DNA of 64,000 nt from Mobula hypostoma (taxonomy: Eukaryota), in assembly GCF_963921235.1 (NCBI RefSeq), contig NC_086097.1, forward strand, positions 44,270,001-44,334,000. The letters run 5' to 3'. A program made the translations under genes and the position numbers. Below, in pieces: positions 1 to 64,000 of this stretch. The notes under the pieces were generated by a model. It was not told the origin of the DNA, did no database searches, and saw nothing but the letters and a program-made list of their open reading frames with translations. How positions within the stretch are numbered: the stretch's first letter is position 1; each line of letters starts with the position of its first letter.

Positions 1-57
1 AGAGACTGCAATAATTACCGTGGCATCTCTCTTCTGTCAGTTGCGGGAAAATGCCTC

Positions 58-1269
58 GTGAAGATCACCCTTAGACTCTTGGTGTCCAACACCAGTGACA
101 ACATCCTTCCAGAAAGCCAGTGTGGTTTTCGAACAGGCTGTAGTACAATGGACATGATCTTTTCACTGAGGCAGCTCCAAGAGAAATGTGTTGAGCAGCA
201 GAGAAGTCTCTATGTCACATTTGTTGATCTAACCAAAGCGTTTGACACCGTTGGTAGAGATGGCCTGTGGAAGCTCCAACCAAAATTCAGTTGCCCCCCA
301 CACCTAACCAACATCATCCGTCAGTTCCACGAAGGCATGGAAGGCTGCATCAACGTGTGTGGTGAGTTGGCAGACCCATTTTCCATCAGCAATAACGTAA
401 AACAGGGTTGTGTTCTGACTCCTACTCTGTTTGGACTATTCTTCGCTGCTGTTCTTCAGCATGCCACATCAGACCTGAAGTTAGGGGTCTTCCTACAAAG
501 AAGGGCTGATGGTGGGCTCCTCAACCTCACAAGATTGAGAGCAAAAACAAAAGTCAGGGACATTGTGGTGCATGAGCTACAGTTTGCTGATGACTGTGCA
601 CTGGTTGCCCACTCTCTCAAAGACTTACAGGAGATCACCAGTTGCTTTGCTAGTGCAGCCAAAAGCTTCGGACTGACAATCAGTCTGAAAAAGATGGAAT
701 TTTTGTACCAATCGGCTCCTGGCTCAAGCTACGAAGAACCAACTGTCCTCATTGATGACACTCGTCTCAATGCTGTCAACAGGTTTTGCTACCTGGGCAG
801 CATAATAACATCCTCAGCTTCTCTGGATGTAGAGATTGAGTCAAGAACTAGAAAAGCCTGCTTTGCCTTTGGTCAGCTGAAAGATCGAGTTTGGTCACAG
901 AACATCAGGTTGGCCACCGAGTGCAAGGTATACAGGGCGGTTGTCATATCAACCTTATTATACAGATGTGTGACATGGTGTCCATATCAGAGACACTTAT
1001 GCTAGCTTGACCAACTGCAGCAGCACCACCTATGTTCTCTGATGAAGATCACCTGGCGAGACAAGGTCTTCAATACCGAGGTCCTCTCTCGAGCCGGAAT
1101 GCCAGCAGTTTCAACCTTGGTGATGTCAGCCCAACTGTGCTGGGCAGGACATGATGTCAGAATGCCTGATGGAAGACTGCCCAAGGACATCTTGTACAGC
1201 CAACTGTCCAGTGGTACCCGAAAACAAGGAGGCCAGCGACCACGGTACAAGGAACCTCAAGAAAGCTGA
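58..1269 (+). pseudogene. RTE reverse transcriptase domain with in-frame stop at 1003-1005 and downstream frameshift
   Basis: ORFs 58-1005 and 1042-1269 are in the same frame and carry RT motifs. Confidence 0.88.
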
Positions 1270-1451
1270 CATTGCCCCATCAACATGGGAGGATCTGGCT
1301 CAAGATCCTCACAGTGGAGGGATGCCATCAGAAAAGGCGTGGACGCTGCTGAGAACAAGTTCAACAAGGCAACAGAGGAAAGGCACAGGAAGCGTCACAA
1401 CAGAGCTCCTGCCCCTGCTGCCCCTCCAGGCCTCACTTGCCAAGTATGTGG

Positions 1452-2292
1452 TGTTACGTACCCCGTAACTGGGTTGCCAAACCAGCAGAAATGGACCACT
1501 TAGTTGGAGTCTGGATTACTGGAACTAAGAAAGTTTTATTAAAGAAATAAGTAACACAGTACTCTAATTGTAAGGATATAAATGCAATGGGTTATCAATG
1601 ATAAAACACATGTACACAGAACTAGGATAATAGGAATCAATCAAGCTCTATCGCAGTCTAGGGGTAAAATGATCAGTCTCAAGTGATGCAGAGTTCAGTT
1701 CAGCTGAGTACAGTTCGCAGCAATCGCTGTTGTGCCGTTGGATAGAGAGAGAGAGAGCGAATGATAATATGCAAATTGAATTCAGACAGACCTTGATGTT
1801 CCTCCGCAGTTAGCTTTTGGGCGAGCCCTTTTTTAATGTCTTCTGAGGTCACCGACTGTGACCCCTCCATTCCGGATACGATCATCCTTCCGCGGTGAAC
1901 CCGGCACCCAGGCAAGAGCGGACACACACACTAGGTTCCCGCCAATCGTACCTTTTCACCCTGTGCGTCTATGTTGGTCCCGCGACCGGACCTCCAAAGC
2001 TCTCACCAACTTGTGGGGGCACACCGCTCTTCCAGGGTCTCGTTTTCTCGTGATCTCGTGGTGTCTGTCCTGCCTTAGCGAACCTGTTCCTTTTATCCCC
2101 CTGCTGGGGTATCGCCTGTCCATCAAACTTCAAACAGCTCAGGTTCAAAGCAACCGGTCTGTCAATACTCGGAACTGTGTCTCTTTTCGTTAATCTCTCT
2201 CGTCTCTCATTAACATTTCTGAATTCTACTCCATTGTCTCTCTTATCTCTCTCATCAGCATCAATCTTCTGATAACTTGGTCTTTCATCACA
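1452..2292 (-). mobile_element. Solo LTR (841 bp), Gypsy-type, with 4-bp TSD GTGG
   Basis: Termini TGT...ACA; GTGG at 1448-1451 and 2293-2296; AATAAA on the minus strand near 1535; homologous to 63690-64000. Confidence 0.88.
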
Positions 2293-2440
2293 GTGGCAAG
2301 CAGTGCCTGTCAAGGATCGGCCTGTACAGCCACTCCAGGACGCACATATCAAACCCCACTAACTGACTGAAAGGAACCATCATCATCCTATGGGATGGAT
2401 AGCCAGAGAGAGAGAGGGAGAGAGAGAGAGAGAGAGAGAG

Positions 2441-3452
2441 GTTCTGGACATCAACGAGAAGGCTGTTGGTGCAGAGGAAGTCAGCCTCCAGCAGGGGTGT
2501 AGACACCACCACCAACACAAGATTCCAGTGGAGCTTCTGCCCGTTGAAGCACAACACACTCTCACACTTACAAAAAGTTGGGATGGCGCTACCATTTGCA
2601 GCCTCAAGAGACCGTCCATATTCCCCAGTTCCTATGTTCAATTTAGACACCTGCGCACCCGTGTCACAGAGGAAACAACACCCGGAAGCAGAGTCTATAA
2701 CCAACAGCAAGCTGCCTGACTTGCCAACACCCATAGCAACCAACGGCCGCTGGCTGTTCCGTTTCCTGACTCCAGAGCTAACTGCACTTCATGTGGTAGT
2801 TGTTGCAGCAAAAGCTCTCTGAAGATGAAACACAGCTGATGTCCGCCACGGAGGGACAACATGTGGTCCATCAACTCCAATGGCTTGGAGTCGCCTAAGC
2901 CGGGCAGTGAGAGGAGTCGACGGGCGTGCTCAGACTTTGAAAGTTCAAAAGTCTCTAAAACGGAGTTGCTTAGGAGTCTCGTACCTGCCGACTTCCAAGG
3001 TATGCTGTAGGACGCTCATCACCCTGCTCACCGTAGAGCTGTCTAATGCTGCAACGACATAGTAATATTTTGTGTCGTCTTGCGAGATTTGCTGCACTGC
3101 TAACTGGGCCTCTGCCTGAGCAAACCAAACAGCAGCATGTTCCTGCCAGAATTCAGGGAGCTTGAGAGCAACGGCGTTTGCAGTCATGATTATAAAATGA
3201 GTGAAACTGAAATCACTGCGGAATCGTCCAGAGGAGTGTCAGGGTCATCAATGTAGGAGTGTCGACAAAAATCAACATGAGTGTAATTATTTCTAATGTA
3301 CACTTTACTAAGCTCCTCAACAAATGGCAACATCGTATATAACCCCGCCCCAAAAACGTAATAACGTACAACGTAACACGTAATATACATGGCGAACTTA
3401 ACCCTTAACAGCCTGGGTGAACTGTGCATCATGAAACTAAAGAGTCCCTACA
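2441..3452 (-). mobile_element. Decayed Gypsy 5' portion: LTR (3252-3452), degenerate tRNA-Trp-like PBS, gag and protease
   Basis: 201-bp LTR with TGTAGG...CCTACA ends. Adjacent TGATGACCCTGAC resembles the TGGTGACCCCGAC PBS. gag N-terminus MTANAVALKLPEFWQEHAAVWFAQAEAQ (2945-3187); protease motif LCDTGAQVS. Confidence 0.85.
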
Positions 3453-3943
3453 ATATCGGTAACAGTTATGGATAACCAGCACTCATTCCCAGTTGAAGTC
3501 AACGCCTGACAAGTTGCTGTCACGGGATGCCAAAATAAATCCAAAGTATGTGATAATGGTTCCATTGAATTGTGCAGACAAATACTGTGAACAGCTTTAA
3601 AACGTTCTGCACCTGGTATTGTATGTTGCACTAAATCACAGTTAATGAAGTCTACAAGGAAGAAACACTATTACTGTAAGCACAGGGCATCAGCCTAGAA
3701 GGTTGAAAATAAAGGACACAGAAGTCAATGTGGCACAATATCAACAGCAGCGTGTAAATAAACCAAGCAGATGCCAGAGAGTGAGGGGAGCACTGAGAGA
3801 TTTTTGTTGGGCCTGGATGAGCTTAGATCCTCTCCTGCTTTTTGGAAATTCCATTTAGGGACCGACTAGAAGTAGGGTGCTCAAATTTTCTGGATCAGGG
3901 ATATGATTTCTAGGCTAGCATTTATTCCCCTTTCTAACCACCT

Positions 3944-4780
3944 CAGACTCAGAATCAGGTTTAATACCACCGGCATATGTTGTAAAATTTGTTAATTTAG
4001 CAGCAGCAGTTCAGTACAATACATGATAATATAGAAAAAAATGAATAAGTAGATCAATTGCAGTAAGTATATGTATTTTTAATGGCTAAATTAAAAATAG
4101 TAGTGCAAAACAGAAATAATTTTTAAAAAGTGAGGTAGTGTTCAAGGGTTCAATGTCCATTTAGGATTCAGATGGCAAAGAGGAAGAAGCTGTTCCTGAA
4201 TTGCTGAGTGCGTGCCTTCAGGCTTCTGTACCTCCTTCCTGACTAACAATAAGAAGAGGGCATGTCCTGGCTAATGGGGGTCCTTAATAATGGATGCAGT
4301 CTTTCTGAGGCACCGCTCCCTGAAGATGTCTTGGATACTACAGAGGCTAGTAAACACAGATGCTGGGGTCAAAGCAGCACTCACAACATGCTGGAGGAAC
4401 TCAGCAGGTCGGGCAGCATCAGTGGAAGGGTTCCGGCCGGAAACATTGACTGATCCTTTCCACGGATGCTGCCCGACCTGCTGAGTTCCTCCAGTGTGTT
4501 GTGAGTGTTACAGAGGCTAGTACCCATGATGGAATTGACTAATTTTTCAACTTCCTGTAGCTTCTTTCGATCCCCCTAATCCCCCTACCAGCCTGTCAGA
4601 ATGCTGTCCATGGTACATCTATAGAAGTTTGAGTGTCTTAGACAAACCAAGTCTCCTCAAACTCCTAATGAAATATAGCCACTGTCTTGCCTTCTTTATA
4701 GCTGCGTCAATACGTTGGGACCAGATTAGATCCTCAGAGATGTGGACACCCAGGAATATGAACTGCTCACTCTCACTTCT
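3944..4780 (-). mobile_element. Rex1/Babar-type LINE 3' fragment
   Basis: Minus ORF FLGVHISEDLIWSQRIDAAIKKARQWLYFIRSLRRLG; AGAATC-type tail at 3944-3958; same family as 36035-36600. Confidence 0.75.
4353..4508 (-). mobile_element. Penelope pLTR-derived fold-back mini-element with 14-bp TSD
   Basis: Exact TSD TACAGAGGCTAGTA at 4339-4352 and 4509-4522; inverted arms CTGGAGGAACTCAGCAGGTCGGGCAGCATC / GATGCTGCCCGACCTGCTGAGTTCCTCCAG. Confidence 0.85.
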
Positions 4781-4789
4781 ATAAAATGT

Positions 4790-5475
4790 GATAGTTCTGG
4801 TGAAAGTATTCGTACACAAGAGCTAACAGAGGAAGGCATTTCTGGGAGTTTAATCCCCTGATGCAGGGGAAGTGATATATTTCCAAATCGAGATGTTGCG
4901 TGGTTTCTCGGGCAATTGGGTATTTCCATATGCTTGTCCCGTTTGGTGGTAGACGTTCACTGCTGGAGTTGTGTGGTTACAGTGCAACTGCATTGAGCTG
5001 CTGGTGTAGGGAATAGATGCTTAAGGTAGTAGATGTTGCATAATTCAAATGGCTATTTGACCTCAAACACGTCAGACTTAAGTGTTCTCAGGGCTGCACT
5101 CATCCAAACAATTGGAGTGCTTTCCATCGTCGGGCTTGCAGACAGTGGAAAGGATTTGGGGGTGTCAGGGAGTAAGTTATTCGCCACAGGGCACCCAGAC
5201 TCTGATTTACTTTTGTCGCCACAATATTTATGTGGCTGAGCTAGCAGAATTTCTAAAGAATGGTGACCATCGGATATCAGGAGCAGGTGATCAGACTCTC
5301 CCTTGCTGGAGATGACCATTGTCTGAGACTTTTGTGACACAAGTAGCACCTGTTGTTTCACTGTTGTCTGCCCTGTGCTGTGTGTAGGTATGAATTGTTC
5401 TATTCATGAAGGAGTTGGGAGTGATACTGTGCAGTGATCAGCAATCAACCCCATACCTGACCTTCTGATGGATTT
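4790..5475 (-). mobile_element. Old CR1/L2-group LINE C-terminal fragment
   Basis: Minus ORF 5053-5361 (QVLLVSQKSQTMVISSKGESDHLLL...) resembles the post-RT region of CR1-group LINEs. Confidence 0.45.
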
Positions 5476-5489
5476 ATCGCCACAGCCTC

Positions 5490-7215
5490 TGTCCATGAAT
5501 CTTAGTTTCTAGGATACTTTTATTTTTCATCCTCCAATCACTCTTAGACCTTTAAAAAGCTGCTCTCACCCTAACCTATGACAGAGTAACAAAACTATTT
5601 GTGTGGATGAATTAGACAAATTTAGGTGACTTACCACCATTAATGGCATTTGCTTCAAAATTACTCCCTTCTTTGCCTTGCTAATAGTGCACAACTAGAT
5701 GGGAAATTACATAATTTTTTTAGCAACAAAGGAGTTAACTGATTTCAGTTCTTTTCACATGATTTCTATTTTAGCTGTTTAGTCACCTTATCTGTAATTG
5801 TGAACATTTATTTTTACTTCAGTGTTGATTACTCTGTTTTCGTGAGATTTGTGTTGAATAAAGGTTCCTTTACACTTTACGGTAAGAGCTGTTTCTGTTC
5901 ATTTCGAGATCAGACAATCTGTTTTTGAGATGTAGATAGTCTTATAAAGGATCCACGCCAAACTGATATCTTTCGGGATATTGATTTGGCATATGCTGGG
6001 ACAATCACTGATCAATTGACAATGGTACAGAGGTAGATTTCAGAGAATACCTTCCAATCTATTAATCTTTCAACTCTGGGCCTGTCTCATCTATCAGTGC
6101 AGGATGAGCATCATCCATATAACGGAAATTCCAGAGCAATATTGTGCGGCCAGAGATCTGGCATAGCGTGTCTTTTCCCCAAGTTTTCTTTTGAGAGAAT
6201 TCTTCAACAGTGAATCTGTTCTCAAAACTGAAATTATGAAGAAATACACTGCTAGTCCCTTCCAGCCCCATCCTTATTTTCTGTCTGGTTTCCAGCTGTA
6301 GACTTGAGAAGTTTTGTATTCTGAAGTAAGGCTCAGCACTTTCACAAGGAGTATTATGTAATGGATTCATTAAACAATACAGCACAGAAATGGCCTTTCA
6401 GCTGATCTCATCCATGCTGACTGACCAGGATACCGAACTATGCTGATCCTACTTGCTTGCATTTGACCCATGTCTCTCTCTCTACCTTTCCTATCCACGT
6501 ACCTGCCTAAATCTCCTTTAAATTGCACCTGTCTCTACCTCTTACTCAGGCAGCTTGCTCCATATTCCAACCACAAAACTTGCTCCTCAGATCCCCTTTA
6601 AATCTTTCCTCTCTTACCTTTAAATTATGCCTTCTAGTTAAAGACTCTCCTCTCCGGGAAAAAAAAGACGGTGAATATTTACCCTGTCCGTGACAATTGT
6701 AATTTTATGAAGCTCTGTAACGTCATCCATCAGCTGCTTCCACTCCAGGGAAAACAGTCCCAGTCTATCCAATATCGTCTTGTTTGATGGCAAAAACCTA
6801 CTTTCAAGTCTCTTCTACAGGGGATTAAAAAAATGTACTTTAGAAAAACATTATGGTCTGCAGACAGAGTACTTTAATGCACATGGTAAACAAAAAAAAG
6901 GGAATTCTAATGGAGATGCCCATTTTATGAAGAAAAATGCGGTAATACCATCCATAGGAAAAATTCAGGAAGAATCCAGATAAATCTCACATCCTTATTC
7001 CTGTAAGAGGGTGTATATTAGTTAAATATAGCCACTGCACGAGGAATAGAATCCTGCATTTGGACTTCCAGGATCTGTGGAGATTGCTTAAATCTGCATC
7101 GAAAGTTAAATACTTTAGTATCTAACTCAGGGTGAACGAAAAGGCCTCTGAGAAAAAAGGCAGTAAGAAAGCCCCTGCCTCTCAAAGTTTTTTTTAGTAA
7201 ATTTAGTATCAAAGT
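5490..7215 (-). pseudogene. Very old Penelope-like RT remnant, interrupted by a CR1 3' fragment (about 6375-6780)
   Basis: Collinear eroded PLE-like motifs: ILNLLKKTL..RGLFVHP (N-terminal), VFLHNFSFENRF, LLWNFRYMDD (catalytic-like), SDCPSICQINIPK (thumb-like). Confidence 0.45.
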
Positions 7216-7321
7216 AGAATATGTTGCTATATACCTTGTAAATCATTTCATTGCAAGTATTTACAGAAAAAAAATCAACAGAACTTACAAAAAAACTCAT
7301 AACTCATCAGTTAATAACTTA

Positions 7322-7486
7322 CCAGCAGTGATTGATAAGTTCGTGACCTAAGGCAGAAGGAGATGAGTTATTAAATTCAAATTTTCTGCATAATCACTCA
7401 AAGAGTTGAACTGTATGTGCATGTAATGAGAGCTGTATAACTCATCTCCTTCTACCTTAGGCCACAAACTTATCAATCACCCCTCG
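7322..7486. mobile_element. Mariner-type MITE (165 bp) with TA TSD
   Basis: About 45-bp TIRs (GTGATTGATAAGTTCGTGACCTAAGGCAGAAGGAGATGAGTTAT / ATAACTCATCTCCTTCTACCTTAGGCCACAAACTTATCAATCAC); TA on both sides. Confidence 0.8.
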
Positions 7487-7489
7487 TAT

Positions 7490-8275
7490 CTTTTAAATCA
7501 TTCCATTGTGAGTACTTACAGGAAAAAATTCAACAGAATTTATGAAAAACTATACATAAACAGGCAAAGACTGACAAACAGCCAATATGCAAAAGACAAG
7601 CTGTGCAAATTAGAAAATACTGAGAACATGAGTTGTAAAGAGTCCTCAAAAGTGAGTCTGTAGGTTGTAGAATCTGTTCAGAATAGTGGTGAAAAAAGAC
7701 GTTACGTACACTGGTTCAGGAGCCTGACGGTTTTTTAGGAGGAACAGCCAGACCAATAAGCCCACACCACCCAGTTATACCCAAGTGACCAATTAATGTA
7801 ACAACCCATTTGTCTTTGGAATGTGGGACAAACTGGAGCACTTGGGGAAAACCTGGTCACTGGGAGAGCATGCAACCTCCTTACAGACAATGGCGGAAGT
7901 GAAGCTTCTCGCTGGTGTAGCAGTAGCATTACACTAACTGCTACCTATTGTACCTTTGCAGGGCAATAACTGTTCCTGAACCTGGTGTGGGTCCTAAAGC
8001 TTCTGTACCTCCTGCTTGATGGTAGTAGTGAAAAGAGGGCATGGCCTGGATGATGTGGGTCCTTGATGATGGATGTTGCTTTCGTGTGGCAGTGCTCCAT
8101 GTAAATGTCTTCCATGGTGGGGAGGGCTTTGCCTGTGATGGACTGGGCTGTGTCCACCATTTTCTGTAGACTTTTCCATTCCTGAGCTTTGGTGTTTCCA
8201 TACCAGGCCCTGGTACAACCATTTAGGATACTCTCCACTGTGCATCTATACAAGCTTGTCAAAGTTGTTGTTGAC
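7490..8275 (-). mobile_element. Rex1/Babar LINE 3' fragment with an embedded V-SINE piece (about 7740-7940)
   Basis: ORF 7945-8277 (LYRCTVESILNGCTRAWYGN...KDPHHPGHALFSLLPSSRRYRS); V-SINE-like TGTCTTTGGAATGTGGGA block. Confidence 0.75.
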
Positions 8276-9473
8276 ATTATAAATTTATGGTTTAAAACAG
8301 GGCCATTGGCCCACCAGTGTTACATCAATGCTTCCATTTACTTCCTGAGTTTTGGGCACAATACCCAGGCCAGAGCTTGCAGAACCACTGGTGTCTAGAC
8401 TATTTCTATAACACCTGAAGGAAATGCATGGACATCTGCTTCCTTACCTGAGGGCAATTTATTAAAATCCATTAACCATACTGAGTATTTGAAATTGGAC
8501 AGCATTCCCTCTCTGGTTGGATGCATTCCTGAAGGTTTCATTACAAGATCTCTTGTCTCCCATTGTCCTTCCAAGTCAAAATTTTATATTTTCACATTAT
8601 TTTCTTTCAAAAGTGAACTAAAAACTATTATTTTGAATGCCCTTGTGATATTTCTAGCTTGCTCAAATGAGGTTAGTTCAACATTCAAGATTCATTTATT
8701 GTCAAAGAATGTATAAATTATACAATCTTGAGATTTGCTTGCTCAAAGCAAGAAACTCAAAACAACTCAATTAAAAAAAAAGACCAGTACTTGATGTGCA
8801 AGAGAAAGAGAAAACTACAAATCATGTGAACAATGGAAGTGAACAACAGAATTCTGAACCAAAATTGAGTCCTCAGATCCAAACCCTGGAGCAGCCCGGA
8901 GTAGGCCCAAAGCCTCGCTTATCAGTTCATCATATTAGCGTGCATGAAGCACAGCATCCAGGGCAGTCTTCATAGCCTCAGCGCCATGGAGATGACCACT
9001 GTGGAGAAAGAGCCAATGGGCTCTTGTCCCGATCGACACTCTGTCTTTTAAATCTATCTGGGCGTTTAAATGGACCTAAAAGCAGAACAGTGAAAGGCTC
9101 CTACACCCTGGAGAGAAGAGTGAAGATCATGGAGAGCCAGCGAAATTGGCTCTCACTTTTGATCTGGTATGGCATTTAAATTGTCTAAAAAGTGCATTGT
9201 ACCGTGTACTAGGACCCAGGCTGCTGTGAAAGGCCCCAGACCTAGACCACGCCGCCCAGCGACTCACTGTAGGCCCGGATTTCATTCTCCAGCCTGATGA
9301 TACTCTCAAGCTCTTCAGATCAGATCAGCACCCAAAGCGATCCAACCTCGCTCCTGGGTCTGTTGAATGAGCACCGAATGTTCTCTGTTTGGGCCCCGAC
9401 TTCTCCTTTCAGCACCCAGATTGATCCAACCTCACTCCCGGGCCAGTCGTATGGGCATCAAACCTCCATCTGC

Positions 9474-9611
9474 TGTAATGTATTCTGTGAGTATTCGTAG
9501 CGTCAGAGTGCGTATGATGTCAGGATGGCGAGAAGTAAAAAAAAATGGAAGTCTGGTGAATAAACATGGTTGTTCAATCTACAGCGGTGTCCGAGTCACA
9601 TCAATATTACA
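9474..9611 (+). repeat. 5' LTR
   Basis: Direct repeat of 13794-13931 with 12 substitutions in 138 bp by manual alignment; internal AATAAA. Confidence 0.95.
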
Positions 9612-9623
9612 TGGTGTCAGAAG
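9612..9623 (+). promoter_or_regulatory. Primer-binding site complementary to the tRNA-Leu 3' end
   Basis: TGGTGTCAGAAG immediately after the 5' LTR. Confidence 0.8.
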
Positions 9624-9662
9624 AATCGCAAAAAACAAAAAGGAAGAGAAGACACGTAAAAG

Positions 9663-10392
9663 ATGCCAGAGTTACAGCCACCGTCAAGTTTAAGCCTACA
9701 AGGTAATCTTGCTGAGAACTGGAAAATATGGATCCAGAAGTTTGAGCTGTTTTGCACCGCTACCGGCGTAGCTGAAAAGACGGAGAAAGTGCATGTGGCG
9801 GGAGAAGAGGCAATAAAGGTTTGCAGCACGTTTGTCTTCCAAGATGATGAGCAAGATAAAATTAAAGTGTTGAAGAAAAAGTTTCAAGATTACTGCGAAC
9901 AGAGAAAAAATCCAGCGTACATCTGACACCGGTTTTTCATGTGGGCTCAAGGACCAACGGAGACCATAGACGCCAATGTAACAGATTTGAAGAGCAAGAC
10001 AAAAAACTGTGAGTTCAGACAGCTGCATGACTCTTTAATACGTGACAGGATTGTATGCATCATACGAGATGATCAAGTGAGAGGCAGGCTATTGAGAGAG
10101 GCAGATCTTAACATTAGAAAGGGCGATTGATGTTTGTCGTGCCAGCAAGATCATGTCAAGTCAGGTTGAAGTGCTCAGTGAAGAGATTGAAGTGCACAAA
10201 ATAAAAACTGTGAAAACTGACAAGAGTAGGACAAAGCTGGCTCCACAGGATGATCAAAAGGAAGTTAACTGCAACAGATGTGGTTGTAAACATGGATACA
10301 GAAAATGTCCAGCCTTTGGTCAGACATGCAAGTTATGCTAGAAAAGAAATCACTTTGCATGGATATGCAAATCGAAGGAGGACGCAAGGAAA
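9663..10392 (+). pseudogene. gag: Gypsy gag with stops/frameshift and two tandem CCHC knuckles
   Basis: MPELQPPSSLSLQGNLAENWKIWIQKF; DSLIRDRIV; CNRCGCKHGYRKC followed by CKLC*KRNHFAWIC. Confidence 0.88.
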
Positions 10393-13300
10393 ATGCATGC
10401 TGTGGTACAGAATGAGGGCAACAGTGACATGTTCATTGGCACAGTTGAAGTGGAACAGGAGGTATGCATCAAGAATATTGACAATGCAGAGATGGAGGAT
10501 GAAGATGATTGGACTGAAGATCTGATAATAAACAGGAAGAATGTGACATTTAAGCTTGACACTGGGGTAAAGTGCAATGTAATGTCAGCAGAAACATTGA
10601 ACTCACTGGACATCAGGGGAAGACTGAGAAAATCCACCTGCAAGCTTGTTGCGTATTTCGGTCACAAGATGGCGCCACTGGGCAAAAAAGCACTCACCTG
10701 TGTGTACGAAAGTCAAAAATACAAGATCGAGTTTGAAATAGTACAGCAACATGTTCCAGCAATACTGGGCAAAGCAACATGCACAAAGCTAGGCCTGGTG
10801 AAGCGAATCTATGGTGTTGAAAAAGAAAATGACATTCTCAAAGACTTCCATGACTTGTTTTCTGGATTAGGATGTGTACCAGGGAAACACCATATCCAGA
10901 TTGATCCAACTATTGCACCAGTCGTGCACGCCCCGAGAAAGATTCCAGTAGCTCTCAGGGATCAAGTAGTGGAGGAGCTACACAGAATGGAACAGATGGG
11001 AGTCATAACAAGACAAATAGAACCGACCGACTGGGTGAATAGTATGGTGACAGTGGTCACAGAAAAAAAGACGAGGATTTGCATGGATCCACAAGATCTC
11101 AACCAAGCCATCAAAAGAGAGCACTATCTGCTGCTCACGGTTGAAGAGGTTGTCTCCCGCATGCCTAATGCAAAATACTTTTCAGTATTAGACACAAATC
11201 AAGGTTTCTGGCAGATCAAGCTGGATGAAGAAAGTTCCAATTTATGCACTTTTCAACTCGCTCATAGGGAGATATCGTTTCCTGCTTCTACCCTTTGGGA
11301 TCTCTTCTGCATCAGAGGTATTCCAGAGATCCGTGGCACAAAAGATTGAAGGCCTGGACGGGGTGGTCAACATCACTGATGGTTTGCTGATATGGGTGAC
11401 ACAATTGAGGAACATGATCAGAGACTGAGGAAGCTCCTGGAGAGAGACAACCTAAAACTGAACAAAAGTAAATGTAAGATCAGAACTACAGAGATCAAAT
11501 ACATAGGTCATGTACTCAGCGCTGATGATAAAAAGGTCAGAGTTGTGGTACAGCTACCACCACCCAAAGACAAGCAAGAACTATTGAGGTTCATGGGAAT
11601 GATACAGTATCTTGCCAAATTCATTCCCAACTTATCAGAGGTCAGCGCTCCACTCCGAAAGCTACTAGAGAGCAACACTGAATGGCATTGGGAAGATGAA
11701 CAAAATAAAAGTTTTGACACATTGAAGCAGTTGGTTACCAATACACCAGCACTCAAGTTCTATGATGTCAATAAACCGGTGACGATGTCTGTGGATGCCA
11801 GTTCGGAGGGAATAGGAGCTGTTATACTGCAGGATGAGAGGCCTGTGGCGTATGGATCACGAGCACTTACGGACTGTCAATGCCAATATGCTCAAATCGA
11901 GAAGGAATTATTCGCCATAGTTTATGGGTGTGAGAAGTTTCACCAATATGTATATGGCAAAGAAATCCAGGTTGAGAGTGATCACAAACTACTTGAGAGC
12001 ATCTTCAAAAAGCCACTCTACCAAGCTCCTATGAGGCTGCAAAGGATGCTTCTCAGGCTACAGAGGTACACTCTCACAGTCACCTATAAACCCAGGAAAA
12101 GAACTGTACATCGCTGATGCTTTGAGCCGTGCTTACCTCAAAGAGCAAAAGGAAGAGTTGCTAGGAAGAGAGCTGGAGGTCAACTGGGTTACACCTCAGC
12201 TACCATCTCTGAGGAGAAGTTGAACATGTTCAGGAAAGCGACTGCAGATGATCCTGAAATGCAAATGCTAAGAGACGTTACAGTGAATGGATGGCCAACA
12301 GAAAGAAAAGATGTTCCAAAGGAAATGCAGAAATACTGGATATCTAAAGAGGAAATCAGCTATGCATCAGGACTAATGTTCAAAACGGCAAAACTCATCG
12401 TACCAAACCAAATGAGACAGGAAATGCTCAACAGAATTCACGAGTCACACCTGGGGATAGTAAAATGTAAAGAAAGAGCAAGGGACATTCTCTATTGGCC
12501 AGGTATGTCTACTCAGATAGAAGACATTGTGTCTCAGTGTGCTGTCTGTAATGAAAACAAAAACAGCAATCCAAGAGAGCCTCTGCTTCCCCACCCACTA
12601 CCAGGAAGACCATGGGAGAAGATTGGCACAGATCTCTTTCAATACAATGGTGCAGCATATCTTCTTTGTGTGGACTACTATTCAAAATATCCGGAGATCA
12701 CCAAGTTAAGTGACACGTCCAGTCGAGGTGTCATTATCGCAATGAAGTCGACATTCACAAGACATGGGATTCCAGATATTGTCGTTAGTGACAATGGTCC
12801 ACAATATGCCAGTGGTGAGTTCAGAGAGTTCTCAGAAAGCTGGGAATTTCAACATGTTACTTCCAGTCCAGGGCATGCTCAGTCTAATGGACAAGCAGAG
12901 AGAACTGTACAAACTGACAAGAACATGCTCAAGAAGGCACAAAGCAGCAACGGTGACCCTTACATTGCTCTGCTTGAATACCGCAACACACCGACTGAGG
13001 GTGTGGGGTTCTCTCCTGAGCAGCTGTTGATGGGACGTCGTCTGAAGTCCAAACTGCTAACATCCACAACTCTACTGACTCCTGAAGGTAATGCTCAAGT
13101 ACATGACAAGCAAAGGTACAAGCAAATAAAGCAAAAGAGCTACTATGACAGACATACAAGACAGTTGCCAGATCTGCATACAGGTGAAAATGTCAGAATA
13201 CAGAGAGGAGACACTTGGCAACCAGCTGTGGTTGTGAACAGACATCAGCAACTAAGATCCTCCATAGTTCGCACGCCGGATGGAAGAGTCTACAGGAGGA

Positions 13301-13527
13301 ACAGGAAGCATCTGCTGAAGACAGGCGAGAGGGAGTTTCCACATACAGATGCACAGGACATTTCCACAGATACAGACATGGAAACAAACGACACCAAGAA
13401 TGATGCCGACCACAAAAACACAGAGGGCACTCGAGAGACTGACAGGGATGAAGGACAAGCACAGTCACAGTTGTATCACACACAGTCTGGGAGACAGGTC
13501 AAACTTCCAACTAGATACAGAGACTAG
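10393..13527 (+). pseudogene. pol: Gypsy pol (protease, RT, RNase H, integrase), frameshifted
   Basis: FKLDTGV protease; RT with catalytic xxDD mutated to ITDG; RNase H SVDASSEGIGAV and YAQIEKE; integrase HHCC plus D-D-E (GTDLF, SDNG, GQAE) in ORF 12220-13527. Confidence 0.92.
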
Positions 13528-13782
13528 ACATACATACAGTCTCACACAGTTTGAGGTAAAGCCACACATGTCATAAGTTCCAAGGTGTGAAATAGAAGGT
13601 TTATTAGTCTATGTTAGTAAAAGAAAATACACTGCTGTAAGTATTGTAAGATACAATGCAGAATACAGTACAAGAAGGTAAGATTTTTTTAGTTTATGTC
13701 ATGGTTGTTGCACTGTAAGAAGGACATACCTAGAGGCATTGTTTTGATAACTCACAGTGTTGTAAAAAGAAAACAAAATCTT

Positions 13783-13931
13783 AAGAAGGGGGATGTAATG
13801 TATTGTGTGAGTATTCGTAGCTTCAGAGTGCGTATGACTTTAGGACGGCGAGAAGTAAAAAAAATTGGAAGTCCGGTGAATAAATGTGGTTGTTCAATCT
13901 ACAGCGGTGTCTGAATCACATCAATATTACA
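13783..13931 (+). repeat. Polypurine tract (13783-13793) and 3' LTR (13794-13931)
   Basis: AAGAAGGGGGA directly before TGTAATG. Confidence 0.93.
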
Positions 13932-15056
13932 TCTGCAACACATTAGTTTTCAATCTCATGAGTGTACAAGACAACTGAGACAGTAAACACTAACATTAAG
14001 ATTCAGCAAAATGAAAAACAATGTTTCAGCACATCTACTTGTAAGACTTTCATGACGTACTGTATCTAAAAATAGTCCATTTTCACTGAAAACAGAATGG
14101 ATAGCTTCTTGATTGACTTCTACATGGGCATACAGTATCCATCTTATTCTTAGAATTGCATCATACATATGTAACAGAACATTTCACTCTGATTATGGAA
14201 AAACTCCTCCATTATTTCTTTATATATATTTTTTCCTTTTCAGTTGTTTATGAACCAAAGGAGGGGCTCCCTGAATTAGAGAATCATGTCCTATCATTGT
14301 CTCAGATTCTGTGTCATTTATCAACCATTAAATTTGCTTTTAAATTATTTTAAAATGAATTCTCATGTTAGCTTTCTCATGCACTCAAAATCTCATTTAA
14401 CGGTAAGAATAATTTAAATGTAGTGTTGTATCAATGATGATAATTTCATTTTCCAATGACCTACTTATATTTTTAATTAAAGTGGTTCGCATATCGTTCC
14501 CATAAACTTTACAGTGTACGTGCATACAAGCATAAGCTGAATGTATCGGTATGGAAATCATGCTAACATGCCTGGATTGTCAATTCAGAAATACATTTTT
14601 CCAGCGATAACTCAGTTAGAATCCTGCTGATCCTGATTCACTCACCAGTCTCAGCATGAATTACGTTTCAGTTGAACTATCACAGACTGCATACTAGAGC
14701 GATTCCATTGTCTCAGTGGAAAATGGCTTTAGAATTGCTGTGTTGGAGATGATGTGCATAGAGAGCAGCGAAGTGACTTTGCCAGATGCAGCAAGGTCAG
14801 TGCATATCAATACAGCCGTGCTCCCTGGACTTTCTGCAACAGTATCAGAACTAAGAGTGAAAGTGGACTGGAAATGAAACAAGGAACTGGCAATTCTTGA
14901 AGCATCTTTGCTGTAATTGCTTGCAGCTGGCCCAAGCCCGGCAAAGATCTGTTCACTTACAAGGAACTTTGTATTATGTTGTAGATTAATGTAGTAAAAT
15001 AGGATTAGAATTGTATTTCCAGAGTTACCTTGTCTTTGCATTTCAACATTGCCTGG

Positions 15057-15232
15057 AGCAATGCACACAAAATGCTGGAGGAACTCAGCAGGCCAGGCAG
15101 CGTCTATGGATGTTGGCCCAAAACATCATCTGTATACTCTTTCCCATAGATGCTACCTGGCCTGCTGAGTTCCTCCAGTGTTTTGTGTGTTGCTTTGGAT
15201 TTCCAGCATCTACTGATTTTCTCGTGGTGGTG
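15057..15232 (+). mobile_element. Penelope pLTR-derived fold-back mini-element (older copy)
   Basis: Inverted arms around 15107-15143; degenerate 12-bp TSD AACATTGCCTGG / AAAATTGCCAGG. Confidence 0.78.
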
Positions 15233-16184
15233 AAAATTGCCAGGTATCAGGTTTTTCTCTGAGTGGCAACAACTTTCTTTTGAACACATAGGCAAAATGT
15301 ATACTGTACATTTGTTTTCAACCTCATCCTGTAATGAAATGACTGGTAAGAGGTTGCTGATAGAGATAGTTGTCTGTAGGACTAGACAAGGAAAATACTC
15401 TAATCTGAGAAAAAGTGCCAAGGAGGATTAATCACCCAAGTTAAATTTATGCCCATGCGAAGTCACTCCCTGTAACGGAAGTTATTTTAGATTTCGTTCT
15501 GTGCTCTTTTCTGATTCAGCTAAAGGCATTTTCACATGTATTCACAAACTCTGCTCATGTGTGGAAGGCTTCAAGAAATCACTTTATTAGAGTTATACAA
15601 AACATACAGTACAGAAAGAATGATTACTGAAGTAGGAGTAAAGAAAAACAAAAGAATACTTATCTTCTACTTAATGTGCTGATCTGCACAATACCAAAGG
15701 GGAACCACAGACCTCTTACACAACCTTTTCTCTCTCTCTCTCCCCAATCGCTTGACATCCTTCACTAGCACTAGTTGTGATCTAGCCTAAGAGATCATTC
15801 CCACTTGCATGAAGAAATTGCCCCCTTGATACCCTTTCAGGCCCTCTTTTGTCTCCTGCAATCTTTGGGTGTGACATACAGAAATCAAAGATAGAGACAG
15901 GTGGTGCACAGGGGGAAAACATTGGTCAATAAGGGGCAAACAGGCCATCACCACATTCTAAGCCGACACCATTTCGTCTTTCGAACTTCCATTTTATTTT
16001 GGCATGCACCAAGGAGGAATCACAGTTAACTCCTTCCTTACAATCACAATCAGAAATCTGTCATATTATGTGATAAAGTAGGAAAGGGCAACACACACAA
16101 AAATATTAGTATAACTTTTTATTTGCCCAATAGAATGTCTATGCCTCAAATGCTTCAGATTAAACTTTGGGCTGGTTGTAACAA

Positions 16185-19100
16185 AGTCTTCCAAAATGGG
16201 TGGAAGTCAGAAACAGGGAGGGAGCAGTCAGTATTGGGAGTATTCTATAGATCTCCCAATACCAGCAAAAACACCGAGGAGCAGATAGGGAGGCAAGTTT
16301 TGGAAAGGTGCAAAAATAACAGGATTACTGTCCTGAGTGACTTCAACTTCCCAATTGTTAATTTGCACCTCTATAGTGGAAAGGTTTAGATGGGGCAAAA
16401 TTTGTTAGGTGTGTCCAGGAAGGATTATGTGGACAGATCCTTGAGAGACCATACTGGATATGGTACTATGCAAAGAATGTGGTCAGGTGACAAATTTCTC
16501 AGTGAGTGAACATTTCAGATTCAGTGACCTTAACTCCCCCATCATTACCAAATCCTTGCACAGGGACAGGAGCAGATATTATGGGAAAGTATTTCAGACA
16601 TCCCTCCCTGCATAAACTGATTTCAGGGAGGTAGCACCATCAATTTGCAGGAGACTTCCGGGAGAGGTGGGATGTCTGCAATAGAGTAGCTCCTTAGCAG
16701 ATGGCCAGCTAGTTTAAATAATGTTAGCTATGCTAATGAACGAATAACACCTGTTAAACTCACCTCAACATGTCTTTTACATTTTAACCCACCATGGGGA
16801 AAAGTCATTGTTGCAAACAGTGCAGCGAGCAACACTGTCTTTATTTTTGACCCCTATTAAGCAGGGGCACACTTTAGTGTAGTCTGGGGTGACATACGTT
16901 TTACATTTTCTTTTTTTTTTGGAACTCTGCCATGGCGTGCTCTCATGCTCGCGCTCTCTCTCTCTCTCTCATGGTCGCTCACGCACTCTCGCTTGCTTTC
17001 TCTCTCGCTCTCTCTCACTTTCTCTCTCGCGCTCTTGCTCTCTCTCGCTTGCTTTCTCGCGCTCTCTCTCGTTTTCTCTCTCACGCACTCGCTTGCTTTC
17101 TCTCGCTCACTCGCTCTCAAAAAAATTGATTTCAGTGATATTGTATATAATTTGCAGGCATCAGGGAGCCACTATTCACATGCGGGAGACTCCTGGAACT
17201 TCCGGGAGAGGTGGGATGTCTGGTGTTTAATTGGGGGGGGGGTAATTATGATGCTATTAGGCAGGAACTTGGGAGTGCAAATTGGGAACAGATAGACTCA
17301 GGAAAGTGCATAACAGAAATGTGGAGGTCGTTTAGGGAGCACCTGTATGGAGTTCTGGATAGGTTTGTTCCATTGAGACAGGGAAAGGATGGAACTATAG
17401 TTGACAAGAGATGTGGACTCTCTCGTCAAGAGGAAGAAAGAAGCATACTTAAGGTTTAGGAAGCAAGAATCAGATAGGATCAGAGGGTTATAACGGTAAC
17501 CAGGAGGGAGCTTAAGAAGGGACTTAGAACATGAGAAGGTTGTGGCAAGTAGAATGAAGGAAAACCCCAAAGCATTCTACACATTCGCAAAGAACAGGAG
17601 CTTGACCAGTGAAGGTAAGACTAATCAGGGATAAAAGAGGAAACATGTGCCTAGAGCCAGAGAAGATAGGGGAGGGCATTAATTTAATAACCAACAGTGG
17701 GAAGAACCTTGAAGAATGTGACATCAGTGTAGAATAAGCTAATATTATGGAACATATCAACATTAAGACAGAGGTTTTTCTGGAACTTTTGAAAGATGTT
17801 GGGATAGGTAAGAGCCCAGAGCCGGTTGGTATCTACACCAGGTTACCATGGCAAGTGAGGGAAGAGATTGCTGAAACTTTGGTGATAATTTTTATGTTCT
17901 CACTGGCCACAGAAGTTGTGCCAGAGGACTGGAGGGAGGCAAACAATAATCCTTTGTTCAGGAGGGGTAATAAAAATAATCCTGGGAATTATAGAGCAAT
18001 GAGTCTCACATCACTGGTGGGCAAACTATTGGAGAGGATTCCTAGAGAGAGAATTTATAAGCATTTGAAGAATCATTGTCTGATTAGGGATGGGCAGCAT
18101 GACTTTCTGAGGGACAAATCATGCCTCACAAGCCTGATTAATTCTTTGAGGAAGTGACAAAACAAATTAGTGAAGGTAGAGCAGCGGATGTGGTGTACAT
18201 AGATTTTAGTAAGGAGTTTGATTTGGTTCCCCATGATAAGCTCAGAAAGTCAGGTGGGATGGGATCCAGGGAAACTTGGCTGCATGAATTCAAAAATAGT
18301 TTGCCCATAGAATGCGAAGAGTGGTGGTAGGTGGAGCATATCCTACCTGAAGATCAGTGACCAGTGGTGTTCCTCAGGGATCCATTCTGGGACCCCTGCT
18401 CTTTGTGATTTTTGTAAGTGACTCAGACGTGGAAGTACGTTTGTAGATGACATGAGGTTGGTGGTGTTGTGGATAGTGTAACAGTGATTGTGTAAAGTTT
18501 GCAATAAGGTACATTGAGACATTGATAGGATGATAGCTGGGCAAAGGAGAGGCAGATGGAGTTCAAACTGGAAACATGTGATGTGATACCCTTTGAAAGT
18601 TGAATTTAAAGGCAGAGTACAAGATAAATGGCAGCATGGAGGAACAAAGGGATCTCGGGTCCTCCTCCATAGATTTATTAGAGGTAAGTTATTGGAAGGT
18701 ATTCTAAGGGACTGGATATATAGGTACTTGGATAGACAGGGGCTGTTTAGGGATAGTCAACATGGCTTTGTGCATGGTAGATTGTGTCTAACCAATTTTA
18801 CAGAGTTTTTGATGAAGTTACCAGGAAAGTTGGTGAAGGCAAGTTAGTGGATGTTGCCTACATGGACTTTAGTAAGGCTTTTGACAAGATCCTACGTATA
18901 AGGGAGATTGATTAAGAAGGTTCATTCGCTTATTGGATGTGTAGTGGACAGCAAGGAATACTATCAAAGCTTGCAGTGGGATCTGGACCAGCTGGAAAAA
19001 TGGGCTGTAAAGTGGCAGATGGAATTTAATGCTAACAAGTGCGAGATGTCATACTTAGGACCATTCAGGATAAGAGTTACATGGAGAGCAGTAGTGAAGG

Positions 19101-19450
19101 CTTGTTGGGGAGGGGGGAATTAAGTAGTGAGTCTTGGGTGAGTACATGGTCAGTAGCCAGTGCATTTTTCCCAGACAGAAATGGCTAATATGAGAGAGCA
19201 TAATTTCGAGATGGTTGGAGAGAAGTGTAGGGGGGATGCCAGAGGTACAATAGGTTTTTTTTTACATAGAAAGTGGTGGGTGCATGGAATACTCTGCCAT
19301 GGGTGGTGGTAGAGGCAGATATATTAGGGACACTTAAGAAGTTCCTGAAAGAATAATGGTGGGCTTTGCGGGAGGGGAGCATTAGAATGATCTGGGAGTA
19401 GTCTAAAAGGTTGGCACAACATTGTGGGCTGAAAGGCCTATTTTCTATGG
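16185..19450 (+). mobile_element. Decayed CR1 LINE(s): endonuclease to RT to 3' end
   Basis: GVFYRSPN, VLSDFNFP, PGNYRAMSLTSLVGKLLE and QHGFVHGRLCLTN motifs over several broken ORFs. Confidence 0.85.
16595..17222. mobile_element. Non-autonomous DNA transposon with 6-bp TSD and an internal CT-rich simple repeat
   Basis: TIR CAGACATCCC...GGGATGTCTG; flanks GTATTT / GTGTTT; host CR1 resumes after 17228; simple repeat at about 16947-17118. Confidence 0.75.
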
Positions 19451-19949
19451 TCTAAGATCAAATATAACCATTGTACTTTGAAGTTTCGTATTAACACCTG
19501 AGTGAGCATCATATTACATTGAAAGAAAATCACATACTTTGTCCAGAAAAGGATGCTGTTGTGATTTGGAGAGAAACCAGACAACTCATACAGTTTGAAT
19601 TGCAATGACTAGACAACACTGGAAGTGCACAAACATTTTCCCAGTGTCAGCAGCAAGACAAATGCCTTCATCATTCAGCAACTCATTGTCTCTGCATAGT
19701 TTCTGTATTCACAGACCTCTCCTTTCTAGGCTTCAAAACTGACCACCTTCTCTGGCAAAACTGCTATCACTACAAAGTGTGGATTGAACAACCTTGCAAA
19801 TCTGTTGCCAAATTTTGCTCCTCCTGTGAATTTCTTCATGTAATCTACATCAAACTGACAAAAAAAAATCTATTTTTCATGTCAGTAATGAACAGAGAAT
19901 AAAACATTCCAAGAAATCAGAAACTATTCTGAACAGCCAACCAGACACT

Positions 19950-20438
19950 TTAGAACATGGAACAGTAGAGTGCAGGAGCAGGCCCCTTGGGCCATGGGTC
20001 CATGATGTTGTATCAAACTAACTAAGATATTGACGTGTAATTTAGCTAATTGCTTTTGCCTACACATGGTCCGTATCTCTCCTTTCTCTGCACATTCATG
20101 TCATCTATCTAAGGTTCTCTTGAATGCATTATCGGTTGTGCCTGCCCCACGATTCCTAGCAGTACATTTCAGTCACCCACGTCTCAGTGTATATAAAAAT
20201 AAAGTCATGCCCCACACATCTCCTTTGAACTTTCCCCCTCTCACATTAAATGCATGATCTCCAGTATTAGACAGTTTGACCCTGGCAACCAGCTCTCCGC
20301 TCTATCTATGGCCTCTCATAAACATACCTAGCTTCTGTAAGGTCTCCTCTCAGTCTCTCCTGCTCCAGAGAAAACAAATTTAGTTTGTCCATCCTCTTTA
20401 TAGCACATGCCCTCTGACCCAGACAGCATCCTGATAAA
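19950..20438 (-). mobile_element. CR1 3' fragment / CR1-tailed SINE
   Basis: Minus ORF ending MDKLNLFSLEQERLRGDL; same 3' sequence as 6375-6780 and 62510-62890. Confidence 0.65.
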
Positions 20439-20439
20439 T

Positions 20440-23400
20440 GATTAGAGATTGGTCGGTATGATGTTGTGGGCATCACAGAGTTGTGGCTGAAAGAGGGCCA
20501 TAGTTGGGATCTTAACATCAAAGGATATAGTTTGTATCAAAAGGACAGGCAAGAAGGCATAGGCGGTGGTGTGGCTCTGTTGGTAAGAGATGGAATTACA
20601 TCTTCAGAAAGAGGTGACATAGGGTCAGAGAATGTTGAATCTTTGTGGGTAGAGTTAAGAAACAGCAAGGGTGAAAAAAAACCATTATGGGGATCACATA
20701 TAGGCTTCCAAATAGTATCCAAGATGTGGGGTTGAGATTGCAAAGCAAACTGGAAAATGCATGTAATAAGGGTAATGTCACAATTGTAATGGGAGACTTC
20801 AATGTGCAATGGTATTGGGAAAATTAGGTTGGTGTCAGATCACAAGAGAGGGAATTTATTGAATGGCTACGAGATGGCTTTTTAGAGCAGCTTGTGTTTG
20901 AGCCTAGAAAGGCTATCTTAGATTGGGTGTTGTGTAATAACCCAGATCTTATTAAGAACTTTAATGTAAAGGAACCCTTAGGAGGCAGTGATTATAATAT
21001 GATTGAATTGTAGTTGCAAATGTAATTGCAAATGTAGTTCCGTTATTTAAGAAAGGAGGGAGGCAGCAAAAAGAAAATTTCAGACCTATTAGTCTGACTT
21101 CGGTAGTTGGAAAGATATTGGAGTCAATCCTCAAGGACGAGGTTATGAACTACCTCGAGGTGCATGACAAGATAGGCCGAAGCCAGCATGGTTTCATGAA
21201 GGGAAGATCCTGTCTCGCCAACCTATTGGAATTTTTTGAGGTAATCTCGAATAAGATTGAGAAGGGAGAGGCTGTGGATATTGTGTATTTGGATTTTCAA
21301 AAGGCCTTCGATAAGATGCCGCATATGAGGCTGCTTAATAAGATGAGAGCCCATGGAGTTATAGGAAAGATATTGAAATGGGTGGAGCATTGGCTGATAG
21401 GCAGAAAGCAAAGGGTGGGAATAAAGGGATCCTATTCTGATTGGTTGCCGGTTACTAGTGGTGTTCCGCAGGGGTCGGTGTTGGGGCCGCTTCTTTTTAC
21501 AATGTATATCGATGATTTAGATTATGGATTAAATGGTTTTGTGGCTAAGTTTGCGGATGACACCAAGATAGGTGGAGGAGCAGGAAATGTTGAAGAAACG
21601 GAAAGGTTGCAGAGAGACTTAGTCAGTTTAGGAGAGTGGGCAAAGAAATGTCAGATGAGATACAACGTTGACAAGTGTACGGTTGTACATTTCGGAAGAA
21701 GAAATAATCAGGCAGATTATTATTTAGATGGGGAGAAAATTAAAAAATCGGAAGTGCAAAGGGACTTGGGGGTCCTCGTGCAGGATACCCTAAAGGTTAA
21801 CCACCAAGTTGGATCGGCGGTAAGGAAAGCGAATGCTATGTTGGCATTCATTTCAAGAGGAATAGTGTATAAGAGTAAAGAGGTGTTGATGAGGCTCTAT
21901 GGGGCATTAGTGAGACCTCATTTGGAATACTGTGTGCAGTTTTGGGCCTCCTATCTTAGAAAGGATGTACTGATGTTGGAGAGAGTTCAGAGAAGACTTA
22001 CGAGGATGATTCCTGGAATGCAGGGGCTAACATATGAGGAGCGTTTGTCGGCTCTTGGATTGTATTCATTAGAGTATTGAAGAATGAGAAACATAGAAAC
22101 ATTTCGAATGTTGAAAGGGTTGGACAGAGTAGATGTGGAAAGGTTGTTTCCCTTGGTGGGTGAGTCCAGGACAAGTGGCCATAGTCTTAGAATTAGAGGG
22201 TACCCAGTTAAAACAGAGATGAGGAGAAATTTTTTTAGCCAGAGGGTCATGGATTTGTGGAATTCGTTGCCACATACAGCTGTGGAGGCCCGATCATTGT
22301 GGGTGTTTAAGGAGGAGATTGACAGGTATCTAATTAGTCAGGGTATCAGGGGATATTGGGAAAAAGCCGGCAATTGGAACTAGATGGGTGAATAGTTTAG
22401 CTCATGGGGGAGCTGCGGAGCAGACTCGATGGGCCGAATGGCCTACTTCTGCTCCTTTGTCTTGTGATCTTGTGATTTTGTGAATTCATATTGTAATTTG
22501 AGAGGGAGAAGCACAAGTCACATGTATGAGTAATGCAGTGGAATAAAGGGAATTACAGAGGCATGAGAGAGGAGCTTGCCCAGGTGAATTGGAGGAAGAT
22601 ACTGGCGGGGATTATGGCAGAGCAGAGTTGGCTGAAGTTTCTGGGAATAGTTCACAAGACGCAGGAAAGATATGTCCCACAGAAGAAGTTGTTCCCAAAT
22701 GGCAGGGGTAGGTAACCGTGGCTGTCAAGGGAAGTTAAGGACTGCATAAGAGACAAGGAAAGGGCATATAAGGTAGGAAAAGTGAGTGGGAAGTTGGATG
22801 ATTAAGAAGCTTTTAAAATCTGACAAAAGGCAGCTAAGAAAGGAAAAGATGAAATATGAAGGCAAACTACCCAATAATATAAAGCAGGATACTAAAAGTT
22901 TTTTCAATTATATACAGGGTGAAAGGGAGGTGAGTGTTGATATTGGACCACTGGAAAATGATGCTGTTGAAGTAGTAATGGGGGACAAAGAAATGGCAGA
23001 TGAACTTAATGAGTACTTTGCATCATTCTTCACTGAGGAAGACACTAGCAGTGTGCCAGAGGTCTATGAGTGTCACAGAGTGATTGCCATTGCTATTACA
23101 AAGGAAAAAAGTGCAAGGCAAACTTAAAGGTCTTAAGGTGGATAAGTGGGATAAAACCATCCCAGAGACCTGAGAGAGATTGCTGAAGAGATAATGGATG
23201 CATGTGCTATAAAGAGATAACAGATGATTTCAAGAATCACTTGATTATGGCGTGGTCCTGGAGGACTGGAAGATTTGCAAATGTCACTCCACTCTTTAAG
23301 AATGGATGAAGGCAAAAAAAAGGAAATTATAGACCAGTTAGCCTAACCTCGCTGGTTGGGAAAATGTTGGAGTCTATTATTAAGGATGAAGTTTCAGGGT

Positions 23401-24690
23401 ACTTGGAAACTAGTGATAGAATAAGTCAAAGTCAGCATGGTTTCTGTGAAGGGAAATCTTGCCCGACAGATCTGTTAAAGTTCTTCGAAGAAGTAACAAG
23501 CAGGGTCAACAAAGGAGAGGCAGTGGATGTCATCTAGTTGGATTTTCAGAAGGCATTCGATAAGGTACCATGAGGCTGGTTAATAAGGTAAAATCCTATG
23601 GTGTTACAGGAAAGATACTGGCATAGCTGAGAAATGGCTGACAGGCAGGAGGCAATGAGTGGGAGTAAAAGGGGCCTTTCCTGGTTGGTTGCCAGTGACT
23701 AGTGGTGTTCCTCAGGGGTCAGTATTGGGACCGCTGCTTTTCACATCGTTTGTCAATGATTTGGATAATGGAATTGATGACTTTGTGGCAACGTTTGCAA
23801 ATGATACAAAGAGAGGTGGGGAGGGTAGGTAGTGTTGAGGAAGCAATGTGATGGCACAGGACTTAGACAAATTGGAAGAATGGGCAATGGAATACAGTGT
23901 TGTGAAATGTGTGATAATGCATTTAGGTAAGAGGAACAATAGTGTGGACTATCATCTAAATGGGGAGAAGGTTCAAATGTCAGAGGTGCAAAGGACTTAG
24001 GAGTCCCCGTGCAAGACTCTCAGAAGGTTAATTTATAGGTTGAGTCTGTGGTAAAGAAGGCAAATGCAATGTTGGCATTTACTTCAAGGGAAATAGAATA
24101 TAAAACCAAGGAGATGATGCTGAGCCTTTATAAGATACTAGTCAGGCCGCACTTGGAATATTGTCAACAGCTTTGGGCCTCATATCTCAGAAAGGATGTG
24201 TTGTCATTGGAGAGAGTCCAGAGGAGGTTCACAAGGATGATTTTGGAAGTGAAGGGGTTAACATACATTTGGCAGTTTTGGGCGTATACTCACTGGAATT
24301 TAGAAGAATGCATGGGGATCTCATTGAAACCTACCAAATGTTGAAAGGACTAGGTAAAGTAGATGTGGAGAAGATGTTTCCTATGGTGGGGGTATCCAGA
24401 ACTAGAGGGCACAGCCTCAAAATTGAGGGGCGACCCTTTAGAACAGAGGAAAGGAGGAATATTTTTAGCCAGAGAGTAGTAAATCTGTGGAATGTTCTGC
24501 AGTGGAAGCAAAGTCCGTGGGTATATTTAAGGCGGAAGTTGATAGTTTCCTGATCGGTCAGGGCATCAAAGGATATGGTGAGAAGGCAAGTGTATGAGGT
24601 TGAGTGGTATCTGGGATCAGCCACGGTGGAATGGCGGAGCAGACTTGATGGGCTGAATAGCCTAATTTTACTCCTATGTCTCATGGTCTT
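20440..24690 (+). mobile_element. Long decayed CR1 LINE ORF2 (APE endonuclease, RT, 3' UTR), interrupted at 21010-22480
   Basis: GITELWL...DRQEGIGGGVALLV endonuclease motifs; collinear continuation at 22481; TCTCATGG/TCTTAT tail near 24680. Confidence 0.88.
21010..22480 (+). mobile_element. Younger 5'-truncated CR1 nested in CR1; 320-aa RT ORF at 21118-22080
   Basis: YLDFQKAFDK, GVPQGSVLGP and KFADDTK motifs; (TCTTGTGA)n tail; TGAATT at 21004-21009 and 22481-22486. Confidence 0.92.
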
Positions 24691-25045
24691 ATACCTGTTC
24701 TAGAGCCTCTCCAATGTCTCCACATCCTTCCTATAAGGGGCAATCAGAACTGAATGGAGTACTCCAGATGTGGCCTAACTGGGTTTATAATGCTGTAACA
24801 TAACACCTTGACTCTTGCACTCAATGTCTCAACCAATAAAAGCAAGCATGCTACATGCCTTTACCACCCTTGTTCGGCCAGTTTCAGGGAGCTCTGGGCT
24901 TGGATCCAAAGATTCCTCTTCATATTATTGCATTACACGCAATCATGCCTTTATATTCCTGGCCACTTCACACTTGCTGAGATTAAACTCCCTCTGCAAC
25001 TGATCCATATCCTGCTGTATCTTTTATTTTGGTAACTTCAAGACT

Positions 25046-26256
25046 TGTATGTTGTATATCTGGATTTTCAGAAGGCCTTTGACAAGGTGCCACACATGAG
25101 GCTACTTAACAAGATAAGAGCCCATGGAATTATGGGAAAGTTACATACGTGGATAGAGCGTTGGCTGATTGGCAGGAAACAGAGAGTGGGAATAAAGGGA
25201 TCCTATTCTGGTTGGCTGCCGGTTACCAGTGGTGTTCCACAGGGGTCCGTGTTGGGGCCGCTTCTTTTTACATAGTACATCAACGATTTGGATTATGGAA
25301 TAGATGGCTTTGTGGCTAAGTTTGCTGACGATATGAAGGTAGGTGGAGGGGCCGGTAGTGCTAAGGAAATGGAGAGTCTGCAGAGAGACTTGGATAGATT
25401 GGAAGAATGGGCAGAGAAGTGGCAAATGAAGTACAATGTTGGAAAGTGTATGGTTATGCACTTTGGCAGAAAAAATAAACGGGCAGACTATTATTTAAAT
25501 GGGGAAAGAATTCAAAGTTCAGAGATGCAATGGGACTTGGGAGTCTTCGTACAGGATACCCTTAAAGTTAACCTCCAGGTTGAGTCAGTAGTGAAGAAGG
25601 CGAATGCAATGTTGGCATTCATTTTTAGAGGAAAAGAGTATAGGAGCAGGGATGTGATGTTGAGGCTCTATAAGGCGCTGGTGAGACCTCACTTGGAGTA
25701 CTGTGGGCAGTTTTGGTCTCTTTATTTAAGAAAGGATGTGCTGACGTTGGAGAGGGTACAGAGAAGATTCACTAGAATGATTTCGAGAATGAGAGGGTTA
25801 ACATATGAGGAACGTTTGTCCGCTCTTGGACTGTATTCCTTGGAGTTTAGAAGAATGAGGGGAGACCTCATAGAAACATTTCGAATGTTGAAAGGCATGG
25901 ACAGAGTGGATGTGGTAAAGTTGTTTCCCATGATGGGGGAGTCTAGTATGAGAGGGCATGACTTAAGGATTGTAAGGGCGCCCATTCAGAACAGAAATGC
26001 AAAGAAATATTTTTAGTCAGAGGGTGGTGAATCTATGGAATTTATTGCCACGGGCAGCAGTGGAGGCCAAGTCATTGGGTGTATTTAAGGCAGAGATTGA
26101 TATGTTTCTGAGTAGCCAGGGCATCAAAGGTTATGGTGAGAAGGCGGGGGAGTGGGACTAAATGGGAGAATGGATCAGCTCATGATAAAATGGCGGAGCA
26201 GACTCGATGGGCTGAATGGCCTACTTCTGCTCCTTTGTCTTATGGTCTTATGGTCT
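25046..26256 (+). mobile_element. 5'-truncated CR1 inserted in an older minus-strand CR1 fragment
   Basis: ORFs 25045-25275 and 25288-26016 with RT motifs and one stop; (TCTTATGG)n tail; minus CR1 flanks at about 24690-25045 and 26483-26580. Confidence 0.9.
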
Positions 26257-26317
26257 TACTTTAAACTAATTCAACAAAGGGGTCTGAAATGTGAGTCTAT
26301 TTTGGGTTTGCTGTAAT

Positions 26318-26482
26318 CAAGGCACGCCCAAATCACATGGTCACATAATGACATATGCAATTAACATTTTTATACATAACCCACAATAAATTATTTAAGT
26401 GAACAAGAATGCTTAATCAAACTATATATTATATATATATATAAGATTACTCAAATAATATTGCAATATTAAATACACAACA
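26318..26482 (-). mobile_element. LTR fragment of the 45352-48557 Gypsy family
   Basis: Shares AAGAATGCTTAATCAAAC and AATATTAAATACACA with 45352-45584. Confidence 0.65.
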
Positions 26483-29149
26483 CTATACACAATACTTCGG
26501 TAATCTTCTACGCCATACACAATACCACCAGTCAATGTGTCATCTACAAACTTACAAACCCATCCATCCATATTTTCTCTGGTCCTTCATTTCCAGAACT
26601 ATTCCAATTTCTCTCCTTGAACAATGGATCAACATTAGCTCCTCACTAGTCCTCTGGGACCTCACTTGTGGCTTTGTGTTTTTCTCTTTATGGGTTGTAA
26701 TCTGGTGCTATATATTTCCCTTAGTTGCATAAACCATATCTTTTATTAATATATAATACCTTCTCAAATGTCTTCCTGAACTCCAGCTACACAGAATCTG
26801 TTGCATCCATTAGTCATTGTGTCTGTTACTATCACAATGAATTCTAGTTAATTTATCGCTTAGGATTGTCTGGTTTAACCCCTTGTTGGACTGAGTCTTT
26901 TTAACTCCCCTTCTTAAAATTGAATACTTTATTAGATATTCTCCATGTTCTCGCACTTGACTGTACAGAAAGTTTTTTTTACCAGGGAGGGTGGGTGGGG
27001 AGGGGGTGGTCTCTGAAATCTTATTGCTATGCTCCAACAGATTTTGGGTATTAGTCTTTTTTTCTTTTAGCCTAACTAGGTTTAAATGCTAAGTAGAAGG
27101 CACTTAAGGTGAGAAATTCAAAGGAGATGTGAGGGACAAGTTCTTTTTAAGAGGGTGGAACTTGTATCCCAGCTGGAATTCGGGTGGTCAGTAAGCATCC
27201 AGCATATACAGTATAATACAGAGATGACATTTTTAATTCCTTCAGAAACATAATTAAAATCTGGCTATATTTCAAAAGCACATTGTGATAAACAAGGTTT
27301 TTACATGTGCGTGTTATATCATCTTAAATTCTGCATTGATGTTCACAAGCCACAGGGCTTCTATTGGTTTCAGATATTTGTTTCAGCAAGTTATAGGAAT
27401 AACCACCATATTTTGACAGGCTGAAGGCAATTAATCTGTGTGTGAACTTTGCTCGCTGTCAGGCAGGAATAAATTTAATATGATAATATTGATTGAATGT
27501 GGAGTCATTGATGTTGTTCTGCCAAAAGTGACCTAGTTAGCTGGTTGAAGATTATGTTAATTCCCAGACATCGCAGTAATTCAAAGTACAGATAAATGAA
27601 TCAGTCAACACCAGGCACCTTAATTGATCTGTCTTCCCCCTGTAGTAATTTTCAAAGAGTCATAAAAATGCACACAGGGATACATTCAGACCATTGAATT
27701 TATTTTAAATCTTTTGAAGTGTATTCACATTTATCTCACTTCTTCACTCTCCATTTTCTGCAATGTTTCCTCCTTTGTGTATTTCTTTATTTTCCCTTTG
27801 AAGCTACCATTCTGTCTGTATCCACTAGTATGCGTAAATTCTTCTGCCTATCAGATTTGATTCTTTTATTAGTCACTTCAAAGCTCTGCCTTTTGCTTAT
27901 CAGTCACTCAGCCATTGAAAGTAATTTAAGAAAAGAATTCATCATTGGTCAGAAGCCTTAAACATATGCAAGATTATTGGCCTCACCCTCAAAAGAAACA
28001 GAGACAACCGGATGCCAATATTTGTGCATGAATTTAGCACTATGAACCAAAAACAAAAATCTCCAAATTGCTCTTTGCTCACTCTACCTAAACCCTTCAT
28101 AATTCTAAACACCACGAGAAACTAGGGTTGCGTTTTTTTAATGGGTAGCATAAGTGAAGGTGTTACAGATTCATCTGGTGCTTTTGGTTGATATTGCTAA
28201 ATCGTAGCATCACAGCATTTTAAAGAATAAGTCAGAAAAGATTCGAAGATTCAAAGTACATTTATGATCAAAGAATGGGTAATTATAAAGAACCATTAGA
28301 TTTGTGTGCTATTAAGGGATTGAAGTCTGGGCATTTTTCACTGGAGCTGAGAAGCTGAAGGTGACCTCTCTGAGATCTACAACATTGTGATATTTGTTAT
28401 AAGGTAAATATTGTCTCGTTACCAGCAAGGTGGTAATGAAACTATAAACCAGTTAATCCTACATCCAACAAAATGATTAAAGAATATTTTCTTATGCAGA
28501 GGTTATAGAACTGACTGATCTTAATGCAGTGTTTTCACATACATTTGCAAAAGGCTGTTTTGCTGAAACAAACCAGTGGAACTTTGAATGATCCTGGGAT
28601 TAAATTTGGTCATGAGTGTCAAGAACACCAATATCAATTGGAAAGAATAATGATCTACCATTGTACTGTAACATTTTACAATTGTAAATGGTGGACAACC
28701 ATTTGTTTCCTAAAAGATCACTAGTCTGTCAGGAAAGAGAAATGAATGAAGTAACAGAGTTGCTGTTCTTATAATATTGAGGAGACAAATTCATTTTAAG
28801 ATAAATTAAGCACTATAATTGTTTAAATTACAAGAAAATGTTGTCAACAGGTTGGTAACGTGTGTTTCTCACTCTTAGATCAGAATCAGAATCAGGTTTA
28901 ATATCATTGGCATATGTTGTGAAACAAAAATTAGAGCCATATAATCAGACAAGTTCTGCACAGGACCCTTGGCCCAGCATGTCCTTGCCAACCATCAAGT
29001 ACTCATCTATATTCGTCCCATTTACTGATACTTGGTCCAGAGCCTTCTGAGCCTTAGCATTCAAGTGCTCATCCAGATACTTCTTAAGATTCTGCCTTCA
29101 CCACCGTCTCAGGGGATGGCTCCAAATTACAACCACTTTTTGAGTGGTT

Positions 29150-29880
29150 TCAGATGTAATTGACTTATTATTGTCAAAGATACCAAGACACAGTGAAAGG
29201 CTTTGTTTTGCAGTTTGTTTGATACAAAAGGTCATTGAGGTAGAACAAAAGTAAAGACAATAACAGAATGCCGAATATTGTATTGTAGCTACGAAGGAAG
29301 TGAAATGCAGGTCAACAAATATGGTGCAGTGGATTGAGAGGCCGTTTGAGAGATCGAGAGTTCATCTTGATTATACAAGTGGTTTGTTCTTGAGTTTTAT
29401 AAAGGAAGCTGTCCTTGAGCCCTGTGGAGAGTGTTCTCAGGCTTTTATATCTTCTGTCTGATGGATGAGGGAGAAGAGAGAATGACCAGGGTGTTTTGGG
29501 TCCTTGAGAATGCTGGCTACTTCCCGAGGCAGTGGGATGTGTCACTGAAGGGGAGGCTGGTTTTCAGGTTGGACTGGGCTACGTTCACAACTCTCTGCAA
29601 ATTCTTACAGTCTTGGGCACAGCATTTACCATATCAAACTGCGATGTGTCCATATAAGATAATTTCCATGGTGCAGATATAAAATAGGTGACATGCCAAA
29701 TTTTCGTAGCCTTCTGAGGAAGTGGAGGCATTTGTGTGCTCTCTTGGCTACAGCAACATGGTTGGAACAGGACAAATGGATAAAACTTACACGCACAACT
29801 TGTTTTCAGCCTTCACCACAGCACGGTGATGCAGAGAGCGGTACGTACTCCACCCAGCTTGCTGAAGTCAATGACCAGCA
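29150..29880 (-). mobile_element. Rex1/Babar LINE 3' fragment
   Basis: Minus ORF FSLLPHPSDRRYKSLRTLSTGLKDSF; similar to 59480-60340. Confidence 0.65.
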
Positions 29881-30345
29881 TTCTATTATTGCATTACAAT
29901 AGATGCAATTTATTTTCCCAATCCTGCCGTGTTTACTCTGCCTGATGGAGCAACTGGATTATTCTCATGAAAACTGGGGAAATAAATGGCAAAAATAGTA
30001 CAAAGTGAACATAGTATTATAAAAACAAAGTTGGAACATAATGTGTCAGTGGCCATATCTTAAAATATGAGAATAAAAATATTAATAAATCAGAAAAGTT
30101 AACCAGGATATGTTAATGGGCTTTACTAACCTTCTCCGTTTTTCCTTCTCGTTGGAAGGACTTACCTCTCCAGGTACCAAATTAAAACACTGTAATGTAC
30201 TGAATCATTAAGAAACTATAATAACAACAATAGGTATGTTCTTTGGTGCAATCCCTATCGCAGACTAAATGCCAGCATATTCCCATGACCAGGTCTAAAG
30301 CCTCATTTTCATGAGTGAAAGGCAGCTCAACTGGTCATTTGGCAC

Positions 30346-30411
30346 CAACGACAGAGTTGGCACAACTATATACCTGTGCAATGACAGAGTTGGCACAACT
30401 ATATACCCGTG
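30346..30411. repeat. 33-bp tandem duplication
   Basis: CAAYGACAGAGTTGGCACAACTATATACCYGTG twice, 2 mismatches. Confidence 0.85.
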
Positions 30412-31589
30412 CCTCCCACTGTAGAAGGAAATTACCAGAGGAACAAGGCTCCAACTGGTGTACAGCACACAGCTGAGCTAGATTGCTTGCTAGGGTAGCA
30501 TCAACATATGATATTTGATGTGGGGATGTGATGCAACTTCCTGCTCCTCTTGGCTACACATGTATTGGCCAAGGCTGGTTAATTGGAAATCGAGTCTAGC
30601 TATAATATAGATAAGTGCTGTAAAACTGTCACAATAGATTTTCTTATCATGCTGTCTGTGTATATACCTGAAGAGTGGATTTATAGCTTCAGTAAAATGC
30701 ACTCTTGCATTCTAAATCATAGAACAGTTAAATTAACTGGATCATTCTGACAGCTATTCTTTCAGGCCATCAATCAGTGTGATTTATTACTGTGAAGAAA
30801 ATGGCATCTTTTATTCCATCCTCTCCTGGGCAGTAATCCTACTGACATAGGATAGCCTTGAAGGATTAATGTTATTAAGTGATCTGATAGCTGGTAGAAC
30901 TGTACCCTTACTAATTTGTTCACCTTCACAATACAAGCTTCTTCGGGATTGTTTTGAAGTAGATCCATTGATTTGTTCCAAAGCAGATGGATCTTTATTG
31001 TGGAAATTCAATGAGATTTACCTTCCATTTACATTAGTGCTCTGGCAATCTTTTAATGGTGAAATGAATTGTGAGTGAATGCTTGGGTTAAAGTGGTCTC
31101 AATAGTAGAATTACAAGTAGTTTAATTTACATTCTCAAAGAGAAATGTCTTGGTAATAAATTGCTTAAATAAATGCTTTGAGTATTTTCTGTTCTGCAAT
31201 CTTTGTTTCATAACTTTATGAATGTCCATTGATAAGACAAAGGGATCACAGTTGAATATAAGCTTTTTATTAGACAATTTAAATTTGAATTCAGACATTA
31301 CATGAACAGCACTAGCTCAACTGGGTAAGATAAGACAGTTCAAAGGAATGCTCGAGAGTCTGAAACACACTTCCTTGTGATTCACACAGCATGAGCCAAA
31401 GCAAAGTTCCGTGAATGGAAATTGCTTTGAAATACCATTTATGTTCTCATGGGTTTTGTGGTGACAGTGAGAGTAATATAAAACAGTGCACTTAATAACC
31501 ACTCATCAAAAAGCCTGTTACTCTGCATTGCTGTGCTTTGTATAACTAATGTTATTATGTACCCAATATTTATTTTTACTTTGAGATTC

Positions 31590-31800
31590 AGCATGATGAC
31601 AAGTCTTCCTGTCCCAATGAGTCTGTGCTGCCCAATTATTCCCATTAGACCAATTAATCTAGTCACCTGTACATCTTTGGAATGTGGGAGGAAACTGGAT
31701 CACCCTGAGGAAACCCACACAGTCAAGGAAAGGACGTATGAACTCCTTACAGACAGCATTAGAATTGAACCCTGGTCGCTGGTGCTCTAATAGTGTTATG
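31590..31800 (-). mobile_element. V-SINE (HE1-like) fragment
   Basis: CTTTGGAATGTGGGAGGAAACTGGA...GAGGAAACCCACACAGTCA core; same family as 43215-43490. Confidence 0.7.
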
Positions 31801-33001
31801 CTTTCAGAAAGCAAAATAAAAGACATGAAGATAAGATTAAGCTGTGAAAAAATCTCTACAAATACTGTCCAAATAAATGCAAATGAAAAAATTCTATCAA
31901 TATTTTACTAACAACACATTAGCTATAATTTCACAGATTGAAATAGTAATTTGTGGACACCATTTTCTTAAAAGCAAAGATTCAATAGTTCTACAAATAG
32001 GCCTAAAAACAGTCTGACATTAGAATTCCTTATGTTCTTTAATAACCTGATAGTTTTTCACCCCCATCTTCATGTCTATGACCTGCCGATGTTCAAAGTA
32101 AATTTATTATCAAAGTACATATATGTCACCGTGTACAACTGAGATTCACTTTCTTGCAGACAATCACGATAAATACAATGGAATCAAAGAAAGACCACAC
32201 CGCACAGGACGAACAACAGCCAATGTTCAAAAAAGAAACAACAAACTGTGCAAACATAAAAAGAAAGAGACAGAAGAGATAATAATGATAAATCAGCAAT
32301 AAATATTGAGGACATGAGATGAAGTGTCCTTGAAAGTGAGTCCACTTCAGTTCAGTGGGAACAGATGTAGAAGATTAGGAATCGTTTTGGAATTCATTGG
32401 CCTTGGATCTCTTGCAGTTAATTCCAATATTACCACTGACTGAATGCGATGTTTTGGATCCCTAGTAAAACTGGCATCAGGCTGGTAGTCCGGGTCCAAC
32501 ACATTATTCTCCGTAACTTCCGCCACCTCCAACGGGATCCCACCACTAAGCACAACTTTCCTTCCCCCCCCCACCGCTTTCCGCAGGGATCGCTCCCTGT
32601 GGGACTCCCTTGTCCATTCATCCCACCCATCCCTCCCCACCGTTTTCCCTCCCGGCACTTATCCTTGTAAGCGGAACAAGTGCTACACATGCCCTTACAC
32701 TTCCTCCCTCACCACCATTCAGGGCCCCAGACAGTCCTTCCAGGTGAGGCGACACTTCACCTGTGAGTCGGCTGGGTGATATACTGCGTCCGGTGCTCCC
32801 GATGTGGCCTTCTATATATTGGCGAGACCCAACGCAGACTGGGAGATCGTTTCGCTGAACACCTACACTCTGTCTGCCAGAGAAAGCAGGATCTCCCAGT
32901 GGCCACACAACAGGAATTATGCAGATGCTGGAAATTCAAGCAACACACATCAAAGTAGCTGGTGAACGCAGCAGGCCGGGCAGCATCTCTAGGAAGAGGT
33001 A

Positions 33002-33038
33002 CAGTCGACATTTCAGGCCGAGACCCTTCGTCAGGACT
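33002..33038 (-). ncRNA. Minimal hammerhead ribozyme motif in inverted pLTR copy (32910-33037)
   Basis: Minus strand AGTC-CTGACGA-A-GGGTCTCGGCCT-GAAA-TGTC-GACT. Confidence 0.65.
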
Positions 33039-33497
33039 CTCCCAGTGGCCACACATTTTAATTCCACGTCCCATTCCCATTCTGATATGTCTATCCACAG
33101 CTTCCTCTATTGTAAAGATGAAGCCACACTCAGGTTGAAGGAACAACACCTCATATTCCGTCTGGGTAGCCTCCAACCTGATGGCATGAACATTGACTTC
33201 TGAAACTTCCACTAATGCCCCACCTCCCCCTCGTACCCATCCGTTATTTATTTATATACACACATTCTTTATCTCTCTCTCCTTTTTCTCCCACTGTCCC
33301 TCTCTCTATACCACTTGCCCATCCTCTGGGCATCCTCCCTCCCCCTTTTCTATCTCCCCAGGCCTCCTGTCCCATGATCCTCTCATATCCCTTTTGCCAA
33401 TCAACTCTTGGCTCCATCCCTCCCCCTCCTGTCTTCTCCTATCATTTTGGATCTCCCCCTCCCCCTCTCAAATCTCTTACTAACTCTTCCTTCAGTT

Positions 33498-33533
33498 AGT
33501 CCTGATGAAGGGTCTCGGCCTGAAATGTCGACT
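33498..33533 (+). ncRNA. Minimal type I hammerhead ribozyme motif in Penelope pLTR
   Basis: AGTC-CTGATGA-A-GGGTCTCGGCCT-GAAA-TGTC-GACT: stem I AGTC/GACT, conserved core boxes, stem II hairpin. Confidence 0.7.
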
Positions 33534-33589
33534 GTACCTCTTCCTAGAGATGCTGCCTGGCCTGCTGCGTTCACCAGCTACTTTTAAGG

Positions 33590-34065
33590 GGATAGGCTGA
33601 GACTGTTTTCTCTGGCGAAAAGGAGGTTGAGGAGTGATGTTATAGAAGTTTGTAAAATTATGAGGGCACAGATAGGCTAGGTAGTCAGCCAGGGAGTTAA
33701 AAAATAAAGGGCATATTTATGGTGAGAGTGGTAAGAATTAAAGGGGATCTGAGGGGCAGGTTTATTTTCCCACACAGACGGTGATTGGATTATGGAACAA
33801 GTTGCCAGGGGAAGTGCGAGAGGTGGGTACAACTACAATGTTTAAAAGAGATTTTGATAAATACCTGAATAGGAAAGGTCTAAAGCAGGGGTTCCCAACC
33901 TGGGGTCCACAGACCCCTCGTTTCATGGTCCATGGTCTTATAAAGGTTGGGAATCCCTGGTTCAGAGGGATAGTGTCCAAATGCAGGCTAATGGGAGTAG
34001 CTGAGACAGATATCTTGGTCCGCAAGGATCAGTTGGGCTGAAGAGCTTGTTTCCATGTTGTTTAA
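33590..34065 (+). mobile_element. CR1 3' fragment carrying a 74-bp hAT MITE
   Basis: ORF 33781 (GLWNKLPGEVREVGTTTMFKRDFDKYL) matches the CR1 C-terminus. Confidence 0.7.
33886..33959. mobile_element. hAT/Charlie-type MITE (74 bp)
   Basis: TIR CAGGGGTTCCCAACCT / AGGTTGGGAATCCCTG; degenerate 8-bp TSD GTCTAAAG / GTTCAGAG. Confidence 0.75.
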
Positions 34066-35562
34066 TTTTACGAATTTAAGGCAACAACTGAAGATAGTTG
34101 TGGTTGTGAGATCAGGCACCCTCACCCCAGAAACATCACTGCAGGAATTCCAACTATCTTCAGTTGCTTCATCAAAAACCTTGCTTCCACTAGAAGTTGG
34201 GAAGCAGAGATGTTTATTGACAGTTGCACAACAGACAGTGCCGTTCATAACTCTTGAGAAACTCAGTTTCTCACTTAGTTGAAGTTATAAACAGAACTAT
34301 CATTTATTTGTTTTGCATAGATAATTCATTAATCTTACATCAGCTTCATAAGGAATTATAACTGAAACTTGGAAGCTGTAGTATATTATAAACGTGCATA
34401 GTATTGGTGAATCAATGGGTTGTAAATTTTTATGGTAAGAACAGAGATTGGAGATGAAGATCAGTTAACACACCACGTTGCTGGAAATGTAGGTCGTATA
34501 ATGCTGAATGCAAGTACTTAACCTTTTGACAACGCTAGTATTATTCTTTACTAATATTATATTATTTGCAGATTTTACAAATAAATTTGGTCCCAATTAG
34601 TTCCTTAAGGTTGTTACAGCCAGGGGTAGTAATGGGGACAAGCTCCCACTACCTTTATCCTGCCTCTGGCGTTAATACACAACAAAAAGCATGTAGAACT
34701 CACTGATAATAGCCTTCCTGTCAAAAAAAAGTCCACTCTCTCTTTGCTACTGAGCCAATTTTGCATCCAATTTGCCATTCTCCCTTGGATCACATGACTA
34801 ATGTTGCTTTTGGTCCAGTTTGCTGTATGGGACTTTGTCAAAAGCTCTGCTAAAATCAAGGTAAACCACATCAAAATCTTCCCCTCTCCTCAACTCACAA
34901 GATCTGTAGCTTCAAATGGTTTGTTTTTATATCCAACTAAATTGCCGTGTCTGTTGCAGTCTTTTGAGACTGCGAAACTTGGAAGCATTTTATTATCAAA
35001 GGAGGCACTTCCTGAACTGATCCTTTTTTTCATGCCCCACAATGAACCTACAGAAATACAATTAGCTCATTCCTGTGGACCCAACTTTACCGAACATGCC
35101 CAGGTCATCCTTACATTCCATGCACAACCAGAGGTTAAAATATTTTAAAATTCCATCTCCCGTATCTTACCTGCAGATTTCTTGGCAGCTTATATTTTAA
35201 TTATTCCATAATTAGTTTATTTGCCAAACTGTCATAAAAGGCAGGCAAAAAACCTGGTAAATACTTGTGTTCCAGCCTGATGAAATCATCAGCATCATAA
35301 AGTAAAATTATACAGTGTTAGGGGACTGGTGTGCTCTCAGGGCTGGCTACGGATGTAGCAAGGATTGGCTTCTTTCGGCTGTTCAAAGGCATCTCTCAGC
35401 CTTCCCCCTTCTCTTCCTGCCACCCATCCTGCTGGAAGTCCCTCAATGCTCCGATCACCTGTAAAACAGTCTCTACAGGTCCGTTGGTAATATTAATTGG
35501 TCAATAAATACTTATTCCTAACCACTAAATTACTCTTCCTGCCTACTGACCTGGCAATTAAT

Positions 35563-35762
35563 CTGGAGGAACTCAGCAGGTCAGGCAGACTATGGAAAAG
35601 AGTAAACAGTCGACATTTTGGGCCGAGATCTTTCGTCAGGACGTGAAGAAGGGTCTCGGCCGTTTATTCGTCTTCATTGATCCTGCCTGATATGCTGAGT
35701 CCCTTCAGGATTTTGTGTGTATTACTGTGGATTTCCAACACCTGCAGAATCTCTTGTGTTTG
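35563..35762 (+). mobile_element. Penelope pLTR fold-back mini-element (decayed)
   Basis: CTGGAGGAACTCAGCAGG arm, minus-strand CTGACGAAAG...CAAAATGTCGAC remnant, then TGAAGAAGGGTCTCGGCC and the family 3' tail. Confidence 0.75.
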
Positions 35763-36034
35763 GGATTTAATTTGATTGGGATTCAGTAAAAAGTTAGTTA
35801 AATGAGGATTTTCTTGGTTTGCTATGCATTTTCTAGCTCTCGCGGTAATACTGGGGCCTGTGGCTCTAATACATCTTGAACCTCTTGCTTCATCTTTTCG
35901 AACTTTGGCCTAAAAGTTTGATATTGAAGTCAAGTAACATTTACATGATGTGTCATTTAAATATATCAAAAGGACTGGAGGCTTGCACTTTAACTAATCT
36001 GCAATAATTCAAGTAAGGCATCTCACAGTCAGTA

Positions 36035-36600
36035 TTAGAATAAGAATCAGATTTAATATCACTGGCATATGTCATGTTGTTAAGTGGCAGCAGTACATTG
36101 CAATATAAAATGATAAAACTCTAAATTATAAAAAGAAATATGAATATAAATCAAATAAATGATGCAAACAAATCAAAAAAAAGCAAGGTAGTGTTCCTTG
36201 GTTCATTGTCCATTCAGAAATCTGATGGAGGAGGGGAAGAAGCTGTTCCTGAAGCACTGAGTGTGAATCTTCAGGCTCCTGTATCTCCTCCTTGGTGGTA
36301 GCAATGAGAAGAGGGCATGCCCTGGGTGATGGGGGTCCTTAATAATGGATGCTGCCTTTTTAAGGTATCAGCTTTCGAAAGTGCCCTGGGTGCTGAGGAG
36401 ATCAGTGCCCATGATGGAGCTGGCTGAGTTTACCACTTTCTGCAGTTTTGTTTCCGATCCTGTGCAGTGGCCTCTCCATACCAGACGGTGTTGCAGCCAG
36501 TTAGAATGCTCTCCGCAGTACATCTGTAGAAATTTGTGAGAGTCTTTGGTGACATATCGAGTATCCTCAAACTCCCAATGAAATATAGCTGCTGTTGTGC
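36035..36600 (-). mobile_element. Rex1/Babar LINE 3' fragment
   Basis: Similar to 3944-4780; AGAATAAGAATCAG tail; KLQKVVNSASSIMGTDL. Confidence 0.75.
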
Positions 36601-38851
36601 TTTCTTTTTTTTTAAGTTTGTGAAGCATCACTGACGCCATGGTTACCCATCAATCAGACCTGAATCCTGGGGTTCCTCTACATCTAGTTAACTAATCTTT
36701 CTGACTCCAGTTTAATTTGATATAAAGCAATATTATAACAAAGAAAAGACCGCACCTACCTTGTATCAGAGCAGACAGCTTTTTCGGTTCAATGATTGCT
36801 TTCCTCTGATATCAGTGAAACCACTAAGTTACAAATATGACAACACGCCACAATGTGGAGTAAGCCACATGCTCACCAGTGATAACAGATAAAAGGGAGA
36901 CACAATTATAAACCTGTTTTAAAAAGCCATGGAAATCTGTGGGATTTGTGATAGGAAATTAGTGGAATACACTCTTGTGTTCTTGATCATGATTACTAAT
37001 TTTGATTTTCATCCATATTTATTTAGTTAACAGTATCTAAATTTCCCGGTTCCATAGTGGAATGAGAATTCCCATATCTCATCCAATAGTATGGTTCTCT
37101 GGAATACTAATATAACCATCAAAGTTCTAATTTTAAAATTTAATTTTGAATTTTTCTGCTTGTGAGCGATATATTCCTTACCATTTTCAAAAGCGATATA
37201 GCTTACAAGTCTTCAGTGACATTCTATATTGACTTTCATTCCAGAAGTGAAGTTGGCATTTTAAAAATAGAAAGGCAGAATTTACAGAGAGTATGGATTT
37301 AATAGGATCAAAAAAGTCATTCTGACATTAGCCCACACAAAATCACAAGACTTCAGCACATTTTATAACTATTAAGGTCCAATATTAGGTGATAAACAAT
37401 CATGTCAGCCTCTCTCCAGGCCCAGAATTGACATCAGACCATCAGTACATAGGGGAGACCATAAGACATATGACATAGGAACAGAATTAAGCCATTCAGC
37501 CCATCAAGACTGCTCCACAGACTGGAAAGAAATTGGTAAGACAGCTAATTATCTTAAAATAGTTGCCAGTATTAGTTATTTTGATTGGAAAGTTGGCTAC
37601 TCTTGAAAACCTGCTACAAAACGAGAAAATTCTGGAAATAGTGGGACGGACTGCATCTGTGTGAAGAGAAACAGGGTCAACATCTTAGGTGAGAGACCCT
37701 TTGTCAGAACTGAAAGGGAGACAACAGAAGCTGGTGAAGCTGTTGGGAGGGTCAGGATGGCAGATGCTTCTGAAAGAGGAATGTGGTGACGATGTGGTAA
37801 ACAAAGTGAATGAGTGTTAATATTAGTTTCTGACTGTAGGTGCTCGATCATAACTATACGTGTAGTGAGTGACTGTATGTACTGTGTGTCTATGTGTACG
37901 GTGTGTGACTGCATGCACTGCGTGCGACCCTATGGACTGCGTGCGGCCCTGTGGACTGCGTGCGGCTGTGTTTTGCACCGTGTCCCCTGAGGTACAATGT
38001 TTTATTTAGTTGTATACTTATGAATGGTTGCTTGGCAATAAAGTTGAACTTGAGGGCAGATGGTGAGTGAGAACATAGACAAAAGAACCCAGAAAAAAAG
38101 AATGTGGGAACTGTGAGGATGTTTTTAGCTGAAAACCTGATATTATTTATAAGCAGACTGCATCCTGCTTCAGCTTCCAGCAGGCAGAAGGCAACATGGA
38201 ATATAGCAGGAAAAGCCCCTTTCAAGGCTGTGGTTGAGGCTTTCCTTATGAGCCTAGAAGTAGATAGCTATCCTGCTCACTGGTGTGAGACAGCAACATC
38301 ATCAGAAACAAACAACAAATCCAGCTGTTTAAGGACAGAAACATCTAAAAAGCATCTAAAAACATCCTCTGGCTCTGCATTTCACAACTCCCACCTTTTT
38401 TTCTGGGTTCTTTTGTCTATGTTCTCACTCACCATCTGCCCTCAAGTTCAACTTTATTGCTAATCAACCATATACAAGTATACAACTAAATAAAACATTT
38501 ATCTCAGGGGACATGGTGCAAAACACAGTCACACACAGCCCATATCTATTGCCTCCCTCACATCACTTCATGATTAACCCTGCACTGCCTGAAGTCCCAG
38601 CACTAATCACACTTCCCTAGGCTGAATACCATTTAACTCCTGCTACTGATTCCACAGTCTCTATTGTCTGCACTCCTCACTTCGCTTCTGAACACCAACA
38701 AGTCTGTCTGACCTCACATGTTCGTCATTGAGCAGCAAGCTTTCTGCTCAGCAGTTCAAGCAGCATCTGTGGGGAGAAAGGAATTGTTGATATTTCGGGT
38801 TAACTGTATTCCAGCATCTGTGATCTCTTGTGATTCCATTTTACACTTGTC

Positions 38852-40220
38852 ATAAGACAATAAGATATAGGAGCAGAAATAGTCCGTTTGCCCCATCGAG
38901 TCTGCTCCACCATTTCTTCATGGCTAATCCATTTCCTTCTTATCTCCAGTCTCCTGCCTTTTCCCCATATCCCTTCATGCCCTGACTAATCCAGAATCTA
39001 TCAATCACTGCCTTAAATATACCCAATGTCTTGACCTCCACAGCTGCCTATGGCAATGAATTCTACAGATTCACCACCCTTGGGCTAAAGAAATTCCTCC
39101 TCATTTTTGTTCTAAAAGGCCATCCTTCTATTTTGAGTCTTTGTCCTCTGGTCTTAGACTCCCCCACCACAGGAAATATTTTTTCCACATCCACTCTATC
39201 AAAGCCTTTAACACTTGATAGGTTTCAATGAGATCACCCCCTCACCCCCATTCTTCTGGATTTCAATGAGTACACACCCAGGGACTACAAATGCTCCTCA
39301 TATGATAAGCCTTTCAATTTCAGAATCATTTTTGTGAACGTCCTTTTGAACCCTCTCCAATGTCAGCAGATCCTTTCTTAGATAAGGGGCCCAAAACTGT
39401 TCACAATAGTCCAAGTGAGGACTCACCAGTACCCTATAAAGCCTCAACATGACATCCTTGCTTTTATATTCTAGTCCTCTCAAAATGAATGCTAACATTG
39501 CATTTGACTTCCTCACCACTGGCTCAACCTGCAAATTTACCTGCATGAGGACTCCGATTTTTGAATTTTCTCTCCACTTAGAAAGTAGTCTGCACTTTTA
39601 TTTCTTATACTAAAGTGCATAATCATACACTTTCAGACACTATATTCCATCTGACACTTCTTTGCCTATTCTCCTAATCTGTATAAGTCCTTCAGTAACC
39701 TCTCAGCTTCCTCAACACCATCTGCTCCTCCACCTATCTTCATATTGTTCACAAACCTGGCCAAATAAAACATCAATTCCTTCATCCAATTCATTGATAT
39801 ATAACATAAAAAGAAGCAGTCACAACACCGACCCATGAGGAACACCACTAGTCACTGGCAGCCGGCCAGAAAAGTATGCCTTTATTCCCACTCTTTGCCT
39901 CCTGTCTATTAGCCAATGCTCTATCCATGTTAGCATCTTTCTTCTAATACCATGGTCTCTTAACTAGTTAATCAGGCTCGTGTGTGGCACCTTGTCAAAG
40001 GCTTTCTGAAAATCCAAGTATACAAACAGCTACCAATTCTCCTTTGTCGTTCCTGCTTGTTATTTCTTCAAAGAATTCCAACAGATTTGTCAGGCAAGAT
40101 TTTCCCTTGAGGACACCATACTGACTATGTCCTCTTTTATCATATGCCTCCAAAACCACATCGTTAACAATAGACTCCAACATCATCCCAACCACTGAGG
40201 TCAGACTAACTGGCCTATAA
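38852..40220 (-). mobile_element. 5'-truncated CR1 LINE
   Basis: Minus ORFs YRPVSLTSVVG, GKSCLTNLLEFFEEIT and LVSPHLDYCEQFWAPYLRKD; CATAAGA tail at 38851. Confidence 0.88.
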
Positions 40221-40260
40221 AAGCAACTCAAAAGCTGAAAACAAACATTTCCTATTTTAA

Positions 40261-40483
40261 GCAACATACATCAGAGTTGCTGGTGAACACAGCAGGCCAA
40301 GCAGCATCCATAGGAAGAGGCGCAGTCGACGTTTCAGGCCGAGACCCTTCGTCAGGACTTCGGCCTGAAACGTCGACTGCGCCTCTTCCTATAGATGCTG
40401 CTTGGCCTGCTGCGTTCACCAGCAACTCTGATGTATGTCGCTTGAATTTCCAGCATCTGCAGAATTCCTGTTGTTTGCGTTTA
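40261..40483 (+). mobile_element. Young Penelope pLTR fold-back mini-element with exact 14-bp TSD
   Basis: TSD ATTTCCTATTTTAA at 40247-40260 and 40484-40497; near-perfect ~84-bp inverted arms at 40259-40342 and 40360-40443. Confidence 0.92.
40324..40359 (-). ncRNA. Best-preserved minimal hammerhead ribozyme motif
   Basis: Minus strand AGTC-CTGACGA-A-GGGTCTCGGCCT-GAAA-CGTC-GACT, with palindromic ACGT stem III and GUC cleavage triplet. Confidence 0.75.
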
Positions 40484-42559
40484 ATTTCCTATTTTAATGC
40501 AGCTGAACTGGTGGACTGTAAAGATGGGACAAATAATGACTCAGACTCTCTCTCTCTTCAAGTAGGAAGTTGCTGGCTATTCTGGAATCCTTTCACAGGT
40601 ATACTCCTAAATACCCAATACTTTGAATTATTTAGGAATCATTACTCCTTCAAAAACAAGTACAATTTTCCCTTGATTAAATTTTATACATTCAATTTAA
40701 TTTCACTTCACCACCTTTCCCATAAAGTTCTCTGAGAATTGTAAAATGTTTCTTTAACTATTGTCATTGCTTCTTTACCATCATACCTTCAACTAAATTT
40801 CCCAATCTCCATTGGCCAACTCATCCTTCAGTTCTTCTTAATTGCCATTCTTTTAGTTTAAAATTCCAGTTTCAAGGCTAAGTTTGTGGCTTTCTAATAA
40901 AATATGACATTCTATCTCATTATGATCTCTATTCCATGGTGATTACCTACTAAATTACTGATTAATCAATGTACATACAATATCTAAAATAACTTGTTTC
41001 CAGTATTTATTTGATAATGTCAGCTTTGTTGATGTTAGCAACAATAACTTCTGCATTATCATATTTCCCTACTATTTTAAATCATCCTTTCTTTCCCCAC
41101 CAGTCCCATCCCATAAGACCATAAGACATAAGAGCAGAATTAGGCCATTCAGCCCATCGAGTCTGCTCAATCATTCCATCACGGCTGATTCCAGATCCCA
41201 CTCAATTCCATACGGAAACAGCATTCCTCATGTTGCTAATTTAGAAGGAGCAGAAAAACAGCTTCCTGAAGCATTAAAAAAATGATTTTTTTACCACAAT
41301 TAATGTTTCCACATCAGAAGAAAAAAATCAGTTTTACATGTTTATTATTTTCCCTCCTGCAGACGACGGCTCATCTTCTTGCTCTTCCCACCAAGTAGGT
41401 TCACCATTATTTTGACATGCGTGAAATTATTATTGCATTTTATTATTCTTTGGCTATGCCACACAGCTGGAAATTTTTATAAATCATGAAACTGGGTGCT
41501 CTGGTGAGAATTTAGGTTGTATTTATTCTTGATGACGTGGAGCCAGATTTAATCCTGTGAATATAATTGATGTTACCATGTACATTTCCTGCTACAATAA
41601 TCTCTGCAATATGAGGAACAACCTACCCACTTCTTGTTTAATTTAATATTACATTTCTTTTAAAACACACACAGAAATTGTCTCACTAGCCTGTCCAGCA
41701 ATGAATTTGATTGAATGACAGTGCTGGATAATTGAATGAGACCCATATGCATTTCCATGTATCTCACATATAAAATGAATGACCCAGAACATTGCTTGGC
41801 ACAATTAATTTGCTTTTGTAAAACAATAAAGCAGTTGACATCAGCATGTAAAGGAAAGATCAGAATATTCATGCCTCAGTGCCCACATTAGACACTGCAA
41901 TGGAATTGTCAGTTTATTACATAACACCAGTCTTCAAAATATATCGAATTTTACATTTCAAAGAAACCATGCGCAATACAATGCATCACATGAATTATTG
42001 CTGAATAATGACTGCCTTCACTAATAGATACTTTTTGTTTAATGTCAAGCAAATTGTCAAGCTCAGACTTCATATCAGGAACAGATTTCTTGACATTGTG
42101 AACTGATTTTTCATAGACTTTTGGTTTTACCTTTCATGAAAATGCTCTGACCTGAAATTCCATTTCCACATCTTTGTAGCCGATCATACCGGAAGTTAAA
42201 AGCATCAGAAAAGATCATTTGAATTGGCCATACCTCAGTGCTCAAAAGTCTGCTCCTCCATTATATCTTGTAGACTAACTATGAGTTCCTATCATACTCT
42301 GTCTTACTGACAATTAAACTCTGTCTCTTTGAAAACACAAGTCCAGACATTCATAATCCTCTGCGTAATAGTTCATAGTTTTTACTTTCCACTTCTAAGA
42401 TTCATCTCAGGCCCACTCATGATTAATTGAAATACATTGATGAACACCCTGGGCTTTATATGTAAGGATGCTTAAGGATTTTCATGGCTTGTAATGCATT
42501 TTATTAGTCTTCTCTTGCTTACATGAATGTTCCATAATATTCTATTGTAGTACAAAGAC

Positions 42560-43200
42560 ACGGGAGACGGCAGATGCCAGGGTGAGTCCAAATGCAAATG
42601 AAAGGAACAGCATCTTATGTTACACCTGGCAGTCTACAATCCAATGGCATGACCACTGACTTATCAAATTTCAGGAAACCCACACCATGTCTGTTTCTTT
42701 CTCTGCTCGATCTACTCTGGTCATCTTGCACATCCCCTTCTTTCCAAAACCACTCCGCTACGGCCTTCCGTTTCTCAGTTTCACAGTTTCTTTCCCCGCC
42801 ACCTGGTCTGTCAAAAACGCACACCACCCACTTAGCCCTGTCACCTCCCTTGCCCTTACTGCTCCCCTTTACCCAGCATCCCTTGGTTAACTGGTTCCAC
42901 TCACCACCTGCCTTTCTTATCAGATCCTACTATCTGAAGCTCTGTGTTGTCTCCATCAATCACCTCCCAGCTTCCCTCATCATCTCAACCCCTCCCTCCT
43001 CCCCATCTGACTTCATCTGCCCATCAACTTCTCCTTACCCAGATCTAGCTATCACTTGCCAGCTCCTGCCTCACCCCAGGCCCTCATTTCTTCCTACTGG
43101 CTACTGGCCTTTATAATCTGAGTCCTGATGCATGACTGTCAATCGGAAATGTTGACTATCCCTTTGCCTCTACAGACGTTGCCTGACTCCACCAGTTTGC
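42560..43200 (+). mobile_element. Decayed Penelope 3' fragment
   Basis: PGSLQSNGMTTDLSNFR endonuclease C-terminus; pyrimidine-rich UTR; GTCCTGATG...GAAATGTTGACT remnant. Confidence 0.7.
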
Positions 43201-43214
43201 TTTTCACATTTATT

Positions 43215-43490
43215 TATTAAGGTACAGCATTGAGGAGGCCCTTCTGGCCCTTCGAGCTGTGTCGCCTAGCAACCCCCGATTTCACCCGAGCCTAATCATG
43301 GGAGAATTTACAATGACCAGGTAATCTACCAACCAGCCTTTGGACTGTGGGAGGAAAATGGAGCAGCTGGAAGAAAGCTACGCCATCACATGGAGAACAT
43401 ACAGACTCCTAACAGACAGCGGCAGCGATTGAACCTGGGTCACTGGTATTGTAAAGCGCTCAGCTAAACCCTGCACTACTGTGCTGCCCC
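43215..43490 (-). mobile_element. V-SINE (HE1-like), near complete
   Basis: tRNA-like head on minus (GGGGCAGCACAGTAGTGCAG...GGTTCAATC), V-domain-like core and CR1-like tail. Confidence 0.75.
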
Positions 43491-44079
43491 AATTGTAGTA
43501 TCAGGGTTAAAACTCCAGACCAGCAGCCTAAAGGTTTTATTTTAAATTACAACACAGCAAGGACCAAAACGTAATCCAGTAAATTTGGGACTACAATGGA
43601 GAGGTGGTGATCTATGTTGCAGACGGTACACTTTAACACCATAGTTCTGGTTCTGCCCTCAGGTTTAGACAATCTGGAGGGTGCAGGAGTCCTGGGCAAT
43701 CAAAGGCAGAAAATATAACACAAGCTTTAACTTATAACAACCATCCCCCATAACTCAGAATTTTTTATAGTGATCTAGACATGCTGGCGGTCGCTTTCAC
43801 CAGTAAGTTCTGATCTCAGATCTCTGAAACACAGCTGAAGGCTTGAAGGTGTCAGCAATTATATTTTCTACCATTCTGTCAGCAATTACTCTCCTGTGAT
43901 GCCTATGAATGTATTAGTAACCCTAGCAGAATATCCTAGCACTACTGAGCCTGAAGAGTGACAGGGTAGTAGGTGTACTACTCCAGTATGGCACCTGGGC
44001 AGAGAAAGCCAGAAGAAATACTTGAAATTTATAGCATAACTTGCACGTAAGTTATCAGATAATCCCTGTAAAATGCACC

Positions 44080-44940
44080 GCTCCTTGAAGGTGTCTTGGG
44101 TACAATGGAGGCAAGTACCCAAGATGGAGCTGACTAATCTTACAACTTTCTGTAGCTTCCTTCGGTCCTGAGCGGTAGCCCCCACCCCCAAACAGACAGT
44201 GATGCAGCCTGTCAGAATGCTCTTCATGGTACATCTAGAGAAGATTTCAACTGTTTTAGGTGACAAACCAAATCTCCTCAAACTCCTAATAAAATATAAG
44301 CTCTGTATATTTCATTAGCCTTCTTTATAGCTGCATCTATATGTTCTGGACATCTTGGATGCTGAATTAAATATTTGCTCACAAACTTGTGATAGTTAAT
44401 GCCATATCGATGACACCATTCAGCTGGAGATATCATCTGGCCAACATTAAACAGACCAGCACATCTTTACTGGTCATTCTGCAGCAATCAACTGGATTCA
44501 GGATTGTTTGATGCCATTTCCAGTACACAAGTGTAAAGTGAATGAAATCATTGTTCCTCTGGATCCAATGCAGCATAAAAAAAACAATAAACATACAAAA
44601 CACAATAAATATAAATATAAAAGCAATCCAATAAAACACGATGCACGAGCGACTGCTGAGTGTGGCCGTATATACTGTACATAGGATTAGCTTATATACA
44701 GAGACTGATGGTATGTACATTAAGTGGTGCGGGATGGTGGGGTGGGTTAATAGGTGAGGTGCTGATCAGCCTGACGGCTTGGGGGAGAAAATAATTGGTT
44801 TTGAGTCTAGTGGTTCTGGCATGGATGCTGCTAGACTCTTCCCTGATGGGAGTGGGACAAACAGTCCATGAGCAGGGTGGATGGGATCTTTCATATTGCT
44901 GGCCTTTATCCGGCACCTTTCTGTATATATGTCCTTGATT
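44080..44940 (-). mobile_element. Two Rex1/Babar LINE fragments
   Basis: MRRFGLSPKT...CTMKSILTGCITV; HARTTRLKTNYFLPQAVRL. Confidence 0.7.
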
Positions 44941-45351
44941 TTCGTGCAGGTGGCTCTGCATCTGATTTACCAATACAACCAAAATATAGACTACTAGGTG
45001 ACTAGGGTGTAAGGAAAGAGTTAAAAGTGATTCTTCCTTGGTACATGCCAAAATAAAGTGGAAGCCATCTTGGAATGTGGTAATGACCTGTTTTCACCTT
45101 ATTGAGCAATGATTTGTCTCTATTTTGAATGCATATCTGCACATTGTTAAGATTAAATACAGTCAAAGAACGTTTTCTCACCCTACACACTTGTCATCTC
45201 TATTTTTGAATTGTTGTGTCTAGCCAAGGGTTGTGAGAGATTAAAAAAAAGGATCTTAAAGGGTATAAAAGGGACAATTTCTTTCAGCAAGGGGGGAATC
45301 GTCTCTTAGGCTAGATCACAAGTACTAGTCTGAGGAGTTGGAAATAGGGTC

Positions 45352-48300
45352 TGTTATTGTTTTATAACACCAAAACATAAAAAATAATGCAGGAAAAAGA
45401 TGGAGCCAGGAAATAACTCCTGTACATTCATTTTAGCTTTAAGTGAAGCGCACGCGTATCACATAGTGGCATAATGATGTATGCCATTTACGTACTTTTA
45501 CGTATGAGCAACAATGTAAACAACAAAGAATGCTTAATCAAACAGTACATTTACAATTATTACTCAAATATTAAATACACAGCACTACTCCCAACTCAAT
45601 ATAAAATGCATTTGAACTATATACACTGTATACTATATAATACAACTACTATATACATATCTACAGCATTGTAAATTTTAAATTGTTCCATTCAGGGCTA
45701 AAGATTTAAACGCTGTGGAGGATTTCTTACTCTTGTGGGATAACGTCTTTCCTGACAAGGGTGATCACTCTGCTTGGCAGGTGAGACTTGTGGGAGTTGT
45801 GTCTGTGAAACAATCTCAGGTTCTGAGGCCTCCTCTGTGGTGGTTGTAGGAGTTAACCCTGGGACTGCAAGAAGTGGTTCTGACAGCTCTGGCCATGCTT
45901 TTTCCAGACATGTTGGTAACCTAAACAGTGCATGGCAAGCTGGTAGATCTGCTGATCTATCTCAGGCAAAGCTTCAAGCCAACACTTTAATTTTGACCAT
46001 GCCTAGATGCATGTAGCTCCTCCAACACTTTAACTCTCAGCTTGGATGGTATAGCAGCTCTCAATCCCCACATTAGGGAATGTCCATCAAAGGCAAGTTC
46101 ATCCTGACGCTGGTAAAACGGGCAGAACTGCTGCACATTCCACCCATTTTTGGTGGTCATGTAGACCTGAGATAGTGTGGGGTTTTTTTTGCTTTCCCTT
46201 TGGATCAACTCAACCGTAATAGAGAGAATTTGATTTATGTTAGGAAGAACATGTCCTGAAGAATGTCCTCCTTTGTAAATTTTTCAGCTACTTGCTTTCC
46301 CAAGGGCAAACGGGACCATCCATCAGCATTTCCACGATTAGCTGTACTCTTGAATTCAATCTTGTAGTTGTGTTCTCCAAGAAACAGAGCCCTTCTCTGC
46401 ATTCATGCTACGGCTGTTAGTGAAACACCCTTCTGTGATTCAAAAATTGACACAAGAGATTAATGCTCAGTAATGAGGGTAAACTCTCTCCCATACAAGT
46501 GCTGGTTGAAACCATACCCGAGGCCTCTCTGTGGGTAATTTTTCTCTGCAGCGGTAAGGGAATGTGATGCAAAAACTATGTGGTGTTCACGTCCATCACT
46601 CTTAACATGTGAAATGACTACACCTATAACATAAGGCGAGGTGTCACAGGCAAGCTTCACTGGATGATGTGGATCATACTGTGTGAGCATAGTGTCTGAC
46701 ATCACCATTTCATTTACCATTTTAAAAGCCACCTCACACTGCCTTGGCTATTGCCATTTCTTCCTGATCTCTAGTAATGAGTTCAAAGAGTAGAGCACAG
46801 TAGCCAGGTGTGAGAGGAGCCTATTACAGTAATTGACCGCAACCCTTTGGCCTTGGGCATCCACACCTGCTTGAATTTTCTCAGCACTCTTGTGTAATTC
46901 TTGTGCATTAATGGTGTGACCACAATAAATGGCTTAAAGAATTCACACTCATTGCATCGTGCTCTGAGCTCATAATTTTCTAATGTTTTAACACCATCAT
47001 GAGATTTTGGAGATGTTCCTTGTCAACCTTACTGGTAACGATGATGTCATCCAGGTAACGCTGAGTGCCTAGAGAGCCATATAGCGAGAAAGCACTTTGT
47101 GTGTGTTAATGAAAACATTTTGGACTTCTTCCACCTCCATCTGTAGATAGGCCTCAGCTAAGTCCACTTCGCTGAAGTGTTTTCCTCCAGAAAGGTTTGT
47201 GAAAATATCCTCTATCCTGAACAGAGGGGTAATGGTTGACTTTCAGTACTGGGTTGATGGTAATCTTAAAATCACCACAGATACTGACAGGCCCGTTCTT
47301 ACCTACTGTGACCACTGATGTTGCCCATGGGTTTCACTCTACCTTGAAAAGAATTCCTTCAGCCTCCATGCGATATGGTTCACTGGCTACTTTATCACAT
47401 GTGGTTTATTTTTAAACTCAACCATTTCTCACTACAACTTAATTTTAGCTCAAATGTCTCACTGCACTTCAACAGGTAGGTAGTTATCTCGGATTTGTTT
47501 AAAACTTCACCATCACCACTGTTATGTTTTGTGACTCAAAAACATTAAAACTAATTGCAAGAAAAAGATGGAGCCAAGAAATAATTCTGGTACGTTCATT
47601 TTTACTTTAAGCAAGGTGTGCACATATCATGTGATGGGTAATGATGTATGCCATTTATGTACTTTTACATATAACTCGCAATGCATTATGTAAACAACAT
47701 AGAATGCCTAATTAAACAACATATTTAAAATAAACACAAGGAATTCAGCAGATGCTGAAAATCCAAAGTAACATATACAAATCAGAGGAACTCAGCATGT
47801 CTGAGAGCATCTATGGAAATGAATAAACAGTCAACATTTCCGATCAAGGACCTTCTTCAGGACTGGAAAAGAAGGGAGGAGATATCAGAATAAACAGATG
47901 GAAGAGGGGATGGAGGATAGCTAGAAGGTGATAGGTGAAGCAAGGTGGGTGGGAAAGGTAAAAGGCTGGAGAAGAAGGAATCTGATAGGAGAGGAGAGTG
48001 GGCCATGGAAGAAAAAGAAGGAAGTGGGGTAACAGTGGGAGGTGAGACGAGGTGAGACGCCAGAGTGGGGAATAGAAGAAGAGAGGGGGATGGAAACATT
48101 TTTATGCCAGAAGGAAAAATCAATATTCATGCCATCAGGTTGGAGGCTACCCAGATGGAATATATTGCTCCTGCACCCCAATAGTGGCCTCATCATGGCA
48201 GACGAGGTAGCCATGGACCAACAATTTGGAATGGAAATGGGGATCAGAACTAAAATGTTGGGAAGTTCTGCTTTCGGTCGATGGAGCAGAGGTGCTTGAC

Positions 48301-48557
48301 GGTGCCCAATTTACGACGGGTCTCGCCAACGTAGAGGAGGCTGCATCGGGAGCACTGGATACAATAGATGACTCCAGCAGATCTGCAGGTGAAGTGTTGC
48401 CTCATGTGGAAGCACTGTTTGAACCCTGAATGGAGGTGAAAGGGGAGGTGTGGTACTTTGGCTGCTTGCAGGGATAATAGCTGGGAAGGAGATTAGTGGG
48501 GACGGATGTGTGGACAAATAAAATATGTTTACAATTGTACTCAAATATAAATACACA
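45352..48557 (-). mobile_element. Internally deleted, decayed Gypsy (Mag-type) element with two LTRs
   Basis: LTRs at 45352-45584 and 47520-48557 (the latter split by a Penelope insertion); flanks GGGTC / AGGTC; remnants [12 protein letters not shown] (RT), VKLACDTSPYVIGVVISH (RNase H), KVLEELHA (integrase). Confidence 0.82.
47732..48519 (-). mobile_element. Penelope 3' fragment (GIY-YIG remnant and pLTR) inserted in the Gypsy 5' LTR
   Basis: FHLGSLQPDGMNIDFS; degenerate hammerhead CTGAAGAAG...GAAATGTTGACT; degenerate duplication ATATTTAAAAT / ATGTTTACAAT. Confidence 0.82.
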
Positions 48558-48571
48558 AGGTCAAGGACATC

Positions 48572-48772
48572 AAGAGAGAAGGAGGGGGAGAGAGGGGCGG
48601 GGGTAGAAGGGGAGAGGGGGAAGGGGAGGGGAGGGAAAGGGGGAGGGGGAAGGAAAGGGGAGGGAAAGGGGAGGGGGAAGGAAAGGGGGAGGGGGTAGGA
48701 GAGGGGGAGGAGGGAAGGAAAGGGGAGGAGGGAGAGATAGATACATCAATAAATAAATGGATAGATAGATAA
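48572..48772. repeat. Purine-rich G/A low-complexity tract followed by GATA repeats
   Basis: About 160 bp of almost pure G/A with repeated GGGGAGGGGGAAGGAAAGGGG units. Confidence 0.9.
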
Positions 48773-49519
48773 GAGGTTTTTGGATCTGTAGTTCACTCTG
48801 GCGTTGTGCAGATCAGCTCATTAAGTGGATGATGAGGATTATTTTGCTTTCTGCACTACCACTTGAGTTATTATTTGTTTTTCTTTTTGTATTGCACTTA
48901 TGCTAATTCTAATAATGTGGTTTCTCGTAGCCTTCATCACATGAACAGTCCCTCGCTTTGTTTGAGAATACATATGCAAATGCCCTTAGATGAATTGGAA
49001 AAGAACACAGAACAAAGTTTAGAGTAATTTTCTTTACACAGGGCCAGCTGTGCATCGATCCTGGACCACAACCCATGCACACAAGATCAACTTGTGAAAC
49101 TAAGTTTTGTTTTTATAAAAATATGATCGTAACTATCACAGCTGTGCTGAAGCACTATCACCACAGCTTGGTCTAGCCTATTGGACCCCTGTGGCACTTG
49201 GTACAGCAAACATTAAGATTTTACAGTTTCATCCTCAGGAAAATTTATAACATACCTATTATATAAATTATGCAGAGCTCTGAGATGAACAGGAATTTGA
49301 GTGATTTGGTGCACTATTTGCAAAAATCTAGTTTGCAGATACAGCAAATAATGATCCAACAAAATGTAGATTGCTAGGGACATTTATTACAAAAGAATGG
49401 AGGGTTTTAAAGGTGAAGACGGTGGAGTATTCTTTATGATTAACTCATCACGGTGCACAAATGTGGCACTTCTGTCTCAGTCCTGCTCACCTGACCTGAG
49501 ACACCTAGTGGTCAAATGA

Positions 49520-51483
49520 TGCTCATTTTATCTTCTGAGCATTTGTTGCCATCATCCTGGTAACGGTGTACATTCCGTCTTAGGCCAATGTTAGGCAGGC
49601 ACCGGAGGAACTGAGCAACATGATCAGCAGGCACGAAACAGCGCACCTGATGCCTGCCTATCACTGAGGGAGATTTCAAACAGGCCAGCCTGAAGAAATC
49701 TCTGAACAACTACCACTAATATATCACCTGTGGAACCAGGGGAACCAACATACTTGACCACTGTTGTACCACCATCAAGAACGCGCCATCCCACGCCCAC
49801 ACTTCGGAACATCCAATCATCTGGCTGTGCTTCTACTCCCAGCGTCTAGGCAGAGACTAAGGACTACAGCATCAGTGGTGAGGACCAAGAAGATATAGTC
49901 AAGGGAGGGGGAGGATCGCTCAGAGGACTGCTTTGAGCCATAGACTGGACAATATTCACGGATTCATCTTTGAGTCTGAATGAATATGCCACAGTTGTCA
50001 CTGACTTCATCAAGACCTGTGTGGGTGAGTGCCTAGAGAACATACCAGACGTACCCAAACCAAAAGCCATGGATGAACCAGGAGACTCATAGTCTGCTGA
50101 GGGCTAAATCTGTGGCATTAAGACCAGTGATCCTGAAATATACAAGAATTCCAGGTAAGGCCTACAAAAGGCTGTTATAAAGCAGAAAAAAATTTCCGAT
50201 TGAAGTTAGAGACAGAATCAGATGCACGTCAGCTCTGGCAGGGTTTGCAGGCCATTACTGCCTACAAACTGAAACCTAACATCATGAATCACTGTGATGT
50301 TTCATTCCCAGATCAGCTCAATGTCTTTTATGCATGCTTGGAAAGGGAGAATGAAACTACACCTGTGAAAATCTCTGCAGCATCTGGTGACCTTGTGATC
50401 TCTGTCTCAAAGGCTGACGTCAGAATGAATCCCTGCAAAGCATCGGACCCTGATGGTGTACCTGGAGGGTCTCTGAAAACCTGTGCCAGCCAACTGATGG
50501 GAGTGTTCAAGGACATCTTCAATCTCTCACTGCTGCAAACGGCAGTTCCCACCTGCTTCAAAAGGATGACGATCATACCAGTGCCCAAGAAGAGCAGGTG
50601 AGCTGCTTCAATGACTGTTGCCCAGTGGCACTCATATCTACTGTGACAAAGTGCTTTGAGAAGTTGGTAATGGTTGGAATCAACTCCTGCCTAAGCAAGG
50701 ACCTGGACATGATGCAGTTGTCCTATCACTACAATAGGTCTATAGTGGATGCATTCTCACTCTCCACTCAGCCTTGAATCTCCCAGACAATAATAATACC
50801 TGCATCAAGCTGCCCTTTATTGACTACCACTCAGCGTTCAACACAATCATACCCTCTCTTCTAATCAACAAGCTCCTAAACCTGGGCCTCTGTACCTCCC
50901 TCTGCAATTGGTTCCTTAACTTCCTCACCAGGAGACCACAGTCTGTGAAGATCGGAAATAACACCTCCTCCTCACTGACAATCGACAAGGGTACACCTCA
51001 AGGATGTGTGCTTAGCCCACTGGTTTACTAGGCACAGCTTAAATACCATCTATAAATTTGCCAATGACACAACTATTGTTGGCAGAATTTCAGATGGTGT
51101 TGGGGAGGCATACAGGAGTGAGATAGATCAGCTGGTCGAGTGGGGTCACAGCAACAACTTTGCACTCAACGGCAGTAAGACCAAGGAGTTGATTGTGGAC
51201 TTCAAGAAGAGAAAGTCAAGAGAACACACACGTCCTCTTTGAGGGATCAGAAATGGAAAGGGTGAGCAGTTTCAAGTTGCTGCATGACAATATCTGAGGA
51301 TCTGTCCTGGGCCAACATATTGATGCAATTACAAAGAAGGCACGACAGTGACTACATTTCATTAGGAGTTTGAGGAGAACTGATATGTTACCAAAGACAC
51401 TTGCAAATTTTTACAGATGCATTGTTGTGAGCAATCTAACTGGTTGCATCACTATGTGGTACGGAAGGGCCACTGCACAGGAC
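49520..51483 (+). mobile_element. Rex1/Babar LINE, decayed endonuclease and RT
   Basis: [43 protein letters not shown] and KFANDTTIVG motifs. Confidence 0.88.
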
Positions 51484-52048
51484 TTTATAAGGCATTGGTG
51501 AGACTACATTTAGAGTATTGTGAGCAGCTTTGGGCCCCGTGTCTAAGGAAGGATGTGGTGGTGGAATTGGAGAGGGTCCAAAGGTTTATGAGAATGACTC
51601 TGGACATGAGAAGGTTAATAAATAAGGAGCATTTCCTGGCTCTGGGCCTGTACTTGCTGCTGTTTAGAAGCATGAGAGGGGAATCGCATTGAAGCCTACT
51701 GAATATTGAATGGCCTAGAGTGAACATGGAGAGGATGTTTCCATTAGTGGGAGAGTCTAGGACCAGAGGCACAGCCTCAGAATACAAAAATGTTGCTTTA
51801 AAATGGAGATGATGAAGAATCTCTTTGCCCAGATGGCGCAGAATCAGTGGAATTAATTGCCACAGATAGCTGTGGAGGCCAAGTCATTGGGTATATTTAA
51901 GGCAGGGGTTGATAGGTAAAGATGTTAAAAGTTACAGGGTAAAAGCAGGAGAGTGGAGTTGAGGGAGAAAAGTAAATCAGCTATCAGAATGGTGGTGCAG
52001 ATTCAATGGGCTAAATTACCTAATTCTGCTCTTATAGCTTGGTCTAAT
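51484..52048 (+). mobile_element. CR1 3' fragment abutting Rex1
   Basis: LYKALVRLHLEYCEQLWAPCLRKD; CR1 3' UTR. Confidence 0.8.
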
Positions 52049-55010
52049 CTCTTAAAACACCATCAGTCTCTCCTGCTCCCAATAAAATATCCCAAGTTTA
52101 TCCACATTATCCTTATACTGCATACCCTCAAATCCAGGCAGCATTCTGGTAAACACCTCTGTACCCTCTTCAAAGCCTCAGCAACCTTTCTAGAATGGAG
52201 TAACCAGAACTGAATGCAATATTCGAGTTGTGGCTTAACTAGAATTTTATAAAGCTGTAACATAACTTCCTGACTCTTGAACTTAATTTCTTATCTGATG
52301 AAAGCAAGCATGTTATATGCCTTCCTTACCAACCTATCAACCTGTGTAACCACTTTCAGGGAGCTATGGACTTGGACCCCCAGATCCCTCTGGACATCAA
52401 CACAGTTAAGGGTCGTCCTATTCACAAGGTATTTTCCTTTTACATTTGACCTCCCAAAGTGCAACACTTCACATTTTACCCAGTTAAACTCCATCTGACA
52501 TTTCTATGTCCATTTCTGCAACCGATCTATATTCTATGTACTATATTCTTTGGTAGTTTTCTACACTCTCCACAACACCACCAATTTTTGTATCATCTGC
52601 AAGCTTCCTAACCCACCTATTTACATTTTTCATCCAGGTCATTTATATATCTCACAAACAGCAAAGGTCCCAGTACAGATCCCTCTGGTAAACCACTTGT
52701 TACAAGGCTCCAGTCGGAATAAGTCTCATCTTGACCCAGGTAAGTATCCTCTGTGGATAAGCCAATTCTGAATCCAAATGGCCAAGTCACCATGGATCCC
52801 ATGTAACTTAAATCTTCTGGATGAGCCTCCCATGAAGGACCTTGTCAAACACTGTACTAAAGATCCATGCAGATAACATCTACAGCCCTATGTATCAATC
52901 ACCTCTGTCACTTCCTCAAAAAACTCGATCAAGACAGCAAGACATGTCTGGCCCTGCACGAAGTGATGCTGACTATCCCTAATTAGGCCATAGTTTTACA
53001 ACTGCACATAAATCCAATTCTGAATAATTCCTATCACTAACATGAGGCTCATTGGTCTATAGTACCAGGACTAATCCTAATCTTGTTTCTTGAATAATGG
53101 AACAACATTAGCTATTTGCCAGTCCTTCAAGACCTCATCTGTGGACAGAAAGATACTGGTAAAGGCCCCAGCAATTTCTCACCTTTCCCTATAATCCAGG
53201 CTATATCCCATCAGACCCAGAGGACTTAACCACCTTAATGCTCTTTAAGAGACCAAACATTACCTCTTTTATCTCCACATACTCTAGCAAATTAGCAAAC
53301 TGCACAATGATCTCCCTATCCTCCACATCCTTCTCTTTGGTAAATGCTGATGCAAAGTATTTAGGTCCTCTCCCACATCCTCCACCTCAAAGCAAATGTT
53401 CCTTTCTTATTTCTGATTGGTTCTACCTACTCCCTGGTTATCCATTTGATGTATGATTAGAATGCCTTGTCATTCTCTTTAATCCTACCTGCCAAATACT
53501 TTCATGGCTCCTCCTGGCTATCCTAATTCCCTTCTTGAGTTCATTTCTGTCTTCTTTACTATTCTCAAGGTCTCTGTTTGATTTTAACTTCCTAAGTCTT
53601 GCATACATTTCTTTTATCTTCTTGACTAAATTCACCACTTCATTTGACATCCAGAGTTCCCCTCCCTTACCTTACCTTCCCCTGCCATGCTCGTCCTTCC
53701 GCTGTACTGGGTTGTACTTGTGTAGTTGGACTTTGTACACCCTCCACGGGTCAGATATGGACGACCCAAAAACTGCTATGCCCAATTAAGTTCCCTGCCT
53801 AAAACTCTCATTTGAAGCCTTGCTTCAAGTTAATACTCTCTTGTTAAGTCTATACCTATCTATAGCTATCTTAAAACATAAGCAGTTGTGATCGCTGTTT
53901 CCTAATTGTTCTTCCATGGAAAGGTCAGTCACCTGGCCCAGTTCATTACTAAACAGCAGGTTACGTATGGCTAATCCTGTTGATAGACTATCTGCATATT
54001 GATTTAAAGAACCCTTATAGATGCACCGAACAAATTCTTTCCAATCTAAACCTCTTGCACTAAATAGGTCCCAGTCCATATTAGAAAGGTTGAAGTCACA
54101 TTATTACAACAACACTGTTGTATTTACACCTTTCTCTAATCTACCTGAATGCCTATGCCTCAATATCCTAGTGGCTATTGGATCATCATCATCATGATTA
54201 TGTGCCATATCGTATGTCGTGGCCGATCCTGATCTTCTGACCATGATTGTTTTTGGCAAATTGTTCTACAAGATGTGGTTTGCCATTGTCTTCTTCTGGG
54301 CAGTGTCTTCACAAGACGGGTGACCCTAGCCATTATCAATACTCTTCGGAGATTGTCTGCCTGGGTGTCAGGGTCTCATAACTAGGACTTGTGATATGAA
54401 CCAGCCGCTCATACGATGATCCACCACCAGCTCCCAAGGCTTCATGTGACCCTGACTGGGGAGCTAAGCAGCTGCTGCACCTTGCCCAAAGGTGATCCGT
54501 AGGCTAGTGCGGGGAGGGAGTGCATTACGCCTCCTTTGTAGAGACATATCTCCACCCCACCACTTGGGGTTATTGGGTAGTCTGTAGTATTATCCCATCA
54601 GAGTGATTACACCATTCTTATTTTTGGATTCTATCCATATAGACTCAGTGGATGACCCTTCATTATGTCCTCTCTGAGTGCAGCTGTGATATTGACCCTG
54701 ATTACTAGGGCAACTTCACCCCTCCTTCCTTCTTTCTCTTAAAACATCGAAATCCTGGAACGTTAAGCATCGATTCCTGTCCCTCTCTCTGTTATGACCA
54801 CAACTTCATAGTTCCATGCACTGTCCTATGCTCTAAGTTCATCATCCTTACCCATAATACTCCTAGCATGAAAATACGCAAACTTCAGCATATCCAGCCT
54901 ATTGTGTCTATTATTTGGCTCCTGCCTGTTCTTATTGGTCGTGACATCTACCTTCCTCTCATCCCCTCTCTGACCAAGAGCTCTGGTTCCCATCTGATTA
55001 ACAGGGATGG
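52049..55010 (-). mobile_element. Long decayed CR1 LINE
   Basis: Minus ORFs LKFAYFHARSIMGKDDELRA, EQLGNSDHN, SGLPEGSVLGPLLF, KCEVLHFGRSN and LVKPQLEYCIQFW in collinear order. Confidence 0.85.
54182..54565 (-). mobile_element. RTE-related short element with (GAT)n tail inserted in CR1
   Basis: (ATC)n at 54182-54194; GTGGTTTGCCATTGTCTTCTTC block resembling RTE/BovB-type UTR; flanks GTGGCTATTGG / GGGGTTATTGG. Confidence 0.6.
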
Positions 55011-56529
55011 TTAGAAGATGAGTGATTAGGTTGTGCTGCGTATTATGTGGAAAATAGATCTTCATTGTGTGAAAGATTATTGAAAGATTTACAATGGCAT
55101 ATCAAATCCTTTTAAAATTTATTCCTACCCGTGACCAATAAAGTTACCTCCTTCATCTGTTTTCATAACATATGTTCGGCAGACCTCCTGTTTCTCTGAA
55201 GATAGACTGTGTCTTGCCACTCTGATATGAGGGACTCTATGACAGCAGATTTTGTTCTATGGTGACTTCCACCATTCACTGCAGCAAAAATGCATTTCAC
55301 TTTTCAGAGACATAGGCATGCTTCAGGTAGCACAGGACAGTTTTAAGTGCTTCCAGCCACTCATAATATTGACAAGTTGGGTGACACCTACAGTAAATGA
55401 TTAGTCCAATTGCCATTGGCCTCACAGAAGAATTGTGCAGTGAGCTCAGTTTTCCATGTGTGGTTTGAACGATCTTTGCCAAACCTCTGCACCACCTTGG
55501 GGGCTTTTGAACTTAACTGCAGCAGCTTCTATAAAATCATATTTCAATAAAACAAATGAGTCTCATGGAAGTACTGGTTTATCTTTAAAGAATACATTTC
55601 ATATTGCACTGCAAAAACTTGAGCCATTTATGGTTTTGCAAAATCATGTGAGGGACTTGAACCATCTGATTTTATGAAAAGTTAAAATTACTAGATCTTG
55701 GTTTAAAAAGAGCTGAAGACAGACTATGCTGAGATAGATTGGTATACCCACTCCAATCAGAGTTAATTAAATTATTTTCTCCTATATCAGACAGTGAACC
55801 ATGTGTTTGATCTCCTATGTCTCACAGCAAGCAGAATAATCTAATGTATTACAGAATACTAAAGGATGCTGAATTTGTAACCTTGTCTTGCAGTTAAATG
55901 CTATTATATGTGGGGAAGCAATGGGGTTTGAAATAGATAGGCATTCATTGTAACCACAGGGATACAAATTATCTTTGTACAAAATTCTCATGGGTTGAAT
56001 TAATATTCATGATTTCCCAAGACGATGATTAAAAATGATTTTAACACAACTGTCTTTGAGGAATGTTGAGTGGAAGTCTGGTGAAGGACTTTGTAGAAAA
56101 CCTGTGGAATAATTACTCTTTGGCCATCAATGAACATGCTAAAAGTTCATATAAATAAGAAGTATTTTCATTTATTATATAAATGCAAATTACTTCCTGT
56201 GAGTAAAATGATAAAAATATAGAATTTTAAAATAAACCACAATTGTAATCAATCTAGCATTTTCTGCTTCTGTTTTATGATTCAATGTATTCTTTGTGAA
56301 GCAACGTAATTATCCTCTCCCTGACATCTCTTAAAGCTAAGTGACACTTCGTATTGAAAAGAGGTCTTGAGGGTCACAGTCTTTCATAACTTCCCAAGTG
56401 TTTGATTAGCAGGATTGAAAAGAATTCATCTGGAATCAGATTCTAGATTTCCTCCATACTACTGCCCAACTTCACTAAGTCATTAGTCCTGTGTATTGGG
56501 TTGTTCCAGAAGCCCCTGTAGCTCACTTA

Positions 56530-57043
56530 AGGCTGATTTATACTTCTGTGTCAAATGGACGCCGTAACCTACGCAAATGGCCTACGCACATTGTGAGCAT
56601 TTATACTTGTGCGTTGGTGTGTCTGAGTCACTCTGCAATTCGGGCACGTCGTGCATGCACACACACCTGTCCGTGCAAGGCTTCATGGTCATGGTAGTCT
56701 TTCTCGGGGTAAACAAGTTTAAAGCGAGCGTCCTTTTTCGTAAAAGCGAAATGTGTCCTCCATAACTTTGGAGGTCTGTAAAGCTTTATGGAAAGCATTG
56801 CAGCCAGAGTTCCTTCCCTGCCCCTCAGCTGCCCAGTGGGAAGCTACTGCAGCGTAGGAGGAAATGCGATGCTACCAAGTGGACCAATCACGGTTGTTGC
56901 GGTCTGCATTGCCGCGATGCGTAGTTACATTTTGGGAGATGTGCGCGTCAGGCTACGGCGTAGGGATCTGCGTAGGCGCTGCGTAGGGTTCGCACTACGC
57001 CGTACCTACAGCGTCACTTTGACGCAAAAGTATAAATCAGCCT
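56530..57043. mobile_element. PIF/Harbinger-type MITE (514 bp)
   Basis: 25-bp TIR AGGCTGATTTATACTTCTGTGTCAA / TTGACGCAAAAGTATAAATCAGCCT; 3-bp flanks TTA / CTA. Confidence 0.85.
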
Positions 57044-58273
57044 CTACTTCCAAGCATATACCTGATTATCATTCTAGCCACAGTTTTTGAGTTGTGGGTT
57101 CACAATTAGTAACAGAAAGGATTGACAGTGAGATTTCAGAACTGATTGCTCATTTCATTTGTACTCTCAGGATATTTTGTTGAATGAGATTAAATCTCTT
57201 GTTCTGCAAAGGAAGGCTAATGGGCTTTTAGATAGCTTTTTAATTAAACTGTGAAGAGTTCAGATCAACCCCACAGATTTCCTGTCACAAGTGATGAGAA
57301 CACACAAAGTAGACTATGATGATCTATAATTCCAAATTTAAACATTGACAAATATCATATTCTTTCAGGTTCAACATGAGCTCTACCAGAATATCATGAC
57401 CTTTTTAATCAATTTCATGTGAAATATCTGCATTGATTTCCCAGTGTCCTCAAAAATCGGTCAGATTTTTAATGCATCAGCCATATGTGCTAATTATGTT
57501 AAGTAATTTGCTTTTCACATTGATGTGTTTTTTTTCAGAGTTTTGCATTTGGCCTGAGTGGAATTGCGTCAAATAAAGGCCACAAATTAAAATAACATTT
57601 TAAAATCTCTTTTATTTCATCCCCTAGAATACTAAGTCAATGCAGCTCATGGACATCAAATTATTCAGCTACCAAACTTCAATATGTGATTATACAAAAG
57701 CTGAATTGATTCTGGTAGTATGCCTTAAAACAAGAATCGATTCCAGTGATGACCAATCAGATGTTATTGTCTTAAAATGCTCAGTAACTGGAACAGTCTC
57801 ATAAGGGCAGAATTACCCTGCACTTGTTCAGACAAACGAAAGACAACAGAGTGGAAGTAGTCGGATATTGATTGTGTTGCTTCCTGCTAGTTTCTGTTCT
57901 CTCACGGGGGAGGCAAAACAGTTATCGCTGCAAATTTGTGCTCCCCCACAGAAAGAGGCTAATACTTAAAGCATGACGTTCATGTGCTGTTGACACTGCC
58001 TGATTAAAATGCTTCTATTTTTAGTTAAGTGCAGTTTACAGAAGGAAAAAGCTAAGAACAGAAGAAGATAAAAATGCTCAAGACCAACAGTTTAGCCGAA
58101 TCAGACTTGAGTGTCATCAATCAGTGTTCTTGTGAGAGCAGTGGACAGCTGATATTCTCCTCAGTTCCTGACCAATGCACAGTCAGAGTTTAGGGTCTTA
58201 AAAAGCCTAAAATATTTTGAGTTCTAAAACCCAAAGGTACAGAACTGCTTTCAGCCAGTATATTTTCAATTAA

Positions 58274-58534
58274 GTGCAGCAGATTCAAAAGATCCCTAGT
58301 CAGATGTACCATGTGGGAAAACCCCCTCTCGATACAGACGTAGACAGCACTAAGAGTGAAGGCACCGAAGAAAGGATCTGCACAGATGACACAGTTCAGC
58401 AGGACAACCACGCTTATGTGAACAAGGAAAATTCTAGAAGAACTAGGCCACTGATTCCCATGCCAGTGATGTCAACTCCAAGTAAAAGTTTCTTGAAGTG
58501 CAGATCGCCATCCTTATCCAGAGATATTAATATG
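58274..58534 (+). CDS. Candidate host coding exon (product unknown; 5' boundary uncertain)
   Basis: Non-repetitive open frame (QQIQKIPSQMYHVGKPPLDTDVDSTKSEGTEE...RSPSLSRDINM) ending at consensus donor ATG|GTAAGT. Confidence 0.4.
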
Positions 58535-59069
58535 GTAAGTTTAAAATTTTGGTTTTAATTTAAATTTCAGTATCTTGCATTGCTCTATTAAGTATTGCTG
58601 TGCTGATAATGTCTTGAAACAGATCCAGTGAGCCTGGCAGTTTTAATGTCTAACAGTTATTTCTATAGGCACAAATACTTGTTTCAAGGTAATAGGCCAA
58701 TTTTAGTATCTAAGTTCAAGTTCTTTGGCATCCATAGCACCACAACTTTGTTGAAGAACTGATGGGATTGTAACCATAATTGCAACTTCCCCTACTCAGT
58801 CCCTTAGGAACAAGCAACATGCTGGGTCTGATTAATGAGGCCTGACCAAGCTGGTAAACAGCATGCAGTACCAGAGCTAAAATTGACCAAAGGCACAAAA
58901 TGGACATTGATAGGATGGCTAACAGGCAAAGAACAAATACTTATTACCCAATCCTTCCCACTTAGCTTACTACTGCCTAGATATTGGATGAATTCCAATG
59001 AAAGTAAATATGTTAGTTTGAAATTATCATTAAATATGTTGTATTTAAAGACAGAGAATTTTACATGCC

Positions 59070-59193
59070 GAAGGGTTCAGCCCAAAGCGTTGACTGTACT
59101 TCTTTCCATAGATGCTGCCTGGCCTGCTGAGTTCCTCCAGTATTTTGCGTGTTGCTTGGATTTCCAGCATCTGCAGATTTTCTCTTGTTTTGG
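59070..59193 (+). mobile_element. Single-arm Penelope pLTR mini-insertion
   Basis: GAAGGGTTCAGCCCAAAGCGTTGACTG...GATGCTGCCTGGCCTGCTGAGTTCCTCCAG; degenerate TSD GAATTTTACATGCC / GAATTTTACCATGTCC. Confidence 0.75.
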
Positions 59194-59479
59194 GAATTTT
59201 ACCATGTCCCAGTTGCATCCCATGATAGCTCAATTTTCCTGCTTTCCTACCAATTCAAAATAACATTTTCAATTTTATTTGCACCCTGCTGTATTTGGAA
59301 GTATAAATTTCTAGTGACACATGATCAATGGCCCTAGGCTTACTTTGCAAATTAATATTGCTTTATTTGATTCTATTGCTGCTGTAGAATCAGTAAGTAA
59401 ACTGTGTTGCTGTAAACTTTTTAACTTGTATGCATACATAAAGCTGTTGACTGGAATTGGTTTGTTATTGCCATATGCA

Positions 59480-60340
59480 GCGATCAGTTTGTCTTGCACA
59501 CTATTCATTCAAACCAAATCATTATACAGTGCATTGAGACAGAACAAAGTAAAATGATAACCAAATGCGGAATAAAGTGTTATAGTTACAGACAAAGGGC
59601 AATGCAAGTAAATAGTAAGTGCAAGATGATAGTGAGATAGACTGTGAAATTAAGACTCGTTATTGTACTAGGGAACCATTCAGCAGTCTTATAACAGCAG
59701 TCCTTGAGCTAGTAGTATGTGGTTTTGGGCTTTTGTATCTTTTGCCTGCTAGAAGAGGGGAGAAGGTAGAATGTCTGAGATGGGTGGGGTCTTTTCTGAG
59801 GCAGCAAGAAGTCCACAGAGGGGAGACTGGTCCCCATGATGTGCTGAACTGCGTTCACAAGTCTCTACAGTTTCTTGCAGTCACACGCACAGCAGCTGTC
59901 TTGTCAAGCCGTTATGTATCCAGACAGAAGGCTTTCTGTGGTGCATCAATACAAATAGGTAAGATTCAAAGAGGACGTGTTGAATTCCTTTAGCTTCCTG
60001 AGGAAGTAGAGGCTCTGGTGAGCTTTTTTGGCCATGACATCGACGTGGTTGGAGCAGGACAGGCTATTGGTGACATTAGAAATAGGCATGTGCACCACCC
60101 TTCTCTCCCCACTTCTGAAGTCATTGACGAGCATTTTCGTTGACATTGAGGGAAAGTTTGTTGTTATGACTCTTGGCTTTCTGTCTCCTTCCTGAACTCT
60201 GGCTCATCATTATTTGAGATGCAACTCACTACGGTGGGATCATCTACGAACTAGCAGACGGAGCTGGAGCAGAATCTGGTCTTGCAGTCAGGGAGTAGAG
60301 TAGGGGATTGAGGACACAACCTCGTGGAGTGCCAGTGTAC
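59480..60340 (-). mobile_element. Rex1/Babar LINE 3' fragment
   Basis: NHVDVMAKKAHQSLYFLRKLKEF motif. Confidence 0.7.
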
Positions 60341-60446
60341 TGTGGATGGATTTATTAAGATTTTGGAAATACATTTTTAAAACTACCTTTACAAATAGTG
60401 TAACATATTAAGATTTTTAACATTTATTAAATTAATTTTCATTCAG

Positions 60447-60475
60447 GTCACAGCTGACAAAATGGAAAAAATAAG
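60447..60475 (+). CDS. Candidate 29-nt host micro-exon (VTADKMEKI-)
   Basis: TTAATTTTCATTCAG|GTC...AAG|GTATGT; open in phase 0 after the 58534 donor. Confidence 0.35.
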
Positions 60476-62074
60476 GTATGTTAAGGTCCTGATAATGTTA
60501 ATATTATTTACATCAAAGCAGAGAAAATCAATTATGATATAAGATGCCAATTTATTTCAAGTGTAGTTTTAGTATTTAAGAAATCTGATGTAAACAAGTA
60601 AAATTTAAAGTTTGGGGTTTCTTTCATGGCTATCTAAAGAATGTAGTCACATACTTTCATTTTCCAGCTACAAATGAAGTTACTAATTTAGGATACCATA
60701 AGTACCCATGGCCACATGATACTGTGAAAATTACACTTAATTCTAGGTTTAAAAATATTTCCTGGAAACACCTAATATGGAGAATATTCCTTCTGTGATA
60801 ATATCAATAGGAACTGGTATTAAACAATTCTTTAGCGAACATGAGCACAGTGCTCCTGAATTTAAAAAAAAAGCAATGGACTATATTATATCAGCAATTT
60901 CTTAAACATGGTATAAAGACTTCATAATTGAACTTAATATGAGTATGCCTAATGGATGATGTAGAGAAAGTAAATAACTTAGTTAGAAATATTATTTAAG
61001 TTCAACTAAATTGTAGCACCAAATCTATTCAATCCAAATAGAAGATCTAAGTTTTTCAAATTATATAATTGCTCTGGCAATTATATAATCATTTTACTCA
61101 ATTTTTATGTTTTAAGATCCCTATAATACAAATGCATCGAGGCTCAGAAGATAATAAAATACCAGAAGCTTCTTTAAAAACTGTCTTTCATCACAAGTTG
61201 TTATTATCTGTACATTACAAAATTTGTGCAATCCCTATTTTGGAATTCTGCATTTTGGGAAGAACCTAAAACAGTACAGCACAGGACCAAGATGTTGACC
61301 ATTCCTCAATGGACCTAGGTTAGGAAATTCACTTTGCATGTAATTAATGGAAGCTCACACGTTATTGTCTCTGCACAAACAACGACGTAACTATCTTGAC
61401 CCCAGGAGATCGACTTAAACATGAATTCTACTGTTCCCTCCATACCAATACTCACTTGGACAACTTGTCCAATTTTTATCACCAGAATAGCGGATTTGTG
61501 GATCTCCATTGGCCAGACAATCGATCCTTCCTTTTCCCAGCCCCTGGCGTGGGGGTTCTTCCTCGTGACGTTGATTTTCCGGAGTTATTGCTGATAGCGC
61601 AATCAAAGTCTCCACTTTTATATTCATTTCTTATCAATTCAAATGTAGCATTCCAGTGTCGTTGGCTGTAGGTCATGTGACTGACCTTTATTACCTTTTC
61701 ATTAGCTCTACTTCAAGCCACATCCATTTATTGCCCTACGTCCCAGCAAGTGGCTCTTCATTCTCAATCAGCAATGAGCTCTCAACCAGCAGTCACTCCA
61801 GGCAGACACCTGCCCCAACATTCATAAACCTGCATGTTATCTCCAACCAAAGAACATCTCTCAAATAACTTCTTATTTGGAAATGATCCCTAGTTCCACA
61901 GATTACCTGAAGAATCATTGTGTCGCAATTTCTCGCACGAAATGGAGGGCATAAAACAGTTCCATAAAATGCAGCCTCCATCTCCGAGCACATGGCAGGA
62001 ACAAAGATAATTGATCTGTTTGGTTCCACTGCCCTTGAGTTCAGCGTTTTCTTCCATATTTCAAATCCACCATG

Positions 62075-62500
62075 GCCAACAAAATCCATCATCAGAGATG
62101 CCCTCCGCCCAGTCCATGCTCTCTTCTTGCTGCTGCCATCAGGTAGGAGATACAAGGTCTTCATGACCCACACTACTAGGTTCAAGAACAGTTATTACCC
62201 CACAGGCATCAGGCTCTTGAACAAAAGGGGATAACTAAACTCACTTGCCCCGTCATTGAGATGTTTCCCACAACCAATGATTTCACTTTAAGGACTCCTT
62301 ACCTTTATTTCATGTTCTTGTTATTTATTGCTATTTATTTTTAATTACATTTGCACAGTTTGTTGTCGTCTGCACTCTGGTTGATTCTGTTGTAGTTACT
62401 ATTCTATAGATGTGCTGAGTATGCCCATAGGAAAATAAATCTCAAATTTGTATATGGTAACATATCTGTACTTTGATAATAAAATTTACTTTGAACTTTA
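62075..62500 (+). mobile_element. Rex1/Babar LINE 3' end
   Basis: SIIRDALRPVHALFLLLPSGRRYK...RFKNSYYP; AATAAA and (TTGAAC)-type tail. Confidence 0.75.
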
Positions 62501-62929
62501 AATATATGACTAAACTAATCCCTTCTGCCTGCTCAATGTCCATGTCCCTGCATTCTCTGAACATTCATGTATCTAATTAAAAAGCCTTTTAAATGCCACT
62601 ATCATAATTGCCTCTACTACCAACCCTGGCAGTACATTTCGGATATCACCCACTCTCTGTGCTTAAACAAAACTTTCTTTGCATATCTCCTTTGAACTTA
62701 ACCTCTCTCACCTTAAATGCATATTCTCTGGTATTAGACATTTCTATCCTGGGAAAACTATGCCAGCTATCTACTCTATCTATGCTCTCATAATTGTATA
62801 AACTTCTATTAGATCTCCCCTTAGCCTCTGCCACTCAAGAGAAAATCCAAGTTTGGCCAACCTCTGCTTATTGCATGTGCCCTGTTATCAAGTCAGTACT
62901 CAAGACAACATTCTATTTTATTATAAAAC

Positions 62930-63450
62930 ATATATATGTTCTTGGTCTTCTGCTGCGGTAGCCCACCCCTTCAAGGTTTGACGTGTTGTGTGTTCAGAGA
63001 TGCTCTTCTGCACACCACTGTTGTAACGTGTGGTTATTTGAGTTACTGTCACCTTCCAGTCAGCTTGAGCCAGTCTGGCTATTCTCCTCTGACCTCTCTG
63101 ATTAACAAGGTGCTTTCACACACAGAACTGCCACCCACTGAATGTTCTTTGTTTCCTCACACTACTCTCTGAAACTGTAGACTGTTATGCGTGAAAATAT
63201 CAGGAACTGCAGTTTCTGAGATACTCAAACCACCTTGTCTGGCACCAACAATCATTTGATTGTGAAAGTCAGTTCCACCCCATTCTAATGTTTGGTCTGA
63301 ACAACAACTGAAACTCTTGACCATGGCAGCATGCTTTTATGCATTGAGTTGCTGCCACATGATTGGCTGATTAACTAATTGCATTAACACACTCAGTGGC
63401 TGCTTTATGAGGTACACGTGTACACCTGTTTGTTAATGCAAATGTTCAAT
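62930..63450. mobile_element. Tc1-like non-autonomous DNA transposon remnant
   Basis: CACTCAGTGGCTGCTTTATGAGGTACA resembles Tc1-type TIRs; preceding internal sequence resembles aquatic-vertebrate Tc1 derivatives. Confidence 0.55.
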
Positions 63451-63689
63451 AATTGTCCTGTGATTAAACTAGGTGGGTTGCTGGGCAGCACAGCTTGTTG
63501 GGCCAGAATGGCCTGTTCTGTGCTGTATCTCTAAATAAAATTTAAGAAAAACATTTGTACATTGCTTTCAATAATATTAATTCAGGCTTTATTAATGAAC
63601 CATCAGTTAGTTATTATTTTTAATGCACATGAAGACACTTGTTATAGGGCAACCTTACTTATGAATTTCTGAATAATTCATCTTAATTC

Positions 63690-64000
63690 TGTTACGAGAA
63701 TACACATAAAATTAAGATGTTTGCTGGCCTGGGCTAGCATCAGTGGCATCAGCAGTTGGTCTGCCACCTGCCCTCAGGGGAAGGAGAGATAAGGAACAAT
63801 GGAGCAGCGTCTGGAGATGTGTAATGAAGGGATGTGGGAGGAAGAGCTGTCTGGAGCGGCTCCCCCCTTTGAACCCTGAACTGTTTGAAGTGATGGACAG
63901 GCGATACCCCAGCAGGGGGATAAAAAGGGACAGGTTCGCTAAGACAGACACACACGCCACCCGAGGTAACGAGACCCTGGAAGCGGTGCGCTTCTCACGA
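63690..64000 (+). mobile_element. LTR (5' part; runs off the window), same family as 1452-2292
   Basis: Starts TGTTACG; GATGGACAGGCGATACCCCAGCAGGGGGATAAAA...CAGGTTCGCTAAG matches the reverse complement of about 2020-2150. Confidence 0.85.

Follow-up and report, generated by a model that had tools for sequence, protein, structure and literature searches.

Penelope-like elements (PLEs) that encode an endonuclease (EN+ PLEs) typically leave insertions in which a terminal repeat, the pLTR, is met by an inverted, 5'-truncated partner, a tail of 30-40 bp is present on one side only and the target is duplicated (PMC3846280, PMC8557442). In the passages of these papers that deal with Pen2a_Av of Adineta vaga and with the general EN+ scheme, the truncated copy lies head to head with the pLTR, the duplication is variable in length and other PLE copies may serve as targets. 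In vitro work on a Poseidon-clade element of Anolis carolinensis, which has no linker zinc finger, shows that the PLE protein nicks and extends both strands and that reverse transcription (RT) begins at two neighbouring internal positions, which delimit the tail and lie ~100-140 nt behind the hammerhead; the template is uncleaved RNA, with product length tracking the RNA 5' end (PMC11167929). The minimal hammerheads (min-HHR) of metazoan PLEs, reported in fish Xena, Poseidon and Neptune among others, have a type I core, an extra base before helix II, a short helix I and a palindromic helix III box; they are mostly single dispersed motifs from truncated PLEs, and some form pairs 100-700 bp apart on opposite strands (PMC4209133). 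Animal non-LTR retrozymes are non-coding, pLTR-related carriers of type I hammerheads that are described as tandem repeats arranged head to tail, in which every unit has its motif and which give cleavage-defined monomers and circles; dispersed monomers exist as well (PMC7229834; bioRxiv 10.64898/2026.07.22.740005). Published precedents thus exist for hammerheads in PLEs, for inverted truncated partners and for tails on one side; how integration is completed and where the RNA starts are both treated as open questions in the relevant passages of PMC11167929 and PMC8557442.

The window, by which we mean the whole 64-kb stretch of DNA analysed here, contains a ~130-nt unit that is the pLTR of a GIY-YIG PLE with a Neptune/Nematis-type linker. 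Three endonuclease fragments terminate in the unit and eight short (solo) insertions consist of the unit alone, at the positions where an earlier note on this DNA had placed them; blastn recovered these copies, and a profile search gave 14 matches at E<0.001, compared with none in the reversed window. The solo inserts are 130-225 bp long and make up ~1.9% of the window. As in the EN+ PLE scheme, a pLTR with a hammerhead, an inverted 5'-truncated partner, a one-sided tail, a target duplication and insertion into another PLE copy are all found. Unlike Pen2a_Av as described, both arms here are shorter than one pLTR unit and their 5' ends gather at the hammerhead edge, and the duplications measure 11-18 bp rather than the 8-10 bp given for A. 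vaga (PMC3846280). The two-armed micro-insertions and the restriction of the tail to one arm have no counterpart in the in vitro account of Poseidon, in those portions that treat its products (PMC11167929).

The best preserved endonuclease fragment, EN1 (32488-33584, plus strand), is a 5'-truncated PLE of subfamily alpha that consists of a linker zinc-finger-like motif, the GIY-YIG endonuclease, a pyrimidine-rich 3' region and a pLTR without a tail. Positions 32488-33263 match a ray protein at 81-93% in the best tblastn pieces, and 32779-32907 matches the Pfam GIY-YIG family at E=3.9e-4 with 21.1 bits, just under the curated cut-off of 22.6; the translation of this stretch has two cysteines between GIY and YIG. 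A C-X4-C-X2-C linker motif in P0002 (32576-32776) has the CX2-5CxxC form that precedes the endonuclease in Neptune/Nematis, by the definitions of these groups and of EN+ PLEs in PMC8557442. The second fragment, EN2 (47732-48444, minus strand), belongs to subfamily beta; it is likewise 5'-truncated, matches a ray protein at 61-76% over 48068-48444 (tblastn) and ends in a tailed pLTR with a decayed motif (47864-47732). An old fragment, G (42600-43190, plus strand), runs from the endonuclease C-terminus into a decayed pLTR (43120-43190); only that C-terminus (~42600-42672) is present, which tblastn missed and which aligned at the DNA level with a score reached by 0 of 500 shuffles. Near it, at ~42553-42598, lies a weak antisense tail-like piece (shuffles as good: 5 of 500 for one query, 68 of 500 for a second). 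Every PLE copy in the window breaks off ahead of the RT. The RT is carried by P0003, a ray protein of 93% identity, and by 63 longer relatives, most of them with RT and some with GIY-YIG Pfam labels; the closest long relatives reach at most 52%, and no full-length member of the window family was among them. Inverted arms were sought on the 5' side of EN1 and EN2 and not found, and for a putative ORF start within the unit, considered by eye, the reading frames differ between the subfamilies.

Four of the six well-preserved solo insertions are clear hairpins (4353, 15057, 35563, 40261), and the other two (32910, 59070) are single-armed, which qualifies the earlier statement that most solos are hairpins. 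Hairpin A has a minus-strand arm at 4353-4429 (unit +43 to ~+121, with a shortened tail and no hammerhead) and a plus-strand arm at 4425-4508 (+10 to +96, tailless, beginning inside the catalytic core); the arms overlap by ~5 nt, and an exact 14-bp duplication flanks them (4339-4352 / 4509-4522). Hairpin B combines a tailless minus-strand arm at 15057-15109 (+47 to +100) with a plus-strand arm at 15108-15232 (+13 to the tail end) that keeps a decayed partial hammerhead; the overlap is 2 nt, and the 12-bp duplication (15045-15056 / 15233-15244) is degenerate, with 2 mismatches. Insertion C (32910-33038, minus strand) is a single unit from +1/+2 to the tail end that lies antisense within the endonuclease coding region of EN1 as a separate insertion, between exact 18-bp duplications (32892-32909 / 33038-33055), and is identical to the EN1 pLTR at 85 of 87 nt (blastn). 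Hairpin D consists of a tailless minus-strand arm at 35563-35642 (+2 to +81, core decayed) and a plus-strand arm at 35644-35761 (+6 to the tail end, ~14 nt of the motif deleted). In hairpin E, a tailless minus-strand arm (40261-40359, +1 to +99) abuts a plus-strand arm (40360-40483, +18 to the tail end) between exact 14-bp duplications (40247-40260 / 40484-40497). Insertion F (59065-59193, plus strand) is a single unit from ~+6 to the tail end with a decayed motif and an 11-bp duplication with 1 mismatch (59054-59064 / 59192-59202). Two copies are decayed: H (37610-37711, minus strand), a single unit with a tail remnant that may reach a few bases upstream of +1, and I, at 38747-38835, with a minus-strand arm (38747-38802) and a plus-strand tail-only arm (~38803-38835; tail match in 1 of 500 shuffles).

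The three exact duplications reported before (4339/4509, 32892/33038 and 40247/40484) were recovered as such. The generalization that most solos have duplications of 12-18 bp is borne out in part: three of eight are exact (14-18 bp) and two of eight degenerate, one of them 11 bp long, but none was found at 35563, 37610-37711 or 38747. Anchored matches like these, exact or degenerate, arose in 0, 6 and 4 of 3000 random pairs. None convincing was seen for EN1, EN2 or G either. Target duplications and a PLE tail support the earlier proposal that PLE machinery inserted the short copies.

The hammerhead of the pLTR, judged by its letters, is of the min-HHR type already described, with the core boxes, helices I and II, an extra base at 9.1 and a palindromic 15.2-16.2; it differs from the published description, as far as that goes, in a helix II of 4 bp that opens with G-U rather than G-C in EN1, C and E. 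The claim that the unit holds a hammerhead is right for a minimal type I motif in the pLTR, but the motif is complete in three copies only: 33498-33533 (plus) in EN1, where one change breaks the helix III palindrome, 33038-33003 (minus) in C, and 40359-40324 (minus) in the left arm of E, where it is letter-perfect. A descriptor search matched these three, all of one subfamily, compared with a mean of 0.03 in 100 shuffles, whereas the core heptamer by itself is not enriched in the window (55 seen, 44.7 expected). From the hammerhead consensus, EN1 would be cleaved between 33529 and 33530. The palindromic box is perfect in one of the three complete motifs (E); in the contigs of run X1, the majority letter at 33526 (7.8 of 9.9 million summed depth) restores the palindrome of EN1. 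For a helix III duplex of 4 bp, the predicted free energy is -1.7 kcal/mol with the E box and +2.6 kcal/mol with that of EN1/C.

A scan with Rfam hammerhead families, which the earlier note had proposed, returned none at E<=1 in the window and none at E<=10 in 33470-33570, a result that may reflect the absence of a minimal-variant model from Rfam; in the window scan, just hairpin-shaped miRNA and similar models appeared, below gathering scores, and the narrower scan gave nothing relevant. No covariation measure exceeded shuffles over 8 pairs in 16 rows, the rows being decayed copies. Both arms of the 4353 and 15057 hairpins lack the start of the catalytic core, so most solo copies carry no whole ribozyme motif; two of the eight keep it complete. 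We propose that the hammerhead is a passenger in the short copies and treat cleavage itself as putative, because cleavage would take away core that the copies keep and because the motif is predicted to be buried in a hairpin transcript (stem pair probabilities of 0.0 inside hairpin E).

The arms follow a regular pattern. In all four clear hairpins the tail is on exactly one arm; short 3' limits fall at +96, +99 and +100 (+81 in the decayed D), and long limits at +121 to beyond +129. Neither arm is nested in the other in A, D and E, the offset in D being only 4 nt, and in B the long arm spans the whole of the short one. No two hairpins have the same junction, which means that none was copied from another. 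The ten 5' ends are at +1, +1, +2, +6, +6, +10, +13, +18, +43 and +47. They adjoin either a duplication or the partner arm, so that nothing further upstream is concealed. Mapped against the cleavage site, as had been suggested, none of the ten falls at that site. Eight lie within +1 to +18, which are the first 18 nt of the hammerhead; there are no ends upstream of it. Nominal P values for this clustering are 3.5e-5 and 0.004; both overstate the case, given that the bin was picked post hoc and the arms of one insertion are not independent. The clustering suggests that the RNA has a discrete 5' end. By eye, C, D and E show no additional base at +1 of the kind that a cap would leave.

Random extreme 5' truncation, one of the origins offered earlier, is not the right account, given the pile-up of 5' ends at the upstream edge of the motif. 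Hammerhead cleavage was rejected as the origin of these ends, as the copies retain sequence upstream of the cleavage site.

The solo copies fall in two subfamilies, each with an endonuclease-bearing member: C and E group with EN1 (support 100/99), and the other solos are of the EN2 type. A tree constrained to place EN1 and EN2 on one side and every solo on the other is rejected (p-AU 0.00048). The two arms of A are sister rows (98/94), as are those of E (97/95), with 3 and 8 private changes in common, respectively; the 3 in A are within the cross-locus range of 0-4, and the arms of B and of D have no private changes in common. For E, gene conversion between the arms would be another explanation.

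On balance, we are inclined to regard the short copies as dead insertions of the pLTR of an endonuclease-bearing PLE, made by two-strand priming and the joining of short cDNAs, with the RNA 5' end at the start of the motif. The endonuclease would cut the target on both strands, at positions 11-18 bp from each other, and reverse transcription on the element's own RNA would be primed from each of the free ends. If the two primers begin at two PLE start sites ~30-40 nt apart, one arm would acquire the tail and the other would lack it; head-to-head joining of this pair of short cDNAs would give a hairpin, and loss of one of them a single-armed copy. That the arms are so short is probably due to priming on the 5' pLTR copy in the transcript, where the enzyme would reach the end of its template within 100-140 nt, the RNA 5' end being placed at the first bases of the hammerhead motif. 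Nicking and extension of both strands and the two internal start sites are borrowed by analogy from another PLE; for this family, we infer two-strand priming, one shared RNA template and +1 as the transcript start. That Poseidon system is of another clade and, in the results cited, shows no strand preference for the start site, which counts against the proposal (PMC11167929), as does the Penelope of D. virilis, in which the transcript start lies ~120 nt ahead of the helix I edge and is separated from it by an intron (PMC4209133). A bolder version, in which the units are 'strong-stop'-like products of the PLE cycle, is possible but doubtful: the transcript would start at the first base of helix I, both strands would be primed on one RNA at two sites a tail length apart, and 5'-copy priming would yield a ribozyme-bearing micro-insertion of fixed length.

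Alternatively, two-strand priming may have taken place while the 5' boundary marks where RT halted on an RNA that continues further upstream; the obstacle could be the hammerhead fold, the pyrimidine tract before it or a splice-acceptor complex, and the copies would be plain 5' truncations with a hot spot. The scatter of ends over +1 to +18, rather than at one base, would fit, as would the predicted folding of the first 36 nt of an RNA beginning at +1 into a hairpin; a polymerase blocked by that hairpin should, however, halt at its 3' base (~+36), and none of the ten ends lies in +31 to +35. EN1, EN2 and H have a pyrimidine tract plus AG before +3, and EN1 a branch-point-like heptamer, as judged against the splice consensus; +1/+2 also reads as a splice acceptor. 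In D. virilis, too, the intron is reported to end at the 5' side of helix I (PMC4209133), but C and E retain the AG and carry no first exon, and hence are not spliced second exons. On this evidence we consider an RT stop rather unlikely.

True fold-back is less probable still, and as the origin suggested in the earlier note it is probably wrong. In this model, a version of which has been outlined for PLEs (PMC3846280), a cDNA or antisense template self-primes at a short palindrome and so becomes a hairpin, one end of which is cut back by the endonuclease during integration. It would account for the close kinship of the arms in A and in E, for the short junction overlaps of A and B and for the nesting in B. 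Against it, in A and E, and marginally in D, the arm that reaches further 5' is without the tail borne by the other, so that target-primed snap-back would need an extra trimming step; moreover, the E junction has no exact overlap, and I, and perhaps G, have tail-only second arms.

An independent, retrozyme- or SINE-like ~130-nt element, transcribed from solos, processed through its own hammerhead and moved in trans by the PLE protein, is very improbable and in this window largely refuted. In its favour, solos outnumber endonuclease-bearing copies 8 to 3, their 5' ends are non-random, X1 summed contig depth, which is not copy number, is 9.6-14.7 million over the unit versus 1.5-7.6 million over the endonuclease end, and pLTR-derived retrozymes are reported from vertebrates including one chondrichthyan (bioRxiv 10.64898/2026.07.22.740005). 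Against it, the solos form no subfamily apart from endonuclease-bearing copies, C is nearly identical to the EN1 pLTR, hairpin junctions are unique, 6 of 8 solos are without a complete motif, and, in contrast to retrozymes, the copies are single or head to head, with no head-to-tail array in the window, and start upstream of the cleavage site.

The value of these very short, recent insertions is that they record junctions cleanly, although our statements on junctions refer to one 64-kb window and six well-preserved insertions. Should the 5' pile-up and the one-tail rule prove general across the genome, they would provide a test of PLE integration after two-strand nicking and of the RNA start site. 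If the 'strong-stop' version is true, the transcript start and a strict one-tail rule would be recorded in vivo throughout the genome, on a very large scale, and that record would settle the second-strand step of PLE integration, which is still undefined.

Pattern scans for further copies gave 0 and 0 in metagenome contigs and 0 in prokaryote genomes; a single viral-contig match, 20 nt in unrelated coding-like sequence, was judged to be chance. Of two raw-read runs piled up on 33056-33640, X21 gave 9 low-complexity reads and X22 none. The contig runs gave 146,908 contigs (X1) and 10,518 contigs (X12) on the same stretch, so the unit family is very abundant; solo and full copies are not told apart in these pile-ups, and X12, which is RNA by guess only, is not counted as evidence of expression. 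A few go-back joints occurred among the X1 contigs, each as one contig-level row. Among the upstream loose ends listed, the largest is at 33498, with 1348 contigs in X1 and 199 in X12, but its consensus is the pyrimidine tract of the other subfamily (agreement 0.40-0.53). If transcribed, the hairpins would form duplexes of 50-85 bp, a possible source of edited or small RNA.

A profile search for the unit, the ~130-nt terminal repeat (pLTR) of a GIY-YIG Penelope-like element (PLE), recovered 14 pieces at E<0.001 in the window and none in the reversed window, in agreement with the places at which the earlier note had located them. These pieces make up 11 insertions, three of which continue upstream into GIY-YIG endonuclease sequence (EN1, 32488-33584; G, about 42600-43190; EN2, 48444-47732) and eight of which, the solo insertions, do not (starting at A 4353, B 15057, C 32910, D 35563, H 37610, I 38747, E 40261 and F 59065). 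The exact target duplications claimed for A, C and E were confirmed at 14, 18 and 14 bp, those of B and F are degenerate and adjoin the element ends, and none was found for D, H and I; the chance level of such matches was 0, 6 and 4 per 3000 random pairs. The observation is real and its coordinates are correct. Insertion C (duplication span 32892-33055) lies antisense within the endonuclease coding region of EN1, a near-identical family member, and its target duplication repeats six EN1 codons.

Numbering the unit from the first base of hammerhead helix I (+1), the ten arm 5' ends of the six well-preserved insertions (H and I being too decayed to count) fall at +1, +1, +2, +6, +6, +10, +13, +18, +43 and +47 (nominal P of 3.5e-5 and 0.004, values that overstate the case, with a bin picked post hoc and arms that are paired), and the furthest 5' end of each insertion at +1, +1, +2, +6, +10 and +13. 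None of the ten lies upstream of +1 or at the cleavage site (+33), and no upstream sequence can be hidden, because the ends adjoin either the duplication or the other arm. A template that ended near +1 would explain this most simply. A PLE transcript is described as beginning in the upstream pLTR (PMC6765202), and the reverse transcriptase (RT) start sites are therefore present twice in it. Priming at the 5' copy of these sites would yield a cDNA of 100-140 nt.

In EN1, EN2 and H, the sequence surrounding +1 resembles an initiator whose A falls at +1, but it also reads as a splice acceptor following a pyrimidine tract. Positions 33470-33499 of EN1 hold a branch-point-like heptamer, a pyrimidine tract and an AG immediately 5' of the hammerhead, and a tract and AG precede the hammerhead in EN2 and H too. 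By analogy with the Penelope of D. virilis, this stretch could be the end of an intron; there, the intron is reported to end at helix I and the transcript to start about 120 nt upstream (PMC4209133), an arrangement that calls for caution in taking +1 as the start of the RNA. In public data aligned to 33056-33640, the biggest of the upstream loose ends listed falls at 33498, where the consensus is the tract of another subfamily (agreement 0.40 in contig run X1 and 0.53 in contig run X12), and raw-read runs aligned to the same interval gave nothing useful.

Four solo insertions are hairpins of two arms, head to head in every case: A (+43..+121 and +10..+96), B (+47..+100 and +13..tail), D (+2..+81 and +6..tail) and E (+1..+99 and +18..tail). 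The tail, a known PLE extension at the 3' end of the unit, is confined to one arm in 4/4 hairpins; insertion I adds a tail-only second arm, as does G, weakly. Free choice per arm would yield this outcome 1 time in 16, which makes it a hint and no proof.

A published alternative is that hairpins arise by self-priming on an antisense template (PMC3846280). The fold-back origin put forward in the earlier note fits B, whose arms are nested as simple snap-back allows. It does not fit A, D and E, in which the arm reaching further 5' is the tailless one, so that neither arm can have been copied from its partner; these non-nested arms argue for two primed cDNAs and against simple snap-back. Such a scheme resembles L1 twin priming. 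A PLE protein is reported to nick and extend both strands on uncleaved RNA, and the tail is set by the two neighbouring internal sites at which it starts (PMC11167929). The two arms of A are sisters in the tree, as are those of E, and they share 3 and 8 private changes, respectively; the arms of B and of D share 0, and 25 cross-locus pairs range from 0 to 4. One shared template for both arms is thus plausible for E, given sister arms with 8 shared changes against 0-4 across loci, and unproven elsewhere.

For the putative hammerhead ribozyme, a minimal type I descriptor, drawn up after the copies had been inspected, found three sites (33498+, 33038- and 40359-; mean 0.03 in 100 shuffles), which amount to a single observation because all belong to one subfamily. 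The motif has all three traits listed for minimal hammerheads in PMC4209133, namely an extra base before helix II, a short helix I and a palindromic helix III box. Only E keeps an unbroken palindrome, but the palindromic letter is the majority among X1 contigs. Against the assignment, an Rfam scan gave no hammerhead match, covariation in the helices was not above shuffles, and the whole motif survives in just two of the 8 solo insertions, C and E. Fold prediction gave a helix I/II pair probability of 0.0 in the predicted transcript of hairpin E, ~0.5 when the RNA begins at +1, and 0.0 once 28 upstream EN1 bases are added. In Xenopus, 1/9 predicted dimers is reported to have cleaved (bioRxiv 10.64898/2026.07.22.740005).

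The proposal that the solo copies form an independent mini-element class is not supported, since they group with the EN1 or EN2 type and form no head-to-tail arrays in the window. Two subfamilies are apparent in the alignment, and in a tree of 12 rows (decayed G, H and I omitted) EN1 groups with C and E (100/99), leaving A, B, D, F and EN2 outside; a tree placing EN1 and EN2 on one side and all solos on the other is rejected (p-AU 0.00048). Between C and the EN1 pLTR, 2/87 bases differ. Every hairpin junction is different, and therefore no hairpin was copied from another. Head-to-tail arrays, which the units in the window lack, are described as what defines non-LTR retrozymes (PMC7229834; bioRxiv 10.64898/2026.07.22.740005), and the latter source reports retrozyme families in one chondrichthyan. 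Separately, X1 contigs contain go-back joints (e.g., 33571 to 33498 and 33534 to 33499), each a single contig-level row, which suggests that, at other places in a related genome, the unit occurs as short head-to-tail repeats beginning at +1/+2.

The hammerhead motif, dispersed single copies and opposite-strand pairs are already in print (PMC4209133), as are the inverted truncated partner and one-sided tail (PMC8557442; PMC3846280). A literature search, with most subscription papers outside its scope, found nothing on the EN1 family in rays or on a clustering of 5' ends at the edge of the hammerhead, and the remaining value lies in this pile-up and the one-tail rule.

The endonuclease piece of EN1 at 33039-33200 is 93% identical to an annotated Mobula hypostoma protein and 78-81% identical to four Hypanus sabinus proteins (6 matches among 18 candidates), which marks the genome as ray-like. 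The EN1 linker encodes a C-X4-C-X2-C motif, and its GIY-YIG domain carries both inner cysteines; such a linker motif is described as marking Neptune and Nematis and as missing from Penelope/Poseidon (PMC8557442). Longer RT-bearing relatives reach at most 52% identity (63 matches among 3112 candidates), and thus no full-length member of the EN1 family was seen among those candidates. The annotated ray gene models P0003-P0007 are composed largely of PLE RT-endonuclease sequence, one of them (P0005) bearing the name of a kinase-domain protein isoform, and are probably annotation artefacts or exonised copies.

Retroelement remnants crowd the window (64 kb, 41.5% G+C, zero N). An LTR retrotransposon remnant at 9474-13932, Ty3/gypsy-like by the look of its translation, carries reading frames for protease-RT, RNase H and integrase at 10342-13527 and is flanked by direct repeats (9474-9612 / 13794-13932, 91% over 139 nt). 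Several LINE RT fragments with a common 3' end, presumably of CR1/L2 type, lie at 17738-26257, 38945-40153 and 51300-52050. Two further inverted repeats bear no relation to the PLE unit: a MITE-like pair at 37996-38100 / 38395-38499 (105 nt, 95% complementary, 294 nt apart) and an imperfect one at 7311-7390 / 7418-7497 (80 nt, 76%).
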